Shown: positions 1 through 41,568 of the stretch, in pieces
How the letters are laid out: each line of letters starts with the position of its first letter
Position numbering within the stretch: position 1 is the stretch's first letter
Notes under the pieces: model-generated
Database searches by the model: none
What the model was told of the DNA's origin: nothing
Seen by the model: only the letters and a program-made list of their open reading frames with translations
Made by a program: the position numbers and the translations under genes
NCBI GenBank assembly: GCA_019058315.1
Contig: JAHPZH010000003.1
Coordinates: 1-41,568 of the forward strand
DNA: 41,568 bases
DNA from: Candidatus Helarchaeota archaeon
Lineage (GTDB): Archaea > Asgardarchaeota > Lokiarchaeia > Helarchaeales > RDOG01
Reading direction: 5' to 3'

Positions 1-94
1 ATGTAATTGCTGCAAGAATAACCAAAACTAGTGTCATTAACCAAGTAACGAAATATTGAAATTTAAAACTAAGATCTCCTATAAAATCTGTCAT
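1..94 (-). CDS. N-terminus of a probable membrane/secreted protein (runs off window start)
   Basis: Hand translation from ATG at 94: MTDFIGDLSFKFQYFVTWLMTLVLVILAAIT..., hydrophobic, no stop before the window edge; not in ORF track. Confidence 0.55.
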   Translation of the reverse strand, partial: MTDFIGDLSFKFQYFVTWLMTLVLVILAAIT

Positions 95-289
95 TTTATC
101 AACCTTTTAAATAATTTCTTCAATTTCGATTTCTTTTGATTATTTTATATTGTGAAAAAAGCCAGGCATGATAAATCATTTAAAAGTGTTTCTATAATAA
201 TTTCTAATATCCCCCATAAGCAAAATCATCTAATACAGAAAGAAAACTATTTTTGAACTTTGCGAAGAAAAAAAAAAGGAAATATTATT

Positions 290-892
290 TTAGAAGGTTA
301 TTTTCCCTGCTTGATATTCTGTAGCGATTAAGGTTGCTGAACAATATTCTCCAATTTTTGTCGATCCAACTTCTACTCTAATATCGCCAGTTATTGCTTG
401 AATACGTAAAAAAACTCTATATTCACCTGCTGATAGATTTAAGCAATGTCCAACTAGAATTACATCAAAGATTTCCCAATTTTGAAACGGTGTATAGGTA
501 AAATTAGCAATATCTAGCTCCCAAGTATTATTTTCAATAACTAGACTGATATTAAAATTATCATCAGTATTCCATTCAGACTCATGACCTTTTGAAAAAA
601 ACTCAAGACGTACATCCGCTCCTTCCTGTACAGTAATATTTAAGGTGTGCACTGTCGAATTTGCTATACTCTCAAAAGTATCCTTCAGAGTGGAATATCC
701 ATAGACTTCTTTTATTACAATTTGAACTATTGGGTCTTGACCAGGATCACCTTTATCTCCCTTTGGTCCTTGTTCTCCCTGAGGTGCAAGTATGGGAATA
801 TTTATCGGTTCTCGGTTATAAGTCATGATACTGAATCCAAGTGCTATAATTCCTAAGCAAATTGCTATTAACACATAGGCTTTTGATTCCAT
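290..892 (-). CDS. Membrane-anchored protein with short collagen-like Gly-X-Y stretch
   Basis: N-terminal TM helix, then GEQ-GPK-GDK-GDP-GQD and a beta-rich C-terminal domain. Confidence 0.75.
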   Translation of the reverse strand: MESKAYVLIAICLGIIALGFSIMTYNREPINIPILAPQGEQGPKGDKGDPGQDPIVQIVIKEVYGYSTLKDTFESIANSTVHTLNITVQEGADVRLEFFSKGHESEWNTDDNFNISLVIENNTWELDIANFTYTPFQNWEIFDVILVGHCLNLSAGEYRVFLRIQAITGDIRVEVGSTKIGEYCSATLIATEYQAGKITF

Positions 893-995
893 AATTAACC
901 CGACACCAATTTGTTTTTAATTCATTTATTTAGATTAAATTTTATTTCTCGTAAGGTCTTTTAAATTTTTAAAAAAGGAGTAATATCATTCCCTT

Positions 996-1154
996 ATGAA
1001 GTATAAAATAGAATATTTTTATTTTGATTACAGTCTGGTATTAACGTGTTCATGTGGTAGAGTTTCCAAGCAATTCGGTTCGAACCATACCAATACATTC
1101 AAGTGTCCTTGCGGGTTAACATATAAAGTGTTGCCAGAAGTAGTTAAAATTTAA
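996..1154 (+). CDS. Small zinc-ribbon protein (52 aa)
   Basis: Hand translation MKYKIEYFYFDYSLVLTCSCGRVSKQFGSNHTNTFKCPCGLTYKVLPEVVKI; CSCG and CPCG knuckles; AAGGAG upstream; missing from ORF track. Confidence 0.7.
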   Translation: MKYKIEYFYFDYSLVLTCSCGRVSKQFGSNHTNTFKCPCGLTYKVLPEVVKI

Positions 1155-1248
1155 TAATTAGTATATATTAATTATAATTGATATATTAATTCAAAGATTA
1201 ATTGAGGATCTTTTTTGAGGAGAAAATTATGAAATGGAGGTTTAAACC

Positions 1249-2235
1249 ATTACTGTAAGACCCGAAGAAATTTTATTCCATTGTGAGAAACATGGCAGAT
1301 TTACAAAGGAAATGACCTATTTTTATAGGATGATAGATTCAAGAATCTCAATAATTAATAAAATTATTATAATTAGCCCGAAGAAGAGAAACCTTGGTGA
1401 AGTACGGATAGATATTGATAAAATCAAAACGATTAAGATGCATAAAGATAGCTTGAAAGGACCGGAACCATATTATGAAATTATTCTTGATAATAAAGAA
1501 AAATTTTTCATTACTTTTGCCTCTACATGGGGTTCTTCTACAAAAAATCTTCATAAACAATTTAAAGAAGTATTAAACCAGAAGTTAGGTATTTCTATAA
1601 AGCAAGGAATAGATAGAACTGGACCACCTGCATTTTCTTTTAAAATGGCTCCCAGAACGAGTTTAAAAGAAGAAAAACCATCATTATTTTTTGCTGAAAA
1701 ACACGGTAGATATTCCGTGCAAAGACCACCAAAAGGATTAAAGGATTCATTTATAAAAATCAGCAAAGAGAATTTAACAATAGCAATAAAGATTTCTGGA
1801 GAGAGAATTAGAGTTCCACTTATAAATATAGATGTTGCTGAAAGAATCGATAGCTCTAAAACAAGTTATGTTGGCACAGCATTATTCGGAACTCCTCCTG
1901 TTCAACAAAGGAAAATTTATACTAAGATTATAACCAAAACGGGACAATCTTTCTATGTAACATTTATAAGCGGAATGTCGGGATGGCAAGTGGAATTACA
2001 TGATGAATTTTATGCAATTTTAAGATCTCAGCTTGATAGAATTGAAAAAGAAAGAGAACTAGAAGAACTTAAGAAAATGCAGAAACCGACTAATGTATTT
2101 TATATTAATATCCCTCCACAAACAAAATTATCAGCTCTCACAACTTTAAAGTGTCCATCTTGTCAAGCACCCTTAGACTATATGCCTCCTTGTAAGTGTG
2201 AGCATTGCGGGGTTATGATTGAATTAATGAAATAG
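1249..2235 (+). CDS. Protein with two tandem PH-like beta domains and a C-terminal zinc ribbon; true start probably upstream of ATG 1312
   Basis: Internal repeat (LFHCEKHGRF...EIILDNKEKFFITF vs LFFAEKHGRY...KIITKTGQSFYVTF), with the first copy starting upstream of 1312 in the same open frame; C-terminal CPSC...CEHC. Confidence 0.65.
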   Translation: MTVRPEEILFHCEKHGRFTKEMTYFYRMIDSRISIINKIIIISPKKRNLGEVRIDIDKIKTIKMHKDSLKGPEPYYEIILDNKEKFFITFASTWGSSTKNLHKQFKEVLNQKLGISIKQGIDRTGPPAFSFKMAPRTSLKEEKPSLFFAEKHGRYSVQRPPKGLKDSFIKISKENLTIAIKISGERIRVPLINIDVAERIDSSKTSYVGTALFGTPPVQQRKIYTKIITKTGQSFYVTFISGMSGWQVELHDEFYAILRSQLDRIEKERELEELKKMQKPTNVFYINIPPQTKLSALTTLKCPSCQAPLDYMPPCKCEHCGVMIELMK

Positions 2236-2258
2236 AATAATTTTGTTTGGTGTTATTA

Positions 2259-2765
2259 ATGACATGTGAGAGTTGCGAAAGAGATAATCTTGAAAAATGC
2301 TATTTCTGTCGAGAATGTTATTTTCAAGCATTGTCAAGAATTCAAAATCTTTCAATTGTTCAGATAAGAAATAACTTGACTTGTGATGAATTATTTCCTG
2401 AGACAGTTCAAACTCGAATGGGAGATTATCTAATCAATGAAGTAAATGAATGCCTACGTTGTTTAGACAACGGACTATGGACTGCTGCAACTTGTATGAG
2501 TGCAAGAATTTTTGAAAATCAATTGAAATATTATGTTCGGAGGAACTATAATAGATATTTTGAAAGCATATTTGCTTGTATAGATTTTTTAGAAAGAATG
2601 GGTTATCCTGATTATAATATAGAGAAATTCGATAGTTTAAGAAGATTGAGGAATGATGCAATGCATGCAACATACGAATTCAATCAAGACGATTCTATTT
2701 ACACTGCTAAACTAGTTTTTCAACTCACTCTAACGATTTTCAGCTCAAAACCACAATTATATTAA
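2259..2765 (+). CDS. Cys-rich N-terminus plus HEPN (DUF4145-like) domain protein
   Basis: CESC...CYFCREC; AATCMSARIFE helix and RRLRNDAMH (Rx4H) motif; ATG 2259 preferred to TTG 2247. Confidence 0.75.
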   Translation: MTCESCERDNLEKCYFCRECYFQALSRIQNLSIVQIRNNLTCDELFPETVQTRMGDYLINEVNECLRCLDNGLWTAATCMSARIFENQLKYYVRRNYNRYFESIFACIDFLERMGYPDYNIEKFDSLRRLRNDAMHATYEFNQDDSIYTAKLVFQLTLTIFSSKPQLY

Positions 2766-2857
2766 TATGGATTTTGATTGAATTTAGGAACATTCTTCAA
2801 ACAATTTAAATATCATAAAAATATTAAAGAAGTGAAATTAAGATGTAAAGACTCATT

Positions 2858-3853
2858 GTGGTAGTTTTTTATATGGATAACGAGCTTCTCGAGAAATTAA
2901 AGAGTGTATTTGATAATCTTTTTTCTAATAGTGAATTTAAAAAAATTTTAGAAAATATTGAAAATAAAAGTGCAATTGATGTAATCACAAATTTTCAACA
3001 AATAGGAATATCATACTTTTTTCAAGATATGCCGAGATTTATCGATCTTTTGGAATTTTATAAATACTTTATTTTAAATGCTGATAAAAATTTTATAAAA
3101 AGTAATATTATTGACAGAAAAATCTACGATAATATAGTAGAAAATGTGAAAAAAGCATTAAAAATCAATTCATCTGAAGTAAAAAGAATTTATCTATCTT
3201 ATAAGAATTCTTTTAAATCAAAATATCCAGTTGTAAAATTAACTGAAACTCTTCTATTTTATCAGAAACTTTTTCCAAATTTGCTGGAATTATCCAAAAA
3301 TACCACTCTAACTGACTTTTCTGATAAAGTTTATGAAATCTTTATTGAGACACTAGAAAATAGCGAACAAGAAGAATTTATGGCTTATATTTTTGATTGG
3401 CTTTTAAAATTTGGATATCTTGTTGAAGGATTCTTAATTGATATCTTAAGAACAGAATTACAATTTCATTATTTATTAAAAAATATAAAATATTCATACA
3501 AAAGAATAATGAAGATGAGATTTTATCAACTTCTAAATGAACTTAGAGAAGACCATACTTTAAGGAATTATAGAAACGCAATTTTTCACACAAATTTCAT
3601 CATTGAATATCAAGTTAATCCAGAAGAAAGAAAAATTATTTTTCTCACTTTAAAAAATGTTAAGAAAGAAATAACCATTAAAAAATTTATTGAATATTAC
3701 TTTAGATTGATTCAAGTCGTTCAATCGTATCAATTGGCATATACTTATGCAGTACCCTTTTCTATGCGAGAAGATGGTCAAATACAATTAATTGAAATAC
3801 TTGATGGATTGATCAAAGAATTAAAAGAACTTAATTCGAAATCGGAAAAATAG
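2858..3853 (+). CDS. Helical protein with C-terminal HEPN-like motif
   Basis: LRNYRNAIFH (Rx4H); likely start ATG 2873. Confidence 0.65.
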   Translation: MVVFYMDNELLEKLKSVFDNLFSNSEFKKILENIENKSAIDVITNFQQIGISYFFQDMPRFIDLLEFYKYFILNADKNFIKSNIIDRKIYDNIVENVKKALKINSSEVKRIYLSYKNSFKSKYPVVKLTETLLFYQKLFPNLLELSKNTTLTDFSDKVYEIFIETLENSEQEEFMAYIFDWLLKFGYLVEGFLIDILRTELQFHYLLKNIKYSYKRIMKMRFYQLLNELREDHTLRNYRNAIFHTNFIIEYQVNPEERKIIFLTLKNVKKEITIKKFIEYYFRLIQVVQSYQLAYTYAVPFSMREDGQIQLIEILDGLIKELKELNSKSEK

Positions 3854-3911
3854 AAGTAATTATAATCAAGGATTTAATCTTTAATTATGTTTAATAATTA
3901 GTGAGTAAAAT

Positions 3912-4382
3912 TTGATTATTTTTCATGTGATAGGTCTCCATTGTGCTGGAAAATCTACATTCATCAAGGAAAAATTTCTAGATGCAGTAGTCCTGGATAT
4001 GAAAAAATTCTATAAAACTCATGACTTCCTACCCGCAACCTCCTATCATGACAGGACCGCACATACATTAGAACATGAATTTCAAGATTGCCTGAAGGAG
4101 GCTAAAAGGAGCAATAGCATTATGGTCGTGGAGAGTTCGGGGACAAATTTGAGGGTGAATCAATTGGTGGCGGAACATAACCATATCACCATCTTGGTCG
4201 TAACTCCCTTGGAAATTGTGAAGGAACGGATTAAGAAGGAGAAAGAGCCGGAGTTTGACGCGGAAACGCTGAACAACGTGGTATTAGAGGGGCTGGCAGC
4301 GGGGAGGTTGCAATATGATACGAAATATTTTACTCAGTTGGATAGATTTTATCCCGACTTGAAAATAAATGAATTTGAATAA
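3912..4382 (+). CDS. P-loop nucleotide/polynucleotide kinase-like protein
   Basis: N-terminal Walker A GLHCAGKST, VVLD, lid-like TPLEIVKERI; high GC. Confidence 0.75.
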   Translation: MIIFHVIGLHCAGKSTFIKEKFLDAVVLDMKKFYKTHDFLPATSYHDRTAHTLEHEFQDCLKEAKRSNSIMVVESSGTNLRVNQLVAEHNHITILVVTPLEIVKERIKKEKEPEFDAETLNNVVLEGLAAGRLQYDTKYFTQLDRFYPDLKINEFE

Positions 4383-4411
4383 ATCTTTTTACACATTTTT
4401 AAAAATTTGAA

Positions 4412-4453
4412 TTTTCGGATCGGTTACGAAAACTTTTTTAACCGGTTCGAAAA
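4412..4453 (+). promoter_or_regulatory. Inverted repeat enclosing a BRE/TATA-like element upstream of the PLD-fold gene
   Basis: TTTTCGGATCGGTTA / TAACCGGTTCGAAAA, 15-bp stem with two G-T wobbles, around CGAAAACTTTTT; ATG at 4464. Confidence 0.5.
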
Positions 4454-4463
4454 AGTATAAATT

Positions 4464-5588
4464 ATGAACAATAAAATTTACAATTATTTAGAAAAGACTT
4501 TCTCTGACCAATCTATTGCTTTTGTCGAACTGGATAAAGTTTCAAAAGATTTAGAAATAACTTCTTATAAAGTAAAAAAAGGGATTGAGAATTTTAAAAA
4601 ATTTACATTAAACCAGATAAATCCCCCTCGTGGACCTTATATTATCACAAGAACTAAAAAATTCGACCAATACGATTTAATATCATACATTTTTCATCTC
4701 AGTGCAGCAGTGTCACCGACTAAAGGAGAAAAAGGGGGAAATATTAGCATAGAACAGAGTTGGGATGAAAATAATAATAAAATTATCAAATTAATGTTAA
4801 AATTCGAGAAACCAAGATACCCTTTCTATATATCAGTTAAAATCATAGAGAGTTATGTGGAATCGAGTTCTCTAGAACTAAAGATAGGTTCTGAGATACA
4901 AATGAATGCAAACGATGCTGAATCACAGTATGTATTCAAAGGTTGGGACTCAAATACTTTTGAATTTACAAAAAGAATAATTGAAGAGAAGCTCAACAAA
5001 TGGTTGATAAAGCGAAAAAACTTTAGGGTTTATGATGCAGCTGAATTCGATAGAGAAATTATTAAAATGAAATTCTTAGAAGAAAAAGATTATACACCTC
5101 AATTAAATGAATTAATCAAAGACTTTAAAAGGAAATTTTTAGAAAAAAAGGATTTTACATCTCAATTAAATGAACTAATTAAAGATTCTTCGGAAAAAAT
5201 TTATTTAACGACCACTTCTTTAATAAAATTTGATATTTTTAACAATCTGTTAAATAAAAAACTTAAGAATCCCGAAATTGATATAAGGATTTTGATCTAT
5301 GTATCACCTGTTATAAAGGTTCAGAAACTTGGAGATTTGATTAAAAAACTATCTGAAGCCGGTATAAAAGTCAAACCTAGGTCATTCGATTCTAACCATA
5401 TTTCATTAATTAGTGAATTAGGAGAATTAAGGGGTCGTCTAAACATTACTGCACCTAACGCAACTACTCTTGATGACATAAATAATTCGAATATTACCTC
5501 AAATCTTGATCTAACCTTTTTTGAAAAAGACTTTTTTAAAATAAAAAGGGATATTTTATTATTTGAGCGAATGTGGGAAGAAAAATAA
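4464..5588 (+). CDS. Protein with C-terminal degenerate PLD-like fold (no HKD motif); possible N-terminal winged helix
   Basis: ELIKDSSEKIYLTT, IDIRILI, LSEAGIKVK and FERMWEE follow the PLD/TrmB-C pattern; HxKxxxxD absent. Confidence 0.55.
   Translation: MNNKIYNYLEKTFSDQSIAFVELDKVSKDLEITSYKVKKGIENFKKFTLNQINPPRGPYIITRTKKFDQYDLISYIFHLSAAVSPTKGEKGGNISIEQSWDENNNKIIKLMLKFEKPRYPFYISVKIIESYVESSSLELKIGSEIQMNANDAESQYVFKGWDSNTFEFTKRIIEEKLNKWLIKRKNFRVYDAAEFDREIIKMKFLEEKDYTPQLNELIKDFKRKFLEKKDFTSQLNELIKDSSEKIYLTTTSLIKFDIFNNLLNKKLKNPEIDIRILIYVSPVIKVQKLGDLIKKLSEAGIKVKPRSFDSNHISLISELGELRGRLNITAPNATTLDDINNSNITSNLDLTFFEKDFFKIKRDILLFERMWEEK
5070..5186 (+). repeat. In-frame tandem duplication, 63-nt period
   Basis: KFLEEKDYTPQLNELIKD / KFLEKKDFTSQLNELIKD, starting at 5070 and 5133. 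Confidence 0.9.
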
Positions 5589-5597
5589 AGAAATTTA

Positions 5598-6584
5598 ATG
5601 TGTTTTCTTATGTCAAAAAATAAAATAATTCGTAAATCTTTAATAGAAGATTTATACCATCATTTCAATAAAAAAATTAATTTTTTGACAAAAGAAGAAA
5701 AAGACTTAATTGAGAACTTTAAATTTAATCAAAGAATTGATACTTATTTTATTGTCCGAGATGTAGAACACAAGAGACATAAAAATAGGGATACTTATTT
5801 TTTATTGATAACCTTACAAGACGTAACAGGTGAGTTTGTTGCAAAAAAATGGGATATGCCCTATCATAAAGCGAAGGGGATTTCGGATGAAATTAAAGGA
5901 AAAATTATTAGAATTAGCGGAATCATTCGAGAGTTTAATGATAGTCTCTATATTGAAATAGACAAGGATAAAGAAATAGAAATTTTAAGTCCAGATAATT
6001 GTAGCGTTGACTTATTGAAAAAGTCAGTAAAAAAATCTCCCGATTATCTACTAGAGCAAATTTTCTTAATAATAGATAATGAGTTAGATGATGATGATTG
6101 GAAAAAACTCGCTAATGCAATACATGAAGATGATAAAATTTGTGAACGTCTTAAAATTGCACCTGCATCCACAAAATTTCATCAAAATTATAGTTCTGGA
6201 TTAATCGAACATATATATGAAATGTTAAAGAAGTTTCTAGATGAAATAAAAAATAATAATTTGAATTGTAACAAAGATTTAGTTATTATGGCAATATTAA
6301 CACATGATATTGGGAAAATTGATTCGTATGACGGATTAGATTATTCATATAAGATAACTAAAAAAGAAAAAAAATGGGGTCATTCTTTAATTAGTATCGA
6401 AATTGTCCTAGAAAAGATATTAGGGATTGAAAATTTTGATGAGAATAAAAAAACGGAATTAATCTATTTAATTGAAAATCATATGAAGAATAAAGTGAAT
6501 TATAAAGATTCTGTGACAAAAGAGTTAAATATATTACGATTATTAGATTCTTACAATGCAGGAATGTCCAAATTTAGACTTTGA
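5598..6584 (+). CDS. YhaM/Cbf1-like OB-fold plus HD-domain 3'-5' exoribonuclease
   Basis: OB fold (LQDVTGEFVAKKW), PASTKFHQNYSSGLIEH, THDIGK, GH and terminal D. Confidence 0.85.
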   Translation: MCFLMSKNKIIRKSLIEDLYHHFNKKINFLTKEEKDLIENFKFNQRIDTYFIVRDVEHKRHKNRDTYFLLITLQDVTGEFVAKKWDMPYHKAKGISDEIKGKIIRISGIIREFNDSLYIEIDKDKEIEILSPDNCSVDLLKKSVKKSPDYLLEQIFLIIDNELDDDDWKKLANAIHEDDKICERLKIAPASTKFHQNYSSGLIEHIYEMLKKFLDEIKNNNLNCNKDLVIMAILTHDIGKIDSYDGLDYSYKITKKEKKWGHSLISIEIVLEKILGIENFDENKKTELIYLIENHMKNKVNYKDSVTKELNILRLLDSYNAGMSKFRL

Positions 6585-6955
6585 ATGTGAGGGATAGATT
6601 GTCAGAAGAAAAGGAACTCATTATAGAGTTCGAGAAATATAGGAAGAATAAAATTGATAATTTCAAGAATGAGTATAAATCACGTCTTAAAGATCGGTTC
6701 CGCTTTTTAGTAGATTTAATAGTCAATAAAATCCCCTTGGACTCGGCTGTGGATTTCAAGGGGTTGAATGGGATGTGTAAATGTGGAAAAAAAATAAGTA
6801 AGGGGTCTTTATACAAGGATGGCACGGTCGTGGGGTCAACCTGTGCAAAAACTTTAAGTGATATTGCCTCCGAATTTTCAATGGTTGAGCAATTTATTTT
6901 ATTAAAAGAAGAGGAATTAAATAGAAAATTAAAAGAATTAAGAGAAAGAATATAA
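6581..6955 (+). CDS. Small Cys-motif coiled-coil protein
   Basis: CKCGKKI...VGSTCAK; TTG start overlapping upstream TGA (TTGA) suggests translational coupling. Confidence 0.65.
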   Translation: MNVRDRLSEEKELIIEFEKYRKNKIDNFKNEYKSRLKDRFRFLVDLIVNKIPLDSAVDFKGLNGMCKCGKKISKGSLYKDGTVVGSTCAKTLSDIASEFSMVEQFILLKEEELNRKLKELRERI

Positions 6956-6972
6956 ATAATAAAAGGGATAAT

Positions 6973-7806
6973 ATGGGAGATTGGAAGACCAAATTAATAA
7001 AATTTCAAACATTACTGGATGATATCGGAAAATCTAGAGGAAATCTAAAATTCGATAAGAGTTTTTTGGCAGTTCACGAACTTGCAGATCAGACCTTTTG
7101 TGAGAAAGCAGCCGAATTAACACAAGCATTAGCAACAACCGAGGATTTTCAACCAACCGAGCAGCAGCTGGTCGGGAAGATGTCTCACGAAAAGTTGACT
7201 GAAGATGGCGTCCCAATATCTTTCTTAAATATTTGGAAGGAGATATATGAAAGGAAGAATTGTTATGTTCATGAGATGTTGTTGGCAGCTAATTATCAAG
7301 GAGTGGGAATATTGGGCAAACCAGACTTGGTCTACTTCGAGAGTGCTGTTCCTCGCTTCATTTTCGAATTTAAATTCAGTAAGCATTACAAGCCTTTTGC
7401 TAATTACCATGTGCAAGCACAAGTCTATGGTTACCAATTGAACCAAATGGGGTTTGACACGACGGACCTTTTTTACGCGTTCATAATTGCAAAACCAAGG
7501 TGGAAAAATAACATTGAATTCGTAAAATTAATACCAAAAAGGACAATGGAACGATTTCACAAGGATAAGCTATACGAACTAGACCAGAGCATGATGACTT
7601 TCAATAATATCGGAGTATATATAAATAAGTTCATTCCAGAAAAAGCGATAAAAGAATTAGACTTTTGCCTAGGTTATTGGTTGGATAAGAGGAAAGCCAT
7701 ACCGACACAGAATAAGAACAAGTGCAGGAGTTGCAAGGTCAAGAAGCATTGCAAATTTTATTTAATGAGACAAGATTGGAAAGGAAGGAAGTTTTATGAT
7801 AGATGA
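6973..7806 (+). CDS. Solo Cas4/Exo5-like PD-(D/E)XK nuclease with Fe-S cysteines
   Basis: FCE, GxxxH (GKMSH), GKPD, EFK, QAQVYG, C-terminal CRSCKVKKHC. Confidence 0.85.
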   Translation: MGDWKTKLIKFQTLLDDIGKSRGNLKFDKSFLAVHELADQTFCEKAAELTQALATTEDFQPTEQQLVGKMSHEKLTEDGVPISFLNIWKEIYERKNCYVHEMLLAANYQGVGILGKPDLVYFESAVPRFIFEFKFSKHYKPFANYHVQAQVYGYQLNQMGFDTTDLFYAFIIAKPRWKNNIEFVKLIPKRTMERFHKDKLYELDQSMMTFNNIGVYINKFIPEKAIKELDFCLGYWLDKRKAIPTQNKNKCRSCKVKKHCKFYLMRQDWKGRKFYDR

Positions 7807-7822
7807 GAGGATAATTATACCC

Positions 7823-8941
7823 TTAGAAAATTTCATTTTTAAGATAGTCAGATAAAAAATCATCCAACAATGCTTCTCCAACCGATATTGGATACCATTT
7901 TCTACCCCAATCCGAATCAAGGTAAAATCTAAGATAGAAATCAATACTGTAAATTCCTTCATCCTCCCATATAAACAATCTATCAAGAAATCCTTTAATG
8001 GCTAACTCCCTAGTATTAGGAGTAAAGGGTGAAAAATCAATATTATTAATGATTTTTTTAAATTCTCTAGTCCATTTGGCTTTAAATTTTATACTCATAT
8101 CCATGATATAGGTAAAATCCTGCGTAAAATCCTCCAATTTTTCATTTAAAAATGGATATTTGTCTTTATTAATAAAATAATATTCTAATAATTTATTAAT
8201 AATGTAACTGTAAGTATTATTTCTCGTGATTAATTCATTATGTAAAAAAGTCTCTCTTCCTAACTTTTTTTCTAATTCTATTATCTCCTTATTAAGTTTT
8301 TTAGAATTGAAATATAGACCATCAAAAATATAACCAAAAAAGAGTTCCTTTGCAACTCCTCCATAATCCTTAAAATAAATTCTGGGAACGTACCAACTTC
8401 TTAATGCAAGCATTAGTTCACCAGATAATTCTTCTAACGAAAAGAGGACTTTATTATGTTTAACATTATAATTGAAAAAACTCGCCAAAAAATCTTTTAA
8501 AATTTCATTTAAATTTTCTGATGGATTTCTATAATTTTCTCTTAATTCTTGAATCTCTTTGTTAATTTTCTCTTTCATAGTTTTAAACCTTTTTTTAGAT
8601 AATTTATATTTTAAGCTATTGATCTTTTTTTGAATTAACTCTTGATATTGGATTATAATTGCTGACTCTTTAAATTCTTGAATAAAAGATTCCTTAAGGT
8701 CATTAACATTAAGCTCAAGTGATTCTCTTAATTGATAAAGAGAAGTTAATTTTCGGAATATTAAAATATACAACATTTCTTGAAAATGGTCATACTTATG
8801 TCTTTTAAAAAAGGGTCTTTTCTTTTTTCTATCATTTCCTCGTAAATAAATCAGACTTTTTATTTCATTATTTAATATTGGCATTAATGGATGATAGATT
8901 TCAAAATTCCCTAATTCTTCTTGGGATTCATAAGGACTCAA
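7823..8941 (-). CDS. Hypothetical helical protein
   Basis: 372-codon ORF in very AT-rich DNA, TTG start, GTGAT SD-like motif upstream; no motif recognised. Confidence 0.7.
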   Translation of the reverse strand: MSPYESQEELGNFEIYHPLMPILNNEIKSLIYLRGNDRKKKRPFFKRHKYDHFQEMLYILIFRKLTSLYQLRESLELNVNDLKESFIQEFKESAIIIQYQELIQKKINSLKYKLSKKRFKTMKEKINKEIQELRENYRNPSENLNEILKDFLASFFNYNVKHNKVLFSLEELSGELMLALRSWYVPRIYFKDYGGVAKELFFGYIFDGLYFNSKKLNKEIIELEKKLGRETFLHNELITRNNTYSYIINKLLEYYFINKDKYPFLNEKLEDFTQDFTYIMDMSIKFKAKWTREFKKIINNIDFSPFTPNTRELAIKGFLDRLFIWEDEGIYSIDFYLRFYLDSDWGRKWYPISVGEALLDDFLSDYLKNEIF

Positions 8942-9352
8942 TATTAATCACTTTTTTTATACTTTTTAAAAAAATTTTTGAATTATTTTTTAATATTTTC
9001 TAGTAATTTTTTATATATATATATTTTATATTAGACCAAATATAAGAAAATTCTTATTTTATGAAATTTTTTTTACTTTTTAAGAATTTAAAGTTGAAAA
9101 TGATAAGATTTCAAGATATTATAGCCAATTAATTAAGTAATCATGAGTTTTTTTGATTTAAAAATTTAGCTTCAATAAAAGAATCGATAAAATCCATTGA
9201 TTCTCTAATTCTTTATTAAAATCATAATAATTAAAAAATTAAAATTTTTTTAAAATTTTCTAAATTGTTTTAAAGAGATTTCTAAGGCTTTCCGCGTATT
9301 TTTGAGAGTTCGGGGATCGGTCAGCTTTATATATAACCGCTAGTTATAATTA

Positions 9353-9385
9353 TATAAAAAAATATAAAAAAATATAAAAAAATAA
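9353..9385. repeat. Short tandem repeat, about 3 copies of a 10-nt unit (TATAAAAAAA), directly before the start codon
   Basis: tataaaaaaa tataaaaaaa tataaaaaaa taa then ATG 9386. Confidence 0.7.
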
Positions 9386-10078
9386 ATGGTAAATAAGATG
9401 AAAAAGAATAAATCTTTCCAAAAAACTATCGATCAATATCAAATTGCAATCTGGACAACATGGATTCGAGATTTAATGACATCTGAAGATTGTGAGCTTA
9501 AACTTTGGAAGAAAGCACATGGTTTTAAAGAAGAAATCAAGTCTCAGTGGCCTGTTATATTCAAATTAAGGCATGATTCATTGGTTAGAAAGACTAAAAA
9601 GGTATTTCTAAGAAAAAACCCAGGATATAGCCCTAAATCTCTGAGAATCAGAGTAGATTTGGCTCCCATCTTAAAGGCGAATGGCTATTGTACTTATTAT
9701 GATAAAATATTGATAACTGGAGTTACTGATTGTACTTTTCTTAATGATGGAAAACTACTTAATATTGTAAATGCCGAAATTAAGACAAGTTCTTTCGCGA
9801 CAAACAAACAGGAGTGCCAAGCCATAATCTATGATTATTTACTTGGGTATCTATATCCTAACTCGAAGAGAAAATCGATATTGGTATCTATTGATAATAG
9901 CGGAGAATTTCTGATACAAGAGAAAATTTTCAATTTAACTAAATATGAAGATCTGATTCTAGATGCTATCGCTTATCTTTCGTCTCCGAAACCTCCGAAA
10001 CCACTTGAAATCGAGCTTTATAAAAAGCCAATGTGTAATTGGTGCGGGTTTATTAACTGTAAGTTACGAGGAGTTTAA
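9386..10078 (+). CDS. Second, divergent Cas4-like PD-(D/E)XK nuclease
   Basis: Early Cys (CELKL), RH, GVTD, EIKT, QAIIY, C-terminal CNWCGFINC. Confidence 0.75.
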   Translation: MVNKMKKNKSFQKTIDQYQIAIWTTWIRDLMTSEDCELKLWKKAHGFKEEIKSQWPVIFKLRHDSLVRKTKKVFLRKNPGYSPKSLRIRVDLAPILKANGYCTYYDKILITGVTDCTFLNDGKLLNIVNAEIKTSSFATNKQECQAIIYDYLLGYLYPNSKRKSILVSIDNSGEFLIQEKIFNLTKYEDLILDAIAYLSSPKPPKPLEIELYKKPMCNWCGFINCKLRGV

Positions 10079-10121
10079 TTTAGGATATTCAAACGCATAG
10101 AATATCCACTAAATTTTTTTT
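10077..10121 (+). terminator. Stem-loop followed by a T tract after the Cas4-like gene
   Basis: AATTTAGGATATTC / GAATATCC(AC)TAAATT, then a T run. Confidence 0.5.
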
Positions 10122-10133
10122 ATTAAGAAAAAT

Positions 10134-10388
10134 GTGGAAAGAATCTTGAATTTAGATCAACTTTATAAAATTGTTAAGAATGCGATAATAAGAGAGATAG
10201 AGGGAATTAAGACTCTTAACTTAGTTTATGAATTTAGCGAAAAATCTGCCTTATTAGATTTTTACTATAAAAATTATCTTAAAGAGAGTTTTGATATAAT
10301 AAATTCTCTTATTAAGGGGTTTAACGTGCTGATGCGGAATGAGAGACTAACAAGGGATAAAGATTATCACCTTTCAATTTATTCATAG
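10134..10388 (+). CDS. Short hypothetical protein, possibly the 5' part of a decayed gene
   Basis: 84-aa ORF; another frame stays open to about 10513 (PFNLFIDRDSPRGIVNING...). Confidence 0.4.
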   Translation: MERILNLDQLYKIVKNAIIREIEGIKTLNLVYEFSEKSALLDFYYKNYLKESFDIINSLIKGFNVLMRNERLTRDKDYHLSIYS

Positions 10389-10774
10389 ATAGAGATTCCC
10401 CAAGAGGTATAGTAAATATTAATGGTATCCTCAAACTGCGGGTGCAATTACGAGTTAAATTGGATAAATTGATAATAGATTTTTGTGAATATTATTCGTT
10501 TCATTCAAATTAATTAAGAATCAAGGTTAGTAATCTATTATATAAGCGGAAGTCATAATTAGATGGAGTATTTAAATTGGCTAGTGAATTAAAAAATGAA
10601 TTTTGAAAAAAAATTTTTTTTCAAAGAAAAAAGTCGGGTTAGAAGTTAAAATTAAGTTTGATTACAATAAAAATCCGTTAGAATTATAAATAATGAGTTT
10701 TTGAAGATCAATAACTCATTCTATTTATTGGTAATCTGCAGCTACCGACAAAAAAGAATGAATAACTTGTATCA

Positions 10775-11959
10775 GTGACATCCTTTAACTCAAAAATAAA
10801 GGTGATTAATTTGAATAGTTCAAGTATAAAAGATGAATTACAGAATAATAATTTAGATTTTGAGCACCATCCAATTGTACCAGCATTATTTGATTATCGA
10901 AATTACAAAAATTATATTAATAAATTGTTTAATAAAAATTTAAAAGGATTTTTGAATTATGAAGGCTTCGATGTAAAGCGCCCTGGAGATATTTTTTGGA
11001 GAATTGTCGAAAAAAAACCAGTTAATAAGGATATATATTATCAATTAGCTCGATTTTTTACATTTAAAATAAATTCGCATATTGCGGTTAAAGAAGGAAA
11101 ATTAGATGAGGCATATGCAAAATTAGAATTAGAATGGTTCGATTATTTAAACGAAAATTTCTTTTTCCCTTATTGTCTTAATTTTGATGATAATTTCTAT
11201 AATGATCTAATGAATTATTGCCTCTCAGATGCTAGAAATTACTCTTTAGTCTTAGAAAATGATGTAGATGCTCTAGCAAAGTTAAATGATCTTGCCAAAA
11301 CTGGAAATATCGTAAAATTCTTTCCAAAATTTAAAGAACAGTTTACCAATCAATATATTATGTTTGAGCGTATTAGTTTAAAACTTGGGACAAAAATTAG
11401 CGAAATTCTTTATCGTGATTATTATTTTCGACAAAATACATCCAAAAAACCTTTAAAGAAACCACCTAGAGCTCCGAAAAATATTGAAGATGTTTATCAT
11501 TTATATCCAAATCCTAGCTCAAGAACTCCAAAGACAAAAGACTGGAATCTTTTCACCCTTTTAAAAAATTTGAAACACATCAAAAATTCTATTGGCTCTC
11601 ACAAGGAATTTCAATATCACCCCTTACTTAATCCTAGTGAGGTAATCATTGAAGACTTTGATCCTCGTAAAAATCAAATAACTTTTAGAGAAAATTTCAA
11701 TATTCCGAAACTACAGACATATATGCAAAGTCTTCTTTTTTTATATAAAGGTTTTAAGCATATTAGCATGTTTTATTCGATTATAACTCCATTACTTAAA
11801 CAGTACGCTCCTAAAAAACCACTTCTTATTCAATGTCCTTGTTGTTATTTCCTATTTAATTCCTCTGTTAAACCAACTCTTAAATTTTTTACTGTTATAT
11901 GCCCAAATTGTTTTTGTATTTTTCAATTTTACCGTCCTATATTGATGATATTTAAGTAA
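10775..11959 (+). CDS. Hypothetical protein with a possible divergent HEPN segment and C-terminal zinc ribbon
   Basis: LKHIKNSIGSH resembles RNx4H with R to K; C-terminal CPCC...CPNC. Confidence 0.6.
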   Translation: MTSFNSKIKVINLNSSSIKDELQNNNLDFEHHPIVPALFDYRNYKNYINKLFNKNLKGFLNYEGFDVKRPGDIFWRIVEKKPVNKDIYYQLARFFTFKINSHIAVKEGKLDEAYAKLELEWFDYLNENFFFPYCLNFDDNFYNDLMNYCLSDARNYSLVLENDVDALAKLNDLAKTGNIVKFFPKFKEQFTNQYIMFERISLKLGTKISEILYRDYYFRQNTSKKPLKKPPRAPKNIEDVYHLYPNPSSRTPKTKDWNLFTLLKNLKHIKNSIGSHKEFQYHPLLNPSEVIIEDFDPRKNQITFRENFNIPKLQTYMQSLLFLYKGFKHISMFYSIITPLLKQYAPKKPLLIQCPCCYFLFNSSVKPTLKFFTVICPNCFCIFQFYRPILMIFK

Positions 11960-12000
11960 TTCTGAAGAATAATAATGGAAAGCTTGAGAAGGTTAAAAAA

Positions 12001-12510
12001 ATGCTTATACTTGAATGCATGTCAAATGAAGAAACACGAAATGAGGGTCGTGTCGTATACAATTATTTAAATATGTTTCATGACCTTCCAGTTGAACCAA
12101 GACTGAAAAGAGTTTTAACTAAAAAAAGCTTTTTACAAACTCTTGAATACTCAAATGAAAATTTTATTCACGTTTCTACACATGGAAGCAGAGAAAAGGA
12201 ATCATATTATATTGATTTACCCAATGGTGAAGTATATCCTGAAGATTTTGAAGATTTTGATTTTAGTAATGTTCAAATTATTTTTACAGGTTGTCTTTTA
12301 GGAAGAGGTGATTTTGCTGGAAGAGTTTCCTATATCACAAAAGCAAAATATTTAATTGCTCCATTTAATAATATATCATTTGTTAATTCTGCGACATTTT
12401 GTATACTTTTCTATTATCACTTGTTTACTCGAAATTCTCTGTCTTTTTCAAGAAGTTACACATGGGTTGCTAAAAGGTTACCTGTTAAAGGAGCATTGCG
12501 TTTATATTAA
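12001..12510 (+). CDS. Stand-alone CHAT/caspase-like protease domain
   Basis: FIHVSTHG and IIFTGC match the His-Gly and Cys dyad motifs of the caspase/CHAT fold. Confidence 0.75.
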   Translation: MLILECMSNEETRNEGRVVYNYLNMFHDLPVEPRLKRVLTKKSFLQTLEYSNENFIHVSTHGSREKESYYIDLPNGEVYPEDFEDFDFSNVQIIFTGCLLGRGDFAGRVSYITKAKYLIAPFNNISFVNSATFCILFYYHLFTRNSLSFSRSYTWVAKRLPVKGALRLY

Positions 12511-12536
12511 GGAACTTTAAAATAAATCATCTTGTC

Positions 12537-12582
12537 AAATGAAAAATATGAAGGACGAGAATATTGATTTTTGGAAAAATCA
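12537..12582 (+). repeat. Direct repeat copy 1: orphan duplicate of the RNase III gene 5' end
   Basis: 43/46 nt identical to 19653-19698; encodes MKNMKDENIDFWKN vs MENIKDENIDFWKN. Confidence 0.9.
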
Positions 12583-12588
12583 ATCGTT

Positions 12589-14373
12589 TTAGATTTTATT
12601 CTTAATTTTTTCTAAAATTTCAGTAATCTCTGAAGGGGTTTTATTGAGGTTCTTCATTTTAAAAGCTATTAGATTTGCCAATTCTCCTTTTCTAACCCCA
12701 AAATGTTGAGCTAATTTTCCAAGTATTAACTTTCCACTTAATTCCTTTAATGATTTTTCTTTATCTTTTTGAATTTCTTTCAGCTGAATTATTGTTTCAT
12801 TATAAATTTTCTTTAATCTATCAGACTTTTTTTTGCACACAATTGAGAATTTCTTTAATAGATCATCTAAATCATCCCATCCTTCTGAAAAATAAAACTT
12901 TGTCTTATCTTTTAACCTTAGTTGTATTTCATCTGTTAAAGTATTAGAGTTTTCAATAATAGTCTTAATTAATTCTTCGATATTCTCCTTACTTTTTATT
13001 TCTTTTTCTTCAATTCTTTTTTTACCTGGGATAACTTTTAATGCTTCATAAATTACTCCCGAATCTAATAATAAATAATTCTCAATGCATGTTCTGGACC
13101 AAATAAAACAATATTCTTTATTTTTTTCAGGGGGCTCTCGATCTTTATCAATAATTGCACAAATACCAAAACCATTTTTTCTGAGTTCATCAATTACTTT
13201 ATCAAAAATTTCAGTGAAAAGTAAAATCTTACCTTTTCCTTCTAAGGATATTAATGTCAAATTGTCCTCAATATCAGGATCTAATAATCTTAATATCTCA
13301 ATATCGCTATTTCCTTCTAATAATAAAAATGGTCTATTTAAAGATAAGTATGGTAGCCCTATGTCTCCCAGGAATGTTTTGATCAAATCTAAGTTCTCCT
13401 GTTCAATAACAAATTTAATAATCTGGTTTCCATCTTTTACTTGATCCGGGAAAACCATAAAATAAAGCTCATTTGCTTTTGCTTCGTTTATTATTGTTGC
13501 AGAATGAGTGGCAATGAAAATTTGTAAATTTTCTCTTCTCTCCTCAGCTAATTTGATTTCATTTCGTAAATATGATAAAAATTTTTTCTGAAGTAATGGA
13601 TGTAAATAAGCTTCAGGACTATCAATTAAAAAAACTAAATCTTGATTTGGTAATCTTTTGCCAATCGCTCTGAAATATATGTTTTCAATTTTTTTTTCAA
13701 CAAAGGGAAATAAAATTGCTATTATATCCTTTTCTCCAGAACTTAACTGGTCAAATTCTACTTTATTTCCTGATTTATTTAAAAAATATATGTTATAATA
13801 TCCTTCAACACTAAGTTCTACACCATCAAACTGAAGTCTTGGTAATAAGTTTTTGATAAAGATTCTAAATGGTTCAAATAGGTCTTTGGGAACTTTACCC
13901 TCTGGAATTTTCCCCCCATATTTATTAAATACATCTTCTAGAAGAAGAGAATGACGATTTTTTATTTCTAATAAGGTTATTTTTAATCCAGCATAAGGAG
14001 CAAAGTCTGGTAATGATTTATCTCGGAAATCCATATTTCTAAAGTAATTAGGCATTCTTACTGGAGTACCTCCAGTATCAATATAATAATCAATTCTTGC
14101 AAGAGTATCGATATATGTTCCATATGGTTTAATAGATAATAAGGATTTATGTAATGGAAAATTCATTGGTGTTCTATATGGAGAAATATAGATGATTTTT
14201 CCTGTACCCTCAACAATGACTTTCTCTTGCTGAACTATTTTTCTTAAGTTATCTAACAATGTGGATTTTCCAACGCCATTTGCACCAGCTATTATATTTA
14301 GGGAGTTAAGATTTTCTGATTTAGCAAGTTTTATCGGTCCCAAATCACTTATTTGAAACTTTTCAATAGGCAT
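12589..14373 (-). CDS. OLD-family ABC-type ATPase plus TOPRIM nuclease
   Basis: GANGVGKST, LSSGE, LIDSPEAYLHP, ATHS, TOPRIM LLEGNSD and IIDKD. Confidence 0.9.
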   Translation of the reverse strand: MPIEKFQISDLGPIKLAKSENLNSLNIIAGANGVGKSTLLDNLRKIVQQEKVIVEGTGKIIYISPYRTPMNFPLHKSLLSIKPYGTYIDTLARIDYYIDTGGTPVRMPNYFRNMDFRDKSLPDFAPYAGLKITLLEIKNRHSLLLEDVFNKYGGKIPEGKVPKDLFEPFRIFIKNLLPRLQFDGVELSVEGYYNIYFLNKSGNKVEFDQLSSGEKDIIAILFPFVEKKIENIYFRAIGKRLPNQDLVFLIDSPEAYLHPLLQKKFLSYLRNEIKLAEERRENLQIFIATHSATIINEAKANELYFMVFPDQVKDGNQIIKFVIEQENLDLIKTFLGDIGLPYLSLNRPFLLLEGNSDIEILRLLDPDIEDNLTLISLEGKGKILLFTEIFDKVIDELRKNGFGICAIIDKDREPPEKNKEYCFIWSRTCIENYLLLDSGVIYEALKVIPGKKRIEEKEIKSKENIEELIKTIIENSNTLTDEIQLRLKDKTKFYFSEGWDDLDDLLKKFSIVCKKKSDRLKKIYNETIIQLKEIQKDKEKSLKELSGKLILGKLAQHFGVRKGELANLIAFKMKNLNKTPSEITEILEKIKNKI

Positions 14374-14420
14374 TCTTGAACACCTAAACCATTTTTAAAG
14401 CTAATAAAAGTTTTTATTAT

Positions 14421-15770
14421 TCATTTAGATAAAATTGAATCGACTTTTAGGTTTAAATTTTCTATCTTTTTCTCAATATCATTTAATTTATTTTGAATTG
14501 CATAAAATTTGTAATTAGGTAAAGTAGATAAATAATAATCATAGTTCCATTCATTTTGTAATAAATCCATTATTGTTTCGACATAGAGATTATAATTTTT
14601 AATAGTCTCAACATCTGCTTCTGAGAAATCATAAATTGCCTGAAATTCGCAACTAAGACCGATATTACTGTATTTTTCCATTAAACTTTCTTGAGTTTCA
14701 AACTGTTTTAATAAATTATCATCAGTTATTGCCATTCTTGACGGATGAAAGAAATCCAAACCTTTACTATATCTAGAAAAGCGAAAAATGAATGTTAGCT
14801 CGATTATTTCATTTTTTAAAATTAACTGTGATTTATTCCCCTTATTATCAAATTTAATTTTTAATTCCGTATCTGGGGGAACATAGAAACCAAAAATACT
14901 CAATGGATAATAAATTTCTTTAATATTCCATGATAATGACTCAAGAATTGAATTCTTTGGAGGTAAAGGTATATTATCAATAGAAATTCTTAATTTTTTA
15001 ACAGATGTATCTAATGGACCATATCCTGTGGATCCCTTATCTCTTCTAATTATACTTAGCCAAGAATGGCTAAAAACCTTTGAAAATGAATTTATAAAAG
15101 CATAGGGAGTGATTTCAATAAATAAAGGAAATAAATTTTCATTTTTTTCGTAAATCATAGTTTGAACCTTTTCATTAATCTCTGCTAAAGATATATCATA
15201 GTCAAACACATATCTAGGTTGTTCATCTTGAATTAATATTTGAAAAGGATCTCGAGAAAAATTAAGAACTATTTTAAAATTATATGAAAAATTAGGATTA
15301 TCTTCATATTTGAATAACCAATATAACTGCCCATCTCTGACTAATCTTTTACCATGACTTGTACGAATATAATAGATTCTACTTTTAATCTCTGGTCCAG
15401 TTCTTGATACAATATATGCATGAGGAATATTCTTTCGCTTTGGTATATTTATAATTAAAACATCGCCTTTATCGTTCTGTAAGAATTCAGTAGAACATTC
15501 AATAACTGGACTAATTTTATCCTGACAAATATTATCGATTAATTGTTTATCTAGATCTACGTTGAAAATATCTTTCCCTTCAAAATTTCCATCATCTTTA
15601 ATGCCTAGTATTAGCTTTCCACCAAATTTATTAGCAAAAGCTACGATTTCATAAGCTAAATTCCTTTGGCCTTCTTTGGTTCTTAAAATAAGTGATTGTT
15701 TTAATTCATTTTTTAAATTTTCTTTGTCTTTTTTTTTCAAAATTTCATTTAATTCATCATTTGTAGTCAT
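14421..15770 (-). CDS. Schlafen/AlbA_2 domain protein with uncharacterised C-terminal domain
   Basis: ENLKNELK, EIVAFANKFGGKLILGIKD, YYIRTSHG. Confidence 0.85.
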   Translation of the reverse strand: MTTNDELNEILKKKDKENLKNELKQSLILRTKEGQRNLAYEIVAFANKFGGKLILGIKDDGNFEGKDIFNVDLDKQLIDNICQDKISPVIECSTEFLQNDKGDVLIINIPKRKNIPHAYIVSRTGPEIKSRIYYIRTSHGKRLVRDGQLYWLFKYEDNPNFSYNFKIVLNFSRDPFQILIQDEQPRYVFDYDISLAEINEKVQTMIYEKNENLFPLFIEITPYAFINSFSKVFSHSWLSIIRRDKGSTGYGPLDTSVKKLRISIDNIPLPPKNSILESLSWNIKEIYYPLSIFGFYVPPDTELKIKFDNKGNKSQLILKNEIIELTFIFRFSRYSKGLDFFHPSRMAITDDNLLKQFETQESLMEKYSNIGLSCEFQAIYDFSEADVETIKNYNLYVETIMDLLQNEWNYDYYLSTLPNYKFYAIQNKLNDIEKKIENLNLKVDSILSK

Positions 15771-15856
15771 ATTTCTTTGTGCTCCTATATAGTTAAATCA
15801 TATTGAAAATATCTTTAATTTAAATTGAAATAATTCATAATAGTAATCATCTAATT

Positions 15857-17230
15857 TTAGACTCTTTGTCTTAACATTTTCGAAACTTCATCATTAACTG
15901 TCTGTAATGTCATGTTATATAAATTAAATATTTCATACAAAGGATCTAGTAAATTTTTAACGATTTCTGGGAGTATATTATTAATTCTTTCAGCATTTGT
16001 GATTGTTTTTAATTTTATATTATCTTGGTGACTTCGATGATAATCAAAGAATGGTCACCTTAATGAACTTTGTATACTTTTCAATACCCTGTTATTTAAT
16101 CCTTCATACTCTACGTAAAATAATATGGAATCGTTCTCAACATTTAAATTATTAACCAAACGCTTTGCATGAAGTAAACATTCACCAATTCTCCATATTT
16201 GTAGAATTGGATCTAAAATTGTTCCCGATTCAAATTGATCAGTACTATCTTCTTGGTATCCTCTTACTAAATACATAAATCCGTTTGGAGATGCTCTCCA
16301 ATAGTCTGACTCTGCTGGAATCCCATTAAAAATTGGACCAAACCAACATTCAATAACTCCTTCTACTGTATAAGGTTGTGCGTTAGGAAAATTTGACCAC
16401 ATCCAAGGAGGCCAACCTGTAATATTTGATTCGGTATGAATTAAAACATTTCTAAAATCTCTTAGATTTAATATTTCAAATTCTCCTTTTACTTGATATG
16501 CAACAACATATTTTCCTCTATTGTAAGGTGAAGAAAATGGTAAATCACTTAATAATGATTCTACTTTTTCATTTGATTGAGTATTCCAATTTTCAAGTTC
16601 ATTCCATTCATAATCTTCGGATGGAGTAGTTGATGAAAGATTTGTAACGTTTAACAATATTTCTCTTATATTATTGATTAGTATTTCTCTATTTGCTTGA
16701 ATACAACGATTTATTAATTCATTCCACTCATGTGCTGTTTGTGGAGGTTCGCTTCTAGGACCAGGGCGTCTTGTATAATATTTATTGGCTTGAATATATT
16801 GCTCATTTGGACCACTTCTTTTCGAACGGATTGGTACTCTATGACCTCCTGGTATTCTGATTATTGGAAATTTTATACCTTCTATTGGATGTTCTATATG
16901 ATAAATTTCACATTGAAATGTGGGATCTGCATATCGTTCTATGATACCTTGAATTCTATCAAAAGTACATTCATTTAAATATCTATTATGCTCTTGAGAT
17001 TCAGGAATTGATGGAATCAAGTCATTACCCTCTTGTTCAAAACCTAGAAGAATATAACCACCACCATAATTTGCTAAAGCTAACATTGATTTAGCTAAAA
17101 CAGCTTGGTGTTCAGTTGTTGTTAATTCGAGCCAATTTTTAACTTCTATATCAAGTTTTTCAATTGGATAACGAAGCAGTTCTTTTAAACGTCTTGTAAG
17201 GTCACTAATGATTGAATTATTAATTGTCAT
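15857..17230 (-). pseudogene. Schlafen/AlbA_2 domain protein interrupted by one in-frame TGA (16055-16057); nonsense allele or readthrough
   Basis: EKLDIEVK, LALANYGGGYILLG; after the TGA the frame continues for 65 codons (PFFDYHRSHQD...ILPEIVKNLLDPLYEIFN...RQRV) to TAA at 15857. Confidence 0.75.
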
Positions 17231-17626
17231 TTATTTAACCGTTATATTTTATACATAATAAAATTGAAACTAAAAGTTGAATGAAACTAAAGAATTTTGA
17301 ACTATGATTCCCAAATTTCAAAGTTCCATCGAGATTTCAATTATTGAGAGTAAAAAAATTGTAAATTTTTCGACTTTATTAACACAATCCTCATTTATAT
17401 ACTTTTGGAAAATTTAACTATATTTTTGTCGGTTAATGATATAAATTGCTTTTTTCTCTTTCCCATCTAAATAATTTGATATAGAGCGACATAAAAAAAT
17501 CATATATGAAAAGAATTGTAGTGAATTGTTGTTTTTTATGAATGTTTAAATTTAAATGGGGGAGTAAAATTTATCCTGACTTAATATTTAAAGAACTAAA
17601 AAATATTTATTTAAAATCATTGAATA

Positions 17627-18697
17627 TTGATTCTGTTGAGGAGATATACTTTGAAAAAAATTTTTAAAATTGAACAGATTCAAAAATTTAAAGAATGGAA
17701 AAGATTTCTTAAGACAAAAAAAGCTCTAAGGTGGGATAAAGAAGAAAAAGAAGCCGAAGTGAAAATTAATAACATTTTAAAAACTAAAAACTTTCAAAAT
17801 GGTGGTCCTCTATCAGAATCCGACCTAGATGAAATTTTTAGACTAATGAAAGCATTTAGTACTAATCCGATCTTAGGAAAAAATCTGTATGAATTAAATA
17901 CATTAAAGAAATTTTCAGATAAGTTGAGAGATTTATATTATGGTAATAGAGAGCTTCCAGACAGAGTTCAAGACTTTTTGAGTCTTAAAAATGTCAAAGT
18001 ATTCACATTATCTCATTTTTTATATGCCTTTGATTCAAAGCAGTATCCATTATTATCTCGATTCTCAAGACCATATTTTGGCTTAAATAAAGACCAAGAA
18101 GATTTGGCTTTAGATCTGGCATTAGATCGTTTTAAAATAAAGCCCATTTTTAAATATACATATCATACGAGAAAATACCTTAAAGATGTTATTATCTATG
18201 AAGAATTAAAAGAGTTATTAAATTTAGATAATTACCGTCAACTTAACGATCTATTTTGGCTTGCATATGAAAAAAAGGAGGAAATCCCTAAAATTTTAAA
18301 AATGGGATTTGAGATAGAAAAACATCTTGAAGATTTTATTGAACATAATTGGTCAAATATCGATTGGGGTTCTAATCTTGAATTATATACGATAGGAGAC
18401 CAAACTGGACGACAATTCAAGGCAGGTAAATGGAAAATAGATTTTTTAGCAATAGATGTAGATACAAATGATCTTGTTGTTATAGAATTGAAAAGAGATA
18501 AACCAAGTAGTAAAGTTTTGGAACAAGTATTGAAATATATAGCTTGGGTTAAAAAATATATTGCTACTGGATCTCAAAAAGTCAGAGGTATTATTATTGC
18601 TAATAGAGGTGATAGAGACTTAAAGTTAGCTTTAACAACTTTGGATCACGTAGAAATAAGATTATTCGAAATAAATTTTAGTCTACAACCCTATTAA
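17627..18697 (+). CDS. Endonuclease with C-terminal NucS/DUF91-like PD-(D/E)XK domain
   Basis: EKHLEDFI, GRQF, IDFLAID, VVIELKR, QVLKYI, VRGIII; helical N-terminal domain; start uncertain. Confidence 0.8.
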   Translation: MILLRRYTLKKIFKIEQIQKFKEWKRFLKTKKALRWDKEEKEAEVKINNILKTKNFQNGGPLSESDLDEIFRLMKAFSTNPILGKNLYELNTLKKFSDKLRDLYYGNRELPDRVQDFLSLKNVKVFTLSHFLYAFDSKQYPLLSRFSRPYFGLNKDQEDLALDLALDRFKIKPIFKYTYHTRKYLKDVIIYEELKELLNLDNYRQLNDLFWLAYEKKEEIPKILKMGFEIEKHLEDFIEHNWSNIDWGSNLELYTIGDQTGRQFKAGKWKIDFLAIDVDTNDLVVIELKRDKPSSKVLEQVLKYIAWVKKYIATGSQKVRGIIIANRGDRDLKLALTTLDHVEIRLFEINFSLQPY

Positions 18698-18902
18698 ACC
18701 AAATTGCAATATGATATGAAATATTTCACTCAGCTAGATAGATGATTATTATTTATTTTGGAGTTTTGTCTCCAGATATGCAAAAGAAGATTGACTGGAG
18801 AAGAATAAAATAAAAGACCACAAACATAATATCAAAAAGGATAGGCGTTGGCGGGAATTATATGATGAGAGAGAAGGATTAGAGGGAACCAAAGTTATTA
18901 GG

Positions 18903-19541
18903 ATGTTAGAAGGATTTAATAACTCCATGTATATTCTTAAAAAGAATTATGAAATATTATTTAAAGTTATTGAATTATATAAAAGTAATCCTGAGTACTT
19001 TTTTGATAATGAAAAGAGGGGTGAATTTTTCAACGAGTTTTCGAGATGTCTGCATAATTATTTGGCAAGTATATCTTCTTTAGTCGACCATATCCGGGTT
19101 ATCCGAAAACAATTAAATAATTTAGAATTGGATGAATGGTCTAAATTAAATCTTTCAGAATTAAAAAATAATGATATTATTGTCTTTCTGCAAAATTTAC
19201 GTAATTACACTCAACATTATAAGTTACCATTGGTTAAGGCAACTATTTCGTTCACTCCAGATGGTTCTAAAGCACAAGAAGGAACTATTGATACTAATTT
19301 AGTATTATCAAAGGTAGAATTATTAAAATGGGATTCTTGGGGTGCAAAATCTAGAAAATTCATTGAAAACTCAGAAGAAAATATTGATATGGAAAAATTA
19401 ATTGTTGAATATCAAGAAATTATTTCAAAAAATTATAATGAATTTATTGAAAAGGTTCGTGACTTATACTCAAAACAAATAAAGGAATTTGAAGATATTA
19501 AAGCTGAAATGAAGCGAAAGTTTCATGATACGAGATATTAA
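18903..19541 (+). CDS. HEPN-like protein
   Basis: LHNYLASISSLVDH and LRNYTQH (Rx4H); frame is open upstream to CTG at 18795. Confidence 0.75.
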   Translation: MLEGFNNSMYILKKNYEILFKVIELYKSNPEYFFDNEKRGEFFNEFSRCLHNYLASISSLVDHIRVIRKQLNNLELDEWSKLNLSELKNNDIIVFLQNLRNYTQHYKLPLVKATISFTPDGSKAQEGTIDTNLVLSKVELLKWDSWGAKSRKFIENSEENIDMEKLIVEYQEIISKNYNEFIEKVRDLYSKQIKEFEDIKAEMKRKFHDTRY

Positions 19542-19619
19542 GAAATTGGCGGTGGCACAACGGAAATGCAAAAATACGTTATAGCATCGAAAGAATTAAA
19601 TATTCCTTTAGATCTTTGA
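19521..19619 (+). pseudogene. Orphan 3' end of an acyl-CoA dehydrogenase gene
   Basis: FHDTRY*EIGGGTTEMQKYVIASKELNIPLDL* aligns without gaps to the ACAD C-terminal motif (YRDAKVLEIYEGTSQIQEIIIG in the 35207-36382 gene). Confidence 0.8.
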
Positions 19620-19652
19620 TATTTTTATTAAAAAATAATTTTTGAGGAATTA

Positions 19653-19698
19653 AAATGGAAAATATAAAGGATGAGAATATTGATTTTTGGAAAAATCA
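19653..19698 (+). repeat. Direct repeat copy 2 (start of the intact RNase III gene)
   Basis: Shares a perfect 26-nt core GAGAATATTGATTTTTGGAAAAATCA with 12557-12582. Confidence 0.9.
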
Positions 19699-20059
19699 TG
19701 CAAGTTATGCTTATGAATTTGGAGTAAAATCGAATGAGGCATTAGCTACATTAGGCGACGCAGTAATAGGGTTGATTGTAGTAGAATATTACTATAATCA
19801 AGGGTTAACATGTGGTGAAATAACTATAGAGAAATCAAAACGTGTTTCTGACAAATATTTTGTAAAAATAGCGAAAAAGATTGGATTTGATAAACAATTA
19901 AGGTTAGGCTCGGGCATGGAGAAGCAAGATGGAAGGAATAATGAAAAGATTTTAGAAGAAATTTTTGAAGCATATTTTGGTTTCAAATATCTAACTGAAG
20001 GATTGGAAAAAACTAGAAATTCAGTTATAGACATTTTAGTTAAAAAAAATGAGCCATAA
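19655..20059 (+). CDS. rnc: Ribonuclease III domain protein lacking a dsRBD
   Basis: NEALATLGDAV signature, LEEIFEAYFG; GAGG SD. Confidence 0.8.
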   Translation: MENIKDENIDFWKNHASYAYEFGVKSNEALATLGDAVIGLIVVEYYYNQGLTCGEITIEKSKRVSDKYFVKIAKKIGFDKQLRLGSGMEKQDGRNNEKILEEIFEAYFGFKYLTEGLEKTRNSVIDILVKKNEP

Positions 20060-20078
20060 ATATCTGGAAGATTGAAAT

Positions 20079-20723
20079 ATGTTTTGGGAAAACAAATACA
20101 AAAATGAAAAATTTGTATGGGGAGAAAACCCCAGTGAATTAGGTAAAATAACAGTTCAATATTTAAAAAGTAATAATTTAATTAATAAAAATCTGGAATT
20201 ATTAGATATTGGCTGTGGTTATGGTCGTGATGTATTATACATATCAATGAATATTAATTGTAAGATTTTAGGGATAGATTCTTCTAAAGAGGCAATAATT
20301 CTTGCTAAAAAGAGTAAGAAAAAAGATATAGAATTTCGACATTGCGATTTTAAAGATTTGGATGATACTAAATTTGATATTATTACTAGCTCAAATTTTT
20401 ATCAAATATTAAAAAAACAAGAAAGAAATGCGCTTATTAAAACGATATCAAAAATATTAAAGCCAAATGGGTTATTATTTCTTAGCACACTTTCGGTTAA
20501 TGACCCTGAACATTTTGGTGAGGGAATTCCTATTTCTGGCGAACCTAATTCATATCAAATAGGGACTTACGTCCATTTTTGTACTTATGACGAATTAAAG
20601 AGAGATTTTAATTTTTTAAATATTGAAAAATTATACGAACATGAATATTATGAGCCCCGGGTTACTGGTGATGTTCATCATCATATTTCTTGGATATTAA
20701 TAGGCAAAAATATAGTTACTTAA
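20079..20723 (+). CDS. Class I SAM-dependent methyltransferase
   Basis: LLDIGCGYGRD, GIDSS, LKPNGLLFL. Confidence 0.9.
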   Translation: MFWENKYKNEKFVWGENPSELGKITVQYLKSNNLINKNLELLDIGCGYGRDVLYISMNINCKILGIDSSKEAIILAKKSKKKDIEFRHCDFKDLDDTKFDIITSSNFYQILKKQERNALIKTISKILKPNGLLFLSTLSVNDPEHFGEGIPISGEPNSYQIGTYVHFCTYDELKRDFNFLNIEKLYEHEYYEPRVTGDVHHHISWILIGKNIVT

Positions 20724-20842
20724 TTGGATTTGAGATAATTTAAACTGTTAAAAAGAAAGAATTGTTCTAATTAGTAACTTTATAAGGTACCGTAAATAAA
20801 ATAATTAAAAAGTATAATTTTGAACAATTAGTAAAATTATAA

Positions 20843-21556
20843 ATGAATAATTCATTAAATAATCTTAAAACAAAAATATTAGATGTGAAAAAATTGGGAT
20901 TTCTTGATAAAATAAAAAGAGACCTTAAATACAAGGCAACAAGTAAGACAGGATCAATGACTAGTACAGCAACTAGAGATAGAATACTTAAAAAAGAAGG
21001 CAGAAAGTTTTTTAAAGGACTTAAAAGGAAGATGCTGAGTAGAAAAATAAAAATGAAGCATATTGAAAATTTTGAAGAGTTTAAAGAAAAATTTGAAAAG
21101 GAAGCAGATGATCCAGAAAAAACAGTCTTCTTTTATTTGATTGGGGTGTTAGAATATATAACAGGTGATAAAAAACAGGGAGAACCAATGATTACTTTAA
21201 CGATTAGAAAAGATTATATGCAAGTAGATCCAGTATCACCCTCGGGATTGAAATTACCCCAGGCTGGGGAAGGTTACTTCGTACAACACATGCTTGAAGA
21301 CCCTAATATTGTGAAATCATTCCTGGGTGGTAATCCGGATAATAATTACGAAATCGATAAAGAAGAATTAGTAATGCATTTAGTAGGGAAAGAAGTTAAA
21401 AAGAAACATGCAGTTATTGATATACAAAGTGGCGGAAAAGATTTTTATTCCAGAGTTAAATTACAAAAAAATAAACATGGTATTTGGAAACTCTACGAAA
21501 CTTCATCAATAGCAACTGGCGTCCAAGAAAAGACAGAAGATAAAGACGATTTTTAA
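20843..21556 (+). CDS. Conserved hypothetical protein (DUF6935-like); start may be downstream
   Basis: KSFLGGNPDNNY, IQSGGKD, WKLYETSS; paralogous to 22605-23051. Confidence 0.6.
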   Translation: MNNSLNNLKTKILDVKKLGFLDKIKRDLKYKATSKTGSMTSTATRDRILKKEGRKFFKGLKRKMLSRKIKMKHIENFEEFKEKFEKEADDPEKTVFFYLIGVLEYITGDKKQGEPMITLTIRKDYMQVDPVSPSGLKLPQAGEGYFVQHMLEDPNIVKSFLGGNPDNNYEIDKEELVMHLVGKEVKKKHAVIDIQSGGKDFYSRVKLQKNKHGIWKLYETSSIATGVQEKTEDKDDF

Positions 21557-21621
21557 TATTTTTTTTTAATTTCTATTTTTTTTAATTTTATAAAAGAAAA
21601 AATAAAGAGAAATTTAATTTT

Positions 21622-22470
21622 TTATCTCAATTTATAACTTGGTTCACGTTTTTCGAGGAAAGATAAAACTCCTTCTGGTGCATCTTTTGTACTACCTGTA
21701 ATCACTTGGTTTCTATTCTCAAATAGAATTGCAGATTCAAGAGATGGTGCATCTATGCTTATATTTATTCCCTCTTTTGTTAATCTTAAGCCTAAAGGGC
21801 TTTTATTTAACATACTTTTAGCCATTTCGTCAGCTGCGGACATCAATTCATCATCAGGTACGACTTTAGAAACAAATCCTATTTTCTCTGCTTCTTTTGC
21901 ATCCATAAAGCGACCCGTATAAAGAAGTTCACTTGCACGAGATAATCCAATAAGTCTTGGTAGAAAATAACTACTGCCTAAATCGGTGCCCGAAACTCCA
22001 ATCTTGATAAATGCGTTATTAAAACGTGCGCTTTCGGAGGCTATTCTAATATCTGCGGCCATTGCAATAGTAAAACCTCCTCCTGCAGAAGCTCCATTAA
22101 CAGCAGCAATAATAGGTTGCGGGATTTTTCTCATTTTCAAGATTGTATTTGCAATCCATTTTTGAGCATAAAAATTTGTTTTAATTACATCACCCATATT
22201 CAGGAATTGAAGATGTTTGTATTTCTCAGGAGATTTTGCTTTTCTAATATGAGGAAATTCATTTAGATCTAATCCAGCAGAAAATCCTTTTCCCATTCCA
22301 GTTATAATTAAAACCCGACAATCGAAGTTCCATTCTAAATAATCTAAAATTTCATTGAACTCTTCCAATAATTTAATAGAGAGAGCATTAAGCTTTTTTG
22401 GTCGATTAAGTCGTAATATACTAACACCATTTTCTTTTTCTTCAAATAATATCGTTTCAAATTCTTTCAA
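21622..22470 (-). CDS. Enoyl-CoA hydratase/isomerase family protein
   Basis: LNRPKKLNAL, FSAGLDL, AAVNGASAGGG, ADIRIA. Confidence 0.95.
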   Translation of the reverse strand: MKEFETILFEEKENGVSILRLNRPKKLNALSIKLLEEFNEILDYLEWNFDCRVLIITGMGKGFSAGLDLNEFPHIRKAKSPEKYKHLQFLNMGDVIKTNFYAQKWIANTILKMRKIPQPIIAAVNGASAGGGFTIAMAADIRIASESARFNNAFIKIGVSGTDLGSSYFLPRLIGLSRASELLYTGRFMDAKEAEKIGFVSKVVPDDELMSAADEMAKSMLNKSPLGLRLTKEGINISIDAPSLESAILFENRNQVITGSTKDAPEGVLSFLEKREPSYKLR

Positions 22471-22604
22471 AATATCACCTTCTTAATGATGATTAACTTT
22501 GAAAATAATATTTTAGAAAAGATTAATTATTTTAATCTTCAAAAGGTATAACGAATGAATGAATTGTAATTATAAAAATTATTAATACATTTTATCGAAC
22601 TAAA

Positions 22605-23051
22605 ATGAACTTCACAGAAATTAGAGAAATATGGAAATCTAAATGTAGAGGAGAACCCGAATCTGCCATCGAAGTATATATAATGGGCGTTATACTTTAT
22701 GAAACAAATGAAACTGAGGGAAAAGCTGCATGCTCTTTAGTATTAAATTCCAATTTGACAATTATTGATGAAAAAATTGAGGTAATAGACATTGATATAA
22801 ACCAAAAAGAGAAACAGATTATAGAGAATTTGAAGAAGAATCCTTCTATAATTCGTTCATATATAAAAGACCCGAGTGAATCAACATTATTTCTAAGAAA
22901 AAAAGAAGTTGCCAGATCGAGAGCTAAAATTTTAATAAAATCTAGTTTAAAAAAGACTCCAACTACGTTTTTTTTAGTGAAAGATGATGCGGGATACTGG
23001 AAAATTGTTGAAGGAACATCTTCATTATTAAAAGATATTAAAATAAAGTGA
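22605..23051 (+). CDS. Shorter paralogue of the 20843-21556 protein
   Basis: PESAIEVYIMGVILY / PEKTVFFYLIGVLEY; PSIIRSY / PNIVKSF; GYWKIVEGTSSL / GIWKLYETSSI. Confidence 0.7.
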   Translation: MNFTEIREIWKSKCRGEPESAIEVYIMGVILYETNETEGKAACSLVLNSNLTIIDEKIEVIDIDINQKEKQIIENLKKNPSIIRSYIKDPSESTLFLRKKEVARSRAKILIKSSLKKTPTTFFLVKDDAGYWKIVEGTSSLLKDIKIK

Positions 23052-23166
23052 AAATAAATTAATAGAATAGTAAATAACTATTTAATTAAGAAATTCAATA
23101 TATAAAACAGAAGAAATAAAAATTCATGAGGTTAACTATCACTATTTTTTAAATATTTAAGAATAG

Positions 23167-23631
23167 ATGAATACTATGTTTAAAATTGTTGAGTTAAAAC
23201 TGGATGAGATTGATAAAATAGAGGCCCTAATGAAAAATTTGTGTCTCCATAGAAATCAAGAGTTTGATCCTAAAAGATTTAAAGAGGGGATTGAGAGACG
23301 CTTAAAAAATGACCATGATAAAATTTTTGTTATTAAGAAATTAGAGGAAAACAAAGTAATTGCTATGCTTATTGCTGATTTTGACAAAAACATGTATGAA
23401 GGCTATATTAAATCCGTTATAGTAGATGATGAATATAGAGGTTTAGGCATGGGTGAAAATTTAATTCAAGCAGCTCTTGAATATTTCCAAGATCAAAATG
23501 TAGTAAATATAAAAATTAATGTTGATGAAGCAGAAGCAAGAGCATTCCAGTTATATAGCAAAGTAGGCTTTAAACCAGAATTACTCCCAGAAGAGGAGAA
23601 AGTTAAAGTAATGAAGATTAAACTGGATTAA
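23167..23631 (+). CDS. GNAT family N-acetyltransferase
   Basis: VDDEYRGLGMG, AFQLYSKVGF. Confidence 0.9.
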   Translation: MNTMFKIVELKLDEIDKIEALMKNLCLHRNQEFDPKRFKEGIERRLKNDHDKIFVIKKLEENKVIAMLIADFDKNMYEGYIKSVIVDDEYRGLGMGENLIQAALEYFQDQNVVNIKINVDEAEARAFQLYSKVGFKPELLPEEEKVKVMKIKLD

Positions 23632-23706
23632 TTTTTAGAAGATTTCCTTTAAAAAACTTTAATAATTATGAAATTTCGATAAGTTAAAATCAATAATTAA
23701 AGATAA

Positions 23707-24882
23707 TTATTCTTTTTGCTCAGTTTTTTCCCTAGAAACGCGGGTATTTGCTGGAATATTACATGTAATGAATGAATAAGGGAATATTGTGACATTTTCA
23801 TCAATTTCAGTACCTGGAAGGATTCCACTCCCCGATTCTATCGTAACATTTTTTCCAATTTTCACATCACCTGCTCTTACACGATCTATTAAACCCTCAT
23901 GAGTTAAAATTGCAGAATGTTTTTTAATTACTGCACCATCTTCAATTGTAATTCTTTCAGGCCAAAAACTATCAAAATGTACATCACTTTCAATCGTAAC
24001 ATTTTTTCCTATTTTAATACCTGCTAATCTGAGTAATTGTTTTCTAAATGTATTAGATATATCGGGACTCTTTGCCCATGCCATAAATAAATTAGTCAGT
24101 CCGAACTTTATTGGATTTCCCATCATTTTATGCCAGTCATGTAGAGTATAAGGTTTATCTTCAGTCTTTCTTTTTTCTCCGGGTTTTTTCTTTTTACGCT
24201 CTTCAAATTTAATTCGTTTATTTCCCATCAAACCTCCAGTCATAGTCTTTTGATCAACATCAGAGGTAAGAATACCAGGTTCCACCACAGAATTATTTCC
24301 AATAGTAACACCAGGCAAAATAACCGTTCCAAATGCAAGAAGACAATCCTGACCTAAATTTACATCACCAACATACAATTTACCATCAATTAACTCATGC
24401 GCAAAAATACACGACCCCATACCTAATATTGTATTATCTCCAATGGATATTTTTTCTGGAAAATAAGGGTCTAAAATATTCCCATAAGTAATCATTACTT
24501 TTTTACCAATTTTACCCCCCATATGTCTAAAATGTAAAACCTTAAACTCGGGCAAACCTGTGCTTAAAATATTGAGATTATTTTCTATTTCCATCTTTTT
24601 CAAATTATCTGTTGTCATTTTATTATAATATTCCAACTCTTCTTCTGTAGCTGGTCGAATTTTTCTCTTCCCCTCCTCACCAGCACTCTTTTTTGCATTT
24701 TGATAAAGTTCATTAATTAAATTTTCTTGAGTTTTTTCAATATAATCTTGAATTTCTTTATTTTTACCTCCAGAGGTCTTATCAAAAAAATACGGATTAT
24801 AAAATTTTAATTTTTTTAATAGCGGATACATTTCCACGAGTTTTTTCAAAGAACTCGGAATATCTTCTTCATTATATTCCAT
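23707..24882 (-). CDS. Acyltransferase with two tandem left-handed beta-helix domains
   Basis: Hexapeptide repeats; duplicated DPYFPEKISIG...AHE / DSFWPERITIE...THE. Confidence 0.85.
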   Translation of the reverse strand: MEYNEEDIPSSLKKLVEMYPLLKKLKFYNPYFFDKTSGGKNKEIQDYIEKTQENLINELYQNAKKSAGEEGKRKIRPATEEELEYYNKMTTDNLKKMEIENNLNILSTGLPEFKVLHFRHMGGKIGKKVMITYGNILDPYFPEKISIGDNTILGMGSCIFAHELIDGKLYVGDVNLGQDCLLAFGTVILPGVTIGNNSVVEPGILTSDVDQKTMTGGLMGNKRIKFEERKKKKPGEKRKTEDKPYTLHDWHKMMGNPIKFGLTNLFMAWAKSPDISNTFRKQLLRLAGIKIGKNVTIESDVHFDSFWPERITIEDGAVIKKHSAILTHEGLIDRVRAGDVKIGKNVTIESGSGILPGTEIDENVTIFPYSFITCNIPANTRVSREKTEQKE

Positions 24883-25244
24883 TTTAATCCCATTTTTAAT
24901 TTTAAGAATTCTAATATTAAAATATACTCTTATGTTTGGTGTTATTTTTTTTTAAATGATTTTTATCCATTAATTGTGAAAGTTATTCTGTACTTTATTA
25001 ATAATAATACGTTAAATGATATATTAATAACAATTTGATAAAGATAGAAGAATATTAACGAAACTGATAATTATAAGTGTAAATATTAAATAAATTATAC
25101 AAATTCATGATAAAGAAAAGATAAACGCCAAATCTTTTATATTCCCAACTTTATAATTAGTTAAAAATTTAAATCAATTTTTTTTTTTATATTTTATAAA
25201 TATCAATTAAAAAACAAATATTATAAGATATAAGCTGACATGCC

Positions 25245-26714
25245 ATGCCAAAAATAGAATTTAGAAAAAAATTAACCGATGCGACGACAAGTCGTATAGC
25301 AGTGACTTTCAATGATGTAATATTATTACCGAGTTGGACTTCTATTGAGCCAGAAGAGGCAGATGTTTCGACAAACTTAACTAAGGGACTACAGTTGCGG
25401 GTTCCACTCATATCCAGCCCTATGGACACTGTGACCGAGACCGAGATGGCCATAGCTCTTGCTAGAGAAGGAGGTTTGGGTATTATTCATCGTAACCTTT
25501 CAATTAAAGACCAAGTTGAGATGGTTAATAAAGTCAAGAGAAGTGAAGCTAACATAATAAGAGATGTTATTACTATTCGTGAAAATGAAAAAATACAAGA
25601 TGCTATAGAGATCATGAGAGAAAAAGATGTACACGGACTTCCTGTTATAACTAATGAAAATAAGCTCATCGGAATCTTGACAGGGAGAGATGTTCGTTTC
25701 GCTGACGATAATTTAGAAGTAAAAGATCTTATGACCAAAGATGTTATCACCGCATCTAAAGATATCAGTCCAGAGGATGCAAAGAAAATTTTACATAAAC
25801 ATAGAATTGAAAAACTCCCCGTTATAGAAAAAGATGGATCATTATTTGGACTGATTACGACAAAAGATTTGATGTTGAAAGGAAAATTTCCAAATGCTTC
25901 AAGAGATGAAGAAGGGCGTTTACTTTGTGGTGCAGCAATTTCACCATTCGATCTTGAAAGGGCAAAAGCCTTAGAGGAATTTACAGATGTATTAGTAACC
26001 GATGTATCTCATTTTCACAATAAAAATTGCTTTGATGCTACAAAGAAAATCTTAAAAGAAATATCGGTTCCTTTAATTGTTGGAAATATCGGAACTTATG
26101 AAGCAGCAGTTGATTGTATAACTAAATTGGAAGGAATTATAGGATTTCGCGTAGGAATTGGTAGTGGAAGCATTTGTAGTACCAGTGTTGTCACCAGAGC
26201 GGGATCACCTACACTCTTTGCTACTCTAATGAGTGCAGAAGCCAAAGAAGAATTAGGTTCAGATGTTTCTATCATTGCAGATGGTGGAATTACAAATCCT
26301 GGTGATATTGCTGTTGCGCTTACTGCTGGAGCTTCAGCCGTCATATTAGGAAATATCTTTGCAGGTTGTAAAGAAAGTCCAGGAAGATTAGAATCGTTTG
26401 GAGGACGGTTTTATAAAAGATATTATGGAATGGGTTCTCATGCTGCTCGTCAAAAGAGATTTGCATTAGATAGATATAGCAAACCTTCGAAAGAGATAGA
26501 TGAAGGGGTCGAGGGGTGGGTTGCATATCGCGGGACAGTCCATGAAACTGTTATAAAGTATATTGGCGGCTTAAAAGCGGCAATGGGATATATCGGAGCT
26601 AAAACTATAGAAGAAATGTGGATTAATGGAAAATTTGCTAGTGTAAGTGCAGCAGGAATTAAAGAAACACATCCTCACGATGTATTTTTACCGGGAACTG
26701 AAACACAGAGATAA
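25245..26714 (+). CDS. guaB: IMP dehydrogenase with CBS pair
   Basis: SSPMDTVTE, GIGSGSICST catalytic loop, IADGGI, YYGMGS, EGVEG. Confidence 0.95.
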   Translation: MPKIEFRKKLTDATTSRIAVTFNDVILLPSWTSIEPEEADVSTNLTKGLQLRVPLISSPMDTVTETEMAIALAREGGLGIIHRNLSIKDQVEMVNKVKRSEANIIRDVITIRENEKIQDAIEIMREKDVHGLPVITNENKLIGILTGRDVRFADDNLEVKDLMTKDVITASKDISPEDAKKILHKHRIEKLPVIEKDGSLFGLITTKDLMLKGKFPNASRDEEGRLLCGAAISPFDLERAKALEEFTDVLVTDVSHFHNKNCFDATKKILKEISVPLIVGNIGTYEAAVDCITKLEGIIGFRVGIGSGSICSTSVVTRAGSPTLFATLMSAEAKEELGSDVSIIADGGITNPGDIAVALTAGASAVILGNIFAGCKESPGRLESFGGRFYKRYYGMGSHAARQKRFALDRYSKPSKEIDEGVEGWVAYRGTVHETVIKYIGGLKAAMGYIGAKTIEEMWINGKFASVSAAGIKETHPHDVFLPGTETQR

Positions 26715-26780
26715 ATTTAGATGAATTTTTTTTTGTACTTTTAATTAAAAAAAAAAATTGAAGTATTTTATTCAATATGA

Positions 26781-26996
26781 TTAATCAAAGAGGTGTATAG
26801 TAACACCTATTACCTGTAATATTATCGCAACAAATCCTATTATAATTCCAATAGTACATAATGTTTTATCTTCTTTTCTTCCAAGCCCAATTAAACCCAA
26901 GACTATTCCAGCTATCCCTAGCCACCAACGAAGAATAATGCCAAGTAATGAGAGTAATAAAGATAATATACCAAAAATTGGAGATGCTTTTGCCAT
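26781..26996 (-). CDS. Small membrane protein
   Basis: 71 aa, hydrophobic Gly-rich helices. Confidence 0.8.
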   Translation of the reverse strand: MAKASPIFGILSLLLSLLGIILRWWLGIAGIVLGLIGLGRKEDKTLCTIGIIIGFVAIILQVIGVTIHLFD

Positions 26997-27079
26997 TTTT
27001 ATCCACTTGTCAAATATTTTTTTTAACTCGATAAGATAAAATATACTTAAAAAGTATTTTTTATATAATACCTTTTCAG

Positions 27080-28984
27080 TTATATAATTATTTTTGAAGC
27101 CATTTCCTTTATTTCACTGAATTTTGTAATTTCACCAGTCCACTTTTCAAAATCATGTTTATAATTTCTTTCTATTTCTTGTAATAAATTCTTTAAATTA
27201 TTGCGGATTTGAGGATTTTCTTTGTTTACAAATAATACACCTATTAAATTATTAGAAAACTCAAAAATAATTTTAATATTGTCACGGTCAATAAGTGCCA
27301 AGTTTTCTTCACCAGTTAAAACTTCATCAAGAAAATTATCCATAGCAGTAATCAAACCAGCTATTAAATTTTCATCAAACGTAGGTAAATCTTTTAATAT
27401 TGTGCTAGTTTTTGAATATATGGGTAATCCTTGATGTTTATAAATAACCATAAAATAATAGGTTTTTAAAGGCTGAAATTTTTTCATTTTTTCATAGTTA
27501 TTTTTTGAAACTTTTTTAATTTCGTTTATTTCAGGTTTATTGATGAAAATCTCATAATGTTCTTTTATAATTTCTTGGATTTGTCTTCCAATTCTACGTT
27601 CCTCTTCTTTAATATTTTCAATCATTATTTTTTCTAATTCCCGTAAATATAAGGTATATAATTCATTGAATTTCTCAAATAGTTGATTACCAAGATGAAA
27701 ATTGGAAAGAAGTAGATAACTTAAACCTTTTATGTATAGATCTAAAAGTTTTTCAAAATCTTTCTCAATCATCAAAATTTTTATAGTTTTTAGATATTCA
27801 TGAGAATGATTAAGAAAAGCTAACCCTAGATTTTTAGTGATATCTCCTATATCTTGATTAAGAAAACTAAAAATGTTTGCAGCAAATGCAAAATACTTAG
27901 TTGCGCTGAAATAATCTCTTTCATTATAATTAATAGTCCCTAAGGCTAAATAATTTAATCCAGCATCAATATTTATCTGTTTATCTTTTTCAAAATAAGT
28001 TAAACTGTCATGATAATATTTTTTTGCTGAATTAAAATCCTGTTTTAAATGATATAACTCTGCGAGATGTCGAAAAAATATCCCTTTAAAGCCATTTGAT
28101 AAGAATTTTGATTCATAAATTAGCTTTTCAATTTGTGAAATATAAGAAAATGCATTATCAAATTTTTTTAATTGCTTAAAATTTAATATTATATTAAAAA
28201 TTGAAAAAATTTGAAGATTATCAATTTGTAATTCTTTAAACCGAGTTGCAGCTTTTGAAAAAGCATCATTTGATTCGTCAATGAAACTTAAATCCTTTAA
28301 AATTAAGGCAAAATTGAAAATTAAACTCGCTATATCATATTGATTAAGCTCTTTTTCGTTATAATTTTCTAATAAACTCATAAGATCATTGTAAATCTTG
28401 GAAAAATCAGGAGTAGATTGATTTAATTTACGTTTTTGATAATTAAGTAAAATTTTGTATTTATAAAATTGTAATAAATCTGAAATTTTCTCAGAATTAT
28501 GAAATTTATCAATTAATAGAAGTAAATCATCTATTTTTAGCCGTTTTTCTTCTGCAGTAATATAATTGCTTATCATTTCTGATTTTATTGGTCTTGAAAA
28601 ATCATAAGTTTCGATTCTAATAATAATTTCTTGAACTTTTTCTGACAATAATGATAAGTTTAAATTTGGATCTAGGAATTGATTGACTTTTAAAGAGATT
28701 TTTTTAATTTCCTCACTAGTATAGAATTTTCCTTCAATACGAATTAGTAAATATACTATTTTTTCGTCAATATAAAAAAATTTTATAATAGAATAGCCTA
28801 AGGCATCCTCAAATATCATAGTTCTTGGGTCTACGGTCTTCTCAAAAACAAATTTTGGAATTTTTTTAAATATGAGATTTTTAATTTTTAATTCATATTC
28901 TTCTTCTAATTTCTTATTAACCTCTAATATTTCCAGTTTTTCATTTGTTAAAATACCTTTAAGTAAAATAAATTTCTGTAACAA
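27080..28984 (-). CDS. TPR-repeat protein with C-terminal longin-like domain
   Basis: TPR-like helices (LAELY...AKKYYHDSL; LGTINY...ATKYFAFA); C-terminal GLPIYS...LIAGLITAMDNF...WTGEI. Confidence 0.8.
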   Translation of the reverse strand: MLQKFILLKGILTNEKLEILEVNKKLEEEYELKIKNLIFKKIPKFVFEKTVDPRTMIFEDALGYSIIKFFYIDEKIVYLLIRIEGKFYTSEEIKKISLKVNQFLDPNLNLSLLSEKVQEIIIRIETYDFSRPIKSEMISNYITAEEKRLKIDDLLLLIDKFHNSEKISDLLQFYKYKILLNYQKRKLNQSTPDFSKIYNDLMSLLENYNEKELNQYDIASLIFNFALILKDLSFIDESNDAFSKAATRFKELQIDNLQIFSIFNIILNFKQLKKFDNAFSYISQIEKLIYESKFLSNGFKGIFFRHLAELYHLKQDFNSAKKYYHDSLTYFEKDKQINIDAGLNYLALGTINYNERDYFSATKYFAFAANIFSFLNQDIGDITKNLGLAFLNHSHEYLKTIKILMIEKDFEKLLDLYIKGLSYLLLSNFHLGNQLFEKFNELYTLYLRELEKIMIENIKEEERRIGRQIQEIIKEHYEIFINKPEINEIKKVSKNNYEKMKKFQPLKTYYFMVIYKHQGLPIYSKTSTILKDLPTFDENLIAGLITAMDNFLDEVLTGEENLALIDRDNIKIIFEFSNNLIGVLFVNKENPQIRNNLKNLLQEIERNYKHDFEKWTGEITKFSEIKEMASKIII

Positions 28985-29019
28985 CTAAACAATCCCATAA
29001 TATCGAGTTATAGATTTTT

Positions 29020-30069
29020 TCAAGTCTTATTTTCTTCTTTTTTTTCTTCAGCATATAATATTTCACCCATTCTATAAAAAGCTTCATCAATATTTTCTCC
29101 AGTTAATGCTGAAGTTTCTATATATTCTAAATTCAATTCTTTTGCGAGCTTTTGAATCTGATTTTGGTCGATCTTTCTAATTTCAACCAAATCGTTCTTA
29201 TTGGCTAATAGGATTGCTCGTGGATCAATTTTTAAATTCTTTCTTATGTCATTATACCAATTGGGAATATTTTCGAAGGATTTTGGTGAAGTTAAATCAA
29301 ATACTAAAAATTGTATTTCTGCTCCAGTGTAAAAATGCTTTCGCATTATTGAGAATTTACTTTGTCCTGCAATATCCCAAATTACAAATTCTATCTTAGC
29401 ATCTTTATATTGAATTATTTTTTCGCTTATGTTTACTCCGATTGTAGGAATGTAAGTTCTTCTAAATGCACTATCCGTAAACCTTAGAATAATTGAGGTT
29501 TTTCCTACAGATGGATCTCCAACAACTATAACCTTATACCTAAGTAATTTGGTTTCTTCCTTATCTTGAATTTCACGAAATGCAACCTGATCCTTAACTT
29601 TAATTTCGGCATTTTGTAAATCTGTCAGAATACCAATTAATTTTTCTTGAAATGTCTTTAATAATTCATTAAATGATCTTTTATCTGCTTTATTTTCTTC
29701 CATATTAATGATTTTTTTTGCATATTCCTCAAAAATCTCTTCAAAATTTGTTATATATTTATAAAATATTAAATCATTAGTTTCATCAAATAAAACAGTC
29801 AAAGAAGCATCAAAAACTCCTCCACGATAAGATTTTTCCTTTATTTCTAAAACTTTTACTATTCCTTTGAAACCTTTTGAGGAAAATGGAATAAAAGCTA
29901 ACGTTTGGGGTAATATCCCTTTTTCTCCGCTTAAGATATTGATGGATTTTAGACTTACTATATTTCTAACTTCGATATCAAGGTCTGAAGGAAGCCAAGA
30001 AAACGCTTCTGGTCCTATTTTTTCATCAAAGCGCGAATATATAATTCCAGCTATTAAACTTTTTTCCAT
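29020..30069 (-). CDS. Fusion of uDENN/longin-like N-terminal domain and Rab-like small GTPase
   Basis: IIYSRFDEKIGP motif; GDPSVGKT, YIPTIGV, WDIAGQ, NKND, ETSAL; no C-terminal prenylation Cys. Confidence 0.85.
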   Translation of the reverse strand: MEKSLIAGIIYSRFDEKIGPEAFSWLPSDLDIEVRNIVSLKSINILSGEKGILPQTLAFIPFSSKGFKGIVKVLEIKEKSYRGGVFDASLTVLFDETNDLIFYKYITNFEEIFEEYAKKIINMEENKADKRSFNELLKTFQEKLIGILTDLQNAEIKVKDQVAFREIQDKEETKLLRYKVIVVGDPSVGKTSIILRFTDSAFRRTYIPTIGVNISEKIIQYKDAKIEFVIWDIAGQSKFSIMRKHFYTGAEIQFLVFDLTSPKSFENIPNWYNDIRKNLKIDPRAILLANKNDLVEIRKIDQNQIQKLAKELNLEYIETSALTGENIDEAFYRMGEILYAEEKKEENKT

Positions 30070-30217
30070 TTTTTATCGTCAATAATTATTTTTGTCAGAA
30101 TTCTTATTTGATTTTAAAATTCAAATAGGTTTATATATTACATTCTTAATAAAATAACATAAAATTTTATATTCAAATATTATAATATTATTAAAAAGTA
30201 ATATTTTTAGAATTATT

Positions 30218-30234
30218 TGATTAATAATTAATCA
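30218..30234. promoter_or_regulatory. Candidate operator palindrome upstream of the ArsR gene
   Basis: TGATTAAT-A-ATTAATCA, perfect 8-1-8, about 20 nt before ATG 30254. Confidence 0.35.
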
Positions 30235-30253
30235 GTTTATTTGTCGATTTATC

Positions 30254-30589
30254 ATGCAGGAAATAGATAATAAAATTGTACGTTTCCTTAAAGTAATAGC
30301 AGATGTAACACGGTTACAAATATTGAATTTTTTAAAAGATGATGAAAAAACAGCTAGTGAAATACAAGATGCCATTAAAAAAAGTCAATCGACCGTTTCT
30401 CAACAGATTAAAATTTTAATAAGTGCGGATCTCGTTTCATATAGAAGAGATGGTGCAAAAAAATATTATAAAATCAAAAATTCTAAAATTTTTGATGTTA
30501 TTACATTAATTAAATCCTATATATCTAATCAGGATAGAGAAACAATTGATAAAATAACATCGATGGACATTTTAGACACTTTACATTAA
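30254..30589 (+). CDS. ArsR/SmtB family transcriptional regulator
   Basis: ADVTRLQIL, SQSTVSQQIKIL, LVSYRRDG..KYY. Confidence 0.9.
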   Translation: MQEIDNKIVRFLKVIADVTRLQILNFLKDDEKTASEIQDAIKKSQSTVSQQIKILISADLVSYRRDGAKKYYKIKNSKIFDVITLIKSYISNQDRETIDKITSMDILDTLH

Positions 30590-30635
30590 AAAAAACTTGA
30601 AATTGAAAAACATTTTGGTAAAGAGATAAATTTAA

Positions 30636-31181
30636 ATGAAAGAGAAAAATTCCAGACAAAAAATAGCTAAAATTCTAATACTGGGATTAGAAAATAGTGG
30701 CAAAACTTCGATTTTGTTAAGTTTAACAAGAGATATAAATTTATTGTCATATTGTTCTTTAAAACCTACAGTAGGTATAAACAGAGTTAATTTTGAGGAT
30801 TCTGATAAAGAATTTAGTATTTGGGATTTTGGGGGTCAGGAACAATTTAGAAAAGACTATTTAAGAGATATGGAAAAACATTTAACGGGTATCAATAAAT
30901 TAATATATGTAATAGATGTTCAAGATAAGAAAAAATATGATTTGACATTGGATTATTTTGAAAATATTGTTGGTTTCCTTAAAAATGTTAAGATTCCTTT
31001 TGAACTTCTAATTTTTTTGCATAAATTCGATCCAGGATTAGAAAAACTTGATCAATATTCAGATGAAAATATAAATTCAAATTTAATTAACAAATTAAAA
31101 AAAATTGTTCCATCTAATTTCAATTCTAAAATTTTTAAAACAAGTATTTACACAGTTTTTCAAAAAGTTCTTATAAAATAA
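30636..31181 (+). CDS. Arf/Rag-like small GTPase
   Basis: GLENSGKTS, KPTVG, WDFGGQ, LHKFD, KTSIY. Confidence 0.9.
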   Translation: MKEKNSRQKIAKILILGLENSGKTSILLSLTRDINLLSYCSLKPTVGINRVNFEDSDKEFSIWDFGGQEQFRKDYLRDMEKHLTGINKLIYVIDVQDKKKYDLTLDYFENIVGFLKNVKIPFELLIFLHKFDPGLEKLDQYSDENINSNLINKLKKIVPSNFNSKIFKTSIYTVFQKVLIK

Positions 31182-31194
31182 TCATAAAAGGAGT

Positions 31195-31650
31195 TTATAG
31201 TTTAGATAAGACTGATTTACTAACTTTTTTGTCAATTTTTACGCCAAGGAAGTTTTCACTATCCTCTTTGATGTTAATTACCTGATTTACATCTTTAAAA
31301 ACTTCCATATTCCCGTTAAAATGTTCAATTTCTTCTTTATAATGTTCTAAAAAATTAGCTTTTAGTTTCTTTAGATATTTTTCTATTTTCTTAAAATTAA
31401 TGTTTGGATTAGAACGACTAACGAAGAACAATCCCGTTTCCTCACAACTTAAAATACAAATTTGTGAATTACTTAATAATATTCTTTTACACTCTTCGCC
31501 ACTTAATTCTTTGATAAAGTTATTTATTGTGGCTATAAAACCCGCAATTAAAACTTTATCTATTTCTTCTTCTACTCTTTGGTCGTAGAGAGGTATGCCA
31601 CCTTCAGTTATAATCCAAATTTCCCTTACAATGCTCATTTTATTTACCAA
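31195..31650 (-). CDS. Stand-alone longin-like domain protein
   Basis: IWIITEGGIPLY...LIAGFIATINNF...FNGNM, same pattern as the C-terminus of 27080-28984. Confidence 0.8.
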   Translation of the reverse strand: MVNKMSIVREIWIITEGGIPLYDQRVEEEIDKVLIAGFIATINNFIKELSGEECKRILLSNSQICILSCEETGLFFVSRSNPNINFKKIEKYLKKLKANFLEHYKEEIEHFNGNMEVFKDVNQVINIKEDSENFLGVKIDKKVSKSVLSKL

Positions 31651-31651
31651 C

Positions 31652-32011
31652 TTATTCTTCTTTAGTTTCTGCAGCTTCTAATAGAATTTTATAAGTTCTA
31701 TAACTCAAACGTACTACTAACAGAACAAAAAAAGCTCCAAATGCATAAACGAATGCTTGCATTACAATTAAAATCTCTGTAAGACCTAAAATAACGCTAA
31801 TTATGTTTACTAAATATCCAATTAGAAAGAATATGATTAATATGTTGATAATTTTCCAATCCTTTCTCATCTTTGCCTTTGGAAATAAGTCTAAAATCTT
31901 AAATACTATTAAATTACAATAGATAAACAAACATATGCCAATAATAGCACATATTATGTTCAAATATCCAAATATATCTATTGTTGATCCATTAAAAATG
32001 TCTGTTACCAT
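31652..32011 (-). CDS. Three-helix membrane protein
   Basis: Three hydrophobic segments; abuts the longin gene. Confidence 0.8.
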   Translation of the reverse strand: MVTDIFNGSTIDIFGYLNIICAIIGICLFIYCNLIVFKILDLFPKAKMRKDWKIINILIIFFLIGYLVNIISVILGLTEILIVMQAFVYAFGAFFVLLVVRLSYRTYKILLEAAETKEE

Positions 32012-32170
32012 CCTATTTCGTCCTCTTTTTTATTATTTGTTTTTATTATATCAATTACTATTTTTGATATAAGAAAAGAGTTATTTAAAGTACTTGTAAG
32101 ATTATAATCATGTTATAAAGTGATAAACCTAATATATAATAGAATTTAAGTTTAATATCTTTAGGCAAGA

Positions 32171-32455
32171 TTATTGAATATTAAAAATCTTTTTAACTTT
32201 CCTTTCATTTAGATGGTTACTGTCAAAAAGTTCTTCATGCATCCATTTATCATTGATTTTTACTATTGGAGTCTTTACTATACAAAGATTTTTATCACAA
32301 AAATTTTTAATTATATACTCATCAGTCATTAGCTCTCGGATAGCAGATTTGTCCTCTATCCCTGTTTCAATGAAGGATATTTTATATTTATTTAAAAATG
32401 TTAGAAATTCTCTACACTTTTGACATCCTTTTCTAGTGAAAACTCTAACTCTCAT
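32171..32455 (-). CDS. Glutaredoxin-like protein
   Basis: FTRKGCQKC, KTP cis-Pro, extra FCDKNLC. Confidence 0.85.
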   Translation of the reverse strand: MRVRVFTRKGCQKCREFLTFLNKYKISFIETGIEDKSAIRELMTDEYIIKNFCDKNLCIVKTPIVKINDKWMHEELFDSNHLNERKVKKIFNIQ

Positions 32456-32488
32456 TAATAGCCCAGTTTATTAAATAATAATCGATTT

Positions 32489-32785
32489 TTATTCAATTTT
32501 AAAAATTTTTTTGGCTTTTTCTTTATTTAATCCACCAATGTCGAAAACTTCTTTATGCAAAAATTCACCATCAATACTAATAACAGGAGTTGTGACCAAA
32601 CACTGTTTATCATCACAAAAATTCTTAAGAATGTAATCATAAGTTAATAATTCTCCTATAACCAGTTCATCTTCAATTTTCTTTTCTAGATAAAAAACCT
32701 TATGTTTATCTAGAAATGAGAGTAATGCTTGACATTTGGGGCATTTTTCCTTTGTATAAATTATAATATCCATTATTAACACCAA
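32489..32785 (-). CDS. Glutaredoxin-like protein (tandem paralogue)
   Basis: YTKEKCPKC, TTP, extra FCDDKQC; probable start at the internal Met (MDIII). Confidence 0.85.
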   Translation of the reverse strand: MVLIMDIIIYTKEKCPKCQALLSFLDKHKVFYLEKKIEDELVIGELLTYDYILKNFCDDKQCLVTTPVISIDGEFLHKEVFDIGGLNKEKAKKIFKIE

Positions 32786-32943
32786 AATTTAAAAGAATTT
32801 ATTTTTTTATCATGGTTTATATTCGATTTACTCAAAATATTATTTAAATTTTTTAGATTAGCCTTTAGTGTATATTTTATACCATATCTAATTAAAAAAT
32901 ATGTTAAATATGAATTTAATATTTATTAATTGGTGAAAGAAAA

Positions 32944-33963
32944 TTGGACCCACAATCAAAAGATTTGCCAGAAATCGATTTTAAGAAATATAAGAACGTA
33001 GAGGATCGAGAAATATGTCCTACAAAAGAAGTTGACAAGGAGCATTTTATAGAACCTGATTTGGCTTGGTTTTTACATCTATTTCAATTCTTATTTAAAC
33101 CTAACCAAAAGAATTTTGTTGAAATTTTTAACTGTGTTCACTGTAACTCTTGCGACACATCAAATAGTAGATATTATTTAAAAAGAAAACTACATAATTC
33201 GGGGTTTAAATCAAATTACACCGAAATTATGATAGAATCGTTTAAACAATTTGATACACCATTTAATCAATCAGAATATAGATTAAAAATTCCAGAGATA
33301 ATTCCAAAAAAAAGCGAAAATTTGCTATTTATGGGATGTCTAAGTTCAATAAAGGTTCCAAAATTTACTTTGAATGCAATAAATTATATGTTAAGTAAAA
33401 AACATCATTTCACGATCTTAGAAAAAGAAGTATGTTGTGGAATTCCTCTCTTTGATAGTGGAGAAAGCGAGATTTTAAATGAATTAATGAAGAAAAATGT
33501 AGATATCTTTAATTCTGGCAATTATAAAAAGGTTATTTGTGTTTGTCCTGCTTGTTATGATGTATTTAATACACAATATGATGGAATTAAAGCAGAAGTT
33601 GTTTTTATTTCTGATTATTTGGAACCTTTGAAAAATAAGAGAAATGAGACATTAAATATCCAGCATCTATGTCAATTAGAAAATCGCGGAAGAAAAGATG
33701 TTAGAGTGCATGTCGATAGGGTCCTAAAAGATAGCGGTTTTAAAATTATGGAAAATGAGAAGCATTGGTGCTGCGGAGGTGGAATGGGAATGATGCATAT
33801 TGTGGATACGATAGAACAGATTACAAGAATTAGAGTTAATGATTTTCATGGAGATATATTAACAACCTATTGTCCAAGTTGTTATCATGTTTTAAAATTA
33901 TTTTCACGAAGAGAAAGAATAAAACCAAAATTAATTGATACATTCAAACTTTTAACAGAATAA
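32944..33963 (+). CDS. CCG-domain Fe-S oxidoreductase (HdrB/HdrD/GlpC-like)
   Basis: CVHCNSC, FMGC, VCCG, CPAC, HLC, WCCGGG, CPSC. Confidence 0.9.
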   Translation: MDPQSKDLPEIDFKKYKNVEDREICPTKEVDKEHFIEPDLAWFLHLFQFLFKPNQKNFVEIFNCVHCNSCDTSNSRYYLKRKLHNSGFKSNYTEIMIESFKQFDTPFNQSEYRLKIPEIIPKKSENLLFMGCLSSIKVPKFTLNAINYMLSKKHHFTILEKEVCCGIPLFDSGESEILNELMKKNVDIFNSGNYKKVICVCPACYDVFNTQYDGIKAEVVFISDYLEPLKNKRNETLNIQHLCQLENRGRKDVRVHVDRVLKDSGFKIMENEKHWCCGGGMGMMHIVDTIEQITRIRVNDFHGDILTTYCPSCYHVLKLFSRRERIKPKLIDTFKLLTE

Positions 33964-33974
33964 AGATATTCTAT

Positions 33975-34328
33975 TTATGAATAAATCATGTTAATTCTTT
34001 GTTGATATTTTCTTCTATTAGTTTTAGCCCTTTTAAGTGCCTCTTCATCAAGATTTTTTTCAATTTCATTAAATACTTCTGATTCCTTTTTAGGTTCTCC
34101 TTGAAATTTAAGTTCACCATTCATAAAAATAGTTGGTGTACCAGTTATATTATTTAATTGTGCCAGCATTTGTCCATTATTTGTAGTAATATTGATATCT
34201 ATGATTTCTATATCTTCTTTATAAATTTTCTTAGCATTTCTAAGCATTCTCGAGGCAACTGGGCAATGCGGACAAGTAGGAGATTCGAAAAATTCGATTT
34301 TTACTTTTTTAGATTCTTTTTCAGACAT
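33975..34328 (-). CDS. Thioredoxin family protein
   Basis: SPTCPHC, GTPTI. Confidence 0.9.
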   Translation of the reverse strand: MSEKESKKVKIEFFESPTCPHCPVASRMLRNAKKIYKEDIEIIDINITTNNGQMLAQLNNITGTPTIFMNGELKFQGEPKKESEVFNEIEKNLDEEALKRAKTNRRKYQQRINMIYS

Positions 34329-34403
34329 TTCAATCTACAATAATATTCCTTTACGCTATTAATAACGTATATCTATTTTAAATAAATTAAAAAAAAAAGG
34401 ATT

Positions 34404-34520
34404 TTAAATTTGCTCAAATGCATCACGAGGAGCTCCACATTCTGGGCACTCTTCGGGAGGACAGTCAGGTAATTCACCTTCGCATTCCCATCCACAAACA
34501 GTGCATCTCCATTTAGCCAT
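34404..34520 (-). CDS. Rubredoxin-like peptide (38 aa, acidic, six Cys)
   Basis: Hand translation MAKWRCTVCGWECEGELPDCPPEECPECGAPRDAFEQI; GGAGGT SD; missing from ORF track. Confidence 0.9.
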   Translation of the reverse strand: MAKWRCTVCGWECEGELPDCPPEECPECGAPRDAFEQI

Positions 34521-34853
34521 TATATAACCTCCAATATTTGATTTTTAATATTAGATTATTTTTATAATGTTTTTTTATTTTTTAATACCTTCGTTATTTT
34601 ATTAATAAAAGATTTTAAATCATAAAAAGCTTTATTTTATCTTAATCTCTCATAACTAGGATGCAATTTTATAAATATAGATGAGTTTATAGCTATATAC
34701 GATTTTTTTACAGGTAATTTTTTCTAAAAATTAATTATTGCTTATATTTTTTAAGATTTATAAGAAATTAGATAATTTATAATTCTATATCTTAATATAT
34801 GTAATATTTAAAGTAAATTACATAACAAAAAATTAAACTAAGGAGGAATTTTT

Positions 34854-35144
34854 ATGTCTAGTAGAGGAACTGGTATAGTCTTCTCATGGATTGGAGTTGC
34901 TGCTTTGGCTGCTGGGTTAGTTTTTATAATTTCCAGAGGGAATCAAATTCGAAACGTAGTAGAAACTACTAAAATAATTTATTTTATATTAGCGGGACTG
35001 GATGACTACATAATTCTTAGTATGATGCTTGCACCCATTTCTAATTTTAATGCAAATTATTATGTTGTATATCCAATCGCTGCTGCGCTAGTGTTTTCCT
35101 TCATTGCAGCAATACTCCATTCTGTAAGTAGTGAAAGCATCTAA
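34854..35144 (+). CDS. Small membrane protein
   Basis: Hydrophobic segments; AAGGAGG SD. Confidence 0.75.
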   Translation: MSSRGTGIVFSWIGVAALAAGLVFIISRGNQIRNVVETTKIIYFILAGLDDYIILSMMLAPISNFNANYYVVYPIAAALVFSFIAAILHSVSSESI

Positions 35145-35206
35145 TAACAATTCTTTTTTTTTATTTTAATGAATATTTAATTAAAATTAGTGGTATTGTA
35201 TTCTAT

Positions 35207-36382
35207 TTATCTATCTGGTTTGTAAATTCCATTTAATGCATTATTTCCTATAATTATTTCTTGAATTTGAGAAGTTCCTTCATAAATTTCAAGAACTTTA
35301 GCATCTCTATATAATTTTTCAACAGGGTTGTTACTTAAAAATCCACGACCGCCCCAAATCTGAATAGCTTCTCTAGTCGCATCAGATGCAACTTTACTAC
35401 CTAATAATTTTGCACAACTTGACAACGTTCCATTAGGTTTGCCTTTATCTATTGCTACAGATGCTTTATAAGTTAATAGTTTCGCAGCCTCAATTCCTAC
35501 TACCATTTCTGCAATTAGTTTCTGAATTAATTGAAAATTCTTTATCGGAGTTGTAAATGCTTTTCTTTCATTTGCATATTTTATGCTATATTTTAGGGCA
35601 GCACGAGCAAGTCCAATTCCAAATGCTCCAATTGCGGGGCGAGATGCGTTAAAAGTATCCATAGCTATCTGGAATCCTTCACCTTCACTACCTAGCATGT
35701 TTTCAATAGGGACTTCAACATTCTTGAAATTAATAGCACATGTTGGTGAGACCCTTAAACCCAATTTTTTCATTTTCGGTGGAACTTTCACTCCTTCCCA
35801 ATCCTTTTCAACAATAAACGCAGTTAAATGCTTTTTTTTCCATCTATCTTCTCCTGTTTTTGTAAAGACAACAAAATAATCTGAAACACTAGCATTAGTT
35901 ATCCAAAATTTTGATCCATTAATAATGTATTTATCACCTTTTTTTTCTGCTTTACATTGAATTCCTGCAGCATCCGAACCTGCAACATACTCGCTGAGGG
36001 CGAATGATACGAATTTAAGCTTTTCAGTTAAGGGTCGTAAATATTTCTCTTTTTGCTCTTTATTTCCAGCTAGTATTATTGGCTCAAATCCTAAAGAATT
36101 AACATTCATAGAAGTAGCTAAGCCCACACAACCTACAGCAACTTCCTCGATAACAATAACTTCATCTAAAAGCCCAAGACCTTTTCCACCATATTCTTTG
36201 GGAAGTCTAACATTCATTATACCCAGATCAAATGCTTTTTTCATTATTTCCCATGGAAATTCTTCTTTTCTGTCATATTCCGCAATTTTTGGAATAACTT
36301 CTTCATCTACAAAGTTTTTAACTTTTTCCTTTAATTTTAATTGCTCTTCTGTAAATTCAAAATCCATTATATTAACTCCCAT
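35207..36382 (-). CDS. Acyl-CoA dehydrogenase
   Basis: FALSE..AGSD, INGSKFWITN, RKAF, YRDAKVLEIYEGTSQIQ. Confidence 0.95.
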   Translation of the reverse strand: MGVNIMDFEFTEEQLKLKEKVKNFVDEEVIPKIAEYDRKEEFPWEIMKKAFDLGIMNVRLPKEYGGKGLGLLDEVIVIEEVAVGCVGLATSMNVNSLGFEPIILAGNKEQKEKYLRPLTEKLKFVSFALSEYVAGSDAAGIQCKAEKKGDKYIINGSKFWITNASVSDYFVVFTKTGEDRWKKKHLTAFIVEKDWEGVKVPPKMKKLGLRVSPTCAINFKNVEVPIENMLGSEGEGFQIAMDTFNASRPAIGAFGIGLARAALKYSIKYANERKAFTTPIKNFQLIQKLIAEMVVGIEAAKLLTYKASVAIDKGKPNGTLSSCAKLLGSKVASDATREAIQIWGGRGFLSNNPVEKLYRDAKVLEIYEGTSQIQEIIIGNNALNGIYKPDR

Positions 36383-37601
36383 AATATTTTTCTAAATTAA
36401 AATCATCTTTAAGAATTTCATCTTTAAAATTAGTTACAGAAAGTTTTGATTTAATCATTTTCTTAATAGTCATTTGGTTCGTTCTATCTCCTAAAAGGAT
36501 AGCCCCAACCACTTTATTATCTTGAATTACGATTTTTTTATAAATTCTTTTTTCTTTATCAATAAATCGGATCTCTTCACTCGAACTGTCTTTTAAAATT
36601 TCTGGGGTTACCTTTCCCATAGAGGTTAAATCAATTTCCACTATTTTTAAAGTATTAGAGGGGATTATTTCTTCATATTTTGCTTTTTTACCGATAATGT
36701 TTAAGGCAGCAATTTTTGATTGTTCATACGCTACAGGAACGATACCCCAGACTCGGCCATTAAATTCTGCACAATCTCCAGCAGCATAAATATCCTCAAT
36801 ATTAGTCATCATCGATTCATCTACAATTATTCCCCGATTAACATTTATTCCTGCTTTTTTTGCCAGTTCGATATTTGGTTTAACACCAACAGAAAACACG
36901 ATCATATCAGCAGTTTTTTCACGGCCATCTTTTAATTTAACAGTTAATTTTTCATCTCCTGTTATTTCTACAGTGTCAGCATTAAGAATAACTTTTATTT
37001 TAAAATCCTCAAGAATTAACTTTAAAATATCAGCACCTTCTTTATCCAGTTGTCTCGGTAACAAGCGTGGGAAATATTCGCAAACTGTAACATCCAAATT
37101 TAAATCTGCCAAGCCTTTAGCAGTTTCTAATCCCAATAAACCCCCACCAATAACGATAGCAGATTTATTTTCTTTAGAATCTTCTATAATATGCTTTGCA
37201 TCATCTAAAGTTTTTAATGTGAATACTCCTTCTTTATCTATACCGGGAATGGGTAAAATATTACTTCTACTTCCAATTGCTAATAACAATTTATCATAAG
37301 TTGTTTCTTCCCCATTATCAAATTTTATAATCTTTTTATTTTGTAAAATCTCTATTGCTCGATAATTCCTATTGAATTTAATATCCCGATTAATATACCA
37401 TTCATGGTCACAAGTAGTCAACTCGTGTTGTTTGCATCTCCCACAAATAAATGATGGGAGTTTTATTCTTGTATAACTGTAATATTGCTCTTCTGTGTAA
37501 ATTTCTACCTCCGTTTCAGGGCTCTCCTTCTTTATTATTTCGCTAGCATTAGAACCTGCTATATTACCACCCAATATAACGACTCTCATATTTTTTCCCA
37601 A
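36372..37601 (-). CDS. FAD-dependent NAD(P)H oxidoreductase (rubredoxin reductase/NirB N-terminal-like)
   Basis: VVILGGNIAG, YDKLLLAIGS, VIGGGLLGLE, IYAAGDCAE, GAILLGD. Confidence 0.9.
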   Translation of the reverse strand: MGKNMRVVILGGNIAGSNASEIIKKESPETEVEIYTEEQYYSYTRIKLPSFICGRCKQHELTTCDHEWYINRDIKFNRNYRAIEILQNKKIIKFDNGEETTYDKLLLAIGSRSNILPIPGIDKEGVFTLKTLDDAKHIIEDSKENKSAIVIGGGLLGLETAKGLADLNLDVTVCEYFPRLLPRQLDKEGADILKLILEDFKIKVILNADTVEITGDEKLTVKLKDGREKTADMIVFSVGVKPNIELAKKAGINVNRGIIVDESMMTNIEDIYAAGDCAEFNGRVWGIVPVAYEQSKIAALNIIGKKAKYEEIIPSNTLKIVEIDLTSMGKVTPEILKDSSSEEIRFIDKEKRIYKKIVIQDNKVVGAILLGDRTNQMTIKKMIKSKLSVTNFKDEILKDDFNLEKYYGS

Positions 37602-37843
37602 TTTGATAAATTTTTGAATTAATTCTAAAATCTCTAATTTGAAATATAGTTATAATAAAATTTTTTTTATATATGTAAACCTTTATGACAATGTTATAAT
37701 CCGTTTTGTGGATTAATAAGGAGCAATGGCAAGCATTTCTAATACTCTCGAAAATATAAACGCAAACTTGGTCAAGTTAATAAATAAGCTTGAAAACGGT
37801 AACTATCAAACTCTCTTTTTTTTCACTTGCTAAAAATAAAAAA

Positions 37844-38158
37844 TTAGGCTAGGTCGTACTCTTTTACGACTTTTTTTACCCGGTTATGCTGCTCTTTTAG
37901 CGTCTGCTTTAAAGTCTCTTCAGTAGATTTCACAATTCTAATCATTTTTTGGTACAGCTCGTAGAGCTTTGTGGAAATTTCCATTATCTCCCGGCCCGCA
38001 TCAATCTCGAGGTCGGTCTTGAAGCAGTTGTTCGCATACAGCTCTAACGCTTCGGATAACCCCTTGACAGCTTCCGCTTCGGGCTTGCCCATGACCATCT
38101 CTCCAAGCTCGCGCAATGCATCCCCGAGCTTTATCGAACCTTCAAACTCTCTCGACAC
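37844..38158 (-). CDS. Helical hypothetical protein with foreign, GC-rich codon usage
   Basis: 104-aa ORF, GTG start; 34/60 GC at 38041-38100 against AT-rich flanks. Confidence 0.7.
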   Translation of the reverse strand: MSREFEGSIKLGDALRELGEMVMGKPEAEAVKGLSEALELYANNCFKTDLEIDAGREIMEISTKLYELYQKMIRIVKSTEETLKQTLKEQHNRVKKVVKEYDLA

Positions 38159-38296
38159 TTCATGTCATCTTTTTATTTCTTCTTTATCTATTTTGTAATT
38201 TAATATTTTAAAAATTAGTTTTTTCAATTTTTTAAATATTTTAAGACTAATAACATTTTAAAATTTAAAATCTTTTTAATCTTGGAGATTTTTAAA

Positions 38297-38416
38297 ATGG
38301 CAAAATGGCGTTGTTTAGTGTGCGGATATGTCTGTGAAGGAAGTCCACCTAGTTGTCCACCTGAAAGATGTCCTAAATGTGGTGCACCACGTTCTAAATT
38401 TAAACAAATTTCTTAA
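38297..38416 (+). CDS. Rubredoxin-like peptide (39 aa, basic, six Cys)
   Basis: Hand translation MAKWRCLVCGYVCEGSPPSCPPERCPKCGAPRSKFKQIS; GGAG SD; missing from ORF track. Confidence 0.9.
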   Translation: MAKWRCLVCGYVCEGSPPSCPPERCPKCGAPRSKFKQIS

Positions 38417-38578
38417 AATTTTTTTTATTCTTTTATACAATTTCAATATTAATTCTAGTAAATTGTGATAAGGAAAAAGACCAAAATTTAATTTGTGATT
38501 AGATTTTTTTGATATTTTACATTTTAAAAAGCAAAAATAATATCTGTTGTCACAAAATAATATAATCAAAAAGAATAG

Positions 38579-39316
38579 GTGAGAAAAATGCCAAAAAAAG
38601 CTAAAAGATCAAAGATAAAAAAGCAAAAATCAAAGAAAGTTAAGACTACAAAGCAAAAAAAATTAAAAAAATTTAATGTTAAAGTTGTTAAAGAAAAACT
38701 AATCCCATTTGAACCAATTATAACTAATATGGAAGATCAATATATGGTTGTGGTTGCAACTCCGCCCGGAGAACCGGCAGATACTCTTCCTAAAGTTATG
38801 CCCGCTTTATATGGAACGATGATGGGAATTAAAATGAGTTACCCAAAAAGTCAAAGGAGTGGATTTGGAGGTTTTGAAATATATGGACGTTGGCCCAATG
38901 CACATTTAGTCCCTAAAGATGAATGGGTAGCAGAATTAGCACTTAAAGTTGATAAAACAGCTGAAGAGTTTTTTAATACACATAAGGACGTTAGAGAAAA
39001 AATCTTAAAGAAACGCAAAGAAAACGCTCCAGGAGTAGAAGTACGTTTTGAAAAATGGGATTATGGAACGGTAGGTATAATATTACATATTGGACCATTT
39101 TCTGAAGAGGGACCGACTGTAAAAAAGCTTCATAATCATATTGTAAATTCTGGTTATGTTTTTAATGGTGTTCATGAGGAAGTCTATTTATCAGATCCGA
39201 GAAGAACTAATGAAGAAAGTCTAAAAACAGTAATACTCTACCCAGTAAAAAAAGGTACTGATGAGGAAGTAGCAAAATTCAAAAAAGAGCTTGAAGAACA
39301 TCAAATAAACTTTTAA
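38579..39316 (+). CDS. GyrI-like small-molecule-binding domain protein with Lys-rich N-terminal tail
   Basis: LHIGPFSEE, HEEVYLSDPRRT, LKTVILYPV. Confidence 0.85.
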   Translation: MRKMPKKAKRSKIKKQKSKKVKTTKQKKLKKFNVKVVKEKLIPFEPIITNMEDQYMVVVATPPGEPADTLPKVMPALYGTMMGIKMSYPKSQRSGFGGFEIYGRWPNAHLVPKDEWVAELALKVDKTAEEFFNTHKDVREKILKKRKENAPGVEVRFEKWDYGTVGIILHIGPFSEEGPTVKKLHNHIVNSGYVFNGVHEEVYLSDPRRTNEESLKTVILYPVKKGTDEEVAKFKKELEEHQINF

Positions 39317-39333
39317 AATAAAACAATTCTAAC

Positions 39334-39822
39334 TTATTTTTTAAATTTTGAATAATCGGTTTTGTAGTGAGTTTTTAACAAATTTGAATTGCCAGTGGCA
39401 ATAAGATTTCCTTCTAGATCATATATTTCTGAAATTGCATGAACAATATTTCTTCCTTCTCTAATAATTTTAGACATTGCTCGAATTTTTTCTCCAACTT
39501 TTACTTTTCCTAAATAATCAATATGAAGATCTATACTGATTAGAAATCCTTCATAACCTAAAGTACTTGACATGATGCCAATTGTTTCATCTAGAATGGC
39601 AGATTGCATACCTCCGTGGAGAAGACCTGTTGGGTTTGCCATTTCGGGTCTTATATCATATTCAAATTCAACTTCTCCTCTTTTAGCAGATATAACCTTT
39701 CCGTTTAACCATTTTGTAAATGGAGGAGCAGGAAAGTCCTTCATTCCCATACCTTTAGCAGCATTAAGGAGTTTTATCATTTGTTCCGATCTTTTTTTGA
39801 TTTTTTCTTCATCTTCTTGCAT
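39334..39822 (-). CDS. PaaI family hotdog-fold thioesterase
   Basis: NPTGLLHGG...LDE. Confidence 0.9.
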   Translation of the reverse strand: MQEDEEKIKKRSEQMIKLLNAAKGMGMKDFPAPPFTKWLNGKVISAKRGEVEFEYDIRPEMANPTGLLHGGMQSAILDETIGIMSSTLGYEGFLISIDLHIDYLGKVKVGEKIRAMSKIIREGRNIVHAISEIYDLEGNLIATGNSNLLKTHYKTDYSKFKK

Positions 39823-39834
39823 AAAAACATCTCT

Positions 39835-40824
39835 TTAAATTTTCACTAATATCTTCACAAATTTCCTTTCACCAGGTTTAAGATATTCTTCAAAACCGCT
39901 TTGAATATCTTTTAAAGGTATAATTTTTGATATTAGTTTATTTGGTTCGACTATTTTTTTTGCAACTAAATCAATTGCAGCTATTATATCTTCTCGATCA
40001 TGACCCCATGTTCCATGTAAGCTAATTTCTTTTAGTATCATCATTGATATAGGGAAAGATATATTTCCTCTATAAATACCCTCTAATACTATATTTCCGC
40101 TATTTTTTATGAAATCAATAGCCATAATTACAGTCTGTTCATTTCCAACGCAATCGAATATATAATCTGGTGTCCCACCGTTCTTTTTAAAGAATTTTCT
40201 AATTTTAGCTTTACTCGATGGTAAAGCATCTGTTGCTCCTAATTCTATTGCCTTTCCTCTTAAGTATTCATGGGGTTCGACAACTAGAACGTAATGTGGA
40301 TTTCTTACAGCACGTAGAACACTTAGTGTAGTTAAGCCGATATTTCCTCCCCCAATGATCAAAATTTTTTGATTTTCTGGAATTTTTGCTTTGTTTAACG
40401 CACGAGTTGCAACAGCAAAGGATTCTATCATAGCAGCCTCTTCAAAGGAGACAAATTCCGGGATTTTAAATAAATAATCTTTATAGACTTTAACAAATTC
40501 AGCAAATCCACCGTCTTTAAAAATTCCCATACTTCTTAACTCCCCTTTACCTAAATCTAAAACGGGATTTACTCCAATGACTTTTTCACCAATTGTAAAA
40601 TATGACTTATCTATATTTTCTCCAATTTCTGTTATTACTCCTGAAAATTCATGCCCCATAATTATTGGAGTCTGATAGTTTTTATTTTTATAATTAGATA
40701 CATCACTTCCACAAATTCCACAATAGCTTACTTTTACTATTGCATAATCTGGACTTACAGTTGGTTTTGGATAATCTTCTGTATAAACTATCTTTTTTAT
40801 ATCTTCAAAAATTGCTGCCCTCAT
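39835..40824 (-). CDS. Zinc-binding medium-chain dehydrogenase lacking the structural-Zn loop
   Basis: CGICGSD, GHEFSG, GGFAEF, IIGGGNIG; four-Cys lobe absent. Confidence 0.9.
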   Translation of the reverse strand: MRAAIFEDIKKIVYTEDYPKPTVSPDYAIVKVSYCGICGSDVSNYKNKNYQTPIIMGHEFSGVITEIGENIDKSYFTIGEKVIGVNPVLDLGKGELRSMGIFKDGGFAEFVKVYKDYLFKIPEFVSFEEAAMIESFAVATRALNKAKIPENQKILIIGGGNIGLTTLSVLRAVRNPHYVLVVEPHEYLRGKAIELGATDALPSSKAKIRKFFKKNGGTPDYIFDCVGNEQTVIMAIDFIKNSGNIVLEGIYRGNISFPISMMILKEISLHGTWGHDREDIIAAIDLVAKKIVEPNKLISKIIPLKDIQSGFEEYLKPGERKFVKILVKI

Positions 40825-40964
40825 TAAAGTAACACCTTAAAAATAAATTCAATTTGCTTTGGAAATTTCTTGTTTTTATATTACCATTCATTGAATTTAT
40901 TCGAAAGAAATTTAAATTTGATTCCACAAAATTACTTAACTTCTTTTTGCAACGGAGAGTTTTG

Positions 40965-41568
40965 ATGCGTAATATCTACTTAAAGATAGCTCTTTGTGGT
41001 AATGAAAAAGTTGGCAAAACTGCAATTGCCAAACAATATTCAGAAAATAACTTTTTAGATAATTATAAAATGACCATAGCATCGGATTTTATTACAAAAG
41101 ACATTACAATTGGCAATTTTCCCATAAAATTACAGATTTGGGATTTTGGTGGATCAGATAGATTTGCAGATTTACGCCCTATGTATTATAAGGGTTTAAA
41201 AGGAGCTGTATTTATATTTGATCTGGGAAATAGACAGTCATTTGAAAATCTAGATAAATGGTTTAACGAAGTAAGACCTGATGAAAAAGGAGCAAAATAC
41301 ATTATAGTTGGAAATAAGAGTGATTTGATAGAACGCAAAGTGACAACTGATGAAGGAAGGAATTATGCTTCAAAACGAAACACTGATTATTTTGAAATTT
41401 CCGCTAAAACTGGAGATAATATTGCTCAAGCATTTGAAACATTAGCAGAAAAAATAATAGCACCTTTAGTTGAAGCAGTAAAACCGACTATTCTTGCAAC
41501 TGAACCAGTAACCACTACTCCCGAGCCGGTAACTACTACACCCGAACCGGTGACGACTACTCCCGAGC
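40965..41568 (+). CDS. Rab-like small GTPase with Pro/Thr-rich repeat tail (runs off window end)
   Basis: Hand translation: GNEKVGKT, YKMTIASDF, WDFGGS, GNKSD, EISAK, then (EPVTTTP)n; not in ORF track. Confidence 0.9.
   Translation, partial: MRNIYLKIALCGNEKVGKTAIAKQYSENNFLDNYKMTIASDFITKDITIGNFPIKLQIWDFGGSDRFADLRPMYYKGLKGAVFIFDLGNRQSFENLDKWFNEVRPDEKGAKYIIVGNKSDLIERKVTTDEGRNYASKRNTDYFEISAKTGDNIAQAFETLAEKIIAPLVEAVKPTILATEPVTTTPEPVTTTPEPVTTTPE
41502..41568 (+). repeat. 21-bp coding tandem repeat (EPVTTTP), at least 3 copies
   Basis: gaaccagtaaccactactccc gagccggtaactactacaccc gaaccggtgacgactactccc gag. Confidence 0.9.

Follow-up and report, generated by a model that had tools for sequence, protein, structure and literature searches.

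A probable lineage-specific island of immune-type RNA and DNA nuclease genes, shuffled by recombination, in a Candidatus Helarchaeota genome

The first approximately 21 kb of a contig from the Loki-type Asgard archaeon Candidatus Helarchaeota (to about 21.6 kb) is a strain- or lineage-specific island, shuffled by recombination, of immune-type genes whose products cut RNA or DNA. The window, i.e., the whole stretch of DNA analyzed, comprises 41,568 nucleotides, and its features are listed in Table 1. The segment from position 1 to about 21.6 kb is probably a lineage-specific accessory island, built by repeated recombination, of independent sensor-plus-nuclease immune genes. This explanation, the best one, rests on the identities of the domains, the catalytic motifs that are kept, the accessory distribution, the paralogous islands with exchanged cargo and the recombination scars.

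Table 1. Genes, repeats and relics of the island (window positions).
Feature	Position	Strand	Basis
52-aa CxC...CxC small Zn-ribbon protein gene, with AT-rich upstream region	996..1154	+	Genome copies
Backbone gene with C-terminal zinc ribbon	1312..2235	+	Copy in genome
HEPN 1, Zn-ribbon and HEPN (DUF4145-like) protein	2247..2765	+	Pfam profile below cut-off, paralogues
HEPN 2, HEPN-domain protein of a small family	2858..3853	+	Motif conservation, AF2 model, structure matches
Backbone P-loop kinase-like gene	3912..4382	+	AAA_33 below cut-off
374-aa protein, PLD-like reading weak	4464..5588	+	Weak DrmC match, H-x-S motif by eye
YhaM-like OB and HD protein, HD dyad kept	5598..6584	+	NCBIfam, PDB match
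Backbone 124-aa Cys-motif protein	6581..6955	+	Three copies in genome
Cas4-like PD-(D/E)XK nuclease with CX2CX5C	6973..7806	+	Weak profile matches, motifs by eye
372-aa protein	7823..8941	-	Family searches without significant match
Second Cas4-like PD-(D/E)XK protein	9386..10078	+	PADLOC Cas4 (E 2.7e-6), motifs by eye
394-aa protein with C-terminal zinc ribbon, no assigned family	10775..11959	+	Family searches
169-aa orphan	12001..12510	+	Family and homology searches empty; language-model lead for CHAT-like
46-nt direct repeat, left copy (copy of mini-RNase III gene start)	12537..12582	.	93% identity, sharp edges
Fused PARIS AriAB (OLD-family ABC ATPase and TOPRIM)	12589..14373	-	PADLOC profile, motifs
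Schlafen nuclease 1 (AlbA_2 with Ex4ExK, ~300-aa C-terminal region)	14421..15770	-	Pfam, motif
Schlafen nuclease 2 (AlbA_2 with Ex4ExK, widespread sensor-type domain), frame interrupted	15857..17230	-	Pfam, motif
PDC-S02-like protein, C-terminal NucS_C-like PD-(D/E)XK domain	17627..18697	+	PADLOC profile
40-nt relic, kinase gene 3' end	18704..18743	.	Sequence match
HEPN 3, HEPN-like four-helix-bundle protein	18903..19541	+	Motif conservation, predicted model
Relic, 3' end of acyl-CoA-dehydrogenase-like gene	19509..19619	+	62% over 37 codons
46-nt direct repeat, right copy	19653..19698	.	Repeat comparison
Mini-RNase III, 134 aa, catalytic domain alone, accessory	19655..20059	+	Family searches, relatives

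A sequence-only reading of this DNA proposed an RNase-heavy defense island, and the comparison with relatives showed that the region is accessory. Positions 1-20000 showed no meaningful match to the DNA of 30 relatives, while positions 19500-39499 matched all 30 of them, starting at about 21.6 kb; the nearest genomes compared belong to other genera, and absence from relatives is thus measured across large distances. A search of 150 further genomes from the class gave between zero and three weak matches for each of four island proteins: three for AriAB, two (weak) for the 4464 protein, one for the 18903 protein and none for the 6581 Cys-motif protein. The same reading had seen neither a restriction-modification methylase nor a CRISPR array, and a search of positions 2259-19541 found none. 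Seven ORFs (1312, 4464, 6581, 7823, 10134, 10775 and 12001) have no recognizable family match or only a weak one.

What had been called an OLD nuclease is more exactly a fused PARIS protein, AriAB, whose C-terminal 444 residues cover the full length of the PADLOC AriAB profile (E 2e-75). Fused, shortened PARIS proteins are known in Asgard archaea (PMC13700489). The island protein has the layout of single-gene fused PARIS, an ABC-type ATPase with a Walker A motif followed by a TOPRIM domain that keeps the Glu and DxD residues. It differs from PARIS in that Pfam DUF4435 is not matched and in its Walker B, which reads D-S-P-E as opposed to D-E-P/A-E in three Loki homologues. Since Ser takes the place of the catalytic Glu, ATP hydrolysis may be altered.

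Both proteins proposed to be Schlafen/AlbA_2 exceeded the Pfam AlbA_2 cut-off (E 6e-18 and 7e-7) and keep Ex4ExK, the catalytic motif of prokaryotic Schlafen nucleases (pSlfn) (Nat Microbiol 2026, PMC13056530). Schlafen-mediated defense, with 55 architectures, has already been published in bacteria (PMC13056530). Like pSlfn, both island proteins combine an N-terminal AlbA_2 domain carrying Ex4(E/D)xK with a non-catalytic C-terminal domain and are located at most 10 kb from a known defense gene, and bacteria frequently combine the same two domains as Schlafen 2, in proteins of 445-465 aa. The differences are the archaeal host, the truncation of Schlafen 2 and the C-terminal region of Schlafen 1, for which family and homology searches found no match. 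The C-terminal domain of Schlafen 2 belongs to a widespread family that elsewhere is fused to AlbA_2, the usual partner, TIR or HTH_XRE, and on C1 of the same genome it is joined to TIR_2. Five AlbA_2 genes are present in the genome, the two in the island being adjacent. The Schlafen 2 frame has a premature TGA at 16055-16057, 65 codons early, which is also present in an independent assembly from the same run. Several members of the island seem impaired, Schlafen 2 by this TGA and AriAB by the Ser in its Walker B, and relics are found at 18704-18743 and 19509-19619.

The sequence-only reading also included three Rx4H HEPN-like proteins and a fourth, divergent one. The raw Rx4H count by itself was not above chance, but the HEPN reading of the three is supported because the motif is conserved within each family; in all three, R-x4-H is placed at a helix end in a helical bundle. 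The proposed fourth member (10775..11959) obtained no support from family searches. HEPN 1 scored 20.8 bits with DUF4145, below the cut-off of 23.1, while its paralogue at C11:733843-734355 exceeded the HepT-like cut-off (23.9 versus 23.5), and LRNxxxH and the Zn ribbon are present without variation across three paralogues. HEPN 2 had no Pfam match; R239, N240 and H244 are invariant in its family (n = 31 members), and its AF2 model (pLDDT 86) had HEPN toxins as top structural matches (1jog, Z 7.1; 8xdj and 7ae2, Z 6.4; 5yep, Z 6.1), covering residues about 105-300. Reference genomes yielded four loci of this family, in MAGs assigned to Promethearchaeia/Promethearchaeota and in one archaeal MAG that is unclassified. 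Elsewhere among Loki MAGs, the homologues have neighbors such as HEPN_AbiV, a STAND NTPase and LRR proteins. HEPN 3 has four paralogues within the genome; among 14 sequences compared, H105 is invariant and R100 is kept in 13. Its model is a four-helix bundle that matched HEPN toxins at Z 9.5-10.6, mixed with generic bundles, and is therefore compatible with a HEPN fold but not decisive.

The R-x4-H at a helix end in a helical bundle is common to the island families, the MNT-associated HEPN toxins (7ae2, 8xdj and 5yep), DUF4145 and the AbiV/AbiD-type proteins. Unlike the MNT-associated toxins, the island families have no MNT antitoxin partner in the island; two of the three lack a Pfam match, and profile comparison found no similarity between them. 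The 2858 family differs from known HEPN RNases by an additional N-terminal helical domain, and this Asgard-only family is a remaining candidate novelty.

Other genes encode further nuclease families. The protein identified earlier as a YhaM-like exoribonuclease is indeed a full-length relative of YhaM (NCBIfam E 1.6e-16; PDB YhaM E 1.4e-10), far below the equivalog cut-off, and has a copy on C2 (92% aa identity). The PLD-like reading of the 4464 protein, encoded by a gene with an internal 63-nt tandem duplication and copied on C2 at 97% aa identity, is based solely on a weak DrmC match and, by visual inspection, a degenerate H-x-S motif. This PLD-like/YhaM-like pair is another remaining candidate novelty. 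The two Cas4-like nucleases were confirmed by weak profile matches together with a PD-ExK motif and four Cys, located by eye. Of the NucS-like assignment, a C-terminal PD-(D/E)XK match below the cut-off was retained, and PDC-S02 is the better match (E 2e-33): the match pairs the C-terminal 130 residues with the final 130 positions of the PADLOC profile, while the N-terminal 220 residues have no match. PDC-S02 is a PADLOC prediction that did not protect in the single published test found (10.1101/2024.09.26.614923). The CHAT-like protease proposed at 12001-12510 was not confirmed; it had neither family match nor homologue, its sole support being a language-model lead.

It is very improbable that these genes carry out housekeeping RNA and DNA processing and repair as RNase III, YhaM-type exonuclease, NucS-type repair nuclease and RecB/Cas4-type nucleases. 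The named families do contain housekeeping members, and one archaeal OLD-family class, Cran1, has a role in the cell cycle and not in defense (PMC12796447). However, no gene among those tested shows conservation in relatives, and the similarity to YhaM and NucS falls far short of the orthologue cut-offs. The RNase III of the relatives is about 245 aa, unlike the 134-aa island protein, of which no orthologue was found in 30 relatives.

The left half of the island has a backbone present in three copies, all within this genome (the Cys-motif gene being absent from 150 genomes of the class), and the paralogues are 84-99% identical in amino acid sequence over their full length. The 1312 protein, which had no match in family searches, has a 98.7% identical copy at C11:737699-738622; its C-terminal module recurs in two more nearby ORFs, with weaker matches on C5, C9 and C3. 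The kinase-like gene has a copy at C11:739661-740101 (88% aa identity) and fragments on C2 and C10. The small gene at 996 has six genome copies (86-93% nucleotide identity, protein near-invariant), each heading an accessory stretch. The slot of the PLD-like/YhaM-like pair is occupied by Shedu (SduA_C) in one paralogous copy and by the pair in the other two, and the paralogous islands include Shedu, TIR and further Schlafen/HEPN genes. Defense islands and hotspots with exchangeable cargo were reportedly described by Makarova et al. in 2011, and PARIS is said to have been found in P2/P4 hotspots. The island shares with them conserved flanking genes and slots holding different defense genes per copy, but its copies are paralogous loci in one archaeal genome and not alleles among strains.

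Traces of rearrangement are also found on the right. The 46-nt direct repeats bracket a 7.1-kb cassette, the relic at 19509..19619 matches the end of an intact 404-aa gene (C3:1480331-1481545), and the last codons of the HEPN 3 gene fall inside it. The repeat and the gene relics mark recombination scars.

The copy number and the repeats could also suggest a mobile-element remnant (integrated plasmid, virus or transposon-like) multiplied in the genome, with the nucleases as cargo for competition between elements or addiction and not for host immunity, a possibility we consider rather unlikely. Consistent with it are the three highly similar backbones found in no other genome of the class examined, the six small Zn-ribbon genes, the sharp-edged repeat, the location of the contig start at an assembly branch adjoining a HerA/DUF87-type ATPase on C4, and a weak Prim-Pol match in a paralogous locus. 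Against it, family searches of the island found no integrase, transposase, capsid, terminase, replication initiator or phage hallmark gene, and no tRNA gene was present as a target. Backbone genes matched no known phage or satellite family, viral contigs contained no relative of the backbone gene, and the contigs of the source sample contained no excised or empty form. Defense genes are frequent cargo of mobile elements, so this origin would be compatible with the accessory immune island that we favor.

It is improbable that the island is mostly a collection of decaying, non-functional remains of former defense genes with no present role. The reproducible TGA in Schlafen 2, the changed Walker B, the kinase and acyl-CoA-dehydrogenase-like relics and the fragmentation of some 1312-family copies in a paralogous locus point in this direction. 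Nonetheless, the majority of ORFs are long and undisrupted, although stop codons arise easily in a genome of 28% G+C; the two Schlafens, the three HEPN families, the TOPRIM and the HD domain retain their catalytic motifs; and the paralogous proteins are highly identical from end to end.

Judging from characterized relatives, each protein of the immune island would be idle at first, its non-catalytic part serving as the sensor of a viral cue. Once triggered, the PARIS TOPRIM, Schlafen and HEPN proteins would cut tRNA or other RNA and the PD-(D/E)XK proteins would cut DNA, and this may halt translation or replication and abort the infection. We only infer expression, activity and protection for any island gene in this archaeon.

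The proposal of a variable defense island stood, with its known families and paralogous islands, but that of several undescribed systems was overstated. The strongest members (fused PARIS, bacterial Schlafen and PDC-S02) have been described, the partner domain of Schlafen 2 is widespread and usually fused to AlbA_2, neither the CHAT-like reading nor a fourth HEPN found support, and the premature TGA, the changed Walker B and the relics look decayed. Most island genes belong to antiviral families already described, and the island therefore illustrates an established kind well and is not a new one. Its modularity (paralogous backbones, Shedu slot and TIR_2 fusion) is typical of immune loci. What is new here is the three-copy backbone, the exchange of Shedu and the PLD-like/YhaM-like pair in one slot, the TIR fusion of the Schlafen 2 sensor domain and the relics that mark the scars.

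Contig C11 belongs to a 5.79-Mb genome (12 contigs, ~28% G+C), and its first 41.6 kb make up the window; about 22 ORFs, mostly separated by short intergenic gaps, lie between position 1 and ~21.6 kb. The sequence-only reading had proposed an RNase-heavy defence island at 2259-19541 of an Asgard-like genome, a label that fits the names of the MAGs carrying homologues of the island proteins (Promethearchaeia or Lokiarchaeota). When the DNA was compared with that of 30 relatives, positions 1-20000 yielded only AT-rich chance matches of 25-90 nt, and positions 19500-39499 found strong matches in all 30, from the enoyl-CoA hydratase gene (21.6 kb) onward. Protein searches of 150 other genomes of the class returned three weak matches for the fused PARIS protein AriAB, one match for the 18903 protein (genes are named here by their start coordinate), two marginal matches for the 4464 protein and none for the 124-aa Cys-motif protein. 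Since DNA and protein matches are nearly absent from the relatives, the nearest of which belong to other genera, the genes are not core and syntenic across them. A cluster of housekeeping RNases was rejected because the genes are not conserved in relatives, and a provirus was rejected because phage hallmark genes were not found. Neither an integrase nor a tRNA gene was found in the island, a Rfam search of positions 1-22000 gave no match and, as had been stated from the sequence, no CRISPR-like array was found. The region varies between relatives and is rich in defence genes, as a defence island would be. These results indicated that the island is real, accessory, nuclease-rich and of the defence type.

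Coordinates of the island features and of related loci (entries without a prefix are window positions; L013 and L015 are loci on C11 and C1, L047 and L048 loci in other Loki MAGs)
Feature	Coordinates	Strand
Start of C11 at the assembly branch	1-169	
Contig C4	C4:1-2526	
Start of C6	C6:1-169	
52-aa CxC...CxC gene	996-1154	+
Zn-ribbon HEPN-like gene	2247-2765	
2858 HEPN-like gene	2858-3853	
P-loop kinase gene	3912-4382	
Kinase 3' end copied elsewhere	4308-4347	
PLD-like gene	4464-5588	
Tandem duplication	5062-5185	
YhaM-like gene	5598-6584	
Cys-motif gene	6581-6955	
Cas4-like gene, first	6973-7806	
Cas4-like gene, second	9386-10078	
Proposed fourth HEPN gene	10775-11959	
Proposed CHAT-like gene	12001-12510	
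Direct repeat, left copy	12537-12582	
AriAB gene	12589-14373	-
Schlafen 1 gene	14421-15770	-
Schlafen 2 gene	15857-17230	-
Schlafen 2 frame up to the TGA	16055-17230	-
TGA in Schlafen 2	16055-16057	
PDC-S02-like gene	17627-18697	
Copy of kinase 3' end	18704-18743	
18903 HEPN-like gene	18903-19541	
Acyl-CoA-dehydrogenase-like relic	19509-19619	
Direct repeat, right copy	19653-19698	
Mini-III type RNase gene	19655-20059	+
SAM methyltransferase gene	20079-20723	+
Backbone paralogue on C11	C11:734-742 kb	
Backbone paralogue on C2	C2:3-9 kb	
Shedu gene	L013:9754-10365 = C11:740754-741365	+
ORFs with 1312 C-terminal module (L013)	C11:735770-738622	
TIR_2 fusion	L015:1916-3148 = C1:6916-8148	-
Neighbour of TIR_2 fusion	L015:447-1799	+
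Intact relative of the relic	C3:1480331-1481545	
222-aa protein gene	L047:4150-4818	
222-aa protein gene	L048:4001-4669	

A backbone of which the genome has three copies, one in the window and one each elsewhere on C11 and on C2, underlies the left half of the island. Common to the three are the genes for a 52-aa Zn-ribbon protein, a protein of the 1312 family, a P-loop kinase and the 124-aa Cys-motif protein. The first of these, with a conserved AT-rich upstream region (from ~940), is present in six copies (four on C11, one each on C2 and C1); in several of them it heads an accessory stretch. The cargo carried between the common genes differs. In the window and on C2, the slot between kinase and Cys-motif genes holds the 4464/5598 pair, a PLD-like and a YhaM-like gene (97% and 92% amino acid identity, respectively); in the C11 paralogue the same slot holds a Shedu nuclease gene (SduA_C, E 2.5e-19), with a Schlafen gene just downstream. 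The slot between the 1312 and kinase genes is occupied by two HEPN genes in the window versus an unrelated 319-aa gene in the paralogue. A C-terminal zinc ribbon of ~45 aa (CPSC...CEHC) of the 1312 protein was also seen on varied N-terminal parts, one of them with leucine-rich repeats; ORFs with this module lie at the C11 paralogue, and there are matches on contigs C5, C9 and C3. A scan of viral contigs with the 1312 protein found no relative. A reading in which the three loci are copies of a lineage-specific cassette-exchange platform, with the four common genes as its backbone, and in which the 4464/5598 pair (in the slot of Shedu) and the 2858 HEPN family are new archaeal defence systems, is one that we consider rather unlikely.

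Of the exchanged pair, the 5598 protein had been described as a YhaM-like exoribonuclease. The likeness to YhaM held over the full length (NCBIfam E 1.6e-16; solved YhaM structures E 1.4e-10), but orthology did not: the full-length alignment to NF010007 scores 60.3 bits and the equivalog cut-off is 460. Judged by these scores, the protein has YhaM architecture and is not an orthologue. A PDB sequence search with the 4464 protein gave noise only, and metagenome scans with both proteins recovered no relative. The 4464 gene contains a 63-nt tandem duplication (21 codons, 86-87% identity), which is also found in the C2 copy.

Three HEPN-like proteins with an Rx4H motif had been recognized in the island, and R-x4-6-H is indeed invariant or nearly so within each of the three families. 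The 2247 protein is a Zn-ribbon protein with a DUF4145 match below the Pfam cut-off; a paralogue exceeds the HepT-like cut-off, and LRNxxxH is invariant across three 2247-type paralogues. The 2858 family is small (41 clusters among 1.84 billion representatives), and R239, N240 and H244 do not vary among 31 of its sequences. When the 2858 model (pLDDT 86) was compared with known structures, HEPN proteins made up four of the five best chains, over residues ~105-300 and at modest Z of 6-7. The genome has four paralogues of the 18903 protein, the rest of the class next to none, and R100 and H105 are conserved in the family. The 18903 model is a four-helix bundle that matched HEPN toxins with Z of 9.5-10.6 amid generic four-helix bundles, so that the match is not distinctive; PF26900 is present in relatives of this protein. 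For both the 2858 and the 18903 protein, Pfam gave no match, Foldseek found no significant match to the models in the PDB and PDB profile searches with the families returned noise only. A comparison of the two families by hhalign found no relation between them. Members of the 2858 family were recovered at four loci, in MAGs of Promethearchaeia/Promethearchaeota and in an archaeal MAG that is unclassified. In two Loki MAGs the 2858-type gene is preceded by the gene of a 222-aa protein (64% identity between the two copies) with a C-terminal winged helix and faint matches to Cas_APE2256 and HFX_2341_N (CARF-like); HEPN_AbiV, STAND and LRR genes lie near other 2858-type loci. A fourth, divergent HEPN protein that had been proposed (10775) was unsupported by every search run, and its scores in the Atlas search were 0.85 or lower.

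Schlafen nucleases with swappable sensors were reported in 2025-26 as bacterial defence effectors, and their catalytic motif is Ex4(E/D)xK (PMC13056530). The two Schlafen/AlbA_2 proteins predicted in the island were confirmed by SLFN_AlbA_2 scores of 65.9 and 30.2 bits (Pfam cut-off, 25.3), in agreement with the genome search, and both have the motif in the form Ex4ExK, at residues 17-24 of Schlafen 1 (the 14421 protein) and 24-31 of Schlafen 2 (the 16055 protein). Schlafen 1 is intact, and a PDB sequence search with it gave noise only. Schlafen 2 is interrupted by a TGA that is also present in an independent assembly of the same run. From the reading frame, the gene is either truncated or recoded, because the frame stays free of stops for 65 codons past the TGA, up to the usual end of the family, a paralogue on C1 aligns straight across the TGA position to the end, and proteins with the same architecture have 445-465 aa. 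The TGA may leave Schlafen 2 inactive. Worldwide, the usual fusion partner of its C-terminal domain is AlbA_2, with TIR or HTH_XRE in some cases, and within this genome the domain is also found on C1 fused to TIR_2. A neighbour of the TIR_2 fusion encodes TIR_2 together with a LeuA-type regulatory domain. The genome has five AlbA_2 genes: two are adjacent in the window, and C1 has two more, at a distance of ~2-7 kb from an 18903-type paralogue.

The OLD nuclease named in the sequence-only reading was identified as a fused PARIS protein of 594 aa, AriAB, in which an OLD-family ABC ATPase is joined to a TOPRIM domain; matches to AAA_21 and AAA_15 were also found in Pfam. The PADLOC AriAB profile PDLC02981 (E 2e-75) spans the ATPase and TOPRIM parts and aligns in two stretches, the best covering residues 149-592 on profile positions 249-692 of 694. 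No Pfam DUF4435 match was found at E <= 0.01, although the PADLOC profile spans that region. A 2026 report describes PARIS fusion proteins from Asgard archaea (PMC13700489). The Cran1 class of archaeal OLD proteins acts in the cell cycle; it is conserved and essential (PMC12796447) and is encoded beside a membrane protein in an operon. The distribution and neighbours of AriAB do not fit a Cran1-type (class 5) ATPase: it was detected, weakly, in only 3 of the 150 other genomes of the class, and it has Schlafen genes as neighbours rather than a membrane protein. In an alignment with three distant Loki homologues, Walker A (GANGVGKS), the TOPRIM Glu (EG) and DxD (D-K-D) are kept. Walker B (residues ~250-256) reads D-S-P-E, with Ser in the position of the catalytic Glu of the ABC ATPase, and two of the Loki homologues read D-E-P-E and D-E-A-E. 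This altered Walker B may render AriAB inactive.

The 17627 protein, thought to be NucS-like, has a C-terminal PD-(D/E)XK domain but is not NucS proper: the NucS_C match is limited to residues 262-329 with 22.6 bits (cut-off, 24), and no N-terminal NucS domain was found. It matches PDC-S02 of PADLOC (E 2e-33), a predicted system that gave no protection in one test (10.1101/2024.09.26.614923). The two proteins described as Cas4-like (6973 and 9386) are Cas4-like nucleases and not Cas4 proper; they have weak Cas4 and PDDEXK_1 matches, and a PD-ExK motif and four Cys were recognized by eye. The TIGR00372 (Cas4) score is 19.8 bits versus a cut-off of 65, and no cas genes or CRISPR array were found around them. 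The CHAT-like protease (12001) was not confirmed. No Pfam, NCBIfam or PADLOC match was obtained, a PF12770 search of the genome was empty, no homologue was found within the length range searched and a PDB sequence search returned noise; the sole lead was a language-model neighbour cluster in which CHAT occurs in 15% of the members. To the right of these genes lies a mini-III type RNase III of 134 aa, which consists of the catalytic domain and lacks a dsRNA-binding domain. Its orthologue is absent from the 30 relatives, about half of which have instead an RNase III-like ORF of ~245 aa (31-41% identity). The adjacent class I SAM methyltransferase was rejected as a restriction-modification methylase since its Pfam matches are to small-molecule types (TehB/TPMT-like); the PADLOC mad2 match (E 1.2e-20) involves the generic SAM-binding domain only. 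From these matches, the protein is probably not a DNA methylase.

Several scars point to a mosaic structure. A direct repeat of 46 nt, with 93% identity and sharp edges, flanks a 7.1-kb cassette comprising AriAB, Schlafen 1 and 2, the PDC-S02-like gene and the 18903 HEPN gene; its left copy duplicates the beginning of the mini-RNase III gene, and no recombinase was found inside the cassette. Contigs of one DNA run, probably the source sample, reproduced the stretch without differences and included no credible joint across the repeats and no excised form. The stop codon of the 17627 gene is followed directly by 40 nt that repeat the 3' terminus of the kinase gene at 90%; this recombination scar ties the right half of the island to the same type of backbone. 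What remains of an acyl-CoA-dehydrogenase-like gene, its last 37 codons, holds the last codons and the stop of the 18903 HEPN-like gene; the intact relative of this relic is on C3, near a contig end. The left boundary of the island lies outside the window. C11 begins at a branch of the assembly that C6 shares and to which C4 is joined; the last 55 nt of C4, a 2.5-kb contig, are identical to the starts of C11 and C6. C4 encodes a 703-aa Zn-ribbon HerA/DUF87-type ATPase, and on C6 the TFE and MCM genes come next.

Domain content, motif conservation, distribution and mosaic structure were observed directly, and the functional steps are modelled on characterised relatives. By analogy with these, each island gene would be a self-contained sensor-effector whose nuclease remains off as long as there is no viral cue. 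Upon such a cue, the PARIS TOPRIM, Schlafen and HEPN proteins would cut tRNA or other RNA, and the PD-(D/E)XK proteins would cut DNA. The island would grow and change by recombination between paralogous copies. As for the several undescribed systems that had been suggested, the PARIS, Schlafen and PDC-S02 kinds are already described, and the residual novelty lies in the 4464/5598 pair and the 2858 HEPN family.

Asgard archaea are the closest known relatives of eukaryotes, and effectors of the Schlafen, TIR and HEPN types are also found in eukaryotic immunity. Within one Asgard genome, the same sensor domain is joined to a Schlafen effector in one gene and to a TIR effector in another, and one slot holds either Shedu or an uncharacterised nuclease pair. 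The locus leaves the knowledge of these families unchanged; it offers concrete candidates, namely the 4464/5598 pair, the 2858 HEPN family and the two Schlafens, and a worked example of shuffling in archaeal immune islands.

Follow-up and report, generated by a model that had tools for sequence, protein, structure and literature searches.

A duplicated mini-RNase III gene start in an integrase-less archaeal defence island is best read as a recombination scar

The left copy of a 46-nt direct repeat in a Candidatus Helarchaeota archaeon is best read as an ordinary recombination scar and not as a dedicated attachment site. With a probability of about 0.55, we favour the reading that it is a leftover mini-RNase III gene start within an integrase-less defence island, in which imported DNA was stacked via homology in the flanks and illegitimate joints left behind one stub of each flanking gene. 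The repeat lies on a 41,568-nucleotide stretch (contig JAHPZH010000003.1, positions 1 to 41,568; here the window) of an A+T-rich metagenome-assembled genome of 5.79 Mb, which is 94% complete with an estimated contamination of 6.6%. The two copies, at 12537–12582 and 19653–19698, are 7116 nt apart and identical at 43 of 46 bases, as the sequence-only reading of this DNA had described them. All three mismatches fall within the first 21 nt, outside the constrained codons, and are of the type found between orthologues.

The right copy (plus strand) is the true start of a mini-RNase III-like gene (19655–20059, plus strand, 134 aa; PF14622, PF00636 and orthologues), while the left copy is an orphan 5' stub of such a gene (plus strand, 43/46 against the resident gene start). 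The stub consists of 2 nt, the ATG and 14 codons, after which homology is lost; it reads as a 17-aa ORF, and the duplicated start ends in ...AAAAATCA. It has four mismatches to the L026 orthologue and matches orthologues from other samples. The full gene, which had been called rnc, encodes a catalytic domain only, with a TIGR02191 score of 78.7 against a cut-off of 166. It is mini-III-like in architecture and not a canonical RNase III, and was the sole RNase III-domain gene found in a search of its own genome. Downstream follows a conserved right flank (20079–22470) of a SAM methyltransferase, a DUF6935 protein and an enoyl-CoA hydratase (minus strand), in the same order in L026, L027 and L040.

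Comparison with relatives shows that the repeat lies in a locus of variable content flanked by two conserved genes. In L026/L027 and L034, an acyl-CoA dehydrogenase (ACAD) gene, a 35-nt spacer and the mini-RNase III gene follow each other with nothing between. L040 carries a different 5.5-kb insert at the same spot (131-aa and 1583-aa genes, no stubs), which stops 133 nt short of the mini-RNase III gene and does not use the palindrome discussed below, and in L033 the mini-RNase III gene has yet another upstream neighbour. Across the four or five lineages that could be compared, most of them on short contigs, the same conserved flanks thus enclose different content or none, as in core defence hotspots. 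The insertion polymorphism that the sequence-only reading had asked for therefore exists, but it is bounded by the ACAD end and the spacer and not by the palindrome.

The window contains the right-hand portion of this island. Segment X (1–12536; Pfam and PADLOC scans) holds defence-type genes and genes of unknown function, including DUF4145, HD and Cas4-like PD-(D/E)xK nuclease genes, an HNH-like protein (394 aa, 10775–11959) and a DUF6642/CHAT-like ORFan (169 aa, a singleton, 12001–12510). X is absent between ACAD and mini-RNase III in L026, L034 and L040; here it runs off the start of our contig (C11), and this start overlaps contig C4. A full ACAD gene is found on contig C3, 3.1 kb away from the contig end; it is a 90%-identical orthologue and has AFOR and aldolase genes as neighbours. 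Contigs C3 and C11 both end in repeats, and we infer that they are adjacent, with C4 and further DNA in between. As the full ACAD gene is at the end of the other contig, the variable region extends over at least 22 kb, of which the 7.1-kb cassette makes up the right-hand part.

This cassette, Y (12583–19544), contains the genes that had been recognised from the letters alone, namely OLD, two Schlafen, NucS-like and HEPN genes, the last with an R-x4-H motif. They encode a fused OLD-family ATPase-Toprim resembling AriAB of PARIS (12589–14373, minus strand; PADLOC AriAB 2e-75, Pfam AAA_21/AAA_15), two Schlafen AlbA_2-domain proteins (14421–15770, minus strand, PF04326 6e-18; 16055–17230, minus strand, PF04326 7e-7), a NucS_C-like PD-(D/E)xK nuclease assigned to the PADLOC candidate system PDC-S02 (17627–18697, plus strand; PDC-S02 2e-33, NucS_C 1e-4, the latter under the Pfam cut-off) and a HEPN-like protein of 212 aa (18903–19541, plus strand) that matched no Pfam family. 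The AriAB-like protein covers positions 249–692 of the 694 in the AriAB profile, has a complete C-terminus and found no match at E<=1e-20 among 300 genomes of the phylum; all cassette proteins are singletons. Both ends of Y abut gene remnants. The AriAB-like stop codon is 6 nt away from the mini-RNase III stub, and the HEPN-like ORF ends 3 nt before a stub of the ACAD gene, its final codons reaching up to or into that stub and its C-terminus being about 15 aa shorter than in 261-aa homologues.

The island (AriAB-like, two Schlafen, PDC-S02 nuclease, HEPN-like, Cas4-like, HD and HNH-like genes) is enriched in defence genes and carries no mobility genes, a further property of core defence hotspots. 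None of its ORFs matched an integrase, transposase or recombinase family in Pfam, PHROGs, NCBIfam or PADLOC, in agreement with the earlier observation that the window lacks a recombinase. The serine recombinase family PF00239 had no match in the whole genome, in a search whose control was positive in 12 of 14 genomes. A tyrosine-integrase island is not supported either: PF00589 has two matches in the genome, on contigs C5 and C7, and none in the assembled part of the island (C11:1–19654, the C3 tail and C4) or next to it.

What lies upstream of the right copy is native sequence. These approximately 110 nt comprise an orphan 3' stub of the ACAD gene (last 24 codons and stop, 19545–19619, plus strand; tblastn with the L026 ACAD, E 1.5e-7) and the normal spacer between ACAD and mini-RNase III (19620–19654, plus strand) with its A+T-rich box and a GAGG before the ATG, collinear with the empty-site relatives (the spacer with L026, L034 and L028). 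From left to right the locus reads ACAD end, X, mini-RNase III stub, Y, ACAD stub, spacer, mini-RNase III gene. The pairs of repeats thus interleave, which means that the right copy does not form an element's end. The ACAD tails are of two alleles: the stub has the 'type 1' tail (..IPL.L) of the empty-site relatives, and the full gene has the tail of L040 (..MQL.L), shared over about 190 nt. A breakpoint was located about 190 nt before the ACAD stop codon (max-chi-square, permutation p<0.0005; three full sequences compared), and the two tails have an identical 12-nt stretch with differences on either side. The tail shared with L040 would fit homologous exchange better than an attP arm. The right flank is likewise a mosaic, with patchy affinities across the mini-RNase III and methyltransferase genes (p about 0.02, three full sequences compared), and both flanks thus bear the signs of homologous exchange that mark core defence hotspots.

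Under the scar reading, the left 46-nt copy would be a dead mini-RNase III 5' stub that marks a seam within a composite island at least 22 kb long, which fills the variable spot between the conserved ACAD and mini-RNase III genes. The island would have grown stepwise, as DNA from related archaea was taken in several times. At each step, homologous recombination in a conserved flank, with the 3' part of the ACAD gene as the most likely place, would have anchored one end of the import, and an illegitimate joint would have closed the other. One such event may have left the resident ACAD tail as the stub at 19545–19619 with cassette Y to its left, the spacer and mini-RNase III gene behind it remaining untouched. 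A later event would have brought in X along with the opening 46 nt of a donor mini-RNase III gene, and this end was presumably joined just beyond the AriAB-like stop codon. The order and number of events and the anchoring side are a reconstruction that we infer from the present arrangement; an intermediate, with X but not Y or Y but not X, was not found in any data set. The scar reading comes close to one of two options proposed from the sequence, in which an earlier element had captured a host flank.

Homology-facilitated illegitimate recombination is a candidate mechanism, by analogy with bacterial arrays. Orphan gene ends from sequential displacement are attributed to it in PMC5361080, with reference to de Vries & Wackernagel 2002 and Meier & Wackernagel 2003. 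The T6SS effector-immunity clusters of Vibrio cholerae and the orphan 3' ends of Rhs/CDI loci resemble our locus in having a conserved anchor gene on one side, stacked modules that push older ones along, and stubs of the anchor or neighbour gene as short repeats, all without an integrase. Our locus differs in its host, an Asgard archaeon, in its cargo of anti-virus defence genes and in having stubs from both flanking genes.

A second and clearly less probable explanation is a Campbell-type integration, in which the resident gene start took up a circle with Y, a previously captured ACAD tail, the spacer and 46 nt from the start of mini-RNase III. The exchange, homologous or made by a host enzyme, would have fallen inside these 46 nt, which makes the left copy resident and the right copy imported. 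This yields exactly the order seen (stub, Y, ACAD stub, spacer, gene), the ACAD stub allele differs from that of the resident full gene, as expected of imported DNA, and the mismatches lie to the left of the shared stretch. However, X must already have adjoined the resident mini-RNase III start without spacer or ACAD tail, which demands an extra, unexplained deletion, and 46 nt is a very short substrate. In addition, at 90% identity the cassette proteins have no counterpart elsewhere, the repeat core had no match in the viral contigs of IMG/VR, and the proposed look for an excised circle or empty site returned no circular form or alternative joint in the only run that holds this DNA, a weak test made on contigs.

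The sequence-only reading had suggested an att site in rnc bounding a mobile 7.1-kb cassette. In this version, the palindrome in the repeat is the attB of a dedicated site-specific recombinase (serine-type, with a central GG) acting in trans or since lost, and the 7.1-kb unit is mobilisable and supplies a new 5' end. Direct repeats do surround a five-gene defence block. The inverted arms around a 2-nt centre are also real: the 18-nt palindrome, with 8-nt arms and a GG centre, is exact in both copies, has a chance expectation of 0.05 matches in the window and resembles serine-recombinase sites. Homology was further said to end exactly at the palindrome edge, which holds when the left copy is set against the right (12582/19698); against the L026 and L033 orthologues the match of the left stub can be extended to 12585, and its end is uncertain by about 3 nt.

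The palindrome nevertheless corresponds to the codons of DFWKNH, a peptide invariant in the 134-aa mini-RNase III family, and is unchanged in orthologues without the duplication (four other contigs, three lineages: L026/L027, L028, L033, L034). It is the look of these codons in an A+T-rich genome and no feature of an element, and at most a fragile end-point for the joint. Because an orthologue from another species, 76% identical, has the same 26-nt core without a difference, this core is uninformative on any crossover. Large serine integrases leave only few shared bases, in contrast to the 46 seen here. The genome, 94% complete, gave no PF00239 match, and no recombinase was found in the island. 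Native host-type DNA instead of element DNA abuts the right copy, the L040 insert lies elsewhere than at the site, the site itself was not found in viral contigs and no recurrent base-precise insertions were seen. A serine-integrase att site is thus not supported, and we consider the attB explanation very improbable. That the homology stops at the very end of the palindrome is a coincidence under the scar reading, unless palindromes favour breakage.

Slightly less credible still is that the DFWKNH palindrome is a genuine capture site for defence cassettes without an integrase, served by an unrecognised recombinase or by a host enzyme that works on the hairpin-forming sequence. If true, the cassettes would each bring a replacement promoter and gene start, making an integron-like platform inside an Asgard coding sequence. 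We place about equally little trust in a local duplication, in which the segment from the ACAD tail to mini-RNase III codon 15 was copied in place by a very long target duplication or a replication error, with X and Y arriving afterwards and the copies then diverging. Formally, the interleaved order equals a 154-nt tandem duplication plus later insertions, but we know of no transposition mechanism that gives 150-nt duplications, the left copy lacks the spacer and two further precise insertions would be needed. Moreover, the ACAD tails are different alleles. Each allele recurs in other lineages over about 190 nt, a length beyond that of the duplicated segment, and the present data suggest that the stub and the full-gene tail are not closest relatives.

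Chance similarity or an assembly artefact, conceivable in an A+T-rich genome with some contamination, is extremely improbable, given repeat junctions with E about 1.6e-12 in blastn against the whole genome, only two sites for the 21-nt core, a stub that matches orthologues of other samples and an independent 22.5-kb Logan contig, from the only run holding the DNA and probably its source sample, that covers 11000–20800 in one piece across both copies without differences. Misassembly, already held to be less likely in view of the three mismatches, is thus unlikely, and the genome search for additional core copies, made with 21 nt, recovered just the known pair.

The locus reveals no new recombination system and belongs with known recombination-driven islands. 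For core defence hotspots without marks of mobile elements, movement by homologous recombination in the flanks has been proposed (PMC10250203). cDHS1 of Pseudomonas aeruginosa (PMC10250203) likewise has fixed core flanks, content ranging from empty to tens of kb and defence enrichment; it was described from more than 1600 loci against about five lineages here, whereas our locus has explicit gene-end scars. In Asgard archaea, aloposons and proviruses are found at tRNA genes (PMC8813620), and Atabeyarchaeia have integrated elements with an 11-bp att motif as well as integrase-less 'defense islands' (PMC11529989). Integrase islands that duplicate the end of their target gene, at the 3' or 5' end of tRNA or protein genes, share with our locus the gene-end direct repeats and an intact gene at one border. 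Our locus departs from them in lacking an integrase, in having interleaved instead of nested or tandem repeat pairs, in the native sequence that surrounds the right repeat and in a 'site' that is a motif imposed by coding.

The island thereby documents a concrete variable defence-gene hot spot in Helarchaeota/Hodarchaeota-like Asgard archaea, flanked by ACAD and the mini-RNase III/methyltransferase pair. Mechanisms of island turnover in archaea have hardly been studied, and the readable scars point to integrase-free build-up, rare direct evidence of homology-assisted, partly illegitimate gene acquisition in archaea. The defined flanks provide a handle with which more variants of the island may be fished from metagenomes.

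The two repeat copies, at 12537–12582 and 19653–19698, are identical at 43 of 46 bases, with all three mismatches within the first 21 nt, which agrees with the sequence-only reading. The final 18 nt form a perfect inverted repeat around a GG centre, a palindrome expected 0.05 times in shuffled windows. Comparison of the repeat with the whole genome by blastn gave an E-value of about 1.6e-12, and a search of the 5.79-Mb genome for further copies of the 21-nt core of the palindrome repeat returned only the two known sites. A genome-wide scan for isolated short direct repeats yielded a handful, none like the 46-nt repeat, so the latter is not a general element family of the genome, a result that is only indicative as the filter also removed the 46-nt repeat itself. 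Misassembly, previously raised as a possibility, is unlikely because a single 22.5-kb Logan contig covers 11000–20800, including both copies, with zero differences. This contig derives from the sole public run containing the DNA, probably the source sample, which is kept as contigs, a form of data in which rare excision products are invisible. Small "joints" in the run data were set aside as they had 20-nt sides and came from unrelated contigs.

The right copy forms the start of a gene (19655–20059, plus strand) encoding a 134-aa protein that consists of the RNase III catalytic domain alone. The gene, previously taken for rnc, is mini-III-like and no canonical rnc, and it is the sole RNase III-domain gene found in the genome. 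Searches for orthologues in 40 GTDB relatives gave only weak matches to canonical RNase III genes of ~245 aa, with no synteny information, and related-locus scans with protein and alignment queries against genome and metagenome contigs recovered no true relatives; relatives of the locus were obtained via the protein collection. Orthologues with 55–98% identity have an invariant FWKNH, mostly preceded by D, and D-F-W-K-N-H in A+T-rich codons is the sequence of the palindrome. The exact 18-nt palindrome is also present in the orthologues on the related loci L026/L027, L028, L033, and L034, none of which has the duplication, and the entire 26-nt "perfect core" is identical in L026, which belongs to another species and encodes a protein of 76% identity. 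Both palindrome and perfect core thus result from coding constraint and do not argue for a crossover site. The left copy comprises 2 nt, ATG, and 14 codons and is a 5' stub, beyond which likeness to every orthologue stops within 0–3 nt. Where it departs from the resident start, at three positions, the changes resemble those that separate orthologues, e.g., K at codon 2, as in most relatives. The mini-RNase III tree lacked resolution and does not separate a resident from an imported gene body.

In the closest relatives, genes for a SAM methyltransferase and a DUF6935 protein come after the mini-RNase III gene (19655–21556 in the window), and this conserved trio may be a functional unit, e.g., in RNA processing or modification. 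Other Asgard relatives have an RNase III of ~245 aa in place of the 134-aa mini-III-like protein. L034 (positions 1–260) has an in-frame TAA where the tail of the acyl-CoA dehydrogenase (ACAD) gene has CAA (Q), and an in-frame TAG at codon 5 of the mini-RNase III gene, for which the look-up flags translation only with TAG read as Q; stop-codon recoding, DNA damage, or pseudogenes could underlie these stops.

The gene order in L026, from a Hodarchaeota-labelled MAG, is aldolase, AFOR, ACAD, a 35-nt spacer, mini-RNase III, SAM methyltransferase, DUF6935, and enoyl-CoA hydratase. L027 has the same sequence. Nothing but the spacer separates ACAD from mini-RNase III in these two loci, and L034 has the same junction. 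The right-hand genes after mini-RNase III in the present genome follow the order in L026. Upstream lies an orphan ACAD 3' stub, comprising the last 24 codons and the stop (19545–19619), then the normal spacer and the right repeat copy, all collinear with L026, L034, and L028. The border on this side is therefore the ACAD stub, with the native spacer between it and the repeat, instead of the repeat itself as previously read. The ACAD orthologue of this genome (90% identity) is located with AFOR and aldolase on another contig, C3, 3.1 kb from the contig end. The overall layout is ACAD (C3), at least 3.1 kb, a gap, possibly the 2.5-kb contig C4, the left island part (1–12536), the mini-RNase III stub, the cassette (12583–19544), the ACAD stub, the spacer, and the mini-RNase III gene. 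The two repeat pairs, ACAD ends and mini-RNase III starts, are interleaved, and no further copy of either stub was found in island or genome. What was read as a 7.1-kb "cassette" is the right part of a variable region that spans 22 kb or more.

Synteny alone suggests that C3 and the contig of the window (C11) are adjacent. C11 begins with a 55-mer common to the end of C4 and the start of contig C6, and C3 ends inside a repeat-rich gene, a 90%-identical paralogue of which opens contig C10. C11:1–169 and C6:1–168 are 96% identical, and the arrangement represents a collapsed repeat immediately upstream of the window. C4 (L045) encodes a 703-aa HerA/DUF87-type ATPase with a Cys-rich N-terminal region. 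The gene at the C3 end (L032, 5541–8684) converges on the ACAD stop and runs off the contig; its product (1047 aa or more) combines tandem repeats of coiled-coil type with two winged-helix domains at the C-terminus and matches LAGLIDADG_3 weakly.

L040, on a 36-kb contig of a Helarchaeota-labelled MAG, has the same flanks as this genome around a different insert of 5.5 kb, which carries genes for a 131-aa membrane protein and a 1583-aa protein, both on the minus strand. The insert stops 133 nt upstream of mini-RNase III, and L040 lacks duplicated gene ends. In L033 the 131-aa gene lies immediately upstream of mini-RNase III. The locus qualifies as a hot spot because, depending on the genome, it contains nothing, 5.5 kb, or no less than 22 kb. 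Comparison among relatives thus upheld insertion polymorphism at this locus, but not boundaries at the palindrome. An extra 428-aa ORF without Pfam family is located between AFOR and ACAD (L047, 269–1555, corresponding to C3:1478868–1480154), where L026 and L040 have only about 130–200 nt; this gap is a second small variable spot beside the hot spot.

Two ACAD tail alleles were distinguished, ..MQL.L in the full gene of this genome and in L040, and ..IPL.L in L026, L034, and the stub at 19545. A sharp shift in three-way site patterns occurs within ACAD ~190 nt before the stop (maximum chi-square 33, permutation p<0.0005), with 40 of 160 informative sites joining this genome with L040 upstream of the breakpoint and 38 of 56 downstream. 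The tail of the full gene is an allele linked to whatever is downstream, as would be expected if crossovers within ACAD exchange islands. Patchiness also extends to the right flank (p about 0.02). A tail supplied by an element as a chimera around a 12-nt core was considered and dropped, as L040 shares the tail allele over ~190 nt.

The cassette encodes a fused OLD-type ATPase-Toprim protein (PADLOC AriAB, 2e-75), two Schlafen AlbA_2 proteins, a PD-(D/E)xK nuclease (NucS_C-like, PADLOC PDC-S02), and a 212-aa HEPN-like protein. Four of these five genes are as previously listed, and the fifth, listed as HEPN, has an R-x4-H motif but no Pfam family. Each of the five proteins, like the 169-aa protein encoded next to the cassette, is a singleton in a set of ~15 billion proteins at 90% identity, and a search of 300 genomes from the phylum gave no match to the AriAB-like protein at E≤1e-20. 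The HEPN-like ORF stops 3 nt ahead of the ACAD stub, and its product lacks about 15 residues relative to homologues, which fits a joint cutting the 3' end of the ORF. The nearest homologue of the protein (30% identity; L044, 125–3404) is encoded on an unrelated metagenome contig, with a tyrosine integrase gene 1.5 kb away, so the family travels on mobile elements elsewhere. Left of the mini-RNase III stub (10775–12510), a 394-aa protein of a small family with conserved H-x2-N-x4-H and C-terminal CxxC pairs, possibly HNH-like, is followed by the 169-aa ORFan, for which the nearest clusters in the Atlas are associated with DUF6642/CHAT; together the two genes may form a defence module. The stretch at 940–1500 is a dispersed repeat (about 220–460 nt) that has copies of 86–96% identity at C11:734875, 735483, 737427, and 586175 (minus strand), C2:2975, and C1:20551 (minus strand), and could be a MITE-like or promoter-carrying element.

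The reading we consider best is stepwise import of DNA, anchored by homology and closed by an illegitimate joint at one end, with a probability of roughly 0.55. DNA with an ACAD 3' part and island genes ending in those of the cassette would first have recombined within ACAD, its other end being joined illegitimately inside the resident ACAD tail, which would have been left as a stub before the untouched spacer and mini-RNase III gene. A second fragment would later have entered likewise with the present ACAD tail allele, the left island part, and the donor's first 46 nt of mini-RNase III, joined 6 nt beyond the stop of the complete AriAB-like gene. Both the sequence of events and the side of anchoring are inferred, as no intermediate arrangement was found. 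The scheme accounts for the interleaved stubs, the two ACAD alleles, the tight joints, the lack of mobility genes, and the ortholog-like mismatches, and the fallback of the sequence-only reading, a captured host flank, came close to it.

Campbell-type insertion of a circle that carried the cassette genes and had captured an ACAD tail, the spacer, and the gene start would yield the observed order of genes and stubs, but it requires that the left island part already abutted the gene start and that crossover occurred within 46 nt, and we regard it as unlikely. A dedicated att site of serine-recombinase type at the palindrome, as proposed in the sequence-only reading, finds no support and is considerably less probable. 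The palindrome and perfect core are set by coding constraint, the right copy is embedded in native DNA, and the site shows no recurrent use. Profile scans (Pfam, PHROGs, NCBIfam, PADLOC) of ORFs of at least 80 aa in 1–19541, the C3 tail, and C4 detected no integrase or transposase, in line with the sequence-only reading, which saw no recombinase in the window. The wider search for recombinases found no Resolvase domain in the 94%-complete genome, with control genomes positive, and two Phage_integrase matches, on contigs C5 and C7. The mini-RNase III and ACAD cores had no matches in IMG/VR viral contigs. A hidden integrase in the 169-aa or 394-aa genes beside the stub was rejected, as these look DUF6642/CHAT-like and HNH-like, respectively. 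Local duplication of 154 nt is contradicted by the allele pattern and ranks slightly lower still, and a chance or artefactual origin of the repeat is in practice excluded.

In Vibrio T6SS and Rhs loci, "sequential displacement" leaves orphan gene ends and has been attributed to homology-facilitated illegitimate recombination (PMC5361080), and the scheme proposed here would be an archaeal counterpart. It also parallels core defence hotspots, which are thought to move via recombination in their flanks (PMC10250203). Other Asgard genomes are on record as having integrase-less "defense islands" (PMC11529989), and CRISPR-Cas loci between conserved flanks have been reported to undergo complete local displacement (PMC8813620). 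The example is new and the type of locus already known, and it is relevant to work on archaeal genome plasticity and defence islands.

Follow-up and report, generated by a model that had tools for sequence, protein, structure and literature searches.

Three separately conserved transcription units, and not one operon-like machine, stand side by side in a 5-kb stretch of the genome of an Asgard (Loki-type) archaeon, Candidatus Helarchaeota archaeon. The stretch lies in the window analysed here (41,568 nucleotides of contig JAHPZH010000003.1) and carries six open reading frames, A–F, all of which were confirmed as real genes at the coordinates below. In our best explanation of the whole, to which we give a little less than an even chance, three units of an expanded Asgard small-GTPase system (B→A, C→D and F→E) are juxtaposed, and the longin domain of B would be a GAP of the GTPase D.

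27080–28984, minus strand: A, TPR-like protein with a C-terminal E-family longin (residues 511–627), 634 aa
29020–30069, minus strand: B, longin (1–157), disordered linker and Rab-like GTPase (177–340), 349 aa
30070–30253, no strand: divergent intergenic region between B and C with a palindrome, 184 nt
30254–30589, plus strand: C, ArsR/SmtB-family winged-helix regulator, first gene of C→D, 111 aa
30636–31181, plus strand: D, Rag/Arf-like small GTPase, G domain only, 46 nt after C, 181 aa
31195–31650, minus strand: E, solo longin-fold protein (AF2, Foldseek), likely ATG at 31638 (147 aa)
31652–32011, minus strand: F, three-helix membrane protein directly upstream of E, 119 aa

Architecture and conservation of the locus

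The genes are spaced 13–184 nt apart. A 1842-nt contig from an independent sediment sample of another study, 96% identical, bridges B, C, D and E in unchanged order. Synteny was compared across 41 class genomes, and the complete A–F set was absent from all 40 relatives. An earlier sequence-only reading had described a GTPase/longin signalling locus that forms one self-contained switch. The signalling locus was borne out by the domain calls and by the genes at their coordinates; the switch fails as a six-gene unit, because synteny across relatives splits the block into independently conserved parts. C→D and F→E are conserved separately, and the A ortholog lies elsewhere.

The clustering of GTPase and longin genes, also part of that reading, exceeds what shuffled labels produce. 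Of about 5072 genes in the genome, 118 encode small GTPases and 156 encode longins; a GTPase gene and a longin gene are neighbours in 24 pairs, where 5.7 ± 2.3 were expected (about 4-fold; none of 2000 shuffles reached this count). Thirteen of the 24 are co-directional, with the GTPase preceding the longin. Eight six-gene windows, the locus among them, contain at least four GTPase/longin genes; shuffled labels gave 0.45 windows versus 32 observed. This linkage differs from the situation published for Prometheoarchaeum MK-D1, where operons that join GTPase genes to longin or roadblock genes are not the rule (PMC10933270); in the genome studied here the two are significantly linked, with C→D, F→E and B beside C→D as named pairs.

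The C→D operon encodes an ArsR-family regulator and a Rag/Arf-like GTPase

C→D is an ancient Lokiarchaeial operon and the best conserved part of the locus, the two genes being adjacent in 24 of the 41 class genomes (25 loci). C is indeed an ArsR regulator, as had been read from the sequence (HTH_5, 8.8e-14; NF033788, 74 bits, cut-off 55). It carries none of the ArsR metal sites (α3 CxC or α5): cysteine is absent, and the only His is terminal. A perfect 17-nt palindrome, TGATTAATAATTAATCA, lies at 30218–30234, 20 nt before the ATG of C, and is unique in the genome (0.035 expected). The 96%-identical relative has two substitutions in the right arm, with no compensating change among those listed, and no operator common to the orthologous loci was found; we regard the upstream palindrome as a weak candidate only.

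D scored higher with Gtr1_RagA (8.6e-23; 81.4 bits, cut-off 22) than with Arf (8.8e-19; 68 bits). Its sequence contains the motifs G1 GLENSGKT (17–24), G3 WDFGGQ (63–68), G4 HKFD (129–132) and G5 TSI (169–171), in agreement with the earlier call of a GTPase with HKxD and TSI motifs. The C-terminal roadblock dimerisation domain is absent, as D stops at residue 181, immediately behind its G domain. The solved relatives of D, 8yl2 and 8zla, have 342 and 385 aa and reach past the aligned G domain. Arf features are absent as well: the N-terminus, MKEKNSRQKIAK, has no Gly2, there is no Arf-type N-terminal helix, and G4 is HKFD and not NKxD. Phylogenetically, the D orthologs of sister-family ArsR operons form one clade (SH-aLRT 98), and D of the studied locus groups weakly with D paralogs that lack ArsR, not with B-linked ones (SH-aLRT 87).

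At 18 sister-family loci the operon reads ArsR–GTPase–(MASE3-PAS-HisKA-HATPase)–(REC+output), with a divergent Lrp/AsnC gene. This response regulator has a longin-like output domain that bears WDDxxGP as well as a conserved Arg. Comparison by hhalign aligned the B longin with the output at a probability of 89% (E 2e-6, 127 columns), GP to GP and R to R; a smaller alignment gave a probability of 1.4%, and direct HMM cross-searches between the two yielded no match. On the strength of one profile comparison, the B longin is probably homologous to the sister-family output domain. In the studied locus, the MASE3 kinase and REC regulator are absent, and a divergent longin–Rab fusion with its TPR-longin partner is present instead.

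B fuses a GP-motif longin to a Rab-like GTPase, and A carries a second longin

B had been read as a uDENN/longin–Rab fusion; the longin and the Rab-like domain are there, and the uDENN part of the call is not upheld, as no DENN core is present. The Ras/Rab domain (Pfam Ras 5e-48, residues 179–336) finds its best solved matches in Rab10, Rab8, Sec4 and a Thorarchaeota Rab (about 1e-33 to 1e-35) and gave a Z of 19.3 against Rab23. The protein ends ...AEEKKEENKT, lacking a C-terminal Cys prenylation motif. Residues 1–157 adopt the longin topology bbabbbaa in the AF2 model, and match the Lokiarchaeota longin 8yqg (Z 19.2, rmsd 2.3 Å, 144 residues; profile match 2.8e-7) and the Lst4 (FNIP) longin 4zy8 (Z 13.1, 133 residues). 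Weak Pfam Folliculin matches occurred in 4 of 9 B orthologs, and NPR2 is carried by 19% of the members of the B longin Atlas cluster. Both the core DENN and the downstream DENN modules are absent; residue 157 is followed by the disordered linker and then the Rab-like G domain.

In the AF2 model, G19-P20 (the GP motif) opens strand 2 (19–26) of the B longin. The motif does not vary among 13 orthologs, and 21 of 24 family members have it. R82 sits in the loop that joins strands 4 and 5 and is kept in 22 of the 24; at the position aligned to R82, the solved 8yqg lacks an Arg. The GP motif has been described for FLCN, NPRL2, SMCR8, C9orf72 and one class of Asgard longins (PMC12290439). We class the B longin as folliculin/NPRL2-type; G19-P20 matches the described GP motif, and the conserved R82 is a candidate for the catalytic arginine finger that goes with it in GAP longins of this type.

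B and D lie in divergent units, not in one operon. The divergent arrangement of B and C→D was seen in three genomes only, from two families (3 of 7 order-level genomes, many of whose contigs are short). B, C→D and an E-family longin protein recur together in G005 (family f3) and G001 (family f1); the REC-output regulator is missing at both of these loci, and B is missing at the sister-family loci. B paralogs adjoin Rag-like GTPases at G000:C1 and G006:C76. The orthology of B is uncertain because each genome has more than 10 B paralogs. As alternative targets, B might act on the Rab domain of the same protein or on any one of the roughly 118 GTPases.

B lies 35 nt upstream of A, and the two genes are probably transcribed together. 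The description of A as a TPR-longin holds: residues 511–627 are an E-family longin (genome-trained HMM, 9e-23), the A C-terminus and E match each other (phmmer, 3e-7), and the Atlas neighbours of A are TPR proteins. The TPR match of A itself is weak (E 0.077), and an A ortholog (54% identity, G006) passes Pfam TPR_12 (30.9 bits, cut-off 30.1). This ortholog, the only one found, is sited elsewhere and not beside a B gene.

F→E pairs a sensory membrane module with a longin

F has three hydrophobic helices and no Pfam match. Its sequence is 35% identical, across 82 aa, to the N-terminal part of a PAS histidine kinase of 1016 aa, and with the F profile 645 representatives were found to carry the module at their N-terminus. 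Outputs were scanned in 20 fused forms, 17 of which carry HK, GGDEF, MCP or STAS outputs (9 histidine kinases, 6 GGDEF, 1 MCP and 1 STAS); one further form carries a GP-type longin. Judged by its sequence, F is the stand-alone form of the N-terminal 3-TM input module of signal-transduction proteins. F has the three membrane helices of the proposed 3-TM protein, and is less a plain anchor than a free sensory membrane module.

The solo longin E was also upheld. Its AF2 model (pLDDT 83) has strands 6–11 and 16–20, helix 28–46, strands 52–54, 59–65 and 70–76, and helix 82–105, which gives the five-stranded b-b-a-b-b-b-a-a sheet of a longin, with no N-terminal helix. Foldseek retrieved sigma-adaptins, TRAPP Bet5/Trs23, Mon1-Ccz1 and roadblock proteins (E about 1e-5). 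E falls below the Pfam longin threshold (Intu_longin_1, 21.3 bits versus a cut-off of 23.7), and an E-family member, the 255-aa protein of L043, passes PF13774 Longin (27.0 versus 26.2). E belongs to an F-linked longin clade; a different clade (SH-aLRT 99) unites the longins encoded after D-type GTPases. E and D are convergent, with 13 nt between their stop codons.

Each of the 13 relatives that have a stand-alone F has the F→E pair, as do 3 closer metagenome contigs. No GTPase gene occurs in the fetched flanks of the pair in the 13 relatives; on the 3 closer contigs neither C nor D stands beside it, and GTPase genes are 3–7 kb off. We regard F→E as an independent class-wide pair in which the E longin would replace the kinase, cyclase or MCP outputs of the fused relatives, and its adjacency to D in the studied locus is probably incidental.

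A proposed mechanism and its rivals

The analysis shows the anatomy, folds, motifs, synteny and domain fusions of the locus; all of the physical interactions proposed here and the GAP activity are inferred. D would be a signalling GTPase, whose operon in the sister family extends into genes for a histidine kinase (MASE3-PAS) and a response regulator (REC). In the studied locus B→A lies divergent from C→D, with the B longin fused to a Rab-like GTPase in place of REC and A supplying a second, generic longin. Our best guess is that the B longin would act as the GAP, or off-switch, of D. It may do so as a heterodimer with the A longin, like FLCN-FNIP and NPRL2-NPRL3, and the Rab-like domain of B would assume the gating role held by REC phosphorylation in the sister family. 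C would autoregulate the operon or read the nucleotide state of D. A stricter version, which we consider unlikely, is a two-GTPase relay foreshadowing Rag regulation: the Rab-gated B longin and the A longin would form an arginine-finger GAP of D, C would read the state of D for transcription, and the sister family would use a REC-gated form.

The neighbourhood might instead be incidental, the units serving targets elsewhere and the apparent module reflecting only that GTPase and longin genes are present in very many copies in this genome and are duplicated in tandem. We find this doubtful, yet a serious contender. The abundance of both gene types among about 5072 genes (118 and 156), the absence of GTPases beside F→E in 13 relatives, the A ortholog sited elsewhere and the generally unlinked GTPase genes of MK-D1 (PMC10933270) all speak for it, whereas the roughly 4-fold enrichment of GTPase–longin adjacency, reached by 0 of 2000 shuffles, the recurrence of B, C→D and a longin protein across two families, and the probably homologous longin type alongside D orthologs in the sister family argue against it.

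Two readings that tie E to D appear very unlikely to us. All six genes could form one self-contained switch, with F anchoring it in the membrane, C acting as its transcription factor, and E, A and B serving D and the Rab domain of B as GEF/GAP platforms. Every component type is present, the gaps are compact (13–184 nt) and the 96%-identical relative keeps the order B-C-D-E; nevertheless, 0 of 40 relatives has the A–F set, F→E and C→D are each conserved on their own, and E groups with F-linked longins and not with the longin partners of D. We give equally little credence to D and E being halves of a split GTPase–longin protein, an Asgard counterpart of the Rag G domain and dimerisation domain in which E would be the platform of D. 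The closest solved D relatives (342 and 385 aa) are longer than the aligned G domain, and co-directional pairs of a D-like gene and a longin are common (G000:C3:220322-221328, L055, L056, L045). However, D and E are convergent genes, the translation of E is coupled to that of F, the longins after D-type GTPases are a separate clade (SH-aLRT 99), and the topology of E is that of a longin, not a roadblock.

Discussion

Eukaryotic longin-domain GAP complexes include FLCN-FNIP (Lst7-Lst4) for RagC/Gtr2, GATOR1 NPRL2-NPRL3 for RagA and C9orf72-SMCR8 for Arf. B resembles these and the GP-motif Asgard longins (PMC12290439) in its longin fold and in the GP that opens strand 2, and it carries a conserved Arg; its conserved neighbour D is a Rag/Arf-like GTPase. 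A, a non-GP longin beside B, recalls the catalytic/non-catalytic longin heterodimer of eukaryotic GAPs. Unlike those complexes, B has no DENN module, and its longin shares one polypeptide with a Rab-like GTPase; unlike Rags, D has no roadblock dimerisation domain, and a TOR or lysosome context is missing. The same kinds of Rab-like, Rag/Arf-like and GTPase–longin fusion proteins are described for MK-D1 (Tran et al. 2024, PMC10933270; PDB 8yqg, 8yl2, 8zla, 7ezb), and the best solved matches of B and D are Asgard entries.

The locus also resembles, by analogy only, the actinobacterial conservons (CvnA-D / Mfp) and MglA-MglB, in which a small GTPase is encoded together with a regulator of roadblock/longin fold and a sensor histidine kinase (PMC4316618, PMC12236503, PMC9769811). 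Sister-family D orthologs lie in a kinase–response regulator operon, and an F-type sensor module with a longin recalls the pairing of a sensor with a roadblock protein. In contrast to conservons, D is Rag/Arf-like and not MglA-type, an ArsR gene heads the operon, and the regulator is a longin fold with GP and Arg, not an MglB roadblock; DUF742 and Robl_LC7 had no match among the locus genes.

Small GTPases number about a hundred in Asgard genomes, longin or roadblock proteins are just as numerous, and hardly any regulator has been matched to its GTPase. A 2025 survey asks whether GP-motif Asgard longins act on Arf-related or Rag-like GTPases (PMC12290439), and this locus and its relatives reduce that question to a few expressible proteins. 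GTPase and longin genes are significantly linked in at least the studied genome. One Rag/Arf-like GTPase clade is always ArsR-led, and the same probable longin type accompanies it in two interchangeable forms, REC-gated or Rab-gated. The conserved pair of a 3-TM sensory module and a longin suggests a path from membrane sensing to GTPase control. If the relay is true, it would name the first native client of GP-motif Asgard longins; if the GAP relation is true, longin-based GAP control of Rag/Arf-type GTPases would be older than eukaryotes.

Architecture of the locus

Six ORFs fill positions 27080–32011 of the AT-rich window (GC ~28%), which belongs to a 5.79-Mb Loki-type Asgard genome in 12 contigs. 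Based on strand and spacing, we assigned them to three transcription units.

Genes and transcription units of the locus
27080–28984, minus: A, TPR protein with a C-terminal longin
29020–30069, minus: B, longin fused to a Rab-like GTPase
30254–30589, plus: C, ArsR regulator
30636–31181, plus: D, 181-aa Rag/Arf-like GTPase, G domain only
31195–31638/31650, minus: E, solo longin
31652–32011, minus: F, 3-TM protein
Unit B→A, minus: 35-nt gap
Unit C→D, plus: 46-nt gap; 184 nt from the divergent B
Unit F→E, minus: 1–13-nt gap; converges on D, stop codons 13 nt apart

D matched Pfam Gtr1_RagA (8.6e-23) slightly ahead of Arf (8.8e-19), and carries neither a roadblock domain nor an Arf-type N-terminus. 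The solved structures closest to D come from two "GTP-binding proteins", 342 and 385 aa long; D ends at 181 aa. C is an ArsR-family winged helix with zero cysteines. The predicted model of E (pLDDT 83) has the topology of a longin, and its structural matches are longin and roadblock proteins. A word-index homolog search returned E alone. An E-family longin also occupies residues 511–627 of A. The TPR nature of A is supported by an ortholog marginally over the TPR_12 threshold and by its protein neighbours in the Atlas, and its N-terminal 500 residues have no paralog anywhere in the genome. F comprises three hydrophobic helices with zero Pfam matches.

Just upstream of the locus, a 489-aa ORF (25245–26714, plus) encodes a putative IMP dehydrogenase, whose sequence contains CBS-type repeats and the motif GIGSGSIC. 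IMP dehydrogenase catalyzes the committed step of GTP synthesis; its proximity to a GTPase cluster is probably a coincidence. Downstream of A, a 71-aa ORF (26781–26996, minus) gave a sub-threshold match to DUF4190, a small membrane protein (E 5.6e-5, 23.3 bits against a cut-off of 35).

Conservation of the ArsR–GTPase operon

Cross-matching of C and D matches in 41 class genomes identified adjacent, co-directional C→D genes at 25 loci in 24 of them. The sister family is well sampled, and its operon runs ArsR, GTPase, MASE3/PAS/HisKA/HATPase kinase and REC response regulator, next to a divergent Lrp/AsnC gene; the response regulator was found in 18 loci, and a single clade (SH-aLRT 98) holds the D orthologs of these operons. 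As in the window, two relatives of different families (G005, family f3; G001, family f1) have a B-family gene divergent from C→D.

A 17-nt palindrome upstream of C, unique in the genome, is at best a weak candidate for the C operator: its AT-rich core occurs at chance-expected frequency, and it is not kept in a 96%-identical relative, where the right arm has two substitutions and no compensating change is among those listed. No shared inverted repeat was evident over 26 orthologous upstream regions.

In two further genomes, D-clade GTPases adjoin 1221–1332-aa proteins with an E-family longin near the C-terminus (L052:5752-10418 in G006; L060:3630-7869 in G003). A Pfam scan of the G006 protein also detected MG4/Big_1-like domains, and both resemble giant surface proteins whose longin tail would lie in the cytoplasm.

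F and E form a separate, conserved pair

The sequence-only reading had suggested that the whole block is one self-contained switch, and had named synteny as a check. As a six-gene unit this did not hold: C→D and F→E are kept separately in relatives, and the one ortholog of A (54% identity) has no B gene beside it. F orthologs are single-copy, and in 13 of 13 relatives an E-family longin gene sits directly beside the stand-alone F, mostly in the order F→E (E→F in three), with no GTPase gene in the fetched flanks. The same pair occurs on three closer metagenome contigs (F 64–77% identical), without C or D adjoining. In five genomes of family f4, genus g10 (L033–L036, L038), F→E lies inside a conserved array of a 946-aa SIR2_2-TPR protein, F, E, an ORC/CDC6-like STAND NTPase (~670 aa), a PCI-domain protein, a 289-aa protein and a second, 130-aa longin.

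The two loci with B divergent from C→D each hold an E-family longin protein as well: a longin-V4R protein follows B in G005; in G001, a longin protein of 365 aa follows D. In a tree of E-like longins, the window's E falls among F-linked proteins from close relatives (98), and a distinct clade (99) holds the longins that follow D-type GTPases; the adjacency of D and E in the window is therefore probably incidental. The G005 gene (L043:3531-4298) encodes a longin that passes the Pfam Longin threshold; its fusion partner is a V4R small-molecule-binding domain.

In one relative, a PAS histidine kinase of 1016 aa starts with an F-like segment, 35% identical over 82 aa, the family's invariant residues included. 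Among 1.8 billion representatives searched, the F profile found 645 proteins, with the module N-terminal. The best 150 of these comprise 54 stand-alone and 96 longer proteins, none of them fused to an E-type longin. Twenty longer ones were scanned, yielding nine histidine kinases, six GGDEF cyclases, one MCP, one STAS protein, two proteins without a Pfam domain and one protein, P0136, with a longin of the GP type (see below). These relatives identify F as the free form of a sensory or input membrane module, with E in place of the output domain. By the positive-inside rule, its conserved LFPKAK loop and RLSYKTYK tail would face the cytoplasm. Complex prediction for E and F, with both chains as alignments, scored 0.00, which counts neither for nor against their binding. 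P0136 (L090:6001-6804, 267 aa) combines the F-like 3-TM module with a longin that matches the response-regulator output profile at 2e-44; it is a predicted membrane-tethered form of a putative GAP longin, and its neighbours are housekeeping genes.

The longin of B resembles GAP longins

B carries a Ras/Rab domain at residues 179–336 (Pfam 5e-48; best solved matches Rab10, Rab8 and Sec4). Its AF2 model (pLDDT 72) consists of a β-β-α-β-β-β-α-α domain (residues 6–157), a disordered linker and the G domain. Exhaustive structure search matched the longin to that of a Lokiarchaeota roadblock-longin protein (8yqg; Z 19.2, rmsd 2.3 Å, 144 residues) and to the longin of Lst4 (FNIP) (Z 13.1); the profile of the B N-terminus also matches 8yqg in sequence (2.8e-7). 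Profile comparison detected no relation between the B longin and the E-family longin.

A 2025 survey defined an arginine finger and a GP motif located where the second longin strand begins, both specific to the GAP longins FLCN, NPRL2, SMCR8 and C9orf72 and to one Asgard longin class, and asked which GTPases the GP-motif Asgard longins serve (PMC12290439). In B, G19-P20 lies exactly at the start of strand 2; 13 orthologs share it without exception, and 21 of 24 family members have it. The loop that joins strands 4 and 5 contains R82-G83, which 22 of the 24 also have. Weak Pfam Folliculin matches in four of nine B orthologs, and NPR2 on 19% of the members of one Atlas neighbour cluster, may tie the B longin to GAP longins as leads, not proof.

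In the sister-family response regulator, Pfam recognizes only REC, and the output domain has an invariant WDDxxGP and a conserved Arg. With hhalign, this domain aligned to the B longin over 127 columns with GP on GP and R on R (probability 89%, E 2e-6), but only with alignments enlarged to 24 sequences each; smaller ones gave a non-significant 1.4%, and direct HMM cross-searches gave zero matches. Thus, D orthologs are probably accompanied by the same longin type in two mutually replacing forms, REC-longin in the sister family and longin-Rab in this order, and for this reason we propose the B longin as the GAP of D. B paralogs adjoin Rag-like GTPases at G000:C1:451915-455036 in the same genome and at G006:C76.

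GTPase–longin linkage across the genome

HMMs iterated from the window's own domains identified 118 small-GTPase and 156 longin genes among ~5072 called. Adjacent solo-GTPase/solo-longin pairs numbered 24 (13 of them co-directional GTPase→longin) against 5.7 ± 2.3 in 2000 label shuffles (maximum 17), and six-gene windows with at least four such genes numbered 32 against 0.45, an enrichment of only approximate size because label shuffling ignores tandem duplication. The 32 windows merge into eight clusters, one being the present locus. Of the proposed GTPase–longin cluster, the domain types stand, except that B has a longin module and no DENN core, and the clustering exceeds chance; its unity does not hold, as the block splits by synteny. 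These statistics nuance the statement that MK-D1 GTPase genes generally lie outside operons with longin or roadblock genes (PMC10933270). A 96%-identical contig of 1842 nt from a separate study links B, C, D and E as they are arranged here, so the arrangement is no assembly artefact.

The same genome encodes ten longin-containing proteins of 1112–1137 aa and dozens of 340–390 aa, suggesting large paralogous expansions. A second, larger cluster in this genome (L088, G000:C1:450907-461501) begins with a Rab-like GTPase, a longin, a Rag-like GTPase (318 aa), a longin-Rab paralog of B, a Rag-like GTPase (329 aa) and a Rab-like GTPase, followed by a REC+GP-type-longin response regulator, a hybrid PAS histidine kinase, a stand-alone REC protein and a GAF kinase. 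Another locus (L087, G000:C2:85933-90536) contains a 1570-aa longin protein, a 172-aa GTPase, a CxxCxxCC protein, a PAS-GAF histidine kinase and a REC+GP-type-longin regulator.

Discussion

The protein kinds at this locus are known Asgard signatures. New are the specific linkages, chiefly the longin-Rab variant beside the ArsR–GTPase core, the recognition that F is a sensor module and has a longin as its paired gene, and the genome-wide linkage statistics. Within the incomplete coverage of our literature search, no paper combining Asgard, ArsR and GTPase was found, and the texts searched held no mention of PDB codes 8yl2, 8zla, 8yqg or 9jue.

The analysis shows the anatomy, folds, motifs, fusions and synteny; how the units work is inferred from them. 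The longin of B would act as GAP of D, with that of A as its non-catalytic partner and the Rab domain of B gating the B longin; C may autoregulate or read D, and E would bind F. A full GTPase relay, from the Rab domain of B through the GAP longins to D and C, is improbable. Somewhat short of an even chance, and our tentative preference, is a composite reading: the units stand side by side, with the B longin, possibly together with the A longin, serving as GAP of D, and with F and E as a separate pair.
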